This document shows positions 1-64,000 of a stretch of DNA of 64,000 bases, one piece after another. The number at the start of each line of letters is the position of its first letter. Position 1 is the first letter of the stretch. The notes under the pieces are model-generated. The model saw only the letters and a list, made by a program, of their open reading frames with translations. It did no database searches and was not told where the DNA came from. Both the position numbers and the translations under genes were made by a program. The stretch comes from Dudresnaya verticillata (lineage: Eukaryota): assembly GCA_977862235.1 (NCBI GenBank), contig OZ374557.1, positions 2,480,001-2,544,000 on the forward strand. The letters run 5' to 3'.

Positions 1-680
1 GCGTCGGGGACGACTAGCTTGGCGATGCGCCGCGCGTTGGACGCGTTTCTTGAGACTCCTGGGTGTGGCTACTGCGCCCAGCGGCGGATCATTTTTGCGA
101 TTAGCGCGTCGTGCACGAAACGTAGCCCAACTCCGTCTTCGACGACTGTTTATTCTCTCGTGTTTGCGGGCGACCCCTTTTTCGACTTGAGACACGTCGT
201 TGACGTTCGCGAGCGTCACCCTCGAGGCGGTTGCGTGCGCCGCCCGTAAGGGTGACGAGTTTCAGACTTGGCCGTGGGTGGCGCGCCTGGCCGAGGACGT
301 TGGAGACGGTTTGTCGTGTCCATGCTTGGTTGCCTCCTCGTGGGCGCTCGTAGTGCTGGGGTACACACTTGTCAGGTTCCCGTTTGTTGGGCGCCGCCGC
401 CTCGCTGGTGCCCGCGTTATTATTTTCACATTAAAATTTTCCATTTCGTTCGTTGCCCGATTTCGTGTGGTGCGTGCGCCCTCCACGCATTCTGACTACT
501 GTCAGCCGTTCTGTCCTTACGGACCCCCTCCGAAGAGGGTTGCCTATTCTCGTGTCGCCAACCCAATCGTCCTTGATCCGGTTGATTACAGCCCCAGTCG
601 TCCGTAACGAGTGCACGTCCGCGTCAATCCGTATGAGGATGTGGTGTGTGTTTCGCTTCCAGCCCCCACCCTGGCTAGGG

Positions 681-3600
681 TTATCCGCGTTGCGCGTCGT
701 CGATGTTTGGCGGCAGACGCGTGTGCTTCTGACGGTGATACCGCACGACGTGCGATCGCGGTAGACTGGAAACAGGTTCCCAGGTATTCGCTGACGCGGG
801 GTATCCAAACCACTTGACGCGGTAGAGGATCTCGCCGTCTTCCGCGTGTGCGGGCGACTCAACCCGTTCGATAATGTACTCCTTCTCGCTTGCAGCGGTT
901 GGCGTGGGCTCCTGCCGTTCTAACGCCTTGGGCGGCTCACTTCGTTGCGTGATGGGCGTCTGCACCGGTTCGGCAAATCGTACTCGACGAGTCGATCGCC
1001 TGAGGCGCTGGGTCGGTGCCCCGAGCGCCTGCGTAGCGGTTTGTGGTTCGTCGCTTTTGCGTACTGGTTACTTGCTTCTAGCGGCGTCTTTCGCGTTAGC
1101 GAGGTCTTCCTCATCGTCAGTCGATGCGCTCGAAGCGGGACCTACCTTGGTAGCCGGCGAAGCCGAGGTTGCGTGTCCCATTCGCGTACGGATGCCGGGA
1201 CCCTCCTCCTCGTCGGAGACGGATTGCGATACACCGTCGTCGGGGTTAGCGGCAAAGGGCGAGAGCTCTGCTAACCCGCGACTTCGCGGCGTTGCATTCA
1301 TTTGCTCCTGCGAGTCTTCCGTGCTTCGCGGTGTCCCTGTGCCTCCTGCCGGGTCCGCCCGTGGCGTTTCTGGGGTTCCTGCTCCTTCGTCGGTTGACGT
1401 GGGGGCCGCGGGCCCCGGTACGTGAGGTGGTCCCGGCGGTTGCACGGTTGCGGGGGTGGTGTGCCCTGGTGGGGTTGGCGCCCATACCACGCGGTCCCTG
1501 GATACACGTTCGCGTTCTCCACGTCCCTTGTCGATGGTGACTGTCCCGTCTTCGACGTGAGTTACTCGATACGGTCCATCCGCCACCGGTGCGAGCTTGT
1601 GCTTGCGCTCTGAGCGATCGGTGCTCCCGCCGCGGGCGAAGTATTCCTTCCGCACGAATGCGAAGTCGCCCACAGCGATGTTCTCCTTCGATTTCCTCAG
1701 ACGAGTATCGAAGTTCCGTTTGTAACGCGCCTGCGTTTTCGCGAGCGACGCGTTAGCGGTCCCCATCAATGCGGACAGCCAGGATCGCCATTTGGTGTAG
1801 TACTGTCCGGCAGTGGGCACGCTTTCAAGCGACGGCTCCGCTTCCAGCGACAACGGCCGCGGGGGCTTAGATAACACCAGTTCGAATGGAGCGAGGTGGG
1901 TAGACGAGTGCAGTTGCGTATTGTACGCGAACGTCAAGGCATCGGTGAACAGATTCCAGTCCCTGGGGTGTTCTGCTACGTAGTGACGCAGGGAGGCGAG
2001 GACGGTTCGATTGAATCGTTCCCCTTGGCCGTTACACTGCGGATGGTATGTAGTGGTGAAGAGATTCTCCACCCCTAAGATGCGGCAGACGTCCTGGAAC
2101 AACTTGGCTGCAAATTGAGGCCCGTTGTCGGACAGAAGCTTCTTCGGTGGGCCATACACAAACACTCAGTGTCGAACAAACGCCTTAGCGATTTCCAATG
2201 CCGTAATCTTACGTAAGGGAACCGTCCGGACCAGCTTTGAGAAGCGGTCCACGATGACGAGTAGGAACTTATTCCCCCGCTTATTGCGTATGAGCTCCCC
2301 GAGTATATCGATGGACACAAACTCGAGAGGCTCGGTTGCTGGGAACAGTTTCATCTCCTTCACGTTCTTTCGCATCAATACCCGGTTCTTTGCGCAGGTA
2401 ACGCAATTGCGGACGGTCGCGTAACAGTCCACCGACATAGACGGCCAATAATACTCGCGCCGAAGCGTATGGTACAGCTTCCGCCCTCCGGGATGTCCTG
2501 CTGATTTGGCATGATGCCGGAGATGGAGCAATCGAACGCGTAACGCGGCTGGTACAACGACTTGGGGTCGGGCCTCGACGGTCCGAACCAATAGTCCCTG
2601 TTCATCCGTTGCAAACGGTAGGTTGTCTCCGTCGTCTAGACGTTTCCGGATCTCGGAACAGTAATGGTCATTGCCTTGAGCATGCACCAACTCTTCATGC
2701 GTCAATTGACGGAGGAGCACTTCATCCGCCAGTGGCGCGTTGGTAACCAACATCTGGTCAAACTCCTCGAAGTCTTGTTCGGAGAAATCGACTTCGCTCT
2801 TGGCGTTTGACGTATCGCTTTCTGCGTGAGCGTAGCCGTCCTCTGACGAGTGATCCTCGTATTTGACGCAACTTCCGTGGTAACACGGGATATCATTGTC
2901 GATTGGTTCGACAGTTTCGCCGTTCGTCTGTAGACGTGAGAAGGAATCTGCCTGAGTATTCAGGTACCCCTTTTAATACTTAACGACGAAGTCGAACTCA
3001 GAGAGGCGAAGGCGCCATCTCATTAACCGTCCCGATGGGTCGCTGATTTCCATGAGCCACCTCAACGACGAATGGTCCGTATGGACTACGAAGGACTCCA
3101 TCTGAAGGTACGGTCTCAACGTCGTGATCGACCAAACTACTGCTAGGCATTCCTTTTCGGATACCGAGTAGTTGCGCTCCGGAGCGGTTAACGAGCGTGA
3201 CCAGAAGCCAAGCGGCTTCCGTTCGCCGTCAGGTTGCGTTTGAAAGAGTGCGCAGCCAACTTGGTATTCGCTCGCGTCACAATGGACGGAGTACGGTAGT
3301 CCCTGCTGTGGCAACGCCAGGATGGGCGGGTGAGTCACCGCTTCGACAAGCGTACTGAATGCCCGAGCTTGCTCCTCTGTGAACGGTTGTAACCGGAAGT
3401 CTTGCTCTTTCCTTAACAATTTGTTGAGGGGAGCGGCGACATGCGCGTATCGCGATACAAACCGTCTATAGACGTTGCATAATCCGAGAAAGCCCCGTAA
3501 TTCCTTCTGGTCCCGCGGATGCTTGGCTTCGCGTAACGCGGCTGTGACCGTACGGTCTACTTCCAATCGTCCCGGACGTATCACATGGCCGAGATAGTTG

Positions 3601-5416
3601 ACGGTCGGGGTGAAGAAGTCGCACTTGGTTAACTTCAATGTCACCCCGGCCCGATGCAAGGTCGAAAGGATCTCGTCAACATGACGGAAGTGACTGTCGA
3701 TATCGTTCGAGAAGATGATCACATCGTCAAGGTAGACGAGGCATGAGCGCCACTTGTAACCAGCAAGCAGGATATCGAGGGTCCGTTGAAACGTGGCCGG
3801 TGCGTTAGTAAGTCCGAAGGGCATACGCTTGTAGCGGAACAATCCGGCATGGCACGTGAACGCCGTCTTGTCGCGATCTCGCGGGTTGATGGGCACCTGC
3901 CAGTAACCACTGTTGCAGTCTAGGGTGGTGAAGACGTTCGATTCCCCTAGACTGTCAATACATTCGTCGATTCGCGGGAGAGGGTACGTATCTCGTACCG
4001 TTACTGCGTTCAAGCGACGGTAGTCAACGCAGAAGCGGAGTGTACCGTCCTTCTTGGGAGCAAAGACGACCGGCGACGCCCATGGCGATTGTGCGGGTTC
4101 GATAACCCCCTGACGCAACATGCGATCCACCTCCGCTTGAGTGAGTTGCCTTTGCTTTGGGCCAGCGTGGTACGGCGGAGATGAAATCGGCCTGGAGCCG
4201 GGGAGCAAGTCAATATAGTGCTCCGTGGTTGCGATTTCTCCTAATGAACCGTCCCACATCGACGAGTACCTGCGCATCTCCTTCAGCCGTCCTTGATGTT
4301 CAGCTGAGAGATGACTCAGGTCCAACTCGTCCACTGACGGAGGTTTCGCTACAGTTTCTTCGATCGACTTAGCGAATGTATCCGGCTGTGCCGTTACTCC
4401 ATCATTCGTTTGAAAACGGAAATCTTGATTCGCCTCTTCGTCCGCTGCCTGCTCCTCGGTGATACCTAGGACATTGGCCAGACTTATGTGGCCGGGGAAC
4501 ACTGCTGTGGGACGTGGAAACGCGGTAGCGACGACTTGTCCTTTGACGAGCGCTTGCGGACGCGGGGAGAAGTTTGCCACGAGGATCCGGAACACTTTCA
4601 GCGGCTCTACTTGAGCGACCCCGTTAGTAACGGCCAAAGCTTGCCGATCATATAACGTTCCAAACGGTTGGATGGTAATGGCCCCTGCTCGCTCGGTCGT
4701 TACCGAGATCCACTTCTGCGCCTGTGGCGGGGCGATTGTTCGTTCCGCGACGCGTATCTTGGGCGACGTTCGCCCTTCGGCCGTGCCGTACTCTTGTTCC
4801 GTTGGCAACGGGGGGTACGAAGGGGGCCGGAGCAGCGGGCGGCGCGTTATAGGGACACGGGTCCCGTAGTCCAACTCAATCTCGCGACTCCGCGGATAAA
4901 TCGCTTCGACAAAGCGGTCGCAAAAGTCGCAACCGAGTATAACCGGCGCAGCGAGCCGTTCGCAGACGATCAACTCCAACTTGACAACCCTTCGTCCGAG
5001 ACGTACGACTAAGTCGATAGTGCCCCTGGTCTGAATCGCCTTGTTGTTAGCGTCTGAGATGACGGGGAGACTCTTGGATACGATCCGTGATCGCGTTTCT
5101 AACGGAATATCGTCAATACGAATGAAGTTCGGAACAGCCCCGTGTCGAGGACGGTGCGTTTACGTGCCAAGGTACCTACAGCTACGCCTAGATCGGCGTA
5201 TACTTTGTAGTTCCTTTTGGCCATTACGAACAACTGTCCCCGGGCTTGTGGGGGCTGGTACCTACGCCAGGGGTGCTTCAAGGACGTCTGTGACGAGTCT
5301 ACCCGCCTATCGGCGTATTTGTTAACTAAGTTCGGGTCCTCCTTCCGTGTCAGCACCCGAGGCGGGAGTCTCTCTGCTTGGTGCGACACCCCAGTGTCAG
5401 GAGTTGGTACCCTCAT
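681..5416 (-). pseudogene. pol (PR-RT-RNaseH-IN-chromodomain) of copy A, disrupted
   Basis: Motifs VLDTG, LRFCVDYRRLN, MPFGLTNAPATFQR, YLDDVIIFS, DAS..VG, GHPG/CVTC zinc finger, SDNGPQF, GPY and chromodomain YRVKWFGY..NTWEP. Broken near 5140, 2973, 2166 and 1068. Confidence 0.93.
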
Positions 5417-7963
5417 TGGTTTTTCGCCTGTGGCGGTTGTAGCAGCGCTGTGTAGCGATTGACCACCGTCGGATGATGTTCCGCTGCATCTGGCATAGGT
5501 CCGCCCCTTGGCGACGGCGGTCGTGCTGCACGGCGTGCTGCTTCGTGCGCGGCGCGTTCTTTGTTCCGAGTGTACGCATCAGCGGGAACCCCCGCCTTCT
5601 CGGCGTCTGTTAAGCCTTCGTCGTTGGCGATCGCTTTCATATACTCGCTCATGCGGAGGAAGCAGTCCGGTGCGATGTGACCACGGGCATAACACTGATG
5701 ACAGATCAACTGTCTGCGAGCGTCTTGACGGAACGGACCCCTGTCTTGCCAACCAGGCCTCGCCCGATGGACGTGTGGGGCATACTCCGAGTATGGGACG
5801 CGTGGCGCGGGCACAACGGAACGCCCAAAGGCGAGTGTAGGATCTATTGCCCCTGTGTCCTCGTCTTCGACGTAGCTGTCCGTTGGTAACGCTGACGTTG
5901 GCACTGACGCTTGTTCATCGGCCAGGTAGAGATCGCCATCGGCGTGTGTTTCCATATCGTCCGCATGACGGGTGACGTCACGGAACTCAACGGAAGACTC
6001 CGCTATCATAGCGCGTGCGGCAGGCTTCGTGCCCCTCGTCTGTTGACGTAGGACCATTCGGTTGTCGCCAATGGCGGGGCGCAATGCGCGATCGGCTTGG
6101 GCCGGGGCCAATATATCCCGTCTTACTGACGTTGAGCCGGCCCTGCCGTGTCTGGCGCGTCGCCTTCGTCTTGCGCGAAGTGGACTAAATGTTCAAAAGA
6201 TAACTCCGCCCTCGGCGTTTCTTCGCGGAAGCGGGCCACTAAGGACCTGATCGTCGGGTCTAACCCATCGATGTACAGTGTCATCTTTTCCCATTCGGGA
6301 TAAACGTTACCGCAACGAATACATGCGCCGGCGAGTCTCATGCCGTAAGTCGTTTCGTCTTCGCCCTGCTTCTGACTAGTCGACCGCAGGGCGAGGACAG
6401 CGTCTCGAATCGCCGAAGGCGTGGCGTACGTGTGGAGGAGGTAGTGCACCGCCTCCGGGTACGATGATACGCCGCCGCGGTGGCGAGAGGACGTCGATTT
6501 GACGGAGCGGAATTGTGTAGCGGCCGTGCCTCTTAAGAAGTACGGCAGCGCGACGAACGCTTGTGCTTCGCTCATCTCTAGCATGTCCGCTTCATCCGCG
6601 AACCGCGTTAAAAATTCGAGAACCGCGACGGGGTCGCTGCCGTTGAAGGCGGCGTCCTTCATCGTTAACTGGAGTCGCTTGATATGGTCTTTGACCTTCC
6701 CGGTTTCGCGTCCAGAGCGCTTCTGTCCTACGTCTTGGAGACGGTATGTGCGGTACGATAGCAGCTGGTCGAAGAGAGGATTGGAGGGGCTTAGCTCCTT
6801 CAGTCCCTCGTATCGCTTTCCGCGGGGTCGTATTGCACTGCCGTGAGTCACGTGGTCGTCGTCGCCTGACGAAGAGTCGGTTGAGCCATCGTCACTAGAC
6901 GTGTCCGAAGAGGATGAGGATGAGTCCCCTCGTCGGTGACGGTTCTTCTTCCGTCCATGACGCGCCTTGCGACGATTCTGCCCCGTTTCTTACGATCTTT
7001 GCGTCGGCGACGGTCTTCCTCGGAACTATCGTCCTCAGACGGCGGCCCTTGGCGCCATTTGGCGGTTTCCAGTCGCTCCAAGCGGGTTGCTAATCGCTGA
7101 AAGCGTTCACGTGAACTCAGTTCCGACTGACAGTGGACCGTCAATGCCGCTGGCTGCGGGGCATCTACCCCGTGGTTGGGGTTCGTCATCAGACGGTCAA
7201 GGTCGGAACGGAGTCCTTGAAGGGCACCGTCCCGATCTTCTTCCAACGTCTGCAGGCGGCTGAAAATACCTCCGACATTGTCGTCGAGCATCCCCGCGAA
7301 TCGAGCGAGTAAGTTATCGTCTTCGGCGACGCATACTTCCCGAATCCGCTCACGAGGTATCGTGAGATTACCAACGCGGGCGGATGCTGGGGACGCCATT
7401 GGCGGTGTGTGCGCGGGGGTCGACACCTGCCGCGGACCTCCCGTGCTGCGCGGTTGCGCTAACGGCCTGGCCGGTGAACATCCGGCACTGCCGTGGGGTG
7501 AGGGGCAGCAGCCCCTCGGGATTGGTGATTCGTCTACGACGTCGCGCCCCGCAGGGCGTTCTTGGTCGTCGTTGACGGGTAAGGTTGGTTGGTGGACCGG
7601 AACTTCCGGTTGTTCCTCGACGATGTCGGCTTGGGCTCCGTCCTCGACGGGTCGCTGTTCGGCTTGTACCGTGTCAGCGGAATCCACGTGCGAGTGGTAG
7701 GTTCGGAGGGCCGATTCGTTGGGAACGGTGGTGCGGATAACGACAGGTACCGGCGGGGGAGGTACTTCTCCCCTGTTGAGCGATATATGGGAGTGATCGT
7801 GGCCGGGACCGGTCGGGAAGGCCGATGCGATCTCGGGGCTCACGAGGCGCCCAGACCTCGTTGTCATCCGCTGTAGCGACCGCTCCGACGCGGGAACACT
7901 TCCCGGTGTCGATGACGGTCTTCTTGAACTGGGGCCTCGCGACGGCGGCGGTCGTGAGGCCAT
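5413..7963 (-). pseudogene. gag of copy A, frameshifted
   Basis: ORFs 6848-7963, 6123-6851 and 5413-6111 together match copy B gag. Zinc knuckle CHQCYARGHIAPDC. Confidence 0.88.
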
Positions 7964-8072
7964 AATGCAGTCGTAGAGTTGCTTGAACGTCGTGGACGAT
8001 TAGCGACGAACGTCTAGAGACGGAAGGTCGGACGTCGCACGACTGAGTAACTCGTTGAAACGCAGCATACTT

Positions 8073-8088
8073 CTAGGTCGGGAGACCA
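8073..8088 (-). promoter_or_regulatory. Primer-binding site of copy A (TGGTCTCCCGACCTAG)
   Basis: Starts with TGG 2 nt inside the 5' LTR end; identical to 18419-18434. Confidence 0.8.
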
Positions 8089-8090
8089 GT

Positions 8091-9004
8091 TTTAGTGCAA
8101 ACGTCTGTGACGGAACACCGCCAAGCAGTTCGGGGCTCGGTAGGTAGCGACGCCCGCGGCGATGAGTAACCTCGCCTTGGGCGACTGCTGGTAGAGCGGT
8201 TGACTCGCCTTGGGCGGACTGTAAACGCCCGAGGCGGAAAAAAGAACAAAAGAGAACAGAAAGGGAACACGTCAAGGACGGGTAGAGACGTGGAAGCACG
8301 GGAGGTAGACGCTTAGCCGTAGGCAGCGGTAGGGTACGCGCGTACTGAACGGGGAAGTCTGGACCAAGGCCGGCTTGCCGGGCTTTACTGCGACGTCTGA
8401 GACGGATCAACTAAGTATAGAATTACCTAGCGCGGCGACGCGTGCAGGCGCCGCGCGGGGACTCGGGACACGTGTTGTCCCGAGGCGCGTCTGACAGATC
8501 CGCCCGTCATGCAGCCGCGCTCCTGACAGATCACGCGTAGCTTCCCCGCTCGAGTCCTTACACATACACGTGGATTACTTCCTTACAGCCGCATGCGCCT
8601 CATGGCGCGTGCGATCTCGATTCGCGCCAATCCCGATCCAGTCTGGATTCGGGCCAGCCATGCGATGCGGGTGCGCCAAGCTTACAGGCGCGGGCCTTAC
8701 ACTTCCTAATCCCGATGTCGGATCCCGATGTGGGATCCCGCTTGGATCCGGATTCGGGCCACGCTTACAGCGAACGTTCCTGCCACTGCACCACGCGCGT
8801 ACGCGTGGCGCCGTACAGTGCCCAGGGTTCAGGTGTGCGGTCTGCACGCCAAACGAGCCGTTCTGGCCCGAGTGGCCAGCGGTATGCGTCGGTGACGTGT
8901 TTGCGCCGCGGGCGGGTTGAGCGCGCCGTTGGCGGTCGTCCGTCGGTAGACGCTGCATATAAACCTGCTTGAGAGCGAAAATGGGGGACCCCCCTGGCAC
9001 TACA
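8091..9004 (-). repeat. 5' LTR of copy A (914 bp)
   Basis: Reverse complement of the LTRs at 17495-18416 and 29821-30734; begins TGTAGTGCCAGG on the minus strand. Confidence 0.93.
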
Positions 9005-9690
9005 ATACGTCTGGAAAACACAACCGTTGGACGTGGTAATGTTTTCGTCATTTAAGAGGGTGCTTAGCCAGGTTACTGCGGAGTGTGTATTGGCAAGCCG
9101 AGACCTTGACATTTCTGACATGTGCAGTCTGCTTCGAGAAGCTTACTGTATATCCTTTACGGGCAGTAATATCAAAGCCAGCTTTCGTAGGGCGGGTATC
9201 TGGCCGTTGGACGCTTTAAGGCTACTGGGAGTGGAGCGGCCGCAAGATAACGGACACAATGCTCCCATTTTATGCGTGGAGGCTTTGGAGTCGGCATTCA
9301 TGCGTAGGTGCGAGTAACTACGAGCCAAGATATTGGGGGAGGATGCTGTTATTACAACAAGCGGGTATGTGGACACGAAAAATGGGTGCGTAATGATCGC
9401 TCCCCATGTTATGAAGCTGGTTCGCGAAAAAACGCGGATCGACGCAAAAGGTCAGCGGAGGAGAGCAGGTGCAATGCGCAAATAATTGCCGCGGAGCGCC
9501 GGCAGGCGGCCCATGTTGAGTCTGCAGACGCGTAAGGGGGGAACGGATTGCTCGCATGGCTCAACTTTCTGGTACGTCTGCTCAAGACTTCGCTGCCCAA
9601 CTGAGGAGCTTTGCGGAGCGCCGCGCTGCAGCTCGAGGGCGTGCTCAGAAGGTTGGGGACTTTTGAAATGGTACTCGCCCCGGTTTTGCT
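9005..9690 (+). pseudogene. pogo/Fot1-like (DDE_1, CENP-B related) transposase C-terminal remnant, interrupted by copy A
   Basis: Reads TSGKTQPLDVVMFSSFK...NIKASFRRAGIWPLD immediately after the LTR. These match the QPLDV and FRxxGIWP motifs of pogo/Fot1 transposases. Right boundary approximate. Confidence 0.75.
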
Positions 9691-10324
9691 GACGTGGTGG
9701 CCAGAAATGTCTGGAATTTTTGATGCGTTTTATGGGCCACGGGGCGCCAATGTTCGATCTTTGTCGCACTTGGCGTTGGGAATGCGCCGGGCGATTGTCG
9801 TGTAGTTAAACATCCCCAGAAAAGGCGCTTTATATATTCACGCGCTTATTCTCACGGCGCTGAATAAAGAGACATCTGCGACTCATATGCAAAAGAGACC
9901 ACCCGAATTGGGGTTCTAGAACGGGAGATACAGTACCAGTCTGGAAACCTCTATTTGTTCCAGAATTACCCGACCCCCCCTTTAGTTCTATTCCTCTCAT
10001 CAACGTTTCCACTTACAGTTCAGCGCCCACACTATTACGGCAGGGTGAATTCCGAATGGTTTCTCATCTGCTACAAATAATAAACGAATGCTTACGCTAA
10101 TACACCCACGGTTGTCGCCCAAGCCCAAGCCCGGATCGGCCCGGGGGCTTGCACAGTAGTATTGGCCCTCGGATCCCATCGTGTAGCTGATACAAGGCGA
10201 GGGAGTTTTTTAAGACCCTTGGGCAAGGGCGACAACCCAGGCGAACTTCGCCCAACTCGAAATTTCTTAATGCTTCTTTCGCGGCCCTAAGGGGCGTTCT
10301 GAACAGCAATAGTTTTTCAGAGTC

Positions 10325-12451
10325 ATGCTTCGAATTACCGTTTTCCTCCTGCTCCATGCTTCGCTTTCACTTTCGTTTTCGACAAGCTGGCATCATGCCG
10401 CTCTAGGTCGTGTACTGTGGGCGACCATTGCACCGCATTCAACGGATGCGCTGGTGACGACACAAGCGGGTGTCGTAGCTCGTCTTTCGCTTGTGTCTGG
10501 TTCCTTGGTTTGGCTCTGTCCAATGCAGATGCGGATTCTTCGCGTGGCAAGATCCGCATCTTTCCCGGCACTTGCAGTATTGCTTGAGAGTGGCCACGTC
10601 CAGGCAATATCGGTGGCAGATGGAAGTGTGTTGTGGACGCGCCGAGGATGTGATATTTCCTCAGATGATTTCCAATTCGTGGTGTGACCATGCACCCACG
10701 ATGAGTCTAACGTCCTTGTGCATGCATGGACGGGGCTAGCTGTAACTTGCAATGACGTAAACAGGACTAGGGAGAGTGTAGGGGGTTTTCAGGCAGAGTT
10801 GGAAGCCGCCAACGGCGTACTCACCTGGCGGCTTGCCGGGACAGTGTTGAGATCCGCCCCGGACGGTCGCTTGTGGGTAGATGGTGCTGACGGCGATGTG
10901 TGGGCACGGGAGGAAGGGCTGGCGCACCTGTTTGACAGTGCGTTTTACGAGGTCTCAGGTGAGTCGCTTTTAGTTGGATTGTCCGCGTTTGGGTCACTGT
11001 ACGGGTTCAACACTCAGAGAGGAGGGGGACCCCTGTGGAAGAATCATGTTGGAGAGAGACTCTGCGCTCTCGCCGCTGGCCACCCGGAGCTTGCTGTTGT
11101 CGTGTGCCGGTATGGGGAGACCGGTAGCTTTGTGAAGGCAGTAAGCGTCGCGACAGGCACAGGCATATTTGAGAAGGTCTTGTCAAAATTCCAGGCTGAG
11201 CAAGCTACCATTGATCACAGGCAGAAGTGCGCGAGTGTTTGTTTTTACGTCGTGCTAGTCGATCGAGAGGGTTTCGAAAGGGGCATCGCGTTGCCGGGAT
11301 GTGATGCCGTCCCGGATGGACAGCTCGACCGCGGCTGGCTGTCATACGGGGCTAGCGGCCACAAGGTGCACGGCTTGCTCACATGGAGAGAGACGTGGAG
11401 CCTATTATTACCAGAACAGCTTGTCGTTTCCACAGTCGCCACGGATGCACGTCGATATACAACAGAGAGGCATTTGTATGATCCTCCGGTGCGTGTGACA
11501 ACGGGACGTGAACTTTGGCTGAAGTACGATGACGTAGATGTTCGGTTGGTGCTTTCAGAAGACAAAGAGAATATGCTGGTGCACGCAATCCTGTTGGATG
11601 TCCGAACAGGCTCAGTGCTGGACATTGCTACGCACTACAATGCTGTAGGTCCTGTCGCTGCTGTGAAGAGCAGTAATTGGTTTGTCTACAGCTTCTGGAG
11701 CACTCTTCTGCTGCACCAGGAAATCAATGTCATCGACCTGTACGAACCCCAGCAAAATAGGCCCGCAATACGCGATATGGTCCTTGGCATGGTTTGTTCA
11801 GCCGTCGGGTCTTTATCTGTGAACACTTTTTATATGGGTACAGGCGTTTGTGGTGGGTTGCCTTTGTGCGTGTTGCCGACGTCTCGTTGGAATGGTATCG
11901 ACTTGAGGAGGCTTCCAACTGGATCGGAAACTGCAGAAACACCCCGCTGGAGGCGACACATAATGAAGTCCAGCTCACTTATTGGCACTCGCGTCTATGG
12001 TCTGGATGTAACCCTGACAAAACGTGGGTTCACAGAGCAATCCATCCTCCTACGGTTGGACACTGGGCAGATTGCTCTTGTTTCCAAACTGTTTGTAGAC
12101 GCTGGAAGCCCCACCCATCGCAATACTGTGGACAAAGTGGAACGGGCATTTTCGTATACGCCACTGCTAGGACTTTCGTCCCCTTCGACAAGATATATGT
12201 CCGGAGGCAGGCGCGTTGCAGATCTGAGACAGGTAGCGGTCGCAGCATTGTATGGCCGTGAAAGTCAGAGTCAAGTTGCGGCTGTCGGGATTGATATTGT
12301 GTACTCTGTGGAGAACTCTGTTGGCGCCTTAGACATACTACCCTCTGAGTTTGTTTACTCTGCTGTGGTTGGCATGCTCGTTGCGTTAGGAGGCGCTTTC
12401 TTTAACGCTCACCGAGAGACGGCAAGAATGAGCTTGTCACGGTCCTGGTAA
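10325..12451 (+). CDS. EMC1: ER membrane protein complex subunit 1-like protein, one in-frame TGA at 10685-10687
   Basis: Signal-peptide-like N-terminus and PQQ-type propeller repeats (DGSVLW, WAREEGLA). EMC1 C-terminal motifs DVRTGS, NWFVYSFW, TKRGFT, RES, D.LPSEF, then a TM helix ending LSRSW. ORFs 10325-10687 and 10718-12451 are in the same frame. Confidence 0.82.
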
Positions 12452-12604
12452 ACGAAAACAAGGCCACCTTTCTTATCATGAGACTAGCGAGCAAGCGCTC
12501 TCCGGCAAGCCGCTTTGAAGTTTTACACTAACTGTTCTGTACAGTACAGTATATGCTGTTTTACAAACTCGAAGAGAGGCACTATAGTGCCTATGTGCCT
12601 AGTG

Positions 12605-12694
12605 CAATACAGCAGTGAGAGAAGCGGCGACGCGGGGCAAAAGAGCCATTTACAATACAGCAGTGTGAGAAGCGGCGACGCGGGGCAAAAGAGC
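12605..12694. repeat. Tandem duplication, 48-bp period, 2 copies
   Basis: CAATACAGCAGTG(A/T)GAGAAGCGGCGACGCGGGGCAAAAGAGC at 12605 and 12653. Confidence 0.9.
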
Positions 12695-13712
12695 AGATAT
12701 CTGCATGTTAACGAGGTAGGCATCGAGCGAAGGAACTTGTCCAAATTGTTCACGAATCCTTAAAACAACTCTTGGGCACCACGTCCCGGCACCAGTCCCT
12801 CGCCTCACAGATGGGGCAGTGGCAACCACCTGGCTCTTCGCTGGCGCCGTTTTCTTTTCTACTCTTAGCAAGAGTCTGCACATACCAAGAACGGTCTCCG
12901 AGTAGCATAGGCAACCAGTTCGATCGAGACCTCCAGCATATCGGCGTACACATTCTTGCAACCCGAAGATTCAAGCGTGATCCCATGACTGTGCTCAGTT
13001 GTGCCGCTATTTGGCTCGTGCTGTAGGACACGCACTCATGACTACTCAGAAGTGATGCAAACCCGCTTCGTTCGCCCCAAAAAGTGCTATCTATACTGCT
13101 CGGCAGCCTTCTCCTGCGTTCGGCTTGGCCTACGATTTGGCTCAACAGCCGCTCTGGGATCGTAGCAGCACTGCCCTTATGATGTTCACTGACTGTCTCT
13201 TACAAAGAGACTTTGTGAAACCGCAGGCATTGGAGCTATCAAAGATGAAGCCATAGAGTCTCGAGGCTCGTTCAGGCACCAATCCGAAGTAAGACGGGGA
13301 AAGCAGATGAACCCGTAGGAGATGGGCTCTAATACCCTTGGACTAGATACGCATTAGCATGAATTGGTGAGGTGCTGATTCTAGTGAAACTCTTAGAGGG
13401 GTGAGAACAAGTGGTCCCTGTGGGAATGTTTGGCAGCATTAAGCCAGCCAGAGACCGCAGAAGCTACCATGTGTAGTGCCTATAGGCGCAGTGGGAGGCA
13501 GCCCAGATGCGCACCAATTGTGTTAGCAGTCATCTTCATGCCTTCGCTAAAACCATTTTCGGCTGAGTACCACAAATAAAGTGCTGCACTCAATAGAAAA
13601 GCCTGGGGAGTCATTGGAATTACGCATACCATACGATAACTTCGCACTGCCAAACAACAGGGGTTGGAAATTTTGGAGAGCCTAGTAACGCATCCACTGC
13701 TACCCATGAGAC

Positions 13713-13714
<2 letters not shown>

Positions 13715-13751
<37 letters not shown>
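13715..13751. repeat. Poly-G tract (37 nt)
   Basis: Direct read. Confidence 0.95.
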
Positions 13752-13754
<3 letters not shown>

Positions 13755-14236
13755 AATCCCCATAGGGGCATGAACGGGGATCAAGTTGAGCCCTTATAGG
13801 AACGATCAGGACGTAAACGTGCTATTCGACTGGGTGCGATGGAATATATTCATGACAATCTAAGGAGACAATCGACGCCTTCCTGGTATTGCAGTGCAGT
13901 AGGCGATTGCGACTGGATACCATTTAATCAAGTCTGGGAAGTTCTGCGGGACGAGGACGGGTGCAGAAAATAGTTCAGAACGAGTATGAATTATGGCTCC
14001 TGGACACGAGTGTTAGTAAGCCTTTTCGATGAACGGTTCGGTATATCGCTATCTGGTGTGCTGCAAACGATATCAGCTAGCAACACGCTCAAGGCTGCAA
14101 AAGGCCTTGTGGGTTTTGAACTACAGCGACAGGTCCCTGCACACCGCGACCAAATCTAGTTCATTCCCTGTCATTATTTTTCATTAGCGAGATTACTACG
14201 TCTGTTGAACAGACCTAATCGATCGTTCGCAGTCTT

Positions 14237-15115
14237 TCACCGCCGTTTTGTAGAGAGATCATCCAAAGAATCTTCTGAGGAACTGTAGTGTAGCCCATAC
14301 TTCGGTTCAGGGTGGATTGCCCGTCTCGTTCGAAAGGGATTCCTCGAGTTCCTCGAATTAGTTGACGCAACGGCCTTCGCCTTCGCTACGGCAGCTGCTC
14401 GTTTCCGCCTTTCCTCCTCCTGTTTGGCACGTGAGGGTATTTTTATTGGAGCAGATGCTGCACCTTGCGTCCTCAGCCCAGTTGGTCGGGGTATGTCCAG
14501 CGAACGACGAGTAGAGGATGACCCAACGCTGCGGCGGCTGCTCATGCCCTGGTGGCCATGGCATATGGATGAGGCCTTGATCGGATCACTCTCGCTATAT
14601 CTTCCTTGGTGACTATCATCATCCATCGGGAGAGCATCCATGGACTCCGACCTTCTCAGGCTGGGCACCTTATTCTTCTGCTGACGATGAGAGTGCCGCC
14701 CGAGATTGAAAGAGTTTTGTAACTCCTCGTCCATCTTGAAGACTGGAGTACCAACATTTCCAGGATGAGAGGAACGATGACCATGAGAGGCAGTCGAGAC
14801 GGAACAATTCTGCCGTGATGAATGGCGTGAGCTCCGATTCGTCACCTGGGCCGGGTTCTTGATAGAAAAGCTCGAGCGTTGGACTATTGCCCGTGGCCCG
14901 GGTAGTTGGTACACATGCCTTGCGCTACGCTGGTGTGATGCCCACGGAGGAACCTCTGTGGGAGGAGTTACCGGTGGACTCTCTGGAGCAACTATTAACC
15001 GACGCCGGAAGTTGCGTCCAGAGCCTGCTGCGGGCTTGGGCATCTGAGCAACTCGACGGACAAATGCCGCAGGCAGTTGGCAATCTACGGCAGAAACACG
15101 ATTCGTGTGGTGCAA
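14237..15115 (-). CDS. Hypothetical Ser/Arg-rich, probably disordered protein (start uncertain)
   Basis: 292-codon open frame with low-complexity composition; no recognisable domain. Confidence 0.45.
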   Translation of the reverse strand: MHHTNRVSAVDCQLPAAFVRRVAQMPKPAAGSGRNFRRRLIVAPESPPVTPPTEVPPWASHQRSARHVYQLPGPRAIVQRSSFSIKNPAQVTNRSSRHSSRQNCSVSTASHGHRSSHPGNVGTPVFKMDEELQNSFNLGRHSHRQQKNKVPSLRRSESMDALPMDDDSHQGRYSESDPIKASSICHGHQGMSSRRSVGSSSTRRSLDIPRPTGLRTQGAASAPIKIPSRAKQEEERRKRAAAVAKAKAVASTNSRNSRNPFRTRRAIHPEPKYGLHYSSSEDSLDDLSTKRR

Positions 15116-16089
15116 TTCGCTTAGATTTCACCACAAGACCCCCCCCCCCGTCTTGACGAGCTACTCTGTGACTGTTCTGGCAGCAGCACACCACGGCAGT
15201 CTGGCTGGCATCCGTCAGGAAAGACTTCAGGTGAGAGTATGATCCAAAGTTGCTTGAGGTGCTTGAGATGCCCAACAACAGCGCGCGGAAGACTTCCCCT
15301 CTTGTCTTCCTGGGTTCCAGCGCAAATACCCAAACGGACACCCGTGTCGCTCCAGAGCCGTTTCAGTACGCGTTTCGGGACAGAACTTCACGACAGGGTC
15401 AAGCCGGGACAGCAACGCCAACAACGCCCGTAGCGAAGACGCAATTCAATATTGTACGGCTGGCACAGCTCCGAAAGGATGAGACAGGGGACAGGGAGGC
15501 CCGTGGCGTCAAACTGTTGCAACAAGGGAAGCTTTTTTCCTACTCAAGATTCCTGGAAGTGAATATCTGGAGAGCGTGAGTACTGTACCCTTGATACAGT
15601 AACCCAACGACTTAAAACAGTGCTACTGTAAACAGTGCTACTGAAATCTGACCATGTCCACGTCTGGGCAGTGGTGCTATAACCGGCCATCTCTAAGATA
15701 CTGTACTGCCGTTCTGTATTCGACTGGTCAAACTCCGCCCTGTTTCATTTTAAGGGTTGTTAATTATTCTCCAGCTTCAGATAGAGTGTTCTCTAGCTTC
15801 AGCTGCAGTACAGTGTAGAGTGAGATTTTCAACCTGTACACTTGCACTAGTAATATTTATTAGAGATTCATGATTTTTCAGCCCCGAATATCCCACGTAC
15901 AACAGCACTGACAACAACGACAGCGTTATCCACTTACACACCTCTAACTGGATCTGCTGGGCAGCAGGTCCTTTTTTTTATTGCCCGACATGCACTGCTA
16001 GGTCCGTGTTTTGATTATTCTTTCTGAAGCTAGATATGGTGTAGAGAGAGGCCACAGATAAGGACAGCTGGCCAAGCAAGCCCGATGCG

Positions 16090-17070
16090 TGTGGTGTAGT
16101 GAAAAACCACGAACTCCGTAACGGACAGTTGGCCTTGCCTTCCTTAACGGGACGAGAGCGATACTACCTCCACGGGGTGGCAGAACAGTTCGTATTGTTA
16201 CGGAAAAACAGCGAGCGGCTAACCGAGACGGCTATTGGGAAACAACAGACAAGGGGGTGGTAGGAGGGCCGGGATGGACTCCGTAACGGTGGTGGTGGTA
16301 GACCAAAACGGGCTTGGCGCGGGAAAACCAGTAAAGGACAAGGGCAGAGAGAGATTCAGCCCCAAGGGTTTCTTATCCGTTTGCCTTAGGAGCCGCTGCG
16401 GTGCTGCCCTGATATACAATTCATGGTGGCACCGAGCGGTCCAGTCCGCGTGGGCCAGAACCTAGCGGTCTGGACCCATGGTGAAATCATCCTTGCTGGT
16501 TCCGATCTCCTACACACACATGCGCGCGAATATCATTGGCTGAAGCAATACTCTGCACACTACACTGTAGTACACGTGCAAATGCTCACTAATGTGGTGT
16601 AGTGAAAACCCACGAACTCCGTAACGGACAGCTGGCCTAACTTTCGTACACGGGACGAGAGCGACACTACCTCCACGGGGTGGTAGAGCAGTTCGCACCG
16701 AGACGGGAGAACAGAGAGCGCCTAACAGAAACGGATATTGGGAAGCAACAGACAAGGCGGTGGTACAACTGCTGGGACGGACTCCGTAACGGTGGTGGTG
16801 GTAGACCACAACGGGCTCGGCGCGGGAAAACCAGTAAAGGAAAAGGGCTAGAGAGAGATTCAGCCCCAAGGGTTTCTTATCCGTTTTCCTTAGGAGCTGC
16901 TGCGGTGCTTCCCTGATATACAAGTCAGGGCGGCACAGAGCGGTCCGGTCCGTGGCGGCCAGACCCTAGTGGTCTGGTCCTATGATGGAATCGGCCCTGC
17001 TGGTCCCAATCTCCGACACAGACATGCGCAGCATTCTCATTGGCTGGCGCGCTACTCTACACACTGTACA
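16090..17070. repeat. Diverged direct repeat pair (~500-bp period), possibly old solo-LTR-like units
   Basis: TGTGGTGTAGTGAAAA.CCACGAACTCCGTAACGGACAG starts at 16090 and 16593, with colinear similarity for about 470 bp. Confidence 0.85.
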
Positions 17071-17494
17071 GATACTCACTAAAATAAAGAATAAATACTA
17101 CAAATACTCCGGTATGGTTGATGCGCTATACTTCTGTACAGCAATTCGTAACAGCGTACAGTAATGCGCACAACATCGACACGGATACACGTTCACAGGT
17201 CTCAAAACGGCATAGACCACACTATATGCAATTCCACCGTCTTGGATCCCGCATCTCACTTCACCATAACTAAAGAGAAATAATAAACACTACAAATACT
17301 CCGCTACGGTTGGGGCGTCCTGTGTGGCACAGCCATGTACTCCAGCACACAGCAATGCATACAATGCAGATAAGGGTACACTTTTACACGTCCGATAACG
17401 TTACGGGCCACACTATATGCACTTCCTCCGTTTCGGTTACCGGAACTGGAACTCACTGCACCGCGGACCCCCTCCATATATTCCGCCAAGTTCC

Positions 17495-18416
17495 TGTAGT
17501 GCCAGGGGGGTCCCATTTTCGCTTTCAAGCGGTTTGATATGCAGCGTCTACCGACGGACGACCGCCAACGGCGCGCTCAACCCGCCCGCGGCGCAAACAC
17601 GTCACCGACGCATGCCGCTGGCCACTCGGGCCAGAACGGCTCGCTTGGCGTGCAGACCGCACGCCTGAACCCGGGGCACTGTACGGCGCCACGCGTACGC
17701 GTGTGACGCAGTGGCAGGAACGTTCGCTGTAAGCGTGGCCCGAATCCGGATTCAATCGGGATCCCACATCGGGATCCCACATCGGGACCCGACATCGGGA
17801 TTAGGAGGTGTAAGGCACGCGCCTGTAAGCTTGGCGCACCCGCACGGCTCGCCCGAATCCGGACTGGATCGGGATTGGTGCGGATCGAGATCGCACGCGC
17901 CATGAGGCGCATGCGGCTGTAAGGAAGTAATCCACGTGTAGGTGTAAGGACTCGAGCGGGGAAGCTACGCGTGATCTGTCAGGAGCGCGGCTGCATGACG
18001 GACGGATCTGTCAGACGCGCCTCGGGACAACACGTGTCCCGAGTTCCCGTGTGACGCGTACGCACGCGTCGCCGCCGCTAGGTAATTCTATACTTAGTTG
18101 ATCCGTCCCAGACGTCACAGTAAACCCCGGCAAGCCGGCCTTGGTCCAGACTTCCCCGTTCAGCACGCGCGTACCCTACCGCTGCCTACGGCTAAGCGTC
18201 TACCTCCCGTGCTTCCACTCTCTACCCGTCCTTGACGTGTTCCCTTTCTGTTCTCTTTTGTTCTTTTTTCCGCCTCGGGCGTTTACAGTCCGCCCAAGGC
18301 GAGTCAACCGCTCTACCAGCAGTCGCCCAAGGCGAGGTTACTCATCGCCGCGGGCGTCGCTACCTACCGAGCCCCGAACTGCTTGGCGGTGTTCCGTCAC
18401 AGACGTTTGCACTAAA
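17495..18416 (+). repeat. 5' LTR of copy B
   Basis: Direct repeat of 29821-30734; ends GCACTAAA rather than GCACTACA. Confidence 0.95.
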
Positions 18417-18418
18417 AC

Positions 18419-18434
18419 TGGTCTCCCGACCTAG
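18419..18434 (+). promoter_or_regulatory. Primer-binding site TGGTCTCCCGACCTAG (possibly tRNA-Tyr)
   Basis: TGG start 2 nt after the LTR; complementary to a tRNA ending GGGAGACCA. tRNA identity is inferred. Confidence 0.8.
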
Positions 18435-18543
18435 AAGTATGCTGCGTTTCAACGAGTTACTCAGTCGTGCGACGTCCGACCTTCCGTCTCTAGACGTTCG
18501 TCGCTAATCGTCCACGACGTTCAAGCAACTCTACGACTGCATT

Positions 18544-21095
18544 ATGGCCTCACGACCGCCGCCGTCGCGAGGCCCCAGTTCAAGAAGACCGTCATCGACA
18601 CCGGGAAGTGTTCCCGCGTCGGAGCGGTCGCTACAGCGGATGACAACGAGGTCTGGGCGCCTCGTGAGCCCCGAGATCGCATCGGCCTTCCCGACCGGTC
18701 CCGGCCACGATCACTCCCATATATCGCTCAACAGGGGAGAAGTACCTCCCCCGCCGGTACCTGTCGTTATCCGCACCACCGTTCCCAACGAATCGGCCCT
18801 CCGAACCTACCACTCGCACGTGGATTCCGCTGACACGGTACAAGCCGAACAGCGACCCGTCGAGGACGGAGCCCAAGCCGACATCGTCGAGGAACAACCG
18901 GAAGTTCCGGTCCACCAACCAACCTTACCCGTCAACGACGACCAAGAACGCCCTGCGGGGCGCGACGTCGTAGACGAATCACCAATCCCGAGGGGCTGCT
19001 GCCCCTCACCCCACGGCAGTGCCGGATGTTCACCGGCCAGGCCGTTAGCGCAACCGCATAGCACGGGAGGTCCGCCGCAGGTGTCGACCCCCGCGCACAC
19101 ACCGCCAATGGCGTCCCCAGCATCCGCCCGCGTTGGTAATCTCACGATACCTCGTGAGCGGATTCGGGAAGTATGCGTCGCCGAAGACGATAACTTACTC
19201 GCTCGATTCGCGGGGATGCTCGACGACAATGTCGGAGGTATTTTCAGCCGCCTGCAGACGTTGGAAGAAGATCGGGACGGTGCCCTTCAAGGACTCCGTT
19301 CCGACCTTGACCGTCTGATGACGAACCCCAACCACGGGGTAGATGCCCCGCAGCCAGCGGCATTGACGGTCCACTGTCAGTCGGAACTGAGTTCACGTGA
19401 ACGCTTTCAGCGATTAGCAACCCGCTTGGAGCGACTGGAAACCGCCAAATGGCGCCAAGGGCCGCCGTCTGAGGACGATAGTTCCGAGGAAGACCGTCGC
19501 CGACGCAAAGATCGTAAGAAACGGGGCAAGAATCGTCGCAAGTCGCGTCATGGACGGAAGAAGAACCGTCACCGACGAGGGGACTCATCCTCATCCTCTT
19601 CGGACACGTCTAGTGACGATGGCTCAACCGACTCTTCGTCAGGCGACGACGACCACGTGACTCACGGCAGTGCAATACGACCCCGCGGAAAGCGATACGA
19701 GGGACTGAAGGAGCTAAGCCCCTCCAATCCTCTCTTCGACCAGCTGCTATTGTACCGCACATACCGTCTCCAAGACGTAGGACAGAAGCGCTCTGGACGC
19801 GAAACCGGGAAGGTCAAAGACCATATCAAGCGACTCCAGTTAACGATGAAGGACGCCGCCTTCAACGGCAGCGACCCCGTCGCGGTTCTCGAATTTTTAA
19901 CGCGGTTCGCGGATGAAGCGGACATGCTAGAGATGAGCGAAGCACAAGCGTTCGTCGCGCTGCCGTACTTCTTAAGAGGCACGGCAGCTACGCAATTCCG
20001 CTCCGTCAAATCGACGTCCTCTCGCCACCGCGGCGGCGTATCATCGTACCCGGAGGCGGTGCACTACCTCCTCCACACGTACGCCACGCCTTCGGCGATT
20101 CGAGACGCTGTCCTCGCCCTGCGGTCGACTAGTCAGAAGCAGGGCGAAGACGAAACGACTTACGGCATGAGACTCGCCGGCGCATGTATTCGTTGCGGTA
20201 ACGTTTATCCCGAATGGGAAAAGATGACACTGTACATCGATGGGTTAGACCCGACGATCAGGTCCTTAGTGGCCCGCTTCCGCGAAGAAACGCCGAGGGC
20301 GGAGTTATCTTTTGAACGTTTAGTCCACTTCGCGCAAGACGAAGGCGACGCGCCAGACACGGCAGGGCCGGCTCAACGTCAGTAAGACGGGATATATTGG
20401 CCCCGGCCCAAGCCGATCGCGCATTGCGCCCCGCCATTGGCGACAACCGAATGGTCCTACGTCAACAGACGAGGGGCACGAAGCCTGCCGCACGCGCTAT
20501 GATAGCGGAGTCTTCCGTTGAGTTCCGTAACGTCACCCGTCATGCGGACGATATGGAAACACACGCCGATGGCGATCTCTACCTGGCCGATGAACAAGCG
20601 TCAGTGCCAACGTCAGCGTTACCAACGGACAGCTACGTCGAAGACGAGGACACAGGGGCAATGGATCCTACACTCGCCTTTGGGCGTTCCGTTGTGCCCG
20701 CGCCACGCGTCCCATACTCGGAGTATGCCCCACACGTCCATCGGGCGAGGCCTGGTTGGCAAGACAGGGGTCCGTTCCGTCAAGACGCTCGCAGACAGTT
20801 GATCTGTCATCAGTGTTATGCCCGTGGTCACATCGCACCGGACTGCTTCCTCCGCATGAGCGAGTATATGAAAGCGATCGCCAACGACGAAGGCTTAACA
20901 GACGCCGAGAAGGCGGGGGTTCCCGCTGATGCGTACACTCGGAACAAAGAACGCGCCGCGCACGAAGCAGCACGCCGTGCAGCACGACCACCGTCGCCAA
21001 GGGGCAGACCTATGCCACATGCAGCGGAACGTCATCCGACGGTGGTCAATCGCTACACAGCGCCGCTACAACCGCCACAGGCGAAAAACCAATGA
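18544..21095 (+). pseudogene. gag of copy B (613-aa ORF, then a frameshifted 232-aa nucleocapsid part)
   Basis: Capsid-like region FNGSDPVAVLEFL...YIDGLDPTIR; CCHC knuckle in 20397-21095. Confidence 0.88.
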
Positions 21096-24000
21096 GGGTA
21101 CCAACTCCTGACACTGGGGTGTCGCACCAAGCAGAGAGGCTCCCGCCTCGGGTGCTGACACGGAAGGAGGACCCGAACTTAGTTAACAAATACGCCGATA
21201 GGCGGGTAGACTCGTCACAGACGTCCTTGAAGCGCCCCTGGCGTAGGTACCAGCCCCCACAATCCCGGGGACAGTTGTTCGTAATGGCCAAAAGGAACTA
21301 CAAAGTATACGCCGATCTAGGCGTAGTTGTAGGTACCTTGGCACGTAAACGCACCGTCCTCGACACGGGGGCTGGTCCGAACTTCATTCGTATTGACGAT
21401 ATTCCGCTAGAAGCGCGATCACGGATCGTATCCAAGAGTCTCCCCGTCATCTCAGACGCTAACAACAAGGCGATTCAGACCAGGGGCACTATCGACTTAG
21501 TCGTACGTCTCGGACGAAGGGTTGTCAAGTTGGAGTTGATCGTCTGCGAACGGCTCGCTGCGCCGGTTATACTCGGTTGCGACTTTTGCGACCGCTTTGT
21601 CGAAGCGATTTATCCGCGGAGTCGCGAGATTGAGTTGGACTACGGGACCCGTGTCCCTATAACGCGCCGCCCGCTGCTCCGGCCCCCGTCGTACCCCCGT
21701 TGCCAACGGAACAAGAGTACGGCACGGCCGAAGGGCGAACGTCGCCCAAGATACGCGTCGCGGAACGAACAATCGCCCCGCCACAGGCGCAGAAGTGGAT
21801 CTCGGTAACGACCGAGCGAGCAGGGGCCATTACCATCCAACCGTTTGGATCGTTATATGATCGGCAAGCTTTGGCCGTTACTAACGGGGTCGCTCAAGTA
21901 GAGCCGCTGAAAGTGTTCCGGATCCTCGTGGCAAACTTCTCCCCGCGTCCGCAAGCGCTCGTCAAAGGACAAGTCGTCGCTACCGCGTTTCCACGTCCCA
22001 CAGCAGTGTTCCCCGGTCACATAAGTCTGGCCAATGTCCTAGGTATCACCGAGGAGCAGGCAGCGGACGAAGAGGCGAATCAAGATTTCCGTTTTCAAAC
22101 GAATGATGGAGTAACGGCACAGCCGGATACATTCGCTAAGTCGATCGAAGCAACTGTAGCGAAACCTCCGTCAGTGGACGAGTTGGACCTGAGTCATCTC
22201 TCAGCTGAACATCAAGGACGGCTGAAGGAGATGCGCAGGTACTCGTCGATGTGGGACGGTTCATTAGGAGAAATCGCAACCACGGAGCACTATATTGACT
22301 TGCTCCCCGGCTCCAGGCCGATTTCATCTCCGCCGTACCACGCTGGCCCAAAGCAAAGGCAACTCGCTCAAGCGGAGGTGGATCGCATGTTGCGTCAGGG
22401 GGTTATCGAACCCGCACAATCGCCATGGGCGTCGCCGGTCGTCTTTGCTCCCAAGAAGGACGGTACACTCCGCTTCTGCGTTGACTACCGTCGCTTGAAC
22501 GCAGTAACGGTACGAGATACGTACCCTCTCCCGCGAATCGACGAATGTATTGACAGTCTAGGGGAATCGAACGTCTTCACCACCCTAGACTGCAACAGTG
22601 GTTACTGGCAGGTGCCCATCAACCCGCGAGATCGCGACAAGACGGCGTTCACGTGCCATGCCGGATTGTTCCGCTACAAGCGTATGCCCTTCGGACTTAC
22701 TAACGCACCGGCCACGTTTCAACGGACCCTCGATATCCTGCTTGCTGGTTACAAGTGGCGCTCATGCCTCGTCTACCTTGACGATGTGATCATCTTCTCG
22801 AACGATATCGACAGTCACTTCCATCATGTTGACGAGATCCTTTCGACCTTGCATCGGGCCGGGGTGACATTGAAGTTAACCAAGTGCGACTTCTTCACCC
22901 CGACCGTCAACTATCTCGGCCATGTGATACGTCCGGGACGATTGGAAGTAGACCGTACGGTCACAGCCGCGTTACGCGAAGCCAAGCATCCGCGGGACCA
23001 GAAGGAATTACGGGGCTTTCTCGGATTATGCAACGTCTATAGACGGTTTGTATCGCGATACGCGCATGTCGCCGCTCCCCTCAACAAATTGTTAAGGAAA
23101 GAGCAAGACTTCCGGTTACAACCGTTCACAGAGGAGCAAGCTCGGGCATTCAGTACGCTTGTCGAAGCGGTGACTCACCCGCCCATCCTGGCGTTGCCAC
23201 AGCAGGGACTACCGTACTCCGTCGATTGTGACATGAGTGAATACCAAGTTGGCTGCGCACTCTTCCAAACGCAGCCTGACAGTGAACGGAAGCCGCTTGG
23301 CTTCTGATCACGCTCGTTAACCGCTCCGGAGCGCAACTACTCGGTATCCGAAAAGGAATGCCTAGCAGTAGTTTGGTCGATCACGACGTTGAGACCATAC
23401 CTTCAGATGGAGTCCTTCGTAGTCCATACGGACCATTCGTCGTTGAGGTGGCTCATGGAAATCAGCGACCCCTCGGGACGGTTAATGAGATGGCGACTTC
23501 GCCTCTCTGAGTTCGACTTCGTCGTTAAGTATAAAAAGGGGTACCTGAATACTCAGGCAGATGCCTTCTCACGTCTACAGACGAACGGCGAAACTGTCGA
23601 ACCAATCGACGATGATATCCCGTGTTACCACGGAAGTTGCGTCAAAGACGAGGATCACTCGTCAGAGGACCGCTACGCTCACGCAGAAAGCGATACGTCA
23701 AACGCCAAGAGCGAAGTCGATTTCTCCGAACAAGACTTCGAGGAGTTTGACCAGATGTTGGTTACCAACTCGCCACTGGCGGATGAAGTGCTCCTCCATC
23801 AATTGACGCATGAAGCGTTGGTGCATGCTCAGGGCAATGACCATTACTGTTCCGAGATCCGGAAACGTCTAGACGACGGAGAAAACCTACCGTTTGCAGC
23901 GGATGAACCGGGACTATTGGTTCGGACCGTCGAGGCCCGACCCCAAGTCGTTGTACCAGCCGCGTTACGCGTTCGATTGCTCCATCTCCGGCATCATGCC

Positions 24001-25827
24001 AAATCAGCAGGACATCCCGGAGGGCAGAAGCTGTACCATACGCTTCGGCGCGAGTATTATTGGCCGTCTATGTCGGTGGACTGTTACGCGACCGTCCGCA
24101 ATTGCGTTACTTGCGCAAAGAACCGGGTATTGATGCGAAAGAACGTGAAGGAGATGAAACTGTTCCCGGCAACCGAGCCTCTCGAGTTTGTGTCCATCGA
24201 TATACTCGGGGAGCTCATACGCACTAAGCGGGGGAATACGTTTCTACTCGTCATCGTGGACCGCTTCTCAAAGCTGGTCCGGACGGTTCCCTTACGTAAG
24301 ATTACGGCATTGGAAATCGCTAAGGCGTTTGTTCGACACTGGGTGTTTGTGTATTGCCCACCGAAGAAGCTGCTGTCCGACAACGGGCCCCAATTTGTAG
24401 CCAAGTTGTTCTAGGACGTCTACCGCATCTTAGGGGTGGAGAATCTCTTCACCACTACATACCATCCGCAGTGTAACGGCCAAGTGGAACGATTCAATCG
24501 AACCATCCTCGCCTCCCTGCGTCACTACGTAGCAGACCACCCCAGGGACTGGGATTTGTTCACCGATGCCCTGACGTTCGCGTAAAATACGCAACTGCAC
24601 TCGTCTACCCACCTCGATCCATTCTAATTGGTGCTATCTAAGCCCCCGCGGCCATTGTCGCTGGAAGCGGAGCCGTCGCTTGAAAGCGTGCCCACTGCCG
24701 GACAGTACTACACCAAATGGCGAACCTGGCTGTCCGCATTGATGGGAACCGCTAACGCGTCGCTCGCGAAAACGCAGGCGCGTTACAAACGGAACTTCGA
24801 TACTCGTCTGAGGAAATCGAAGGAGAACATCGCTGTGGGCGACTTCATATTCGTGCGGAAGGAATATTTCGCCCGCGGCGGGAGCACCGATCGCTCAGAG
24901 CGCAAGCACAAACTCGCACCGGTGGGGGATGGACCGTATCGAGTAACTCACGTCGACGACGGGAAAGTCACCGTCGACAAGGGACGTGGAGAACGCGAAC
25001 GTTTATCCCGGGACCGCGTGGTATGGGCGCCAACCCCACCAGGGCACACCGCCCCCACAACCGTGCAACCACCGGGACCACCTCATGTACCGGGGCCCAC
25101 TGCCCCCACGTCAACCGACGAAGGAGCAGGAACTCCGGGTACGCCACAGGCGGACCCGGCAGGAGGCACAGGGACACCGCGAAGCACGGACGACTCGCAG
25201 GAGCGAATGAATGCTACGCCGCGAAGTCGCGGGTTAGCAGAGCTCTCACCCTTCGCCGCTAACCCTGACGACGGTGTATCGCAATCCGTCTCCGACGAAG
25301 AGGAGGGTCCCGGCATCCGTACGCGAATAGGACACGCAACCTCGGCTTCGCCGGCTACCAAGGTAGGTCCCGCTTCGAGCGCATCGACTGACGATGAGGA
25401 AGACCGCGCTAACGCGAAGGACGCCGCTAGAAGCGAGGAACCAGTACGCAAAAGCGAAGAACCACAACCCGCTACGCAAGCGCTCGGGGCACCGACCCAG
25501 CGCCTTAGGCGATCGACTCGTCGAGTACGATTTGCAGAACCGGTGCAGACGCCCATCACGCAACGAAGTGAACCGCCCAAGGCGTTAGAACGGCAGGAGC
25601 CCACGTCGACCGCTGCAAGCGAGAAGGAGTACGTTATCGAACGGGTTGAGTCGCACGCACACGCGGAAGACGTTGAGATCCTCTACTGCGTCAAGTGGTT
25701 TGGATACCCCGCTTCAGCGAATACCTGGGAACCCGTGTCCAGTCTACCGCTATCGCACGTCGTGCGGTATCACCGTCAGAAGCACACGCGTCTGCCGCCA
25801 AACATCGACGACGCGCAACGCGGATAA
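21092..25827 (+). pseudogene. pol (PR-RT-RNaseH-IN-chromodomain) of copy B, disrupted
   Basis: VLDTGAGPNFI, YLDDV, RNase H, integrase and C-terminal chromodomain. Frameshift near 21700; stops at 23305, 24412 and near 24583/24625. Confidence 0.93.
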
Positions 25828-27050
25828 CCCTAGTCAGGGTGGGCGCTGGAAGCGAAACACACGCCACATCCTCATACGGATTGACGCGGACGTGCACTCG
25901 TTACGGACGACTGGGGCTGTAATCAACCGGATCAAGGACGGTTGGGTTGGCGACACGCGAATAGGCAACCCTCTTCGGGGGGGTCCGTAAGGACAGAAAT
26001 CCGTAAGGACAGAACGGCTGACAGTAGTCAGAAGGCGTGGAGGGCGCACGCACCACACGAAATCGGGCAACAAACGAAATGGAAAATTTTAATGTGAAAA
26101 CAATAACGCGAAGGCACCGCCAGAGGGCGGCGCCCAGCAAACGAAAACCCGACAAGTGTGTACCCCAGCACTACGAGCACCCACGAGGAAAACTAAGCAC
26201 AGACGCGAGAGACCGTCTCCCACGTCCTCGCCCAGGTGCGCCACCCACGGCCAAGTCCGAAACTCGCCACCCTTACGGGCGGCGCACGCAACCGCCTCGC
26301 GGGTGACGCTCGCGAACGTCAACGACGTCTCTCAAGTCGAAAAAGGGGTCGCCCGCAAACACGAGAGAAGAAACAGTCGTCGAAGACGGGTTTGGGCTAC
26401 GTTTCGTGCACGACGCGCTAATCGCAAAAATGACTCCGCCGCTGGGCGCGGCAGCCGCACCCAGGAGTCGCAGGAAGCGCGCCCAACGCGCGGCGCACCG
26501 CCAACCTAGCCGTCCCCGACGCCAACGCAAGATGCCCTACGTCAACGACGCAAATCCAACCGACAAACGGCCCCCAACTACCTATTCGCTTAACAAGCGG
26601 AATCACAATTTGAACAAAACGACTAAGTCGGCATGAGAAAACGTGCCCTCCCAAAAGGGCTTACGCTACTGTAGCGGCATCGAGAAAGAGGACAAACGCC
26701 ACCAAGGCGGCACCGCCCCAAGCTTTTACGCAAACGCTACTACAGCGGATAGACAACAACAACGTCTATACGAACGCGACCCGTCGGCTACATACTATTC
26801 GCTATCGCAGCGCTCTACATCAAGTGGACACATAAGCAACTACGTTTGACAACGGTCAAGTTTATTCGGGCTTCACAAGCGAGGGTAACCCCTGTGCCCG
26901 TATGACCTTCCACTACAACCTACGTCGTGAGATGCGGCACTAATCGTGTATGACGTATGAATCCCTCGCTCGCCGCCCCGCTGCGGGACAAGCGGAGCGA
27001 CACCACACGCACTCTCGCGCCCACGAACCGTTCTTAACGATCCAACAACG

Positions 27051-29366
27051 CTACGGCTTTTCCGTCGCAGACGGCCCAGATGGGGCATCATCCCCGACGC
27101 CATTGGTGGATTCTCTTAACGCCTCTTCGTAGAGGTCGTCTTCCGTCACCGACGGTGCGCTCGCAGCAGGGGCAGGGACGGACCGCAAGGGACCCGCCAC
27201 AACCACTGCTTTCGAAGTCGTGACATCCGCCGCTGGCGCCGCATCTGGCTCACAATCCGCCTTAGGCGACGACTGTCCGTCAACCGCCATAGGCGCAACG
27301 TTAGAATCATTATCCGCCTCAGGCGCTACACCGGGAAGCTCACTCGCCTTTGCCGGCGGAGCATCCTCAACCACCTTGGGCGAAGTTGAAGGCCCCGGCA
27401 CCTCCGGTGACGGGACCGCATTAACCGCCAAAGGCGTTGAACGATCCACATCCGTCACCGACGAAGAGGCCACTGGAGCCTGCGGAGCCGCCGTAGCTGC
27501 TGCCACCGCACTCGCCTTTGGCGGACTTTTGTTAAGAACGTCAGTGGACGCAATGGCGGGCAAACCCGCACAACCCGCCTTAGGCGACAAAGGCTTTTTC
27601 GCCACTCCGTCATTAGACGCCGAACCTTCGTCGTTAGACGGCACAATCGCAACGACGGTCGACGCCGTAACCGCAGCAACGCTGGGCTGCAGAGCAGCCA
27701 GCAGCGAGTGCCCGAGGGGCTTCGTGGATGAACCGCCCGACCCGTCAGTGACGACACCGGTGGCTCGCAAGAATGCGAGCACCGTGCGGCGCTGCTCCTC
27801 AGTCCATTCTGGCACTGCAGGAGGGCAATGCGCACCGTCAGCGACGTTAGACACTCCGCCTTGAGGCGTAACTACAGGCGCAGAACTCGCCATGGGCGCA
27901 ACCATGCTGGCATCACCATCACCGTCATTGACGGGCGCCGAGAGATCCAATGGCGCAACCGACGGCAAGCCAACAGGCACAACAGCCGACGGTCCTACCG
28001 CCGCTGGCGAAATCGTCGTGGGAGCTGTCGCTCCCGCAGTAAGCTCAACCGCCATAGGCGTAATGACGTCCGTCCCAGACGGGTTAACCGGTCCGCTGTT
28101 AGCGTGAAACGCGTCCTCCTCCGCCATCAAGGCGCTCAAGTGGGGTGGGAAATCCCCCGCAAAGTCGCAATTCTTGCGCAGCCCACGTGGGTGATTCGCT
28201 GGCGTGAAGCGGTCCGTACGACGATGAGTCTCAGCCATGTTCTCCGTCGTAAGACGTTTGGTCCACGGGTTGTACCACACCCAATCGCCACAGGCGGAAT
28301 GATTTCTACTCATCGCGTAACGCGGACGGTTTGCCTTACGGCGCCTGTTTCCCGGCGGCACAGCAGCCGGGTCGTCCCAGTTGACGTTATCCACCACATG
28401 GCGTAGATCCCAGAACTCTTGGTAGTTCCTGGCACCGCCCAGCGCTTCGGTCAAGTCAAGCCCGCCAAGGAGGCTGACTACGCGTGGCGGCACATAATAG
28501 AGCCGGAAGGTGTCATACACCTCCCACATCCATGCGTAAGTTGCGTTGACGACCCACTCGGTGAAAAACACGATCCAACATCGGGAGTACGGATCCGTCC
28601 GCAACTCGGAGCCAATATACGTGACACACGGAGGCAATTCAGCCGCCAAGCCCTCGCAGACTTCAAAGTCCCGCCACAACGGCGGGACGCGAATGAAGCA
28701 ATGCGGCAACTTTTCCCGCTCAATGCGACCAACTTGCGTATCTTGATACGGCACAAAAACGCCTTTGCGGCGGCGCGTTTCGCACTCCCAACGGACGCAG
28801 CGCTCCCAATAGAAGGTGCCCGTCCTACGCAAGTATCAGAAATCCGCTTTCAAGCGTACACCGAGGAGGTTAGCCTCCTGAAGCACCCGCGGCTCAGCCG
28901 AAACAGCCACATGGCTTAATGACAACGTCCCAAGATGGTCCCCATACCCAACTTCGCCATTTGTGCGGTACTGCCCTGCGTCAAATTCAAAGACGGCGGG
29001 CGTCAATACTGATCCCGGATAGCGGGTAAACCGCCGATACACGTCAACGACGAAACGCGCATGCGCATCTGCACGCGTCTGACCGGCGGCAATACGCAGC
29101 CAACCTCGCGGAATGGCGCACCGATGGCGCCACTCGTTCGTCCACACGACGGCCAGGGGCAACTCCCCTGGCAAACATCCGCTCACAGCGTAATGGGTAA
29201 TGAGTTCCTCGTGTCGCAGGGCCTCCTGGTCGAACCAGGGGGCCCGCGAGAATAAGCGCGCATCGTTGCGGGGAGTCCTCCCAACAAAGTCGAATGGTGA
29301 CGGATACACCGGCGCCGCCGAAGGCGCAGCCACTCGTAGGCCATTGAACTGTGCCATTACGTCCAA
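27051..29366 (-). CDS. Antisense extra ORF inside copy B between pol and the 3' LTR (about 770 codons, one in-frame TGA at 28836-28838)
   Basis: ORFs 28836-29366 and 27051-28832 are in the same frame. Trp/Tyr/Arg-rich N-terminal half and Ala/Pro/Ser-rich tail. Confidence 0.7.
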
Positions 29367-29809
29367 GACGTTGAGTAATCACACGCCACTGGCGGAGTTC
29401 ACACGATACGTCAACGACGGTTCTGGGACTCCGAAGTCGAGTCAACTACGCCAAAGGTGGAAGCACAAAAAACACACGTCAACGACGCTGGACTGAACAA
29501 CGCCGAAGGCGGACCTCAACGAAACGCCCTAGGCGATACGCGCACGCACGCGTGCACAGGTACGACGTCAACGACGGGGTTCCACGCACGCCACTGGCGA
29601 AGTTAGTCAAACGACACGTCTTCGACGTGGATTGTTCCTACGCCAAGGGCGGGGGAAACTGCACGTGCGTTTTTGACGGGCCTCAACCAACGCCAAGGGC
29701 GGGCAAATACGGACGCGCAGGCGCGGGTGACCGACACGATCGGCACTGGAAGACGACGCGGACGCAGGCAGGCGGGCAGGCTGAAGCAAATGGACGTGTT
29801 CGCGTTTTC

Positions 29810-29820
29810 GGAGGGGGTCG
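29810..29820 (+). promoter_or_regulatory. Polypurine tract of copy B
   Basis: GGAGGGGGTCG directly before the 3' LTR. Confidence 0.7.
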
Positions 29821-30734
29821 TGTAGTGCCAGGGGGGATCCCCCATTTTCGCTTTCAAGCGGGTTGATAGGCAGCGTCTACCGACGGACGACCGCCAACGG
29901 CGCGCTCAGCCCGCCCGCGGTGCAAACACGTCACCGACGCATGCCGCTGGCCACTCGGGCCAGAACGGCTCGTTTGGCGTGCAGACCGCACGCCTGAACC
30001 CGGGGCACTGTACGGCGCCACGCGTACGCGCGTGGCGCAGTGGCAGGAACGTTCGCTGTAAGCGTGGCCCGAATCCGGATCCAATCGGAATCCCACATCG
30101 GGACCCGACATCGGGATTAGGAGGTGTAAGGCACGCGCCTGTAAGCTTGGCGCACCCGCATGGCTGGCCCGAATCCGGACTGGATCGGGATTGGTGCGGA
30201 TCGAGATCGCACGCACCATGAGGCGCATGCGGCTGTAAGGAAGTAATCCACGTGTAGGTGTAAGGACTCGAGCGGGGAAGCTACGCGTGATCTGTCAGGA
30301 GCGCGGCTGCATGACGGACGGATCTGTCAGACGCGCCTCGGGACAACACGTGTCCCGAGTTCCCGCGTGACGCGTACGCACGCGTCGCCGCCGCTAGGTA
30401 ATTCTATACTTAGTTGATCCGTCCCAGACGTCACAGTAAACCCCGGCAAGCCGGCCTTGGTCCAGACTTCCCCGTTCAGCACGCGCGTACCCTACCGCTG
30501 CCTACGGCTAAGCGTCTACCTCCCGTGCTTCCACGTCTCTACCCGTCCTTGACGTGTTCCCTTTCTGTTCTCTTTTGTTCTTGTTTTCCGCCTCGGGCGT
30601 TTACAGTCCGCCCAAGGCGAGTCAACCGCTCTACCACCAGTCGCCCACGGCGAGGCTACCTACCGCCACGGGCGTCGCTACCCACCGAGCCCCGAACTGC
30701 TCGGCGGTGTTCCGTCACAGACGTTTGCACTACA
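29821..30734 (+). repeat. 3' LTR of copy B (914 bp)
   Basis: TGTAGTGC...GCACTACA followed by TSD GTTCC. Confidence 0.96.
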
Positions 30735-31537
30735 GTTCCCTCCTGCACCGACCTTCACGGCGTTTCTGCTGTCCCTGAACAGCCGTAAACGGATTACGGG
30801 GACCGGCCCCCGCAATGTAGTGCCATCAACGCTATCTTATGGAGCTCCGTTAAACCCCACAAGTTTACTGCGCCAGTTGGACCGTTATGGAAATTCATGC
30901 AGTACACTGTAGTAGATAGTATTATAACGGGAACAAGCCCTATTTAATGGTCCCCTGAGTAGCACGGCACCCCTGATTGAACCCCACAGGGCGTTTCTCG
31001 GTCTTGACAATTTTCTGGATCCCGGGCGCTTCCCGTTCCCTTTCTGGATGCCAACTACAGGCTCGTCACCGTACGGCAGGTTCCCTGCGGAATACCGGGT
31101 CGCGTCCCCCTTTTTCTTTTCCTTTTTCCTGGCCGAGCGCCATTCTACCAAGCCTCTACCACAAACACAGATTTCTGGGTTTTCAGAATCTGTGTTCCGA
31201 ATCAGTCTGAAAAAAGTTAATGGAATGAAGATTTCTATATCGTGTTAGACTGGGGAGAGGGAGCTGAGAAGAATGGTTAAATCCGTTTTGGGATAGTATG
31301 CACGGTTGCGGAGTTACAGCATGCCGCATATACGGGTAAATGTCCCCAAAACTTTCGTGAAAGTTTCGAAACTTTCGGAATTTCCGAATTAAAATTTATC
31401 CAGAAATTGCACTGCCGCCTGCTGCCCTCCCGGGCGCGCCTGGCAGCGCACCGACGCTCGTGCTTCAGCACGCTTGGCCCCGCCCGCCGCATCCCCGGCC
31501 CGCCCTGATCTGCGACCAAGGGCGCGGTGTCGCCCCG

Positions 31538-31558
31538 CACGACTGGTACTGCTTGGCC
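31538..31558 (+). repeat. Putative 5' terminal inverted repeat CACGACTGGTACTGCTTGGCC
   Basis: Identical 21-mer at 47078-47098. Same-strand identity is expected for the 5' end of a plus copy and the 3' end of a minus copy. Confidence 0.65.
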
Positions 31559-33761
31559 GTCAGGGTAAATCTGGGGTAACCCAGTCGTGCGCGGCCATCA
31601 TTCCACTCCGGGTGCTGGTACCAGTACCACCCCTTCCCATGCCCACAATTCCACCCCGGGTCCTAGACCGGTGCGGCGCACCTCGCTCACCACGTCTACC
31701 GCGCGTGGCATACCAAATTGCGCCTGCACCTTAAGTTCACCATGCCCCTCCCGTACCACCCTCCCGATCGCTCCGCACCCGCAAGAACAGGCGTCTCTTG
31801 CACCCACCACACGCCCGGCACTGCGCCCCCGGCCGCGGAGTCTCGCGCTTCGCATACCGTCGCAGATGAGCTCAACAGCGAGGGAGACCTCTATCCACCG
31901 CTGTATGGTGCGTCCTCCGTGGATGTGGCCCGCGAATCACGAGAAGAAGAAGACGACCAGCCAGATGACGATAGCGATGGACTGCAGATATTTGTTTCCC
32001 ATTTTGTCCCGTGGCGCGACTCCATGGTCTAGGTCAGTGCAAACGCGCACGGATAGTCCTTACAAGAGCTGCAGAGTGACTTCTATGCTGCCGCTGACTC
32101 AACATCCACGTACACACTTAAAGTGTAGGATGCCGTGGCAATGCAGAACGCTACGTCTTGGCTGTTTAATCTGATGGACCGCACTGGTGCTGGCTACGGC
32201 ATACGGGGTGATGTTGTGCGTTTACGCCCCGTTTATCTGAGCAGTTGCGGATGTCGCGGTTGCAGGGCTTGTGTTTCATGAGCTTGTGCCATAGCTAGCA
32301 GAGTGGGCTGCAGAAGCAGAGGCGCCAGTAGACTTGCAGGAATCCAAACAGAAAGGCCCTCACTTTGAGAGGGCTACGTAACTGGAACTTGCGAGATGTT
32401 AACGAGGAAGCGCAGCCAAGCCGTTGCAGAGGGCTTACGTCGACTACGACCTTTTGCATGCATGGTCAGTGCCAATGGTGATGCTGCATCACCTGCATGT
32501 AGAGATGCGGGCTGTGACATCGACAGCTTTCCCGTTGCTACAATGGTGACTTCTCGGTCAGCGGCCTGACAGACAACGGGGCTCCCCGTATGACCTTTAT
32601 CCACCAGCTGTTGTGCTGCGGTATAAGATCTGACACACATTCTTTCTCGCTGTTCAAGACAACTACCACTAACAAGAAGATGCCTGGCTCAACTTACAAC
32701 AGCAGCTGGGTATCGACCCGGGTGAAAGTCTGGTCAATTCGCAAGATGCGTTGGATCTCAGAGCTGTGTTTCATACCTTGGGAAAGCTGTACCTCAGCCA
32801 GAGGTATCATATTTTATTTCCAGCTGTTGGCAGGAATCGTTAGTTTGTGAGGTCTGTGGCTGTCGCAGCTGTGTCCACGACAGAGATATCTTTCATGATG
32901 CGTGAATGCTTGTTCGCGATACGTCTACTGTCTGAGAGGGAGGTAGCCGTTGATGGGTTATCTGATCTTCGTAAGGAAGAGAACTCGGAAGCTGGCTCAA
33001 CATATGGAAATGGTCGGCAAGGGCGTAAAGCAGATATCGGGCAAGACCCAACCCTATCGCAACAAGTGTGTAAGCTTATGCGGCAATTCACAGCGAGGCA
33101 GAAGCCCCTTTTGTGCTGCTGTGTCCAAGTCAGAGAGAAGTATAATTGCAACATTTGGGTTCATCTTACGGGGTAAATCGTAGCAGCCCACAAACTTCAA
33201 CTTCAGTTGGGCTTTGGTGTCTTGCGTCAAATGATGCCCTCGTTACATCCACAGCAGACTCAAGTGTCTGAGCGTAGCGTCACTTCAGATACTGCAGCCG
33301 AAACCGACACGTTTGGTCGAGAAACATCAGAGATTCGTTTGCTTAACTACGTGCGTGACACACGGGCCCATTTCGGAACGATTCATCTCTACCACTTCTG
33401 GCAGTCTCGGCATATGCAAACATTGTCTGCCGTCAATCGTTGAGGAGGGTAAGAATGAAATGGGTATGAACCCGCTGCTCATCTTGAATAAAAGTCGTGG
33501 TGTTATGCGGGCAGGCCGCATTTTGTCTTCAATACAGTAATAGGCGCTGTTTTGTTGTTCTTCTTATTGATGGCCTTTAAGCACTTCCTACCCCTACGAG
33601 TCAGGGATTGCAATATTGTCACCATTTCCATCCCGTTGCGGATAGAATCACGACTGAAGACAAGCGGGAAGTGCGTTCATCAAAGAGTTCATCAGTCTCA
33701 GTAAATTTAATCAACCCCGTTTTCTACTCTATATATTCATTGCTATCACTTGACATTCTCA

Positions 33762-34133
33762 CTACACTATTAACTCCTCTTCATATTCGCTGCTTAAGGG
33801 GTTCGTGCAGCTCCACAGCTCCGCGCACACCGAGCGCACAGCTCTGGCGACAGCCGTCCTAACCGCCGTCGCTTCCCGCCTCAAGTGGCGGTAGCAGTGC
33901 ATGAGGAATTCGAATTCCTCCATGCACTCGCGGGCCTCCCTTAAACAGTCCTTCACGATGTCGCGCTGGGGGCGCACATCGATTCGAAGTAGTACCGCTT
34001 GTTCGTATGCTTGTCGGATTGCGTTGCGGGTCATGGTAGGTGTTCGCTGTACAGGGGGATGCAGGTCGACTTCCATCTCTGTGGACTGTGGACTGTCGCA
34101 GAAACAGCCGGTCACCTGGTGGAGTTGGAACAA
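33762..34133 (-). CDS. Small helical orphan ORF of the element (left copy)
   Basis: Open in both arms (mate 62622-62999 +) despite substitutions and an in-frame indel. Confidence 0.4.
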   Translation of the reverse strand: MFQLHQVTGCFCDSPQSTEMEVDLHPPVQRTPTMTRNAIRQAYEQAVLLRIDVRPQRDIVKDCLREARECMEEFEFLMHCYRHLRREATAVRTAVARAVRSVCAELWSCTNPLSSEYEEELIV

Positions 34134-34264
34134 GTATCTCAGCAGGGGTTGGGCGCGTCAAGTCAAGAGATAAATTTCGACAGTAATGGAAATCCTTTAA
34201 TGCTCATCTACATGGAAAAGTCCAAGTCCTGTTATTCGCTGTGACGTTCGCAAAAGGCAAAGTG

Positions 34265-35437
34265 TCATGGCATCAATGACTCGATCTGTGCACCTGGCAC
34301 GATACGTTGCATTTGTTGGACCTCGTCTCGAAGTATTTTGGAATGCTCGTATGTCACGCGGATGTCGTCACAGTTTATTTCTGGGGATGAAGGTACCTGT
34401 TGCTGGGTAAAAGTTGGACAATGCAGTGCCAGCGGTTTTCTTGCAGCCTTTAAGATCTGGGAAGAGGAAAAGAACCCCTGATCTCTCAAAGCAAGGAAAC
34501 CACAGACTACCCAATCGTTACTACTTTTTTCTTGGTGGTAGTAGTAGTACTGCTGTTAATACCTTCACGGAGCGCCTCATTCGTACATTCGAGTCAAATT
34601 GTTGACCTGAACTGTGAGATGCCTGACTTGCAGCAACCGCATCTCCCTTGCGGTGTTTTCATTCATCTCTACATATCTGGTCTTGAGTAATAGACGGCAG
34701 AACCGGTCCAAATGAAAAACCTCTTCTCCAGCCCCGTGGACTGTCTCAGATATATAAGATTCCAGTAACAGAGCATTTTCCCCTGCATAGCTTCCCTCCT
34801 TCACCAATCGGACTTTTCGGCGTAGTAGGCGATACAATTCGCTAAGACTCCTTGTCTCGTGTCAGTGGTTTCGCGCTTCAGCGTGCGACAGATTCTGGCA
34901 GAAACGTTGAAAAGCTTCACTGTCCCTGCCCTCGACCAGTTCGATGCCTGGTTCACTCAAATCTTCGTGAGCCCACTGCCTCGACGTTCGGGCCATCGTC
35001 ATGGACAAACTCCCGTCAAGTGTTTTGAACATGGCATCAAGGCGATCCTGAATTGACTCATCCTGGCATTTTCCATCGAATGGTGCCCCGTCGAGATCCA
35101 CGCTAACAATAGACATGGTTGGTGAAAGGTTTGGTTGCATAGACGAGGAGCGCTTTGTGCAACATGCAACAGTATCCTTGCTGTAGCAACTATATTTTAT
35201 ATGACCAGTAAATCCATGTTCACGATTTTTCTGCACAAGAATGTTACAGTTAGAACGAAGAGCAAACTGACCCCAAAAGTTCCGATGTTGTATTGGTGGG
35301 AAGTGCTCTGTGTCTGACGCACATGTTATTATAGTATTATGGATGTTGTTGGATGACGAACACGAGTTAGAAAATAGAATACTAAGCGCAGTTACGCCAC
35401 TGTACGGTTTTAACGGAGCAGGGTCTCTTAGGGACAT
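34265..35437 (-). pseudogene. Degenerate orphan coding region (mate 61317-62490 +)
   Basis: Chain of same-strand ORF fragments with different breaks in the two arms; no domain recognised. Confidence 0.35.
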
Positions 35438-35943
35438 ATAGGGGTCGAAACGCTTGACCGTATTAATGTTATGCCTGTACGGTTCCTATTGAACACCATG
35501 GCCATGGATGGCGCTGAGGCCCTCGCGAATTATTGTTATAGCAGGGAGTGTCTGCTGAATCATCAAGGGTCGTTCCGGGTTTATCTGCCCAGCTCAATAC
35601 CACGCGTAAATTATGAGGTCACCTGACTAATGACGTAATATACTAATCAAACTGTTACGAAGACGACGGAAATTGATCCACAATACGACGATGCTAGTAC
35701 AGAAACTGATCCCGTCACCCTGCTGTAATCCGTCAGAGGATCCTGAGACTGTCGTCCGAGTAGTAGACGTACTCGTCCCCATCAAACAAAATTGTCCTAC
35801 ACTGTTCCGTATGATGAACGCAGTCGTTCTATTACAGGAGCAGTGAAATAATGAATGTGATAGTAGTCACAAATGGTTAGGTTGTACACTCCCACTATTA
35901 GGACACAGGAAATAGAACTTTATCAAACTGTTGGCTAACGCCA

Positions 35944-36708
35944 TCACTCCAATGCTTCTTTCAGGTCTTGCATCCTTTTCTTCAAGAATGGCACATGAAC
36001 GCAGCACCCGGTGCTACGTCTAATCAGGTTCGCTAGGCGCCGCGGATTTTCCTCGGACTTATCTTCCTCACCATCCATACATCCGCAGTGAGGGCCCTTC
36101 CATAGGTCCAGCAGAGTCAGCCTTTCTATCCTCCGCCGATCATAAAATTTCTTTCCTTTGCAATTGAACTTATAGTTTCCGTCGAAGTACTGCTGAGAGA
36201 CGGAGAAGTCCGCACTTTCAATTCCGCCGACGCCGTACACCCTTTCATGAAACGCTTTGAAAATAGACGTGTCATAGAGACGTATTCCTAGCTCTTCCAA
36301 CCCGACGATACGCATCTGACGCTGCCTTGCCCGACTGACTATACATACAAACCTCTCCTCTCCCATACGCTCGACTGCCTCGTTTAAGCTCTCTCCTCCC
36401 GAGTTCTTAAAATCGTGTAGGTTCAGGGTCTCGCCTTGTAAGTTGTCGACTTCTTCTCTCCCTCCAGAAGTGTTGTGCGACGACATTTTTAACAGTAGTA
36501 CTCCACGGAATAGGTGCAACCTCTGGGCATTCGCTAGAATGAGTACGGGTGGCTGTGAAGCGCCTGGTTTCGAGATTCCAGCGCTCATGTGTGTGTTTGT
36601 ATGCGTGTGTTGTGCACAAAAGGGCGGAGAGTCCGACTTTAAGGGTACAGGCATTTCTGCACAAATGTACAGAGAGGCATCAAGATACGCAGTGTCACCA
36701 ATTGTCAC
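35944..36708 (-). CDS. Orphan ORF divergent from the methyltransferase (left copy; likely start near MSAGIS or MSSHN)
   Basis: Over 210 codons open in both arms (mate 59938-60810 +), with ordinary globular composition. Confidence 0.55.
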   Translation of the reverse strand: MTIGDTAYLDASLYICAEMPVPLKSDSPPFCAQHTHTNTHMSAGISKPGASQPPVLILANAQRLHLFRGVLLLKMSSHNTSGGREEVDNLQGETLNLHDFKNSGGESLNEAVERMGEERFVCIVSRARQRQMRIVGLEELGIRLYDTSIFKAFHERVYGVGGIESADFSVSQQYFDGNYKFNCKGKKFYDRRRIERLTLLDLWKGPHCGCMDGEEDKSEENPRRLANLIRRSTGCCVHVPFLKKRMQDLKEALE

Positions 36709-37239
36709 CCGAAACAGTTTCGGTTGGTGTCGAGTTGGCGCCTACGCGTGGTTTAATCTTGAGTGTGGATAGGAGCTGAATCCAAATTGATATACCTATA
36801 CAATCGTATAACCTGCGACTCGCAACCGTGCGCATGATTTGGTCGTGAATATCTCGCAGCCTGTTTTTCGGGTAGCATAGGACTACTGTACGGACTGCAG
36901 CCCGGATCTTTCTTGTACTGCAGACCCCTCATAGTAGTCACATCCTGGTCGGATTTCGCAGTCCTGAGACTGGAGAGTTTAGTACCGAGACTGCAGCATG
37001 TATCTGTCCACGATTGGTATGAGCGGAATCCATGCACAAGCGGATGAAGTCAATGACAGCGGCTGAGTCACATGGTTTTCATTTAATGCAAATTCTTTCT
37101 CTCATGCAGTGGGAAACGTTGTACATGCATGTATGGAGCAAGGGTGGAAAGCTGTGTCCGACAGAGGCAGTAGTCAGAATTCATTCAGACATCCCATCCA
37201 GAACGTCGGGTTACCGGTGCACACGATAGCCTGAGGAAT

Positions 37240-40150
37240 ATGCCATCGAAAAAGAAGAAGGGAGTGGCGGTGAGGTCTGTATCCATCACAGGACAGACCT
37301 CATCAGACATAAGAGCGCCTGTATAATCTGGGAATGATAGAGTTCTGTTCGGAGATGTCGTTTATGGAGCTACGCACAAGCGAGTCGACCCTCGTTCATG
37401 TGTCCCGTTGACCTACGTCCGCCCGATCTGCAGGTCGGGCGTCGAGCGATTGAAGCGCATTTTCCGGGGGCCTGACCGGTACAGTTCAGGGACATTGAAG
37501 TCTTCCGGGGAAGGAGCTCCGGACTCTATCGGTTACGTGGCTGGAAGTGATATTCCTGTCATTGTGCCATTGACAGGGGCATTGAGAAGCCGTGTGTCCG
37601 ATTATTTCGGGTCACAAACAAGGAAGGACTGTACGCGTCGTTCCGAGAAAGAAGTTCAGGACATTGTGAAATCGAGGGGGAAATGTTACGGAGTAGTTCA
37701 TGGCATGCATAGATTGGCAGCTATTCGTGAGCTGCTTGAAGAAAACTACAACCGGTGGAAAACCTTTGACTGGCCCGTGCCGGAGCTGAACCCGCGGACC
37801 GACCTGGTGGTCCTGAAGCAATTCGCTAGACATCAGAATCGTAAGCGCGAGGCAAACTGCTTCGTGGAAACTACCCTGTATAACACATTGAAGGGTCTGA
37901 AAGATGAGGCTGATCGCCTTCAAGCGGAGGGAAATGGTATCAATCCGACAGCAAAAGCGGTTGCGTCCGCTTACGATGGGGGTGTTCATATGCACGAGAA
38001 CACAGTGAGGCAGACAGCGCAAGTAGCTCTCCGACTAAGTCATCGTGTCATCGATGCGATAGGGGAGATAATGGGGGAAGAAATACCGCAGCTTGCATTG
38101 GATTCACGAAGTGGAAGAACTGCTAAATCAGTAGCAGACGATGCCCTGATGTCGGCAATGTCGTCAATGACGCCGGGTTTTCCGGACGTTTATTACTCTG
38201 AACTCACTGAAGGCTGCCACAGAGTTCATGCGCGCGGGCCAAATGAGTGGCCTGGTGCATGATGAGAGTGTGGAAGTCCAAGTCTCGACACTCTATCGCA
38301 TTCGAGAAATATGCAGGAGGAACGGGTTCAGGCCCGTTCTTTACGGGGTCACCGAATCAGAGTTCGGGAAGGCTAAAGATGCGCTAGCAGAGGTTCGCAA
38401 ATTCGAAGGCCTTCGTGAATCTGGGGACTGTCCGGGTCCCATGGACACAATGCGGACAAATGTTCTGCGATCCCAAACGTTTGATGGCGATATCATGCTC
38501 AACAGGGGCAACGACACATTGATTTTGAAATGCATTCGGGATATGTGCAAGGACTGTTGTCCGGAAGAAGCACCCCTGAAGATTCACAAGTACCATTCTG
38601 TTAGAGAAAGGAACAGAAAGGAGTGCGATGAAGAGAAAAATTTGGACCGGGAGTGTGTGAATGAGATTACGACTGGAGTGCAAGATTAAGGGGGGGTCAA
38701 TTCCGATCAGGTAACAACTGCTGGAAACAAGGACCATCCCTCTGACGGACAGATCGAACACGATGACGTTCCCTCTCCTTCTGTGAACGTAGATTCGCTA
38801 CCTTGCAGTCGAGACCTCGGTTCTACCGGAGACCATCACAATCATGATGCAGGAGATGTGCAGGGATCGGCTATAAAATCTACTGTGACGGTGAGCACGG
38901 AAAAGTCGGAGAGGCTGGCTGTACGTGGGACAAGAACGGACCTGACGACCATTTGCAAGCTGATATCTTGAAGGCGTATAGAATAACCTGCCATCAGATG
39001 CGGTGGCAGGTATACAATAAGAATATTCGCGAGGGTGTTGGTGACCTATGCGACATAGTTTTTACCGACACACCGTATGGAACGCCTGCATCACAGTCTG
39101 ATGCAGGGAAACAGTACGTCAACTATATGAGTGATTCTGAAATATCCGAGCTTGCAGGAATGTGCAGGGAATCCGTTGTACCGGGAGGGTGGGTGTTCAT
39201 GTTCGTGTCCTACCAGACATTCGAACCTATAAGGCAGGCTCTTCTGAAGGCCGGTTTCACTTGCCCAACGTACGCCTTTTCGATTGCAAAGGATACACAC
39301 ATGGTGCAGGAGAGGCGAGGAAATGACTGTCCCCAAAATGGCCACGAAATTGCCGTAATGGGAAGAGCCCCAGGACAACACCCAGCGGATTTAAAGTGGA
39401 TCTTCGAAGCCCATATCAATTAGCGAAGGCTTCGGAAAAGAGAAAGTTTGCGTGCATATCTCAAATTCCCGTTTCTAAGAAGAAACGCCTTAAACCGGGT
39501 ACAAAATCACCGGTGCTTACTGAGGAGAAGAATGTTCAGCTGTTGGTGGAATTGTTGACGACCTTCTGCCCTGATGGGGGGCCATTTTGGACATGTATGC
39601 TGGAATGATGACAGCTGCAATTGCAGCCGTGCAGACTGGTAGGAAATGCACCTGTATAGAGCAAAGCCTACAGACATACAGGCTTGCAGTTGCACGCCTG
39701 AAAAGGATAGCAAGTGATCATCGCAAGTTGTCGGAAGGAATGGAAGGAACACCACTGTGCCATGGTACAGCGGAAGAGGCCCTGGGAGAGGACCAGGGAG
39801 CGGATGTGGAAAACCCGCAACAGAAACGGCTCAGGAATGAGGCGAAGAAAACTTCGGATTGTACTACTGGCGGCGATGCAGTTGTTCTATACGTTGGGAA
39901 GAACGCTGTTGGGAAGACAAAAGTCCAATTCGGGGCAAGTTCTGATGAAAACGTTCGCAAGCAGATTCATCTGAAACCCCTGTCAGAATACGAAAAGCCA
40001 GGACAGGAACTCATTGCGGTGTACGCCTTCGAATGTGATTCATCCTTTGCCACCTCAGCATATCCGTATAACTTTCATGTCCCGAACGGCCATCCTTCCA
40101 CGATTCTAAGTGAGCTAGACGGATTTTTTGCATGGGTATCCATCCGATGA
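37240..40150 (+). pseudogene. ParB-like domain fused to beta-class N6A/N4C DNA methyltransferase (left copy, disrupted)
   Basis: MPSKKKKG start; YGVVHGMHRLAAI; DIVFTDTPYG (motif IV); EKNVQLLVELL..FCPDGG/LDMYAGMMTAAIAAVQTGRKCTCIE (motif I region). Confidence 0.8.
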
Positions 40151-40630
40151 AAGCCCAGGAGCGGTGCGACCAGAAATGAGGGTAAAGCAGAGTTTAGAAT
40201 AATAATCGTTCGCTTCACTAGTTTCCTACGCCATAGCGAAATATTGTAAGCCATAATCACATGCTACTCCTCGCTGGAGACCATGTACTGCCACCGACAG
40301 CGCTATCCCAGTAGAAGTCCACAGCGCAAAAGTTGCATCATCGCTCGGTCCCATTTCCGCAGCAACTTCTCTTTCACAATCTCGGATCTGCAGAGTTCCA
40401 TCGAATTGTAGCTCTTGCAGAGCATGGGATGAATGTCGAGCGGCATGGAAGATCTGCCAACAAGCATCTACAAGAATGATGCATCCACGGCCCCGGTAGA
40501 GTAGTAGTAGCGAGGCGGGTCGGGTCACTGTACTGTGAGAATATCGAGAGCTTCGATTTGCAGGTAGGTGCACTCGGGCAATACACTTGCGTCTCATCGC
40601 GGAACGAGTGCCCGCAGTTCCGAAATTACT

Positions 40631-40835
40631 GCAATCGCGTGAAAACCTATCCAATATTATGGAGAATGACCAACAGCTTTTCGGAAAGCCGCCCGTAAAT
40701 TTCTATTAAACAGCACATACACTGTACGAGATCTGAAAAACTATGATAGGTTTTCCGAAACGCGAGTGCTCATGTGCTGTTTAATAGCTTTTTGATTCTC
40801 ACTGGTCGAAAAGCTGTAATAGGTTTTGCGATTGC
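40631..40835. repeat. Imperfect ~205-bp palindrome (mate 55943-56147)
   Basis: Nested inverted pairs: GCAATCGC..AAAACCTAT/ATAGGTTTTGCGATTGC, CAGCTTTTCG/CGAAAAGCTG, CTATTAAACAGCACAT/ATGTGCTGTTTAATAG. Confidence 0.85.
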
Positions 40836-41469
40836 CTCGGGCCAAACACCTTTTTGATAGAAACTACGTTTGCTCGACCCCAGGACCTATTCCATATTAT
40901 GGAGAATGCAAGATAGCTTTTCAGGTCACGCGGCATAGCTCTACAGGATCTTTTCCACGAGATTTATCGCTGAATCCCTTCTCGGAATTTTCTTTCGGAA
41001 CAGCTGGGTCCCTCCACCCGTCCGGTTGTTGGCCAGCGCCCTCCCAAACGCAATCGCAACCACACCGCCGCGTTTCGCTTCAACCGCCTCCCGCCCGCCC
41101 CCCGCAACGGGCGCCAGGTCGCGCCCCACCGCACCCCACCGACCCGCACAACTACTGTGCTTCCCGTCGCACTGCCGCACCACGCCCCGACGCGGTACCC
41201 CACGCAAACCCCACGCACCTCACGGGAAAGCGCGGCCCTCACACGCTGGGGTGCCGTGGCGAAGCCTCAGAGCGCATCGCGCTGCCCCACGCGGCGGCGC
41301 GCTGCACCTGGCCTCGTCCACCATCGAGCTGCCTTTTGACGCGTCCAATTTCATCTCATTCGCAACAAGACTATTGTGATATAACATAGGAGGCAGTTCG
41401 AGGTATCGTTACAGCTACTAGAAAGCCTCATGGCCATTCTCTGGCGATTCTTTTGCGCTTGGATGCGCT

Positions 41470-41612
41470 TAGCTGGATGCACTTAGCTCAAATAAAGGGA
41501 AAGCGGAGCAACCCTGTTGCCGTGTGGAACATTGGATGCTCACCAATAACTGCGCGCGAGTTTTCCCCCGACATGAACAGCGAGGGAAGCCGTCTCATGG
41601 CTGTTACTCGAC
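41470..41612 (+). pseudogene. Captured WDR20/DMWD/CreC-like WD40 gene fragment (upstream piece)
   Basis: KRSNPVAVWNIGCSPITAREFSPD..RLMAVTRHG resembles the NPVxxW..I..FSPD..LA...RDG segment of WDR20-family proteins. Confidence 0.55.
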
Positions 41613-41614
41613 AT

Positions 41615-42200
41615 GGCGGTCGGCAAGCTTGGCAAAGAGAGCTGATAAAATGTCAAGAAGGAGATGGTTGTGGACAAGCGACTGGATGAAGCCGCCGCCG
41701 ACAAGATTGAAAACTTTGTTATGCTGAACGGCGACCCGTTGGAAATCTTAACGAAGTTGCGCGAACAAGCGGAATTGGCAGAGGCCTATGGCGAAGCTCT
41801 TGATGGAATGGAGACGCTTTTCAACTTGGTGGCAAGCATGCGCGAGGGGTAACCGCAGTGGCTTTCGTTTGATCTCCCGCTCGACCGTGGGCTGGAATAC
41901 TACAGTGGCGTCATTTTTGAGGCGGTCTTAGTCGACAAGAAAACGAACTTGGGCTTCATTGGCACTGGGGGTCGTTATAACAATTTGGTGGGCATGTTTC
42001 CTGAGTCGCGTTATACCGTGTGTTGGGTGCTCTCTCACATCAATGAGAACTGGAACATGGGAAAGCAGGTAACGCAGGCCATTACCCAAGGCATTACCCT
42101 CATGGTGGTTATCGGAGAGGACGAGATTGCGCAAGGTGTAGCAAAACGTAAAGTGCTGGCGACAAAGGCCGAGCAGACCATCCCAAGGGGAATAAGGCCC
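41615..42200 (+). pseudogene. Captured cytosolic histidyl-tRNA synthetase fragment (internally deleted)
   Basis: [57 protein letters not shown]. Confidence 0.85.
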
Positions 42201-42339
42201 AGTGTTTGCGCCCTTTCTTTCGAGAGGAGTGATCATCATTCATGGTCCTCTTCGATGCTCTTTGAATGGATGGCATCCCGAATTGCTGTCCAATGCTAGC
42301 TTTGTCTTCTTCGTGGGCCCAGTTCGGTTCTTACTCACC

Positions 42340-43100
42340 ATGTCCGATGTTTGTGGCCAAGCACAATCAGCAATGTTGAACCTACAAGCCAAACGAAGCC
42401 CGGAGGAAGTCCGTTGGTGTCAGATATATGTAAGTTGCAGTATTGGCTTGAAGTTGTCGAATTTCTGGTGGACTCACCTTTGTCATCTCAACCTAGGAGA
42501 ACCAGTTCAATCACTGTCCAACCCATGCGCTGAAATATTTTGTTTGCTCAGGTCGCGATTGGGTAGGCTCTGCAGGTGTTCAAAGTGCCCACGCTAGGAC
42601 AGCCGTATGAAAATATCAAAACAGTAATGGCAGCCAACCGAACAGGTAACCTTAGAGGTGCTTTGCGCCGTTTAGACTCATCTTGAGGAAGCTCTGCATT
42701 TTGGCAAGGGCTCATGCCGTGGGCCTGCATAGAGGCAGTAACGAAGAGAAGAGTGCCTCTCTTTGCGCAGAATGAGATGAAGAATCTCAAACAATAGGTG
42801 GGGATGGGACGTTTGCGTCTAGTGCCTTCGGCGGAATGGGTAGTGGAGTGTGCCAAGGCTACTACAAAATGGGGTTCTGTACGTTCATGAAGACAGTTCA
42901 AGTAACAAGAACAAAATGCGTTGGCGGTGGTCAGAAGAGCTGCATAGCTGTGGCTAGTGACATCTTGCGAAGGGAAGGAATCCTAGGGATTTACAAAGGC
43001 GTCAATGCTGTAGCGTTGTGGCAAGCAACGAATTGGGGATCTCACTTTCGGTTCTGCAGAGTTGTTGAGTCCATCATCCGCAGGAAGGATGGCGCCTTTT
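42340..43100 (+). pseudogene. Captured YHM2-like mitochondrial carrier 5' fragment with retained intron 42430-42551
   Basis: TLGQPYENIKTVMAANR, QGLMPWACIEAVTK, MGFCTFMKTVQVTR, GIYKGVNAVALWQATNWGSHF closely follow fungal Yhm2 motifs. GTAAGT...GCTCAG phase-0 intron. Confidence 0.85.
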
Positions 43101-43413
43101 GATAGTGTTGTAAGGTATCATACTTTTCAATCACTGGCAGACTCACCTCTGGGCTCGTGCAACACAATTCGAAAGAGACTTTTCTCAGCCTCATTGCACT
43201 CTTGCAACTCCCGTGGCGTGTCGGGAAAGCTCCGAGTACGGGAATCTGCAGTTAGATGAACGGAGCACCGGCTTTGGCGAGCAGAGCGAGGCGGACTCGG
43301 TGTGGTAGAGGGGCACGGCGGAAAGGCGCGCACAACGGCCCGGGCGGTGATGTGCGCGCAGAGAGATTTACTAATGTCGGTTATCGTGCCATAAAGGTTT
43401 CGGAGCAGGTCTT

Positions 43414-43955
43414 TTAGGATTCGGAGCGGGAGGATCGTGGGCTCGCTTGGGCCTCAACGGATGTGATCACAGTTTCCAGGGCAAACATTGCCTGCGATAA
43501 TGCCAATGTGACACTGCGATGAACTCGGCGAAAGACACTGCCAACCATGCGCAGAGCCGCTCGCTTCAGACGGGCAACCAGCTGACTTAGCTCATCCTGA
43601 GCGCTCCTAAGTTGCTGGAATTCTTCTTCAAGCTCAACGAGTTGCGCTTCGACATCTTCGAGACTTATGTCATCCGTCTGCATCAGGCTTGTTCCGTGAC
43701 TTCAGACTCCTCCTTTCTGCGGGCAAGGTGGAGCTGCAAAGCCGCGATATGTACCCTTGATTCTGTAAGTTTCTCCTGGATGAAGACAAGCAGACGGTTG
43801 ATTTGACACACAACTGGCCACCCTAGTCGTTGAAGCTCACGCGACAAGTACGATACCGTCTCCCGAATGGTCCTGATCTCCCCCTGTAGTGTAGCTTTTC
43901 TCTCCTGAGCGGAATGCAGCCTCCCTTCTCTTGTCTCTTGATACATGTTGTGCAT
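43414..43955 (-). CDS. Coiled-coil-like ORF pair overlapping at TGATG (mate 52367-52908 +)
   Basis: Two ~90-aa E/L/Q/R-rich ORFs with a 1-nt stop/start overlap. Confidence 0.4.
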
Positions 43956-44719
43956 AAGGTAGAGTCTGGAACGTTTGTCTCACGGCGAACTTCAAATTTG
44001 CAGACTGGTACTTGATGCACAGGTTGGTGCATGTTCGCAAACTGGCGAAAAGCCAGCTGTAGCCCACGGCAGCTCATTGGATAGACTTGTCCTTGTTCTG
44101 CAAGAAAAATCACGGGGTATCGAGACGTAAACATCAACGCAGCCGGCAGCCGGGGTCGTACTTCTCAGCCCCTCTCGATTCTATTTCTTATCCTTGACGC
44201 CCATCAATACTACCCGCTTGTGGTCGCATGGCGGAATAGAGCAGTCTGCAGGGCGTACCCTTGCAATACCGAGTACTGCTTCTTGATTGACGGGGACTCG
44301 AGATTCGCGACTTGTCCGTTCTGATTGGTAATATGGCACGCTCGTCTCTCGAATCAGACTGTTTTGTTCGCACTGGCGCTATAGTGTATGGCGGGAAGGA
44401 GTGGTGCATACAGAGCGAGAGGGAAGCCCTTCTAATACCAGTCGTTTTAACTGCGATCCGTAGCAACTCTGGACATGCGCAAGCCTGTCACGCAGAACGC
44501 CCCACCGCCACTGGAACAGTATTATACCGGTGTCGTTTCAGAAGCGCCCTCGGCCCTCCCGAATATTTCAGCTCTTCAGAACAAGTAGCGCACAACTATC
44601 GCGCCATAGCGGGAACATCGATTTTGTTGCTTCACTTCGCCCGCCCTGAGTGCAAGGAGCATCTTGCACTAGTGAATTGCAAAAGGCTCAGACTCCCCTA
44701 CCGAAAGGGGTAGTAGAAC

Positions 44720-47072
44720 ATGGCCCAAGCCTCATCTGGGCAGGTTTCGAAAGCAGGAAACGTTCCAGTTCAGAACGACGACGACTTCGGCGATGAGCTG
44801 CTTCCCGGAACAAAGCCCGGCGCACGAGTCATGCTCACTCTCAACGGGGAACACGTTGCTACAGCAACCCTGCTACGACCTCATGATTTTAGGGAGGGTG
44901 CCGTTGATCCCAGTGGTCGATTCGGCACATACCTGCACGGGCGCAACCTTGGGCCTCAACAACGTGATGGAGAAGTATGGGTTGTAGTTCACCTCGTGCG
45001 ATGCCTCCACAACTGCAATTCCTACGAAAACCTTTTCCAGTACAAACCAGGCAGTACGCCTTGTCCGGAGACACTGAGTCGAATGCAGACTGGAAAACAC
45101 GCCTGGGACCTATTCCAGATTGAGGATATCTTAACCATCTACAATACAGAGCGCAGAAAGAGCTCAGGTGCGACTGTCTCCAGAGTGGAAAAACGTGCGG
45201 TGGCTGACGCTAACCCACAAACACCCCCTCTGCTCAGGGTTCGCAAATCCGCTCCTCGCCCAAAACAGCAGCATGGTGCGGAAGAAATGGCAGCGGTGAA
45301 CAGCCCTTCAACACCACCGCCAGAGAAAGTCAATGAAGAGGAAGATGTCACAAAAATTCTGGAATACACACCTGTACGCCGGCCACCTATGCGTGAACGA
45401 CCCCAGAAACCATCCAAGAATAACGTCCCGGACGCCTTACCAGTCTCTTCGGCCCCAGTGTCTCTTGAACACACGACTAAACCCGTGGAAGAGAGATCCT
45501 CGTGTAGGCGGGACAGACAGAGGCGATGCAGATCTGAAACAAAACTCTGCTAGGGCTGTCGGATCTGCTAGGGCTGTCGGATCTGCTAGGGCTGTCGGAT
45601 CTATTCCTTCTCGAGGAAAAGGATCAAGCGACGAAGAGAACTGTATCACGCCCCAGCCATGCCCTGCACACAATGTCAGACGTACGCCTGAAAGCAGTTC
45701 TGGTTTTAGTAGTGGCGCACCAGAAACCGACCCTGATGCTACCCCGGCGTTGCCTGCGAGTACTAACACAAAGGGTGACGTGGAACGAACGCCAGGTGCT
45801 GATGGCTCGGAAATAGAGCACGGTGAGGAGCAATCAGATGCTGCGACGTTGGATCTGGTGAGCGACGCAGAGGTGGAAGGTGGAAGTTATGGAATATTAG
45901 AAGACGAAGATACTGGAAGCTACCAGGAAATTGAGGACCTCACCAAGGACGCGGATTACGTGCCGAGTGCGACAATTTCACGAAGACGCACGGCAGCATA
46001 CGAGGCTGAACGGATCCCCAAAACGCCCAGAGTTGCTGAGGATGAGACCAATGGCTCCCGAAAGAGAAGGTACCGCTTCTACGCAAGACAAAGAAAGAAG
46101 TTGAGGGTTGGTGATACTGCATTGCAAAAGCTTCGCAATGCTGCTCTGGAAAGGCTTGATGAAGAAGACTGGGGCTCCAAGGAGTGCTGCATGCGGAAGC
46201 AATGCTTCAAGAGGGTATCGATTGTGTACATGAAAGCCGAGATTCGCAAACTGTTGCGTATGGACGCCCATGATCGACGAACCTATTTGCACGGGTTGTT
46301 GCAGCGACCGGGATGGAATTATTACTTCGACGGCAAGCCAGTATGCTACACGTTCCTGGAGACGGCGTTTGGGTTTTCCAGGGACCTGCAATATTCAGTC
46401 AAACAGTTTGGTGGAAGCCGGCCTATGGATGGTGACAATGCCGTGCCGTATCAGCCTCCGAGTGAGGGCAGGGATAAGATACTAACTTACCTCAACCGGT
46501 TTGCTGAGATAACAGCAAGCTGCATGCCCGACGCAGATGAGAAGCATCTGCCGTACTTTGATAAGGCTGCGGTCTACGAGAACTTCCTTCTGGACCAGGA
46601 AAGACTGTATCCTGGAAAAGACCCGCCTCGACTAAACTACTTCTACCACGTCTGGAAGCAGCACCGCAGTGACATAAAAGTCCGCAAAATCCAACGCTTC
46701 ACAAAGTGTTCGGAGTGTGAAGAATTTCGTGCTGGACTGACCAGGGCCGGTACAAACCGCAGACTTGCGGAGCCGTTTCTGCTCCATAGAAAGGAACACT
46801 ACAAGCTGGTTACAAAGTAGAGGGTTTACTACAGGGAGAATACGGAAAAAGCTACTTTGTATCCCTCCGAGTACTGTTCACTGATAATTGATGGCGCGGA
46901 CCAGAAAGCGTTCGGAGTACCAAAGTTCTTGGTCAGCACGAAGGCTACGCGTGGACATGCCACAGCAACAAAAGTTGTAGGCGCATTGGAACAAGGTTCA
47001 TTGAAGCACCTATCCCTGTTCGTCACGACAGGAGAGTTTGAGACCAGCGCAAATCACATGATCGAAACAGTC
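44720..47072 (+). pseudogene. Sola-like DDD transposase, left copy, 3'-truncated
   Basis: ECCMRKQCF, VCYTFL, FTKCSECE, IIDGADQ; homology to the right copy stops at 47072. Confidence 0.75.
45546..45602. repeat. 18-bp tandem repeat x3 (SARAVG); mate 50720-50776
   Basis: TCTGCTAGGGCTGTCGGA repeated three times. Confidence 0.95.
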
Positions 47073-47077
47073 TGGTA

Positions 47078-47098
47078 CACGACTGGTACTGCTTGGCC
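47078..47098 (-). repeat. Putative 3' terminal inverted repeat of the right copy
   Basis: Identical to 31538-31558; lies 5 nt after the point where the left transposase breaks off. Confidence 0.65.
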
Positions 47099-47414
47099 CA
47101 GATTTACCCTGGCTCACCAGTATCACCCCTCCGTCTCGTGGCCATCATTCCACTCCGGGTCCAGTGCGGCGCCTGTGCCGCACCACCTCTACCGCCATCT
47201 CGCTTGCCATATCAGACTTCAAGCTCACCACACCCCACTGTCTACACCCGCCCATGCCGCCCTCCCCATCAAGCCGCGCACCTCGCGCACCTACTCTACC
47301 GCACCACGCAGGCATGTCAAAGTGCGCGTGAAGTCGTAGACTTCACATCTACGACATGCCCCGCCGCGGCGGTAAGTGTTGTGCGACTGGGGTAAAATTG
47401 AGCAGGTCCTGCTC

Positions 47415-47918
47415 AAGTGCTGAAACTGCATCAGGTACTGCAGAGAGACACCAACCGCTCTACCTGCGCATGGCTGCCGGTGCGTCTTGCGTCAATTGCT
47501 TTTACATCGCTTCGCAAACACCCCCCGCTATTGCCATTGCAAGCCAAACAACGCAATCCACTCGCACGAAAACAATTTCACGAGTTATCATTACCCCCCT
47601 GTTGCTAATGCAAGGCAAATAAGAATCACTCGCACAACAACAATTTCGCGTGTTATCATTGCCCTCGTATTGCCATTGCAAGGCAAATAACAATCACTTG
47701 CGCAACAACAATTTCGCGTGTTTTCATTTCCGTCGACGCCAACTGCTGAAGTGCTGAAACTTCATCACGTGCTGGACCACGACATCAACCGCTCTAACTT
47801 CAAATGGCTTCCGGTGTGCCTTGCCTCAAACGCTTTTGCAACGCTGACCAAACAAACCCCGCTATTTACATTGCAAGGCAAGGAACGCACAGCACTCGCA
47901 CAGTACCAATTTCGCGTC
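47415..47918. repeat. Subterminal repeat array (three ~69-bp units inside an older ~330-bp-period duplication)
   Basis: TGCAAGGCAAA..CACTCGCAC..AACAATTTCGCGTGTTATCATT units at about 47530-47730; AGTGCTGAAACT..CAACCGCTCTA at 47416 and 47750. Confidence 0.8.
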
Positions 47919-48119
47919 CTAGCTCTACTGCTCAAGTATAGAAAGTGGTAGTCCTGGACGAACAGGAAAACAAACCAGTTTCATAGCAGCTCTCAAACAC
48001 ATTACCCTAATCACCTTCACTCTATACTTCCCATTCTGACTCAGTAGACTTACCTCTATTCCTTGCTCTACAGATGGCTGCGGGAGCTACTGTTTGTGAA
48101 GGCACTCGCGCAACTTCTT

Positions 48120-51100
48120 CTACACAGAAGCTGGTAGCCTGCCATTCCTGGTGAGCGACTCGAACTCCACAAGTACGCAATCAACGGTGACGTCTTCTTC
48201 CCATTCCTTTGCGACCCCGCGCCTGGTTTTGTAGAACGAAGGTTTGTAAGATTCACTGAAAACATTACCGGTGTGCTTGGCTTCATACCACCGCAACAAC
48301 AATTTCGAAACCCTTCCGTCGTCCCCCTTCACAACTTGCATCACTTTTGCCACGTTAAAAGGACATTGCTCGGTTGCCTGAACATAATTGACGGCCACCA
48401 TTCTGTTGTGGCTGTAGGTTAGGTCCTGTGCGGGTAGTTGCTCCACTTCTGGTCTCTCCGGAAGCATTTCGGGGTCTCTATGCTGTCTACTGTCCCTTCG
48501 CAGCTTCCCATTCGTCTCCGGGGCGTGATCTAAGTCCCAGTGAAATGGTTCGTTTCGATCTCTATAGACGTGAACCCTAAGATTTTCCAGTTCGGTGATC
48601 TGCGACGCCTTCAGCGCTCGGACTTCAGTGCAACTTATGCGATCATTGACCTCCTTCATATCAGGTGGGCATCGCGCTATGGTCTCTGGCGTCTTAACGA
48701 GGTCAGGGGTGAATAGTATGAAGCTCTCCTGTTTGAGAGAGTTGCCACGTGCTTCTGTTACAAGTGGTTTCCACTCATCTCCACACTGAATCTTGACGAA
48801 GCATCGCGTGCGGAATCTCGCTTTTCTGCCCATTCCCTTACCACCTTGGCGAGTAATACGAAAGAATCTGTAGTGTGAGAATGCTTCAGTCTTTCCAATA
48901 CACGCATACTTGTCACACAGCCCGGAAAAGTTGGCTACCTGCAGCAACCTTGCCACCGATGGACGAGGCGTGTATGGCATGCTTAGTTCGCGGAGAAGGC
49001 AAGGCATGGTCGGGATGTCTTTTGATCGGACCCTCTTGCTTGTGCAACTTAAGGCCTGGTCGATGTCGGAATAGGTGTGGCCGATTGGGAGAAAGGAAAC
49101 CTGCACTTCATGCAGAACACCCCACGCGACTAAGCACTACAGTTAAGAAATCATGTACTTATTTTTTTCTCCCGGGTGCAGTTGTCTAGCTGCAGTAACA
49201 GCGTAGGCTGCAGAGTAACATGTTTATGCTTGACTGTGAGAAGGCGATGGACTGTTTTGATCATGTGATTTGCGCTGGTCTCAAACTCTCCTGTCATGAC
49301 GAACAGGGATAGGTGCTTCAATGAACCGTGTTCCAATGCGCCCACAACTTTGGTTGCTATGGCATGTCCACGCGTAGCCTTCGTGCTGACCACGAACTTT
49401 GGTACTCCGAACGCTTTCTGGTCCGCGCCATCAATTATCAGTGAACAGTACTCGGATGGATACAAAGTAGCTTTTTCCGTATTCTCCCTGTAGTACACCC
49501 TCTCCTTTGCAACCAGTTTGTAGTGTTCCTTTCTGCGGAGCAGGAACGGCTCCGCAAGTCTGCGGTTTGTACCGGCCCTGGTCAGTCCAGCACGAAATTC
49601 TTCACACTCCGAACACTTTGTGAAGCGTTGGATTTTGTGGACTTTTATGTCACTGCGGTGCTGCTTCCAGACGTGGTAGAAGTAGTTTAGTCGAGGCGGG
49701 TCTTTTCCAGGATACAGTCTCCCCTGGTCTAGAAGGAAGTTCTCGTAGACCGCAGCCTTATCAAAGTAGGGAAGATGCTTCTCATCTGCGTCGGGCATGC
49801 AGCTTGCTGTTATCTCAGCAAGCCGGTTGAGTTAACTTAGTATCTTATCCCTGCCCTCACTCGGAGGCTGATACGGCACGGCATTATCACCCTCCATAGG
49901 CCGGCTTCCACCAAACTGTTTTACTGAATATTGCAGGTCCCTGGAAAACCCAAACGCCGTCTCCAGGAACGTGTAGCATACTGGCTTACCGTCGAAGTAA
50001 TAATTCCATCCCGGTCGCTGCAACAACCCGTGCAAATAGGTTCGTCGATCATGGGCGTCCATACGCAACAGTTTGCGAATCTCGGCTTTCATGTACACAA
50101 TCGATACCCTCTTGAAGCATTGCTTCCGCATGCAGCACTCCTTGGAGCCCCAGTCTTCTTCATCAAGCCTTTCCAGAGCAGCATTGCGAAGCTTTTGCAA
50201 TGCAGTATCACCAACCCTCAACTTCTTTCTTTGTCTTGCGTAGAAGCGGTACCTTCTCTTTCGGGAGCCATTGGTCTCATCCTCAGCAACTCTGGGCGTT
50301 TTGGGGATCCGTTCAGCCTCGTATGCTGCCGTGCGTCTTCGTGAAATTGTCGCACTCGGCACGTAATCCGCGTCCTTGGTGAGGTCCTCAATTTCCTGGT
50401 AGCTTCCAGTATCTTCGTCTTCTAATATTCCATAACTTCCACCTTCCACCTCTGCGTCGCTCACCAGATCCAACGTCGCAGCATCTGATTGCTCCTCACC
50501 GTGCTCTATTTCCGAGCCATCAGCACCTGGCGTTCGTTCCACGTCACCCTTTGTGTTAGTACTCGCAGGCAACGCCGGGGTAGCATCAGGGTCGGTTTCT
50601 GGTGCGCCACTACTAAAACCAGAACTGCTTTCAGGCGTACGTCTGACATTGTGTGCAGGGCATGGCTGGGGCGTGATACAGTTCTCTTCGTCGCTTGATC
50701 CTTTTCCTCGAGAAGGAATAGATCCGACAGCCCTAGCAGATCCGACAGCCCTAGCAGATCCGACAGCCCTAGCAGAGTTTTGTTTCAGATCTGCATCGCC
50801 TCTGTCTGTCCCGCCTACACGAGGATCTCTCTTCCACGGGTTTAGTCGTGTGTTCAAGAGACACTGGGGCCGAAGAGACTGGTAAGGCGTCCGGGACGTT
50901 ATTCTTGGATGGTTTCTGGGGTCGTTCACGCATAGGTGGCCGGCGTACAGGTGTGTATTCCAGAATTTTTGTGACATCTTCCTCTTCATTGACTTTCTCT
51001 GGCGGTGGTGTTGAAGGGCTGTTCACCGCTGCCATTTCTTCCGCACCATGCTGCTGTTTTGGGCGAGGAGCGGATTTGCGAACCCTGAGCAGAGGGGGTG

Positions 51101-51602
51101 TTTGTGGGTTAGCGTCAGCCACCGCACGTTTTTCCACTCTGGAGACAGTCGCACCTGAGCTCTTTCTGCGCTCTGTATTGTAGATGGTTAAGATATCCTC
51201 AATCTGGAATAGGTCCCAGGCGTGTTTTCCAGTCTGCATTCGACTCAGTGTCTCCGGACAAGGCGTACTGCCTGGTTTGTACTGGAAAAGGTTTTCGTAG
51301 GAATTGCAGTTGTGGAGGCATCGCACGAGGTGAACTACAACCCATACTTCTCCATCACGTTGTTGAGGCCCAAGGTTGCGCCCGTGCAGGTATGTGCCGA
51401 ATCGACCACTGGGATCAACGGCACCCTCCCTAAAATCATGAGGTCGTAGCAGGGTTGCTGTAGCAACGTGTTCCCCGTTGAGAGTGAGCATGACTCGTGC
51501 GCCGGGCTTTGTTCCGGGAAGCAGCTCATCGCCGAAGTCGTCGTCGTTCTGAACTGGAACGTTTCCTGCTTTCGAAACCTGCCCAGATGAGGCTTGGGCC
51601 AT
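48120..51602 (-). pseudogene. Sola-like DDD transposase, right copy, full span but with stop and frameshifts
   Basis: IIDGADQ ... LQLDNCTRE(fs)NKY ... FLPIGHTYSDIDQ, preceded by Cys clusters. C-terminal beta-rich domain PFNVAKVMQV...LRWYE. Confidence 0.8.
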
Positions 51603-52366
51603 GTTCTACTACCCCTTTCGGTAGGGGAGTCTGAGCCTTTTGCAATTCACTAGTGCAAGATGCTCCTTGCACTCAGGGCGGGCGAAGTGAAGCAACAAAA
51701 TCGATGTTCCCGCTATGGCGCGATAGTTGTGCGCTACTTGTTCTGAAGAGCTGAAATATTCGGGAGGGCCGAGGGCGCTTCTGAAACGACACCGGTATAA
51801 TACTGTTCCAGTGGCGGTGGGGCGTTCTGCGTGACAGGCTTGCGCATGTCCAGAGTTGCTACGGATCGCAGTTAAAACGACTGGTATTAGAAGGGCTTCC
51901 CTCTCGCTCTGTATGCACCACTCCTTCCCGCCATACACTATAGCGCCAGTGCGAACAAAACAGTCTGATTCGAGAGACGAGCGTGCCATATTACCAATCA
52001 GAACGGACAAGTCGCGAATCTCGAGTCCCCGTCAATCAAGAAGCAGTACTCGGTATTGCAAGGGTACGCCCTGCAGACTGCTCTATTCCGCCATGCGACC
52101 ACAAGCGGGTAGTATTGATGGGCGTCAAGGATAAGAAATAGAATCGAGAGGGGCTGAGAAGTACGACCCCGGCTGCCGGCTGCGTTGATGTTTACGTCTC
52201 GATACCCCGTGATTTTTCTTGCAGAACAAGGACAAGTCTATCCAATGAGCTGCCGTGGGCTACAGCTGGCTTTTCGCCAGTTTGCGAACATGCACCAACC
52301 TGTGCATCAAGTACCAGTCTGCAAATTTGAAGTTCGCCGTGAGACAAACGTTCCAGACTCTACCTT

Positions 52367-52908
52367 ATGCACAACATGTATCAAGAGACAAGAGAAGGGA
52401 GGCTGCATTCCGCTCAGGAGAGAAAAGCTACACTACAGGGGGAGATCAGGACCATTCGGGAGACGGTATCGTACTTGTCGCGTGAGCTTCAACGACTAGG
52501 GTGGCCAGTTGTGTGTCAAATCAACCGTCTGCTTGTCTTCATCCAGGAGAAACTTACAGAATCAAGGGTACATATCGCGGCTTTGCAGCTCCACCTTGCC
52601 CGCAGAAAGGAGGAGTCTGAAGTCACGGAACAAGCCTGATGCAGACGGATGACATAAGTCTCGAAGATGTCGAAGCGCAACTCGTTGAGCTTGAAGAAGA
52701 ATTCCAGCAACTTAGGAGCGCTCAGGATGAGCTAAGTCAGCTGGTTGCCCGTCTGAAGCGAGCGGCTCTGCGCATGGTTGGCAGTGTCTTTCGCCGAGTT
52801 CATCGCAGTGTCACATTGGCATTATCGCAGGCAATGTTTGCCCTGGAAACTGTGATCACATCCGTTGAGGCCCAAGCGAGCCCACGATCCTCCCGCTCCG
52901 AATCCTAA
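52367..52908 (+). CDS. Coiled-coil-like ORF pair (right copy)
   Basis: Identical translation to 43414-43955. Confidence 0.4.
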
Positions 52909-53219
52909 AAGACCTGCTCCGAAACCTTTATGGCACGATAACCGACATTAGTAAATCTCTCTGCGCGCACATCACCGCCCGGGCCGTTGTGCGCGCCTTT
53001 CCGCCGTGCCCCTCTACCACACCGAGTCCGCCTCGCTCTGCTCGCCAAAGCCGGTGCTCCGTTCATCTAACTGCAGATTCCCGTACTCGGAGCTTTCCCG
53101 ACACGCCACGGGAGTTGCAAGAGTGCAATGAGGCTGAGAAAAGTCTCTTTCGAATTGTGTTGCACGAGCCCAGAGGTGAGTCTGCCAGTGATTGAAAAGT
53201 ATGATACCTTACAACACTA

Positions 53220-53994
53220 TCAAAAGGCGCCATCCTTCCTGCGGATGATGGACTCAACAACTCTGCAGAACCGAAAGTGAGATCCCCAATTCGTTGCTTG
53301 CCGCAACGCTACAGCATTGATGTCAATGGCGTACGCCTTTGTAAATCCCTAGGATTCCTTCCCTTCGCAAGATGTCACTAGCCACAGCTATGCAGCTCTT
53401 CTGACCACGGCCAACGCCTTTTGTTCTTGTTACTTGAATTGTCTTCATGAACGTACAGAACCCCATTTTGTAGTAGCCTTGGCACACTCCACTACCCATT
53501 CCGCCGATGGCACTAGACGCAAACGTCCCATCCCCACCTATTGTTTGATATTCTTTATCTCATGCTGCGCAAAGATAGGCAGTCTTCCCTTCGTTACCGC
53601 CTCTGTGCAGGCCCACGGCATGAGCCCTTGCCAAAATGCAGAGCTTCCTCAAGACGAGTCTAAACGGCGCAAGGAACCTCTAAGGTTACCTGTTCGGTGA
53701 GCTGCCATTACTGTTTTGATATTTTCATACGGCTGTCCTAGCGCGGACACTTCGAACACCTGCAAAGCCGACCCAATCGCGACCTGAGCAAATAAAATAG
53801 CTCAGCGCATGGGTTGGAGAGTGATTGAACTGGTTCTCCTAGGTTAAGATGACTAAGGTGAGTCCACCAGAAATTCGACAACTTCAAGTCAATACTGCAA
53901 CGTACATATATCTCACACCAACTCACTTCCTCCGGGCTTGCTTGGCTTGTGGGTTCAACATCGCTGATCGTGGTTTACCACAAACATCGGACAT
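53220..53994 (-). pseudogene. Captured YHM2-like carrier fragment (right copy)
   Basis: VAIGSALQVFEVSALGQPYENIKTVMAA, RQATNWGS; intron donor GTACGT. Confidence 0.85.
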
Positions 53995-54139
53995 GGTGAG
54001 TCAGAAACGAGCTGGGCCCACGAAGAAGACAAATCTCGCGTTGAACAGCAATTCGGGATGCCGTCCATTCAAAGAGCATCGACGACGACCATGAACGATG
54101 ATCACTCCTCTCGAAAAAGGGCGCTAACACAGGGCCGTA

Positions 54140-55155
54140 TTCCCCTTGGGATGGTCTGCTCGGCCTTTGTCGCCAGCACTTTAAGTTTTGCTACAACTTG
54201 TGCAATCTCGTCCTCTCCGATAATCACCATGAGGTTAATGCCTTGAGTAATGGCCTGCTTCATCTGCTTTCCCATTGTCCATTCTCATAGAAGCAAAACT
54301 CAATAGAAACCCGGCGCGCCAGCTTTCTGCGGAAAGCCGCCGTCTGGGCTTCATAGCTCCTTTTCCGACCGTCACAACAAGCACATCCATCGTCGTCGCG
54401 CACCTTTCCCTTCCCGTCAACCGACTCCGCTGCCGCCTGTTTCTGCGCAGCCTGGACCATCATATTCACTATTCTTTCAATGCCTAGAGAGCACCCAACA
54501 CACGGTATACTCGACTTACGAAAAATGCCCACCAAATTATCATAGCGACTCCCAGTGCCAATGGAGCCCAAGCTCGTTTTCTTGTCGACCAAGACCGCCT
54601 CGAAAATGACGCGATTGTATTAGTCGAGCCCACGAGCGAGCGGGAGATCAAACGAAAGCCACTGCGGTTGCCCCTCGCGCATGAATGCCACCAAGTTGAA
54701 AAGCTTCTCCATTACATCAATAGCTTCGCCACAGACCTCTGCCAATTCCTCTTGTTCGTGCAAATTCGTTAAGATTTCCAACGGGTCGCCGTTCAGCATA
54801 GCAAACGTTTCGATCTTGTCGGCGGCGGCTTCATCCAGTCCCTCATCCACAACCATCTCCTTGAAATTCTCCCAGCTCTCTTTGTCAAGCTTGTCGACCG
54901 CAGAGAAGATGGTCCGAAGCTTTTCGTCCGGTAGGCCACACACGCGGAAGATGGCATCCATGATGACCATGTTGCTGACCTTGATGTTGTAGCTCCTGAT
55001 GCTCTAGAGAAGCTTTTCGTGGAACTTGCCCTGACTAGCAAGTGTGTCGAACATCTGTATCATCACAACGAGCACGTCTGCATCCGGGACCATGGAGGGG
55101 TATTTGTCAGCGATGTCAAAGTCGCACTGATAGAAGTCGCTATTTCCACGCAGCC
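54140..55155 (-). pseudogene. Captured histidyl-tRNA synthetase fragment (motif 2 to anticodon-binding domain)
   Basis: [58 protein letters not shown]. Confidence 0.9.
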
Positions 55156-55159
55156 GAGA

Positions 55160-55586
55160 AAATTGCTCGCCTTGCGCTCCACTGTTTGCTGCCCAGACGC
55201 CGAGCCATTCCCAACAGGACCATTCGTACTGCTGCCAGAGGAGGTCGCAGCGCTGGGCGCGTTGTTCACATCACGTACGTAGCTATGCAACCCTACCACA
55301 CCAGTGCCAAGTCCTGATTGCGGAGATATGTGATACAACACATCCAACGCAAAATCTCACAGCAACCGCTTCGCATCTTGCCCTGCGCTGCCGATGTGAT
55401 ACCGGTCGGGTACACTTAGAGATGCGTCCCACGCCACTGCACTGAACCAAGACGTATGCTTCTCTAACCACGCAACCAGCCGCTCCTCTGAAAGGCACCA
55501 GATCGAAACCAGACCATCTTCACCGCTCGTGGCGACATGCTTTCCATCTGGACTGCACGCAACGCATAAAAGGCCCCAATGTAGCT
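55160..55586 (-). pseudogene. Captured WDR20/DMWD/CreC-like WD40 fragment (downstream piece)
   Basis: GLLCVACSPDGKHVATSGEDGLVSIW...HTSWFSAVAWD...YHIGSAGQDAKRLL*D. Confidence 0.82.
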
Positions 55587-56597
55587 TCGGGGGCGTGGTG
55601 CGGCAGTGCGACGGGAAGCACAGTAGTTGTGCGGGTCGGTGGGGTGCGGTGGAGCGCGACCTGGCGCCAGTCGCGGGGGGCGGGCGGGAGGGGGTTGTAG
55701 AGAAACGCGGCGGTTCGGTTGCGATTGCGTTTGGGAGGGTGCTGGCCAGCAACCGGACGGGTGGAGCGACCCAGGTGTTCCGAAAGAAAAGTCCGAGAAG
55801 GGAATCAGCGATAAATCTCGTGGAAAAAATCCTGGAGAGTTATGCCGCACGACCTGAAAAGCTATCTTGCATTCTCCATAATATGGAATAGGTCCTGGGG
55901 TCGAGCAATCGTAGTTTCTATCAAAAAGGTGTTTGGCCCGAGGCAATCGCAAAACCTATAACAGCTTTTCGACCAGTGAGATTCAAAAAGCTATTAAACA
56001 GCACATGAGCACTCATGTTTCGGAAAACCTATCATAGGTTTTCAGATCTCGTACAGTGTATGTGCTGTTTAATAGAAATTTACGGGCGGCTTTCCGAAAA
56101 GCTGTTGGTCATTCTCCATAATATTGGATAGGTTTTCACGCGATTGCAGTAATTTCAGAACTGCGGGCACTCGTCCCGCGATGAGACGCAAGTTTATTGC
56201 TCGAGTGCACCTACCTGCAAATCGAAGCTCTCGATATTCTCACAGTGCTGTGACCCGACCCGCCTCGCTACTACTACTCTACCGGGCCGTGGATGCATCA
56301 TTCCTCTAGATGCTTTTTGGCAGATCTTCCATGCCGCTCGACCTTCATCCCATGCTCTGCAACAGCTACAATTCGATGGAACTCTGCAGATCCGACATTG
56401 TGAAAGAGAAGTTGCTGCAGAAATGGGACCGAGTGATGATGCAACTTTTGCGCTGTGGACTTCTACTGGGATAGCGCTGTCGGTGGCAGTACATGCTCTC
56501 CAGCGAGGAGTAGCATGTGATTATGGCTTACGATATTGCGCTATGGCGTAGGAAACTAGTGAAGAGAACAATTATTATGCTCAACTCTGCTTTACCC

Positions 56598-59532
56598 TCA
56601 TTTCTGGTTCCACCGCTCCTGGGCTTTCATCGGATGGATATCCCATGCAAAAAATCCGTCTAGCTCACTTAGAACCGTGGAAGGGCGGCCGTTCGGGACA
56701 TGAAAGTTATACGGATATGCTGAGGTGGCAAAGTATGAATCACATTCGAAGGCGTACACCGCAATGAGTTCCTGTCCTGGCTTCTCGTATTCCGACAGGG
56801 GTTTCAGATTAATCTGCTTGCGAACGTTTTCATCAGAACTTGCCCCGAATTGGACTTTTGCCTTCCCAACAGCGTTCTTCCCAACGTACAGAACAACGGC
56901 ATCGCCGCCAGTAATACAATCCGAATTTTTCTTCACCTCATTTCTGAGCAGTTTCTGTTGCGGGTTTTCCACATCCGCTCCCTGGTCTTCTCCCAGGGCC
57001 TCTTCCGCTGTACCATGGCACAGTGGTGTTCCTTCCATTCCTTCCGACAACTTGCGATGATCACTTGCTATCCTTTTCAGGCGTGCAACTGCAAGCCTGT
57101 ATGTCTGTAGGCTCTGCTCTATACAGGTGCATTTCCTACCAGTCTGCACGGCTGCAATTGCAGCTGTCATCGTTCCAGCATACATGTCCAAAATGGCCCC
57201 CCCTCAGGGCAGAAAGTTGTCAACAATTCTACCAACAGCTGAACATTCTTCTCCCCAGTAAGCACCGGGGATTTTGTACCCGGTTTAAGGAGCTTCTTCT
57301 TAGAAACGGGAATTTGAGATATGCACGCAAACTTTCTCTTTTCCGAAGCCTTCAATAATTGATATGGGCTTCGAAGCTCCACTTTAAATCCGTTGGGGTG
57401 TTGTCCTGGGGCTCTTCCCATGACGGCAATTTCGTGGTCATTTTGGGACAGTCACTTTCTCGCCTCTCCTGCACCGTGTGTGTATCCTTTGCAATCGAAA
57501 AGGCGTACGTTGGGCAAGTGAAACGGGCCTTCAGAAGAACCTACCTTATAGGTTCGAATGTCTGGTAGGACACGAACATGAACACCCACCCTCCCGGTAT
57601 AACGGATTCCCTGCACATTCCTGCAAGCTCGGATATTTCAGAATCACTCATATAGTTGTCGTACTGTTTCCCTGCACCAGACTGTGATGCAGGCGTTCCA
57701 TACGGTGTGTCGGTAAGAACTATGTCGTATAGGTCACCAACACCCTCGCGAATATTCTTATTGTATACCGGCCACCGCATCTGATGGCAGTTTATTCTAT
57801 ACGCCTTCAAGATATCAGCTTGCAAATGGTCGTCAGGTCCGTTCTTGTCCCCACGTACAGCCAGCCTCTCCGACTTTTCCGTGCTCACCGTCACAGCAGA
57901 TTTTATAGCCGATCCCTGCACATCTCCTGCATCATGATTGTGATGGTCTCCGGTAGAACCGAGGTCTCGACTGTAAGGTAACGAATCTACGTTCACAGAA
58001 GGAGAGGGAACGTCATCGTATTCGATCTGTCCGTCAGAGGGATGGTCCTTGTTTCCAGCAGTTGTTACCTGATCGGAATTGACCCCCCTGAATCTTGCAC
58101 TCCAGTCGTAATCTCATTCACACACTCCCGGTCCAAATTTTTCTCTTCATCGCACTCCTTTCTGTTCCTTTCTCTAACAGAATGGTACTTGTGAATCTTC
58201 AGGGGTGCTTCTTCCGGACAACAGTCCTTGTACATATCCCGAATGCATTGCAAACTCAATGTGTCGTTGCCCCTGTTAAGCATGATATCGCCATCAAACT
58301 TTTGGGATCGCGGAAGCTTTGTCCGCATCGTGTCGATGGGACCCGGTCAGTCCTCAGATTCACGAAGGCCTTCGAATTTGCGAACCTCTGCTAGCGCATC
58401 TTTAGCCTTCCCGAACTCTGATTTGGTGACCCCGTAAAGAAAGGGCCTGAACCCGTTCCTCCTGCATACTTCTCGAATGCGATAGAGTGTCGAGACCTGG
58501 ACTTCCACACCCTCATCATGTACCACGCCACTCATTTTGGCCCCCGCGCATGAACTCTGTGGCATCCTTCAGTGCGTGCAGAGTAATAAACTTCCGGAAA
58601 ACCCGGCAGTCCATCGACGACATTAGGGCATCGTCTGCTATTGATTTAGCAGTTCTTCCATTTCGTGAAGCCAATGCAAGCTGCGGTATTTCTTCCCCCA
58701 TTATCTCCCCTATCGCATCGATGACACGATGACTTTGTCGGAGAGCTACTTGCGCTGTCTGCCTCACTGTGTTCTCGGGCATATGAACACCCCCATCGTA
58801 GGCGGACGCAACCGCTTTTGCTGTCGGCTTGATACCATTTCCCTCCGCTTGAAGGCAATCAGCCTCATCTTTCAGACCCTTCAATGTGCTATACAGGGTA
58901 GTTTCCACGAAGCAGTTTGCCTCGTGCTTACGATTCTGATGTCTAGCGAATTGCTTCAGGACCACCAGGTCGGCCCGCGGGTTCAGCTCCAGCACAGGCC
59001 AGTCAAAGGTTTTCCACTGGTTGTAGTTTTCTTCAAGCAGCTCACTAATAGCTGCCAATCTATGCATGCCATCAACTACTCCGTACCATTTCCCCCTCGA
59101 TTTCACAATGTCCTGAACTTCTTTCTCGGAACGACGCGTGTAGTCCTTCCTTGTTTGTGACCTGAAATAATCGGACACACGGCTTCTCAATGCCCCTGTC
59201 AATGGCACAACGACAGGCGTATCACTACCAGCCACGTAACCGATAGAGTCCGGAGCTCCTTCCACGGGAGACTTCAATGTCCCTGAACTGTACCAGTCGA
59301 TCCCCCGGAAAATGCGCTTCAATCGCTCGACGCCCGATCTGCAGATCGGGCGGACGTAGGTCAACGGGACACATGAACGAGGGTCGACGCGCTTGTGCGT
59401 AGCTCCATTAACGACATCTCCGAACAGAACTCTATCATTCCCAGATGATACAGGCGCTTTTACGTCTGCTGAGGTCTGTCCTGTGTTGGATACAGACCTC
59501 ACCGCCACTCCCTTCTTCTTTTTCGGTGGCAT
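56598..59532 (-). pseudogene. ParB-like domain fused to beta-class N6A/N4C DNA methyltransferase (right copy, disrupted)
   Basis: MPPKKKKG; WYGVVDGMHRLAAI; DIVLTDTPYG; LDMYAGTMTAAIAAVQTGRKCTCIE. Confidence 0.82.
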
Positions 59533-59937
59533 ATTTCTCAGGCTATCGTGTGCACCGGTAACCCGACGTTCTGGATGGGATGTCTGAATGAATTCTGACT
59601 ACTGCCTCTGTCGGACACAGCTTTCCGCCCTTGCTCCATACATGCATGTACAACGTTTCCCACTGCATGAGAGAAAGAATGTGCATTAAATTAAAACTAT
59701 GTGACTCAGCCGCTGTCATTGACCTCATCTGCTTGTGCATGGATTCCGCTCATACCAATCGTGGACAGATACATGCTGCAGTCTCGGTACTAAACTCTCC
59801 AGTCTCAGGACTGCGAAATCCGACCAGGATGTAACTACTATGAGGGGTCTGCAGTACAAGAGAGATCCGGGCTGCAGTCCGTACAAGTAGTCCTATGCTA
59901 CCCAAAAAACGGGCTGCGAGATATTCACGACCAAGCC

Positions 59938-60810
59938 ATGCGCATGGTTGCGAGTTGCAGGTCATACGATTGTATAGGTATAGTAATTTGTATTGAGCTC
60001 CTATTCACACTCAAGGTTAGACCACGCGTTGGCGCCAACTCGGCACCAACCGAAACTGTCTCGGGTGACTATGGTGACACTGCGTATCTTGATGCCTCTC
60101 TGTACATTTGTGCAGAAATGCCTGCACCCGTAAAGTCGGACTCTCCACCCTTTTGTCCACAAATCATGAGCGCTGGAATCTCGAAACCAGGCGTTTCACA
60201 GCCACCCGTACTCATTCTAGCGAATGCCCAGAGGTTGCACCTATTCCGTGGAGTACTACTGTTAAAAATGTCGTCGCACAATGCTTCTGGAGGGAGAGAA
60301 GAAGTCGACAACTTACAAGGCGAGACCCTGAACCTACACGATTTTAAGAACTCGGGAGGAGAGAGCTTAAAGGATGCAGTCGAGCGTATGGGAGAGGAGA
60401 GGCTTGTGGGTATAGTCAGTCGGGCAAGACAGCGTCAGATGCGTATCGTCGGGTTGGAAGAGCTAGGAATACGTCTCTATGACATGTCTTTTTTCAAAGC
60501 GTTTCATGAAAGGGTGTACGGCGTCAGCGGAATTGAAAGTGCAGACCTCTCTGTCTCTCAGCAGTACTTCGACGGAAACTATAAGTTCAATTACAGAGGA
60601 AAGAAATTTTATGAGCGGCGGAGGATAGAAAGGCTGACTCTGCTGGACCTATGGAAGGGCCCTCACTGCGGATGTATGGATGGTGAGGGAGATAAGTCCG
60701 AGGAAAATCCGCGGCGCCTAGCGAACCTGATTAGACGTAGCACCGGGTGCTGCGTTCATGTGCCATTCTTGAAGAAAAGGATACAAGACCTGAAAGAAGC
60801 ATCGGAGTGA
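59938..60810 (+). CDS. Orphan ORF (right copy of 35944-36708)
   Basis: Open frame conserved in both arms; true start probably internal. Confidence 0.55.
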   Translation: MRMVASCRSYDCIGIVICIELLFTLKVRPRVGANSAPTETVSGDYGDTAYLDASLYICAEMPAPVKSDSPPFCPQIMSAGISKPGVSQPPVLILANAQRLHLFRGVLLLKMSSHNASGGREEVDNLQGETLNLHDFKNSGGESLKDAVERMGEERLVGIVSRARQRQMRIVGLEELGIRLYDMSFFKAFHERVYGVSGIESADLSVSQQYFDGNYKFNYRGKKFYERRRIERLTLLDLWKGPHCGCMDGEGDKSEENPRRLANLIRRSTGCCVHVPFLKKRIQDLKEASE

Positions 60811-62621
60811 TGGCGTTAGCCAACAGTTTGATAAAGTTCTATTTCCTGTGTCCTAATAGTGGGAGTATACAACCTAACCATTTGTGACTACTATCACATT
60901 CATTATTTCACTGCTCCTGTAATATAACGACTGCGTTCATCATACGGAACAGTATAGGACAATTTTGTTTCATGGGGACGAGTACGTCTACTACTTGGAC
61001 GACAGTCTCTGGATCCTCTGACGGATTAAAGCAGGGTGACGGGATCAGTTTCTGTACTAGCATCGTCGTACTGTGGATCAATTTCCGTCGTCTTCGTAAC
61101 AGTCTGATTAGTATATTACGTCATTAGTCAGGTGACATCATAATGTACGCATGGTATTGAGCTGTGCAGATAAACCCGGAACGACCCCTGATGATTCAGC
61201 AGACACTCCCTGCTATAAAAGTAATTCGCGAGGGCCTCAGCGCCATCGGTGGCCATGGTGTTCAGTAGGAACCGTACAGGCATAACGTTAATACGGTCAA
61301 GCGTTTCGACCCCTATTTGTCCCTAAGAGACCCCGCTCCGTTAAAACCGTACAGTGGCGTAACTGCGCATAGTATTCCATTTTCTAACCCGTGTCCGTCA
61401 TCCAACAACATCCGTAATACTATAATAACGCGTGCGTCAGACACAGAGCACTTCCCGACAATACAACATCGCAACTGTTGCGGTCAGTTTGCTCTTCGTT
61501 CTAACTGTAACATTCTTGAGCAGAAAAATCGTGGACATGGATTTACTGGTCATATAAAACATAGTTGCTGCAGCAAGGATACTGCTGCATGTTGCACAAA
61601 GCGCTCCTCGTCTATGCAACCAAACATTTCACCAACCATGTCTATTGTTAGCGTGGATCGCGACGGGGCACCATTCGATGGAAAATGCCAGGACGAGTCA
61701 ATTGAGGATCGCCTTGATGCCATGTTCAAAACACTTGACGGGAGTTTGTCCATGAAGATGGCCCGAAAGTCGAGGCAGTGAGCTCACGAAGCTTTGAGTG
61801 AGTCAGGCATCGAACTGGCCGAGGGCAGGGACAGTGAAGCTTTTCAACGTTTCTGCCAGAATCTGTCGCAAGCTGAAGCGCGAAACCACAGACACGAGAC
61901 AAGGCGTCTTAGCGAATTATATCGCCTACTACGCCGAAAAGTCCGAATGGTGAAGGAGGGAAGCTATGCAGGGGAAATGCTCTGTTACTGGAATCTTATA
62001 TATTTGAGACAGTCCACGGGGCTGGAGAAGAGGTTTTTCATTTGGACCGGTTCTGCCGTCTATTACTCAAGACCAGATATGTAGAGATGAATGAAAACAC
62101 CGCAAGGGAGATGCGGTTGCTGCAAGTCAGGCATCTCACAGTTCAGGTCAACAATTTGACTCTAATGTACGAATGAGGCGCTCCGTGAAGGTATTAGCAG
62201 CAGTAGTACTACTACCGCAAAGAAGAAAAGGTAATAACGATTGGGTAGTCTGTGGTTTCCTTGCTTTGAGAGCTCAGGGGTTCTTTTCCTCTTCCCATAC
62301 ATTAAAGACTGCAAGAAAACCGCTGGCACTGCATTGTCCAACTTTTACCCAGCAACAGGTACCTTCATCCCCAGAAGTAAACTGTGACGACATCCGCGTG
62401 ACATACGAGCATTCCAAAATACTTCGAGAGGAGGTCCAACAAATGCAACGTATGGTGCCAGGTGCACAGATCGAGGAATTGGTGCCATGACATATTGCCT
62501 TTTGTGAACGTCACAGCGAATAACAGGACTTGGACTTTTCCATGTAGATGAGCAGAAAAGCATTTCCATTACTGTCGACATTTATCTCTTGAATTGACGC
62601 GCCCAACCCCTGCTGAGATAC

Positions 62622-62999
62622 TTGTTCCAACTCCACCCGGTGATCGGCTTTGTCTGCGACAGTCCACAGTCTATAGAATTAAAGATGGAAGTCGACCTGC
62701 ATCCCCCATCACAGCCAACACCTACCATGACCCGCAACGCAATCCGACAAGCATACGAACAAGTGGTACTACTTCGCATCGATGTGCGCGCCCAGCGCGA
62801 CATCGTGAAGGACTGTTTAAGGGAGGCTCGCGAGTGCATGGAGGAATTCAAATTCCTCATGCACTGCTACCGCCACTTGAGGCGGGAAGCGACGGCGGTT
62901 AGGACAGCTGTCGCCAGAGCTGTGCGCTCGGTATGCGCGGAGCTGTGGAGCTGCACAAACCCCTTAAGCAGCGAAGATGAAGAGGAGTTAATAGTGTAG
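62622..62999 (+). CDS. Small helical orphan ORF (right copy)
   Basis: Mate of 33762-34133. Confidence 0.4.
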   Translation: MFQLHPVIGFVCDSPQSIELKMEVDLHPPSQPTPTMTRNAIRQAYEQVVLLRIDVRAQRDIVKDCLREARECMEEFKFLMHCYRHLRREATAVRTAVARAVRSVCAELWSCTNPLSSEDEEELIV

Positions 63000-63100
63000 T
63001 GAGAATGTCAAGTGATAGCAATGAATAGATAGAGTAGAAAAAGGGGTTGAGTAAATTTACTGAGGCTGATGAACTCTTTTATGAACGCACTTCCCGCTTG

Positions 63101-64000
63101 GCAAGCAGGAGGCTGGAAAATGGCTATGTTACAGCAATACGGAACCGCGAGGAAGACGGCCGTAGACGGTGTCGTGTTGGGAGGAGGATGTGATATTAAA
63201 CGTTATAGGACGGTTTTGAGTGCACCGGCATCGGCAACAAAAGGCCTATGAGACAGCACACTATCGCATGGGAAGGAGGAACAACGACTGTATATCTTCA
63301 ATGCGTGCTATTGGGTTGAAGGGGCGGAGTCGGGAGGCTGACTGCGTTGAAAGCCAACGGCGGCGAATTTCTTGAATGCTCTGGGAGACATCACGTCGCA
63401 TGGCCGAGGTGGGGGCAGGCTGGTCCAGCAGTGCCAGTGTTGTGGAATCGATTCGGACGCGTGCGTCGAGAGCGGGATCGGGGGGTGGGATCGGGAATGT
63501 ACCCAGATGCCAGCGGACTGCGAGATGGCGGTGAGCGGACACAGGTAGTTCCAGAGTGGGAGCAAGGCGGTCAGACGTATAAACAGGAGCAGGTCGTCGC
63601 CCTTGGAGGTAAAGGCGCCAGCGTAGCAGATGCAGGGCGTGCCGCGCAGCTGCAGACTTGGGGCAGGCAACGGCGCTACGAAGCGAGTGGTCAGGTGAGC
63701 GCGAGAGGGCATCTAGGGTCGTGCGGGAAGCCCAGGAGAGCTTAGGGGAGTGGGAAGATGAGAGCTGCCGTAAGCGCAGTACCAACATTCTCTGTAGATC
63801 GGGCCGTCTGTCGCCGGGGTGGACGATGCTGAACAGGGCACGCAGCTTCGATAAACGACGCCGCGGCATGGACTCGGACCGTTGCCCTATGGCAGTGCGG
63901 AGTTAGCAAGATTCAGCGTCCCCGATGTGTTGTAGGGCGAGGGCGTCGAGTGGAGAGACGGCGAGGGCATACTCGTAGACGGGTCGCAAGAACAAGCGAA
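63101..64000 (-). mobile_element. Probable non-LTR retrotransposon (LINE-like) ORF fragment C-terminal to RT
   Basis: Minus strand at the window end reads RLFLRPVYEYALAV (cf. the LINE thumb motif RPxLEYA), followed by Arg/Leu-rich ORF 63261-63869. Begins where arm homology ends. Confidence 0.5.

What the first reader, a model, noticed from the sequence alone, without database searches (positions are those of the whole stretch)
31538..63100. Large cargo-carrying DNA transposon coupling a Sola-like transposase with a ParB-DNA methyltransferase
Seen: two inverted copies of one unit, each with a co-oriented methyltransferase and transposase, orphan ORFs and host gene scraps, bounded by a shared 21-mer. 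Joining the left 5' end to the right 3' end gives about 17-18 kb. Known: DNC...NK / GHT..D motifs with upstream Cys clusters characterise Sola-type DDD transposases, which I do not know to carry such cargo. Inference: a possibly undescribed family of large elements that carry their own DNA-modifying enzyme, perhaps to mark self, regulate the ends or resist host silencing.
Basis: partly seen in the sequence, partly recalled or inferred. Interest (0 to 1): 0.9.

Follow-up and report, generated by a model that had tools for sequence, protein, structure and literature searches.

The report
Sola1 transposon carrying ParB-methylase gene
These are two broken, inverted copies of a large (about 17.7 kb when pieced together) jumping gene, likely from a seaweed, that carries a bacterial-style DNA-binding and DNA-methylating gene predicted to mark the element's own DNA; this design is already reported in a brown alga, but here the cutting enzyme and the methylase also share an unnamed 105-amino-acid domain.

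Summary
Two inverted arms (33661-47072, 63100-49250) each hold a broken ParB-fold + beta-class amino-methyltransferase gene and a co-oriented broken DUF7869 transposase with Sola1 motifs, with host scraps (HisRS, WD40, mitochondrial carrier) between them. The 21-mer opens a 200-290 bp imperfect terminal repeat, but only one end of each copy is present and no target-site duplication can be shown. The novelty claim fails: Ectocarpus Sola1-1_Ec32 (21.5 kb, 282-bp TIR, ParB + N4C/N6A methylase) was published in 2025, with related cargo in red-algal Plavaka elements. Intact relatives of the methylase form a large family (298 clusters at E<=1e-30); one intact methylase and one intact transposase lie on contigs of identical length (8,748 bp), likely one contig. 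New here: a ~105-aa domain with no Pfam match ends the methylase and begins the transposase (HMM E 1e-11 to 4e-27; hhalign 99.1%), and a cluster of 19-bp palindromes follows the methylase gene. Likely mechanism: the ParB protein binds that array and methylates or shields its own element. Both window copies are decayed (DTPY for DPPY, frameshifts, dN/dS 0.88). Verdict: new variant of a recently described kind.

The parts
31538..31751 (+). Left imperfect terminal inverted repeat; first 21 bp identical to the right end; second 21-bp block at 31593; internal hairpin 31532-31546/31581-31595
31752..33660 (.). Left-copy-only sequence, no family match; an 8-bp copy of the TIR start lies at 33649, 12 bp before arm homology begins
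33661..37239 (-). Orphan ORFs A (35947-36741), B (34865-35485), C (33765-34157), divergent from the methylase; no Pfam/NCBIfam/PHROG match; dN/dS 0.96, 1.15, 0.23 (C on only 9 changes)
37240..40150 (+). Broken ParB-helical-amino-methyltransferase gene, left copy: basic N-terminal motif, HGMHR at 37699 (DGMHR in the right copy), DTPY at 39067, DMYAG at 39590; stop at 37324 and several frame breaks
   Evidence: intact relatives; folds
39830..40135 (+). Shared ~105-aa domain at the methylase C-terminus (left copy)
40635..40930 (.). Palindrome array: 7 half-sites AAAASCTRT, full 19-bp sites at 40736 and 40809, nested inverted repeats; candidate ParB binding site (inferred)
41189..44300 (.). Captured host-gene scraps: HisRS (about 41600-42200), mitochondrial carrier (42776-43099), prefoldin-like coiled coil (43417-43701, below cut-off)
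44720..47072 (+). Left transposase, broken: N-terminal shared domain 44810-45127, frame break within 45300-45550 (both arms), Cys clusters at 46185 and 46707, stop at 46818, first catalytic Asp motif DGADQ at 46890, cut off at 47072
47078..47365 (-). Right imperfect terminal inverted repeat (3' end of the inverted right copy); 5-bp filler at 47073-47077 repeats TIR bases 7-11
47409..47929 (.). Subterminal direct repeats (174-bp pair, 68-bp units)
48120..51602 (-). Right transposase, full extent but broken: DGADQ 49432, DNCTRE 49186, frameshift and two stops about 49137-49165, GHTYSDID 49082; DUF7869 (E 6e-11, 8e-19)
54292..55589 (-). Right-copy cargo: HisRS scrap and a WD40 scrap absent from the left copy
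55850..56140 (.). Right copy of the palindrome array (perfect 19-bp sites at 55951 and 56024)
56598..59532 (-). Broken ParB-methyltransferase gene, right copy (DGMHR 59073, DTPY 57711, DMYAG 57188, shared domain 56942-56616)
59533..63100 (+). Right copy of the orphan-ORF region; arm homology ends at 63100

Best explanation
The window holds two decayed, inverted members of a likely multi-copy Sola1 cut-and-paste DNA transposon family (about 17.7 kb when pieced together) whose accessory gene encodes a ParB-fold DNA-binding part fused to a beta-class amino-methyltransferase, predicted to bind the palindrome array behind its own gene and to methylate (likely N6-adenine) or shield the element. Shown: anatomy, folds, Sola1 motifs, the array, the shared domain, decay. 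Inferred: the transposase cut at the CACGA-starting termini; the ParB part loads on the AAAASCTRT-n-AYAGSTTTT sites as ParB does on parS; the mark or the bound protein keeps copies transcribed or tunes end activity; the ~105-aa domain present on both proteins likely sends both to the same target (DNA, chromatin or a partner protein). The inverted arrangement likely arose when one copy landed in, or was joined by repair to, the other copy's transposase, followed by gene conversion between the arms. The copies here can no longer do any of this themselves.
Confidence: 0.7

Rival explanations
1. Same element, but the accessory protein works mainly as a DNA-binding anti-silencing or scaffolding factor; the methylase fold is a passenger or pseudo-enzyme in most of the family.
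For: 65 of 94 aligned members lack DPPY (EPPP, EPPS, ALPS, DPFQ and others); both window copies, 4% apart, share DTPY, so their parent already had it.
Against: The nearest intact relatives (10 of the 11 first full-length hits) keep DPPY and the D.Y.GT SAM-binding motif; the fold is complete.
Confidence: 0.3
2. A plain inverted segmental duplication that happens to contain a dead Sola1 transposase and an unrelated methylase gene from another element.
For: Neither copy has two ends; no TSD; a 3,314-bp tract is identical between arms; the accessory genes of red-algal elements move between TE families.
Against: Shared domain on both proteins, also in distant relatives; equal-length contig pair; TIR-like homology on opposite sides of the unit; uneven divergence, different cargo and purifying selection on part of the transposase; same pairing published.
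Confidence: 0.12
3. The inverted pair, or its perfectly identical middle, is an assembly artefact.
For: 3,314 bp without one difference flanked by 2-10% divergence.
Against: Most of the arms differ by 4% with independent indels, stops and cargo; this could only affect the identical tract, not the element.
Confidence: 0.08

Closest known systems
Sola1-1_Ec32 of the brown alga Ectocarpus (PMC12477816; passages and supplement rows read; figures and sequence not seen)
   Same: Giant Sola1 element (21.5 kb), long imperfect TIR (282 bp), accessory protein of about 1,000-1,100 aa with ParB-like and N4C/N6A methylase domains, proposed to bind and modify its own element.
   Different: There the accessory gene is on the opposite strand and termini are AACCG-CGGTT with a 4-bp TSD; here it is co-oriented and upstream, termini start CACGA, TSD unseen, host scraps are carried, and both proteins share a domain that the passages do not mention. 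Sequence relationship not testable.
Plavaka (EnSpm) elements of the red alga Bostrychia with PAG2 and PAG3 (bioRxiv 10.1101/2025.02.11.637652; passages; supplements closed)
   Same: 17-19 kb elements with a PF01555 methylase gene and a ParB gene next to tandem inverted repeats; accessory genes hop between TE families.
   Different: EnSpm transposase; methylase fused to SET and ParB fused to a 2OG oxygenase in separate genes. No SET or 2OG match in the 60 relatives scanned here; 'Sola' does not occur in that main text.
Sola2 elements carrying Fanzor1, and viral Mariner elements carrying methylases (PMC3627910; passages and one supplement part)
   Same: Sola-superfamily elements of 12-13 kb with passenger genes.
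   Different: Sola2 motifs differ; cargo is Fanzor.
Beta-class amino-methyltransferases CcrM, M.BceJIV, M1.HpyAVI and bdelloid N4CMT; phage ParB-methylase fusions
   Same: Permuted order (DPPY before SAM-binding motif) and fold; a phage ParB/sulfiredoxin-labelled protein is the best viral fold match.
   Different: 13-24% identity only; an extra ~230-aa helical region and the C-terminal shared domain; target base not established.

Membership tests
Sola1 DNA transposons | DDD transposase with DNC..[QE]NKN and FL..GH[ST] motifs | tested here: met
   By-eye match to consensus nodes 82-124 of the published Sola1 HMM; window and relatives. The HMM itself was not run.
Sola1 DNA transposons | Terminal inverted repeats | tested here: met
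   21 bp identical plus 200-290 bp patchy homology in the expected orientation, but taken from two different copies.
Sola1 DNA transposons | 4-bp target-site duplication | not testable with these tools
   No copy has both ends in the window; no genome; no loci found.
Sola1 DNA transposons | Clustering with Repbase Sola1 transposases in a tree | not testable with these tools
   Reference sequences not held; the founding paper was not held.
Sola2 DNA transposons | DF.ENY / SDG..QYKN / F.TSHGK..CDG motifs | tested here: not met
   Sola2 alignment against DGADQ / DNCTRENKN / GHTHADID.
Sola1-1_Ec32-type ParB-methylase carriers | Accessory protein with ParB-like N-terminus | tested here: met
Sola1-1_Ec32-type ParB-methylase carriers | N4C/N6A methyltransferase domain | tested here: met
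Sola1-1_Ec32-type ParB-methylase carriers | Accessory gene on the strand opposite the transposase (as in the one described family) | tested here: not met
   Co-oriented in both arms; a difference of layout, known from one example only.
Plavaka/EnSpm with PAG cassette | EnSpm transposase; methylase-SET and ParB-2OG genes | tested here: not met
   Transposase is DUF7869; ParB and methylase are one protein in 59 of 163 relatives.
Active amino-methyltransferase | Intact [DNS]PP[YF] motif and open frame | tested here: not met
   Window copies: DTPY, stops and frameshifts, dN/dS 0.88. Met in the nearest intact relatives.
Active amino-methyltransferase | Measured 6mA or 4mC activity | not testable with these tools
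   No assay or methylome.

The most novel reading that the evidence does not exclude
A distinct Sola1 lineage in which transposase and ParB-methylase have co-evolved as a two-part machine: an unnamed ~105-aa beta-rich domain, kept at the methylase C-terminus and the transposase N-terminus, acts as a common address module (same DNA or chromatin target, or pairing of the two proteins), so that the element writes a bacterial-type mark on its own parS-like array and couples that mark to transposition.
Probability: 0.25. Interest if true: 0.72.

Novelty: new variant of a known kind. Interest (0 to 1): 0.4.

Why it matters
Transposons that write their own epigenetic mark are proposed but untested outside plant VANDAL elements (stated in the Bostrychia preprint). 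This locus adds concrete handles: intact DPPY relatives to assay, a candidate 19-bp binding site, and a domain shared by enzyme and transposase. It also suggests that expansions of N6_N4_Mtase genes in red seaweeds (66 in Asparagopsis, PMC12115072) may be transposon-borne (inference). The window's own copies are dead, and the overall design is published.

Tried and rejected
Locus scans: metagenome contigs with methylase and transposase alignments, viral contigs found nothing; genome contigs gave 1 weak methylase-only hit, 29% over 58 residues. Sequencing runs: none was listed. None of 10 window ORFs is in the protein collection by exact sequence. Single-sequence fold of P0002 failed (pLDDT 34). 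Structure prediction of the two shared domains together gave 'no answer' (score 0.01, alignments not used). The shared domain has no Pfam match, no usable Atlas feature hit and only TM <=0.54 structure neighbours of mixed folds; it was not folded alone, so the fold searches barely tested it; a recalled likeness to CACTA accessory domains comes from no call. Pairwise BLASTP of the window domain against P0002 alone was not significant (E 0.53). Sola2 and Plavaka membership rejected. The Ty3 elements and EMC1 gene left of 30732 are not part of the element. Eukaryotic N6A-methylase clades in PMC4738411 (passages and section 8) do not describe this architecture; PMC8885841 (passages) does not mention algae or Sola. 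A motif search in the supplement of PMC3985635 and a passage of 10.1101/2021.09.26.461848 (95) gave nothing usable.

Full report
Setting. The window is eukaryotic: an intron-free EMC1 stretch at 10688-12451 and chromodomain-bearing Ty3 LTR elements fill 1-30732. No genome is held. I read the host as a seaweed, likely a red alga, from general knowledge of gene style; no call tested that.

Observation. Self-comparison shows three inverted blocks: 33661-41188 with 63100-55590 (322 mismatches in 7,497 columns), 41616-42035 with 54901-54486 (43 in 416) and 42040-47072 with 54291-49250 (95 in 5,029). Each arm carries, on one strand, a methylase gene and then a transposase gene, with host scraps between (HisRS, mitochondrial carrier, a prefoldin-like piece below cut-off, and a WD40 piece only in the right arm). 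The 21-mer occurs exactly twice, at 31538 and 47078. It begins a longer patchy homology (31538-31751 vs 47078-47365, score 129 against at most 77 in 100 shuffles), in the orientation expected for the 5' end of the left copy and the 3' end of the inverted right copy. Pieced together this gives 17.7 kb. But neither copy has two ends: the left transposase stops at 47072, the right arm's homology stops at 63100. Five bases at 47073-47077 repeat bases 7-11 of the terminal repeat, which looks like repair filler rather than a clean insertion (inference). No TSD can be read.

Transposase. The right copy's pieces match DUF7869; three intact relatives of 958-1132 aa, 42% identical over the searched part, were found. 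Their motifs DNCTRENKN and FLPIGHTHADID agree by eye with the consensus of the published Sola1 profile (PMC5751038, supplement parts 59-60) and not with the Sola2 alignment (PMC3627910 supplement, part 1 of 2). Both window copies are broken: a shared frame break in 45300-45550, a stop at 46818 and truncation on the left, a frameshift, two stops and GHTY on the right.

What is new. The last ~105 residues of the methylase are homologous to the first domain of the transposase. An HMM built from 9 methylase C-termini hits P0025 (E 4e-27), P0024 (4e-23) and the window's transposase N-terminus (1.3e-11), E-values scaled to 1e6 sequences, and no other of 1,359 window ORFs besides the methylase itself; the reciprocal HMM finds the methylases. 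tblastn with P0012 alone finds it (8e-9) and hhalign gives 99.1%, 106 columns. It is present in 20 of 59 full-length methylases (a lower bound) and 2 of 3 intact transposases, has no Pfam match, and the three transposase copies group together with weak support (74/72; 33 rows after dropping 16 near-duplicates). That points to one old sharing event kept on both proteins. Second, a cluster of palindromes AAAASCTRT-n-AYAGSTTTT follows the methylase gene: 7 half-sites in 350 bp, none in the first 30.7 kb, 4 full sites in the two arms against 0 in 100 shuffles, folding z -5.9; the motif was derived from this same sequence.

Family or duplication. No second locus could be fetched (no runs listed). 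Indirect evidence favours a family: P0013 and P0025 are both Logan singletons on 8,748-bp contigs, the only tie among 43 x 12 lengths, 0.04 expected; arm divergence ranges from 0 to 10% by segment, cargo differs, and transposase 46401-47071 shows dN/dS 0.29 (p 0.003), as expected if the copies descend from separately active members. A 3,314-bp identical tract (43020-46333) suggests gene conversion or an assembly effect.

Mechanism. Most likely (0.7): a Sola1 cut-and-paste element whose accessory protein binds the array through its ParB part and marks (likely 6mA, from DPPY and the nearest structures; 4mC not excluded) or shields its own copies, with the shared domain directing both proteins to a common target. 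Binding, methylation and the role of the shared domain are inferred. The many DPPY-less relatives leave open that binding matters more than catalysis.

Prior art. Earlier notes of this scan pointed to PMC12477816; I read the passages and supplement rows: Ectocarpus Sola1-1_Ec32, 21.5 kb, 282-bp imperfect TIR, 4-bp TSD, 1,104-aa ParB + N4C/N6A methylase on the opposite strand, with the self-modification idea stated and similar proteins cited for green and red algal transposons. The Bostrychia preprint (passages) describes Plavaka elements with methylase-SET and ParB-oxygenase genes beside inverted-repeat arrays; its Supplemental Table 6, which I could not see, may list Sola carriers in red algae. 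The founding Sola paper and the 2011 review cited for green algae were not seen. Ten literature searches listed no paper on DUF7869 (0 hits) and only these two algal papers on ParB-methylase cargo; the passages read do not mention a domain shared by transposase and methylase, but no search targeted that domain directly and subscription journals are not covered.

Verdict. Real element, dead copies, known design; the shared domain, co-oriented layout, host-gene cargo and candidate binding array make it a new variant. Interest 0.4.

Noticed in passing
window 43020-46333 and its inverted partner (about 53310-49990): 3,314 bp without a single difference between arms, flanked by 2-10% divergence: recent gene conversion or assembly polishing.
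   Followed up: partly
window 33649-33656: An 8-bp copy of the terminal-repeat start lies 12 bp before the point where arm homology begins; may be a cryptic or older end (the 8-mer also occurs by chance in the Ty3 element).
   Followed up: partly
window 31160-31210 and 31345-31390: A hairpin and a short tandem palindromic array (18-bp perfect palindrome at 31359) just outside the left terminal repeat; owner unknown.
   Followed up: no
window 31561-31575 vs 47097-47111: A 15-bp block is inverted between the two terminal repeats.
   Followed up: no
window 1-9004, 17495-26522, 29821-30732: Chromodomain Ty3 LTR retrotransposon in two inverted 97%-identical copies and three LTR copies; a 594-aa ORF without family match at 27054-28835 (-).
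   Followed up: no
window 48120-48480 (-); proteins P0023-P0025: The transposase ends in a conserved beta-rich domain with a weak BAH hit in P0023 (E 0.14, below cut-off): a possible chromatin reader.
   Followed up: partly
window 35947-36483 (-) and 60050-60810 (+): Orphan ORF of about 180 aa, open in both arms, divergent from the methylase; no family match; could be a third accessory gene.
   Followed up: partly
window 63101-64000: GC-rich (59%) sequence unrelated to the left arm, with a 213-aa ORF without family match; insertion, other cargo or host flank.
   Followed up: partly
window 45546-45600: Three tandem 18-bp units in the transposase linker next to the frame break shared by both arms.
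   Followed up: no

Follow-up and report, generated by a model that had tools for sequence, protein, structure and literature searches.

Does a transposase carry the same domain as the methylase encoded beside it, and was that methylase an integral component of the transposon or only its cargo? This question is raised by a 64,000-nucleotide stretch of Dudresnaya verticillata DNA (contig OZ374557.1, positions 2,480,001 to 2,544,000; hereafter the window), a broken DNA transposon region that carries a methylase gene and a likely transposase gene. Both genes lie in the left arm of an inverted duplication (33661–47072, + strand), and their order and direction are identical in the right arm (49250–63100, − strand). 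The arms are mostly 4–6% diverged, with a tract of zero substitutions at 43020–46333. The common gene order fits a single element, but an inverted duplication would copy neighbours of any kind. None of the ten window ORFs that we searched had an exact-sequence match in the protein collection.

The left methylase gene (37240–40150, + strand) encodes a ParB-like part, a helical part, an N6/N4 amino-methylase and a barrel, and is broken by several stops and frame shifts. The right copy (56598–59532, − strand) is broken as well and has one frame shift, near motif I, in common with the left copy. Over 759 codons the copies show 3 stops, and their codon differences are non-synonymous in 65 cases and synonymous in 17; both copies are dead, and both window methylases are pseudogenes. 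Motif IV, which precedes motif I in the beta-class order, reads DTPY in both window copies and DPPY in seven of eight relatives. The N6_N4_Mtase family (PF01555) scored above 26.7 bits in 7/8 relatives and reached only E 0.012–0.055 with the window pieces, a weak score that we attribute to the broken gene; DndB scores (E 0.008–0.12) were below the cut-off. A DG[MC]HR motif is present in all seven full-length relatives, and the ParB label of the N-terminal part is based on the DGMHR form and on these weak DndB scores. The methylase comes after this ParB-like part, and no match was found in the relatives to a 2OG oxygenase, nor to a SET domain (8/8 relatives, E ≤ 0.1). The barrel domain is the normal C-terminus of this ParB-like/N6-N4 methylase family: it sits at the very end of seven of the eight relatives, the eighth, P0006, being a full methylase that lacks it.

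Downstream of the left methylase gene, a head ORF of 277 amino acids counted from its ATG (44720–45553, + strand) encodes the same barrel followed by a low-complexity linker, and a transposase body follows at 45545–47072 (+ strand), where it ends abruptly. The right arm holds the head and a full-length but broken transposase (48120–51602, − strand; IIDGAD at 49438, QLDNC at 49192 and GHTYSD at 49082). DUF7869 (PF25273), whose cut-off is 26 bits, is matched here at 68.4 and 42.7 bits (E 8.3e-19 and 6.1e-11). A literature search on DUF7869 returned 0 papers.

The sequence-only reading had aligned the methylase tail with the transposase head by eye. The motifs that it quoted are present in the tails at 39872–40135 (+ strand) and 56906–56640 (− strand) and in the heads at 44819–45109 (+ strand) and 51503–51213 (− strand), its tail string being a declared blend of both copies; the last residues of the left tail are lost to a private frame shift, and the two heads are identical in DNA. 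A direct BLASTP of tail against head was not significant (E 0.094 and 0.093, 22–23% over about 60 residues), so the alignment by eye is insufficient as proof by itself. Tail and head did not match at the DNA level either.

Profile evidence showed that the methylase C-terminus and the start of the head ORF carry the same domain of ~100 residues. We searched 1.84 billion representative proteins by phmmer with the head (141 aa, E ≤ 0.001) and obtained three matches. Two are proteins with tandem repeats and are probably artefacts; the third, P0003, is an N6_N4 methylase whose residues 393–497 align with head residues 24–134 (E 2e-4, 36%). We also built an HMM from the last 125 residues of six of the seven methylases found via the ParB-like ORF alone, leaving out P0006 because it has no tail and making no use of the head. 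Against the 1359 peptides of the window, exactly four scored above the inclusion threshold, namely the two tails (51.7 bits left, 61.7 bits right) and, at 41.4 bits (E 9e-12), both heads. The best of 2000 shuffles reached 4.6 bits and the reversed head −0.6, and the head still scored 33.0–41.3 bits in all six leave-one-out rounds. Finally, hhalign aligned the tail alignment with the head over 97 columns (probability 97.4, E 1.5e-11). Tail and head segments are homologous, chance resemblance being ruled out by phmmer, the tail HMM, leave-one-out and hhalign. The common domain noticed by eye was thus borne out, except for the Cys that had been aligned as one of its features, which is variable in the family.

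Next, we considered the fold of the domain. The AlphaFold models of the head (pLDDT 77.5) and of the right tail (pLDDT 87) are both all-beta with the same strand order; since the head model was built on an alignment of the methylase tails, the two models are not independent. In a VIA structure comparison the top rows of both models, at Z 3.5–4.5, were BAH, PWWP, LSm, Tudor, KOW and chromo barrels, with best Z values of 4.5 and 4.4, none reaching 5, and the barrel families tied. Among the matches listed, 39 of 50 entries were common to both models, nearly all of them SH3-like barrels. The core strand arrangement is like that of BAH (7cce, 4bb7), PWWP (6kco), LSm (6ppn, 3swn), Tudor (6if4) and KOW (5ohq) structures (Z 4.2–4.5, rmsd 2.9–4.6 Å over 53–72 residues); unlike them, about 40% of the domain consists of unaligned insertions. 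Foldseek gave no match at E ≤ 0.001 against the PDB with either model, or against viral structures with the tail model, and no Tudor, PWWP, chromo or BAH Pfam row appeared among the domain members. The domain is thus predicted to fold as an SH3-like beta-barrel, at the level of fold only; to that extent the SH3/Tudor-like module proposed earlier is supported, with none of the tied families standing out. The likeness to En/Spm accessory domains extends to the presence of a small beta domain in transposon proteins, as in Transposase_23 (PF03017)/DUF8039, whose motif order with a closing T-L-G...W looks similar to that of the shared domain; none of ten domain members matched Transposase_23 at E ≤ 1, in a search whose filters drop weak matches.

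Pfam and PHROGs scans of the ten domain members returned no family, a PDB sequence search returned no match, and an ESM Atlas search with two tails gave no usable lead. Moreover, 66 loci on viral contigs, like the phage records, match the catalytic part of the methylase only; their 8022 peptides contain zero matches to the domain, and the viral contigs none to the transposase. The plasmid set held no domain match, the JGI metagenome contigs held no locus related to the methylase or the transposase, and neither head nor tail had a match among longer proteins in word-based searches. Sequence searches with the head, the transposase and the window ORFs yielded no further transposase with the domain. 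As the two heads lie in the 3.3-kb identical tract, the transposase side amounts to one observation only.

The head is 32–33% identical to the tails of other methylases and 17–19% to the tail of its neighbour; no other pair in the family is as diverged. The head branches outside the starred clade that contains the neighbouring tail, and a sisterhood of the two was not rejected (p-AU 0.089). The greater closeness to other methylases' tails indicates that the shuffle is old. A recent duplication within the element is disfavoured by this lowest identity together with the lack of a DNA match, at that same p-AU. We also rejected a leftover of a whole methylase gene before the transposase, as only profile positions 861–956 match and nothing upstream does, and a third domain copy, at the C-terminal end of the transposase, where the comparison gave a probability of 0.04 and no match.

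In the reading that we prefer, and to which we give an even chance, the methylase gene and the likely front end of the DUF7869 transposase carry the same predicted barrel as a likely shared targeting module of a large, now dead DNA transposon. Its closest competitor, which we consider rather unlikely, accepts the homology and takes the transposase copy for a one-off or neutral shuffle, the copies differing in job or the head being idle, and the methylase for ordinary mobile cargo. The single transposase case fits such an event, as do the divergence of the head from the neighbouring tail and the hopping of red-algal accessory genes between TE families reported in a Bostrychia preprint (10.1101/2025.02.11.637652). 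Against it, the head holds the whole domain within an uninterrupted frame of 277 codons, 33 of which precede it, and no other part of the methylase is detectable around the head. The head also retains all five invariant positions despite its long branch, which fits selection and not a decaying remnant; in the methylase family the mean identity of the domain is 31.8%, compared with about 20% for the linkers.

A second alternative, that methylase and transposase represent two elements, or a transposon and an island, copied together by the inverted duplication, is improbable in our judgement. The two genes are separated by 4.6 kb with the debris of host genes, namely broken pieces resembling histidyl-tRNA synthetase, a mitochondrial carrier and a coiled-coil frame (41616–43979), and the arms differ at 41189–41615. 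Comparing 47073–48100 with 48200–64000 gave no convincing pair of terminal inverted repeats or element ends, the 5′ end possibly lying beyond the duplicated part, and no target-site duplication was found around both genes. The D...QLDNC...GHT...D motifs of the transposase resemble those of Sola-like transposases, of the Sola-type DNA transposons. The debris and the lack of terminal repeats weigh against taking the two genes for a single element. That the copying included dead sequence is evident from the common frame shift and the neutral divergence, and the gene pair with the shared domain co-occurs only within this one local inverted duplication. On the other side, unlinked neighbours are unlikely to have so rare a domain in common unless they stem from one TE lineage, since it is otherwise absent from the window, viral-locus and plasmid sets, and multi-ORF elements of 16–20 kb are reported in Chondrus (PMC6431247).

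Under this alternative the methylase element would end just behind its gene, where short palindromes and nested inverted repeats cluster (40640–40925, also at 55856–56137). The cluster has a DNA fold z of −5.8, for a pattern picked after the region had been viewed, and is a candidate for binding sites or subterminal repeats. Repeats of 68 bp and 334 bp downstream of the right transposase (47409–47929) are possible subterminal repeats too. Upstream of the methylase, an ORF in divergent orientation (35947–36741, − strand; right-arm counterpart at 59938–60810, + strand) belongs to no known family and is possibly a further accessory gene. With host fragments between the genes, no ends found, one transposase case and a head nearer to other methylases' tails than to that of its neighbour, the suggestion of the sequence-only reading that the domain could target both proteins together, and its argument that the methylase was integral and not cargo, stay conjectural.

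That reading had also called the head the N-terminus of the transposase, which is likely only across a frame shift, as the frames of the head ORF and of the body (45300–46820) differ in both copies. The head ORF starts and stops by itself, with an ATG and a stop codon, and ATGs also occur in the body frame, at 45333 and 45345, as would be expected if the head ORF were a separate gene for a TnpA-like accessory protein made of the barrel and a disordered tail; we regard this as very improbable. Head and body frames have 250 bases in common, and the codon signal, which at both of these ATGs favours the head frame, follows that frame until about 45410 and then passes without a gap to the body frame, as in one gene with a frame shift. 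Many other frame shifts occur in the element. The head ORF is likely the first part of the transposase. Least credible of all is that the barrel is a self-association module that would tie the methylase directly to the transposase: LSm-like barrels, which oligomerise, are among the top fold rows and a terminal position on long linkers fits docking, but nothing in the sequence points specifically to it and the supposed partners are highly diverged.

Transposon-borne N6/N4 methylases are already known in red algae. In the Bostrychia preprint, the accessory genes reported for red-algal DNA transposons include N6_N4-methylase and ParB genes with adjoining inverted-repeat arrays, and the function of the accessory methylases is left to future work. 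The Plavaka-associated genes PAG2 and PAG3 resemble the window genes in their setting, large DNA transposons in which a PF01555 methylase and a ParB-like domain occur as accessories next to such arrays. They differ in that the PAG2 methylase is fused to SET, for which the relatives studied here gave no match, and in that PAG3 fuses ParB to a 2OG oxygenase, whereas here the ParB-like part, methylase and barrel form one protein; the DUF7869 transposase and the domain in common with it likewise set the window apart. N4CMT of bdelloid rotifers (PMC8885841) is a bacteria-derived amino-methyltransferase that reads histones and writes on DNA and, as here, is combined with a small barrel; in N4CMT this barrel is a true chromodomain and the gene serves silencing in the host, whereas here a transposon gene carries a barrel that is not a Pfam chromodomain, and its relatives have DPPY. 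Giant-virus Mariner elements are reported to carry methylases as well (PMC3627910). The papers covered by our literature search describe neither the domain nor its sharing with a transposase.

Returning to the shared targeting module, the transposase would have acquired its methylase-type barrel through an old domain shuffle. The net charge of the domain (−6 to +1) and its conserved aromatic columns suggest that the barrel would bind a chromatin protein, a histone mark or a shared partner, and not naked DNA. The methylase may have been loaded on the element via its ParB-like part and, as the DPPY of its relatives suggests, have written 6mA there, and the transposase would have been guided to the same sites. 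Both genes would have belonged to one element, which also acquired the pieces of host genes. The palindrome cluster behind the methylase, seen with the inverted-repeat arrays reported in red-algal elements, counts for this explanation, and the divergence between head and tail means that a common ligand is not required. The claim is bounded by one transposase case in a dead element.

In its fullest form, which is possible though doubtful, this would be a eukaryotic DNA transposon family in which one new chromatin-reader barrel occurs both on the transposase and on the element's own adenine methylase; the element would mark its own DNA and send the transposase to the same chromatin, a self-contained read-write-jump module made by domain shuffling. 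The domain defines a family to which no Pfam or PHROGs entry and no PDB sequence gave a match, and its 100-residue barrel offers a small foldable handle for ligand tests. The question addressed is the role of accessory methylases in giant algal DNA transposons, and a domain in common with the transposase provides a direct sequence argument that such a methylase co-evolved with the transposition machinery.

The sequence-only reading had placed one small beta-rich domain both in the C-terminal tail of the methylase and in the head, the N-terminal ORF of the likely transposase, and the motifs it quoted are found in the window at those places. Taken alone the pair is not significant, as direct BLASTP of the two tails against the head gave E values of 0.094 and 0.093, and no DNA similarity was detected between the head and the window tails. 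The homology was established because relatives bridge the two. A phmmer search with the first 141 head residues against 1.84 billion protein representatives returned three matches at E<=0.001: two tandem-repeat proteins (P0001 and P0002) that matched the head across many short stretches, and a PF01555 methylase (P0003) whose final 105 residues match it once (E 2e-4, 36%). The ParB-like ORF retrieved seven long proteins out of 7078 candidates, at 38-48% identity, and six of them carry the domain at their C-terminal end. We built an HMM from these six tails, leaving out the head, the window tails and P0003, and ran it over 1359 window peptides; the four above threshold were the two tails and the two heads, the latter counting as one observation since both lie inside a tract free of substitutions. 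The heads scored 41.4 bits (E 9e-12) and the next window peptide 4.0, while the top of 2000 shuffled heads reached 4.6, and removal of any single row from the HMM left the head at 33.0-41.3 bits. Congruently, when nine tails were compared with the head by hhalign, the probability was 97.4 over 97 columns.

Across 10 aligned rows of the shared domain, which is ~100 residues long, five positions are invariant (V, L, L, L, W), and H, Y, P, G and D are nearly so. In six full-length methylases it averages 31.8% identity, below the 45-50% of the ParB-like, helical and catalytic regions but above the ~20% of the linkers. The relative P0010 keeps the domain together with a degenerate catalytic motif (DLPF); P0006, the one ParB-like relative that lacks the domain, keeps DPPY. 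Scans of the members gave nothing better than E 0.1 in Pfam and two single weak rows in PHROGs, and a PDB sequence search gave zero matches. The domain shows some likeness to Transposase_23, a link raised in the sequence-only reading that may hold; 0 of 10 members matched that profile at E<=1. AlphaFold models of the head (pLDDT 77.5) and the tail (87) share an order of two strands, an inserted hairpin and turn, a long strand, an extended loop, a short helix, a tryptophan-bearing strand and a final short strand and helix, an agreement that is not independent because the head model was built on the alignment of methylase tails. Foldseek with the models found no match at E<=0.001. For both, VIA-align retrieved barrels of the BAH, PWWP, LSm, Tudor, KOW and chromo types, with Z peaking at 4.5 and 4.4 and never reaching 5, and 39 of the 50 listed entries were common to the two lists. 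The models thus support an SH3-like core with insertions, as had been supposed, but no single barrel family, Tudor included, is favored. The net charge (-6 to +1) and several aromatic columns would point more to a peptide or a partner as ligand than to a DNA backbone.

The head ORF runs for 277 codons from the ATG at 44720 and overlaps by ~250 bases the frame of the body, the DUF7869 (PF25273) part. When 1396 codons of the element were used to train a codon model, it preferred the head frame up to ~45410 and the body frame from ~45500, clearly from 45740. The simplest reading of these sequences is one gene with a frame shift. An intron between the two frames is possible, and 58 candidate GT-AG pairs could restore the frame, but none of them stands out; it is also possible that the head is a separate gene. 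An 18-bp tandem repeat of 3.2 copies lies exactly at the frame switch (45546-45602 and 50720-50776). At the transposase C-terminus (48123-48440, minus strand) lies a further small, beta-rich region, which matches neither a Pfam family nor the shared barrel.

Both genes are carried by an inverted duplication (33661-47072 versus 63100-49250). Each arm contains, in order, opposite-strand frames, the methylase gene, a ~4.6-kb stretch in which a palindrome cluster and pieces of host genes lie, and the transposase gene, which ends at 47072 on the left and extends to 48120 on the right, where it matches DUF7869 (Pfam, E 8.3e-19 and 6.1e-11). The opposite-strand frames (35947-36741, minus, with 59938-60810, plus; and 33850-35485, minus) belong to no known family, point away from the methylase and are possibly further accessory genes. 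Divergence between the arms is mostly 4-6%, but drops to zero across 3.3 kb (43020-46333 and the corresponding right-arm tract), for which recent gene conversion, inversion near the palindrome center and an assembly artefact are candidates. GC-rich stretches at 47078-47302, starting at the left transposase cut-off, and 31538-31702 are 72-83% similar. The window is eukaryotic, carrying broken host genes, EMC1 and the genes of gypsy-type retrotransposons with a chromodomain, and its gene layout and likeness to published red-algal elements suggest a probable red-algal origin. A second large inverted pair (1-9004/17495-26522, 97% identical) consists of two chromodomain-bearing gypsy-type LTR retrotransposon copies, with the EMC1 gene (10313-12451, plus) between them and an additional LTR-like piece at 29820-30732; the in-frame stop of EMC1 (10685-10687) may reflect an intron or a pseudogene.

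The two methylase copies differ by 65 non-synonymous and 17 synonymous codons, with 3 stops in 759 codons, several frame shifts private to one copy and one common to both, and they carry DTPY where seven of the eight relatives have DPPY; both are dead. The methylase may have been an integral component rather than passive cargo. In favor are the identical gene order and direction in both arms and the rarity of the shared domain, which was absent at 66 viral methylase loci and in the plasmid set. The multi-ORF elements of 16-20 kb described for Chondrus (PMC6431247), and the accessory methylase and ParB genes with adjoining inverted repeats of red-algal elements (10.1101/2025.02.11.637652), also count in favor. 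Against it stand the histidyl-tRNA synthetase, mitochondrial-carrier and coiled-coil debris between the two genes, and a search for a terminal repeat pair between 47073-48100 and 48200-64000, which found no convincing one. The broken synthetase and carrier pieces lie inside the duplicated unit (41616-43130 and 54200-55590), where the right arm retains a longer synthetase piece and the left has unrelated sequence (41189-41615); Pack-type capture and intervening host DNA are both candidate origins. Located 3' of the methylase gene (40640-40925 and 55856-56137), the short palindromes, which also count in favor, are clustered within nested inverted repeats (DNA fold z of -5.8) and are of the GAAAASCT-N5-AGSTTTT type, with 5 half-sites in 290 bases for a pattern picked post hoc; they may be an array of ParB-type binding sites or the end of an element.

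The domain was found in eight methylase lineages (seven relatives and that of the window) and one transposase. Head identity is 17-19% to the neighboring window tails and 32-33% to P0003 and P0010. In the tree, the window tails cluster with the relatives P0004 and P0005 (95/99) and the head falls outside on a long branch, yet a topology forcing head and window tails together was not rejected (p-AU 0.089). By these comparisons, the domain shuffle is old or may have involved another methylase lineage. The methylase is not PAG2 or PAG3, the Plavaka-associated genes of red algae, whose defining fusions involve a SET domain and a 2OG oxygenase; neither domain was detected in the eight relatives (SET at E<=0.1). 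The ParB-like, methylase and barrel architecture was not found in the available portion of a review of eukaryotic adenine methylases (PMC4738411), nor was a description of the shared domain in the literature searched. The alignments indicate a real, uncatalogued domain that a single DUF7869 transposase has in common with a family of transposon-type methylases.

From the sequence homology and a predicted fold we infer a mechanism similar to that of rotifer N4CMT (PMC8885841), but acting here on the transposon's side. That the barrel is a functional module shared within one element seems to us evenly balanced, and the full chromatin-reader version rather doubtful. In this mechanism, the intact methylase would likely have bound the element via its ParB-like part and written 6mA, its barrel likely reading a chromatin partner or mark, and the transposase, with its own copy of the barrel, would likely have gone to the same chromatin.

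What the first reader, a model, noticed from the sequence alone, without database searches (positions are those of the whole stretch)
56598..59532. NLS-bearing ParB-like + beta-class amino-methyltransferase fusion in a eukaryotic mobile element
Seen: N-terminal PKKKK, a ParB/Srx-type DGxHR motif, then motif IV (TDTPY) upstream of motif I (LDMYAGTMT, followed by GRKCTCIE). Known: this motif order defines beta-class N6-adenine/N4-cytosine methyltransferases (N6_N4_Mtase family), and ParB-MTase fusions are typical of phages and prophages. Inference: a prokaryote- or virus-derived enzyme adapted for the nucleus, and a potential source of 6mA or 4mC. Both copies are decayed but mostly at different sites, so a ~970-codon protein can be reconstructed. 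DTPY instead of DPPY/SPPY is shared by both copies.
Basis: partly seen in the sequence, partly recalled or inferred. Interest (0 to 1): 0.85.

Follow-up and report, generated by a model that had tools for sequence, protein, structure and literature searches.

The report
Broken ParB-methylase gene in giant transposon
Two broken copies of a gene that joins a predicted bacterial-type DNA-clamp domain to a DNA-methylase domain sit in what is likely a giant algal jumping gene; intact relatives would likely mark the element's own DNA, an idea already proposed in print for a brown seaweed.

Summary
The fusion is real. Both copies (59532-56598 minus; 37240-40150 plus) are dead: 6 and 7 breaks, one shared, dN/dS 0.90. 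Intact single-ORF relatives of 887-1010 aa align over the whole gene, within a family of 301 clusters (E<=1e-30). A confident model of one relative (pLDDT 84) has a ParB/Srx core with a likely helix-turn-helix, a beta-class amino-methyltransferase like CcrM (Z 24), and a ~97-aa C-terminal module that also opens the neighbouring DUF7869 transposase gene (E 3e-13). The gene is most likely the accessory gene of a ~18-kb Sola-like DNA transposon: an independent contig links the same two genes, and a palindrome array lies 460 bp downstream. DTPY is not a family signature (0 of 106 rows); close relatives have DPPY, which points to 6mA rather than 4mC. This architecture and context are already in print for Ectocarpus Sola1-1. 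Added here: family breadth, structure model, shared module, candidate binding sites, and 31 of 53 long relatives lacking the catalytic motif while keeping SAM-site residues. Best mechanism (inferred): site-loaded, cis-acting self-methylation of the element.

The parts
56598..59532 (-). Copy B of the ParB-HTH + beta-class MTase + C-terminal-module gene; pseudogene, 4 frameshifts and 2 stops, 978 aa when intact
59512..59532 (-). Start codon and basic patch MPPKKKK (candidate NLS, untested)
   Evidence: basic patch ahead of the ParB domain in 21 of 53 long relatives, no chance control
58549..59430 (-). ParB/Srx-fold nucleotide-binding domain (R..., DGMHR, R-x-x-N) and inferred helix-turn-helix region
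57050..57860 (-). Beta-class amino-methyltransferase domain: motif IV DTPY 57700-57711, motif I DMYAG 57174-57188
56620..56910 (-). C-terminal ~97-aa beta-rich module, homologous to the N-terminal module of the transposase gene
   Evidence: E 4.8e-19 here; 2.9e-13 in the transposase ORF
55856..56137 (.). Array of 8 half-sites GAAAASCTRT, including the perfect palindrome 56023-56043; candidate parS-like site, 460 bp beyond the stop
37240..40150 (+). Copy A of the same gene; pseudogene, 5 frameshifts and 2 stops
40641..40922 (.). Copy A half-site array (8 half-sites)
48120..51605 (-). DUF7869 (Sola-like by recall) transposase gene of the right arm, broken; opens with the shared ~97-aa module
   Evidence: 31-32% identity to the L001 transposase
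44720..47072 (+). 5' part of the same transposase gene in the left arm, cut at 47072
41616..43100 (+). Host gene fragments between methyltransferase and transposase (His-tRNA synthetase, mitochondrial carrier); mirrored at about 53300-55000, with a WD40 fragment at 55360-55580 in the right arm only
47074..47282 (.). Candidate right terminal repeat of element B, followed by 68-bp and 334-bp subterminal repeats (47409-47929)
   Evidence: 65-74% similar to 31538-31779; local score 130 against shuffle max 95
31538..31779 (.). Candidate left terminal repeat of element A
59794..63100 (+). Further decayed ORFs of the element, divergent from the methyltransferase gene; no family hit (mirrored at 33661-36741)

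Best explanation
The finding is a dead copy of a ParB-fold plus beta-class methyltransferase fusion gene that was likely the accessory gene of a giant (about 18 kb) Sola-like DNA transposon in a probably algal genome, and whose intact product would likely load on the element's own palindrome array and write 6mA on the element in cis. Shown: the fusion, its decay, intact single-ORF relatives, the neighbouring DUF7869 transposase gene, the shared ~97-aa module and the array. Predicted: the three folds and their packing into one unit. Inferred: (1) nuclear import through the basic N-terminus; (2) a dimer reads the 21-bp palindromes with its helix-turn-helix, and a nucleotide bound in the ParB pocket gates loading or spreading, as in ParB/KorB; (3) the DPPY methyltransferase methylates adenines near the loading site, so the mark is confined to elements that carry the array; (4) the mark keeps the element transcribed or licensed for its transposase (anti-silencing or self-recognition), with the shared module tying the two proteins to the same partner or chromatin. 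Two copies landed tail to tail, the right one cutting the left one's transposase, and have decayed neutrally since.
For: Intact relatives P0001, P0002, P0010-P0014 and P0016 span the whole gene as single ORFs. PF01555 above cut-off in 41 of 50 scanned relatives, chosen mostly as the longer hits. Model pLDDT 83.7, pTM 0.78. Methyltransferase matches CcrM (Z 24.1, rmsd 2.9, 230 aligned), M.BceJIV, MboIIA and M1.HpyAVI ahead of the N4C enzymes (Z 19.5). N-terminus matches PadC (Z 9.4, rmsd 3.0, 97 aligned), sulfiredoxin and KorB, and a Pnob8-like ParB over residues 28-369 (Z 9.5, rmsd 4.5, 216 aligned). Pocket residues are conserved: R54 90/93, D146 92/102, G147 100/102, N192 96/110. L001 has a relative head-to-head with a DUF7869 transposase homologous to the window's. 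Shared module E 2.9e-13. All 10 exact half-site matches in 64 kb lie in the two arrays; inverted repeats 5-6 against shuffle means of about 0.5, and L001 has its own cluster, 7 against 0.49. The same fusion is in Ectocarpus Sola1-1 (PMC12477816), and inverted-repeat arrays flank ParB-type PAG3 genes in Bostrychia (10.1101/2025.02.11.637652). dN/dS 0.90 over 919 codons.
Against: No activity, binding or methylation was measured. 31 of 53 long relatives lack a canonical or near-canonical motif IV, including the L001 relative next to a transposase, so methylation is not needed by many members. The window lineage itself has DTPY. In a phage ParB-activated dioxygenase, mutating the nucleotide-pocket residues did not impair activity (PMC13229309), and 17 of 28 purified ParB-fold proteins showed no NTP binding (10.1101/2025.10.10.680097). 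The half-site motif was chosen after seeing the array; in the unbiased inverted-repeat scan of the window the array bins tie with an unrelated bin (5 each). L002-L004 show no clear cluster, but hold little flank. About 5 kb of host fragments and a break in arm homology separate the gene from the transposase, and the two parts diverge differently (95% against 96-100%). No target-site duplication is visible, and the host lineage and the Sola label come from no call.
Confidence: 0.55

Rival explanations
1. The protein works mainly as a sequence-specific DNA clamp or base-gripping pseudo-enzyme that shields or represses the element; methyl transfer is dispensable, and DTPY marks the window lineage as one more switch-off.
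For: Whole clades of long open frames carry EPPx, AIP-, DPFQ and similar motifs. These 31 proteins keep motif I Asp 31/31 and motif II acid 30/31. Inactive methylase domains as DNA binders are proposed for DIRS1 (PMC4738411) and DndH (PMC10853773).
Against: The window's five nearest long relatives keep DPPY and DGMHR. The degenerate group also tends to lose the GxxR arginine (6/31 against 18/21; only two or three independent clades), which suggests the intact form couples both activities.
Confidence: 0.25
2. The enzyme writes N4-methylcytosine, like rotifer N4CMT or PvuII.
For: Same fold: N4CMT and PvuII at Z 19.5. Several viral structure matches are annotated as cytosine-N4 specific. Motif IV does not fix the target strictly (own knowledge).
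Against: First residue of motif IV is D in 46, E in 32 and S in 4 of 105 rows. The best sequence and structure matches are N6-adenine enzymes.
Confidence: 0.1
3. The gene belongs to a separate mobile unit or a viral/phage insertion that happens to lie next to the DUF7869 transposon.
For: Break in arm homology at 41188/55590 and different divergence of the two parts. PAG genes move between transposon families. Phage-like architecture.
Against: Same order and orientation in both arms; independent linkage in L001; module shared with the transposase. No capsid, terminase or polymerase hit among the ORFs scanned. No relative in two viral-contig scans or one prokaryote-genome scan (low sensitivity). 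Phage matches cover only the methyltransferase domain (25 rows shown of 113 records, 25-31% identity).
Confidence: 0.07
4. The gene is intact in the organism and the breaks are sequencing errors.
For: 7 of 14 single-base indels between the arms fall in runs of 4 or more, as does the shared break; the window has a 37-G run.
Against: Four in-frame stops and dN/dS 0.90, indistinguishable from neutral (p 0.73).
Confidence: 0.03

Closest known systems
Accessory gene of Sola1-1_Ec32, Ectocarpus (PMC12477816; passages and one supplement row seen)
   Same: ParB-like domain plus N4C/N6A methyltransferase in one ~1000-1100-aa protein, inside a giant (21.5 kb) Sola-1 transposon with a long imperfect terminal repeat; the authors propose self-binding and self-modification. 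L001 has the same opposite-strand layout.
   Different: Here the gene lies on the transposase's strand with host fragments between, is dead, and has a third module shared with the transposase; the candidate ends do not start with AACCG. Sequence homology to the Ectocarpus protein could not be tested (FASTA supplements unreadable).
Plavaka accessory genes PAG2 and PAG3 of red algae (10.1101/2025.02.11.637652; passages and section 8 seen)
   Same: PF01555 methylase and ParB-like domain carried by giant algal DNA transposons; inverted-repeat arrays next to the ParB gene.
   Different: There the domains are in two genes (methylase+SET; ParB+2OG oxygenase). Here ParB and methylase are fused, no SET or 2OG hit was found, and the transposase is DUF7869-type.
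Phage ParB-N6N4 methyltransferase fusions (10.1101/2025.10.10.680097, PMC4738411; passages seen)
   Same: Domain order and folds; top viral structure match A0A6J5MMM5, 494 aa, aligned across both domains.
   Different: About twice as long, with an added helical region, acidic linker, basic N-terminus and C-terminal module; eukaryotic transposon context; sequence similarity limited to the methyltransferase domain.
CcrM, M1.HpyAVI, M.BceJIV (beta-class N6-adenine DNA methyltransferases)
   Same: Fold, motif order IV then I, DPPY in close relatives.
   Different: They have no ParB core; the target sequence here is unknown.
VANC proteins of VANDAL transposons (as described) and rotifer N4CMT (structure 8s9m; biology recalled)
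   Same: Works like: a transposon-borne factor proposed to bind and epigenetically alter its own element (VANC); a prokaryote-derived beta-class enzyme in a nucleus (N4CMT).
   Different: VANC removes 5mC, and no homology to it was found or tested; N4CMT is a host gene with SPPY and a chromodomain (recalled).

Membership tests
Beta-class N6/N4 DNA methyltransferase (PF01555) | Catalytic motif IV precedes SAM-binding motif I | tested here: met
   DTPY 57700-57711 precedes DMYAG 57174-57188 on the minus strand
Beta-class N6/N4 DNA methyltransferase (PF01555) | Profile score above cut-off and beta-class fold | tested here: met
   41 of 50 relatives above 26.7 bits; window fragments only 14-15 bits each; CcrM Z 24.1
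Beta-class N6/N4 DNA methyltransferase (PF01555) | Canonical (D/N/S)PP(Y/F/W) motif in the window copies | tested here: not met
   Both copies DTPY; canonical in 17 of 53 long relatives, including the five nearest
Beta-class N6/N4 DNA methyltransferase (PF01555) | Methyl transfer to adenine N6 or cytosine N4 | not testable with these tools
   needs an assay
ParB/Srx nucleotide-binding fold | Fold | tested here: met
   PadC Z 9.4, Srx 8.1, KorB 8.0, SerK 7.6; Pnob8-like ParB Z 9.5. Z values are moderate, but all top N-terminal matches are of this superfamily
ParB/Srx nucleotide-binding fold | Box II GxxR motif | tested here: met
   GMHR in both copies; G 100/102, R 50/103 across the family
ParB/Srx nucleotide-binding fold | Sequence match to ParB profiles | tested here: inconclusive
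   No ParBc hit; weak DndB (E 5e-4), DGQHR (0.017) and PHROG ParB-like (0.029) hits in some relatives
ParABS-type ParB CTPase clamp | CTP binding, dimer clamp, parS loading, ParA partner | not testable with these tools
Giant Sola1 DNA transposon | Sola-type DDD/E transposase | tested here: inconclusive
   DUF7869 hit with acidic motifs DGADQ, LDNC, GHTYSD; equating DUF7869 with Sola is recalled; no reference sequence or defining paper was available
Giant Sola1 DNA transposon | Terminal inverted repeats | tested here: inconclusive
   A ~240-bp imperfect match between the left end of A and the right end of B in the expected orientation; AACCG is not at these ends
Giant Sola1 DNA transposon | 4-bp target-site duplication | not testable with these tools
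   each copy lacks one end; no whole genome is held
Plavaka PAG2 / PAG3 | Methylase fused to SET; ParB fused to 2OG oxygenase | tested here: not met
   No SET or 2OG Pfam hit in 52 relatives; ParB and methylase are in one chain
N4C methyltransferases (PvuII, N4CMT) | Serine first in motif IV (SPPY) | tested here: not met
   S in 4 of 105 rows, one SPPS and no SPPY
Phage ParB-methyltransferase fusion | Encoded in a phage or prophage | tested here: not met
   Flanked by Gypsy retroelements, EMC1 and a eukaryotic-type transposase; no full-length phage match

The most novel reading that the evidence does not exclude
Algal giant transposons carry a complete, phage-derived ParB/parS-type system in the eukaryotic nucleus: a nucleotide-gated sliding clamp that loads at an element-specific palindrome array and drags a 6mA writer along its own element, wired to the transposase by a shared module; several lineages have since kept the clamp and SAM site but dropped catalysis, becoming methylase-mimic shields.
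Probability: 0.3. Interest if true: 0.85.

Novelty: new member of a known kind. Interest (0 to 1): 0.5.

Why it matters
Transposon-borne ParB-methylase genes have been noted in brown and red algae as predictions. If they self-mark their elements, they are a second route to sequence-specific anti-silencing besides VANC, a source of non-MT-A70 6mA in eukaryotes, and a ParB-type switch working in a nucleus. This locus is dead, but it yields what a test needs: intact DPPY relatives, a confident model with pocket residues, a candidate 21-bp site and natural catalytic-dead clades as controls.

Tried and rejected
No whole genome is held, so copy number, intact genomic copies and target-site duplications could not be checked. 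No sequencing run was listed (no evidence either way). Viral contigs gave no relative, prokaryote genomes none; alignment queries there had no usable pattern. The C-terminal module has no Pfam hit and no Atlas hit and was not folded alone, so its fold is open; a likeness to DUF8039/TnpA-type or Tudor/PWWP-type barrels is recalled only. Atlas on the N-terminal half gave unnamed phage and bacterial clusters (0.93-0.94) and DUF3723 (0.92), leads only. 'DUF7869' occurs in no searchable paper. PMC12636532 and PMC12695648 held nothing relevant in the passages searched. Earlier scan findings: none. CpG transitions between the arms are only mildly raised (7.0% against 3.2-4.5%) and say nothing on 6mA or 4mC. 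In the tree run, one linker segment of copy A was read in the wrong phase; A and B still group at support 1.0. The tree has no prokaryotic outgroup, so it names no donor.

Full report
OBSERVATION. Copy B runs from ATG 59532 to TGA 56598-56600 on the minus strand; copy A (37240-40150, plus) lies in an inverted duplication, 33661-41188 against 55590-63100, 95% identical. Copy B has four frameshifts (about 58538, 58089, 57448, 57195) and two stops (58347-58349, 57541-57543); copy A has five frameshifts and two stops. One break, in the G-run just before motif I, is common to both. With net indels removed the gene is 978 codons plus stop. Over 919 aligned codons, pN/pS is 0.90 (binomial p 0.73 against neutrality), so both copies have been dead since they split. 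Seven of 14 single-base indels between the arms are in homopolymer runs, so some breaks may be sequencing errors, but the four stops and the neutral divergence are not explained that way.

THE PROTEIN. A search with the first ORF for longer proteins gave two intact relatives of 1010 and 944 aa; a second search gave nine. They align over the whole window gene, which settles the fusion. A profile of eight of them found 301 clusters at E<=1e-30 among 1.84 billion representatives (best 150 listed). PF01555 is hit by 48 of 50 scanned relatives, 41 above cut-off; none has a SET or 2OG hit. A model of P0010 from 150 sequences has pLDDT 83.7 and pTM 0.78, which suggests that the domains pack together. 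Residues about 550-800 match CcrM (Z 24.1), M.BceJIV (23.0), MboIIA (22.2) and M1.HpyAVI (21.9), ahead of N4CMT and PvuII (19.5); the best sequence match among solved structures is M1.HpyAVI (E 1.4e-18). Residues about 30-200 match PadC, sulfiredoxin, KorB and SerK (first model), and a Pnob8-like ParB aligns over 28-369. By eye the order R - GxxR - RxxN - TxxD - two helices follows the ParB pattern with a helix-turn-helix (pattern recalled). These residues are among the best conserved in the family. The best viral structure match is a phage ParB/Srx protein aligned across both domains; by sequence, phage matches cover only the methyltransferase domain. A prokaryotic or phage origin is therefore likely, but no donor was tested. 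A third, ~97-residue beta-rich module ends the protein in 29 of 156 family sequences and in both window copies, and the same profile hits the start of the window's transposase gene at E 2.9e-13, with no other hit among 1623 frame segments.

DTPY. Across 106 rows covering motif IV, DPPY is commonest (24) and DTPY never occurs; T is absent from that position. In a tree of 52 long relatives plus the two copies (one long relative lacking the ParB domain left out), the copies group with P0001, P0010 and P0011 (0.97) and then P0009 and P0012 (0.99), all DPPY and DGMHR. DTPY is one base from DPPY and comes with the shared frameshift, so the simplest reading is a lesion in the common ancestor of the two copies. 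D at the first position and the N6-adenine matches favour 6mA. Against a simple enzyme story, only 17 of 53 long relatives are canonical, 5 near-canonical and 31 degenerate; the 31 keep motif I Asp (31/31) and the motif II acid (30/31) but mostly lose the GxxR arginine (6/31). They form a few coherent clades, so these counts are not independent events.

THE ELEMENT. The window is eukaryotic: Gypsy elements with a chromodomain, EMC1, WD40 and carrier fragments. The lineage is not shown; red alga is my inference. Both arms read in the same order: unknown ORFs, the fusion gene, a palindrome array, host gene fragments, then a DUF7869 gene with acidic motifs DGADQ, LDNC and GHTYSD. The right arm keeps the whole broken transposase (51605-48120) and subterminal repeats; the left one is cut at 47072. 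The stretch at 47078-47282 resembles 31538-31779 in the orientation expected for the right end of B and the left end of A, which gives about 18 kb. In a metagenome scan, 4 of 189 pattern matches encoded relatives. L001, the only one with enough flank, has a DUF7869 transposase head-to-head with the relative, 31-32% identical to the window's over about 760 residues. That DUF7869 is the Sola family is recalled, not tested.

THE ARRAY. 460 bp past the stop lie eight half-sites GAAAASCTRT in 282 bp, some paired as 21-bp palindromes. All 10 exact matches in the window are in the two arrays; shuffles of the same 300 bp give 0.09 on average, but the motif was chosen after the fact. A motif-free count gives 5 and 6 inverted repeats against shuffle means near 0.5 (0 of 200 reach it), though one unrelated 500-bp bin of the window ties at 5. 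L001 has its own cluster with another sequence (7 against 0.49); L002-L004 show none clearly and hold little flank.

MECHANISM. Most likely, the intact product entered the nucleus, bound the array as a dimer, used the ParB pocket as a nucleotide switch to load or spread, and methylated adenines on its own element, keeping it active or licensed for the transposase. The anatomy is shown or predicted (about 0.9); the cis self-methylation role is inferred (about 0.5). The strongest rival is a clamp or pseudo-enzyme for which methylation is optional. Two papers temper the switch: 17 of 28 purified ParB-fold proteins bound no NTP and specificity cannot be predicted (10.1101/2025.10.10.680097, passages), and a phage ParB activator of a dioxygenase did not need its pocket residues (PMC13229309, passages).

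WHAT IS KNOWN. [quoted passage not shown] The Bostrychia preprint (passages and section 8) has the two domains in separate genes (PAG2, PAG3), with inverted-repeat arrays beside PAG3. PMC6431247 (passages) notes 16-20-kb Chondrus elements with 4-5 ORFs. PMC4738411 (passages and section 8) lists other eukaryotic clades tied to phage ParB loci; I did not see this fusion in those parts. Iyer 2011 and Bao 2009 were not read. Ten searches listed no paper that I could see testing such a protein or describing the shared module, the degenerate clades or this family's breadth; subscription journals and unread supplements may hold more.

VERDICT. Real; a dead new member of a kind that is already in print as a prediction. 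Interest 0.5: not surprising as an architecture, but the intact relatives, candidate site and natural dead clades make an open idea directly testable. If the clamp-and-spread reading holds (0.3), interest would be 0.85.

Noticed in passing
window 33661-63100: The region is one 29-kb imperfect palindrome made of two tail-to-tail copies; 43184-46183 and 50139-53138 are 100% identical while the outer arms are 95% (gene conversion, or an assembly effect).
   Followed up: partly
window 41616-43100 and 53300-55580: Captured host gene fragments (His-tRNA synthetase, mitochondrial carrier, WD40) that differ between the arms, Pack-MULE-like.
   Followed up: partly
relatives P0016-P0097 (family alignment and tree): Large clades of long open frames with degenerate motif IV (EPPx, AIP-, DPFQ) keep the SAM-site residues and tend to lose the ParB GxxR arginine too; EPPx recalls the inactive METTL14 motif (recalled).
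   Followed up: partly
window 45546-45602 and 50720-50776: An 18-bp tandem repeat (3.2 copies) lies at the frame change between the N-terminal module ORF and the rest of the transposase, in both arms.
   Followed up: no
window 31349-31400: A second small palindrome cluster (AAACTTTCG units) ahead of a GC-rich tract, laid out like 40640-41190 but with another sequence; possibly the array of a related family.
   Followed up: no
window 1-9004, 17495-26522, 29818-30732: Two inverted 9-kb Gypsy LTR elements (97% identical) with a chromodomain after the integrase, and a solo LTR.
   Followed up: no
window 63101-64000: Sequence that cuts the right arm; its minus-strand translation looks like the C-terminal part of a LINE reverse transcriptase (recalled; no Pfam hit).
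   Followed up: partly
L001 3504-3698: Cluster of long palindromes (16-bp perfect and 27-bp arms) between the transposase and the ParB-methylase relative, unrelated in sequence to the window's array.
   Followed up: partly
window 10688-12451; 13715-13751: EMC1 gene fragment or exon only 27% identical to its best hit; a run of 37 G nearby.
   Followed up: no
P0010 residues 25-440: Atlas features link the N-terminal half to fungal DUF3723 proteins (score 0.92), which I recall as accessory genes of Starship elements.
   Followed up: no
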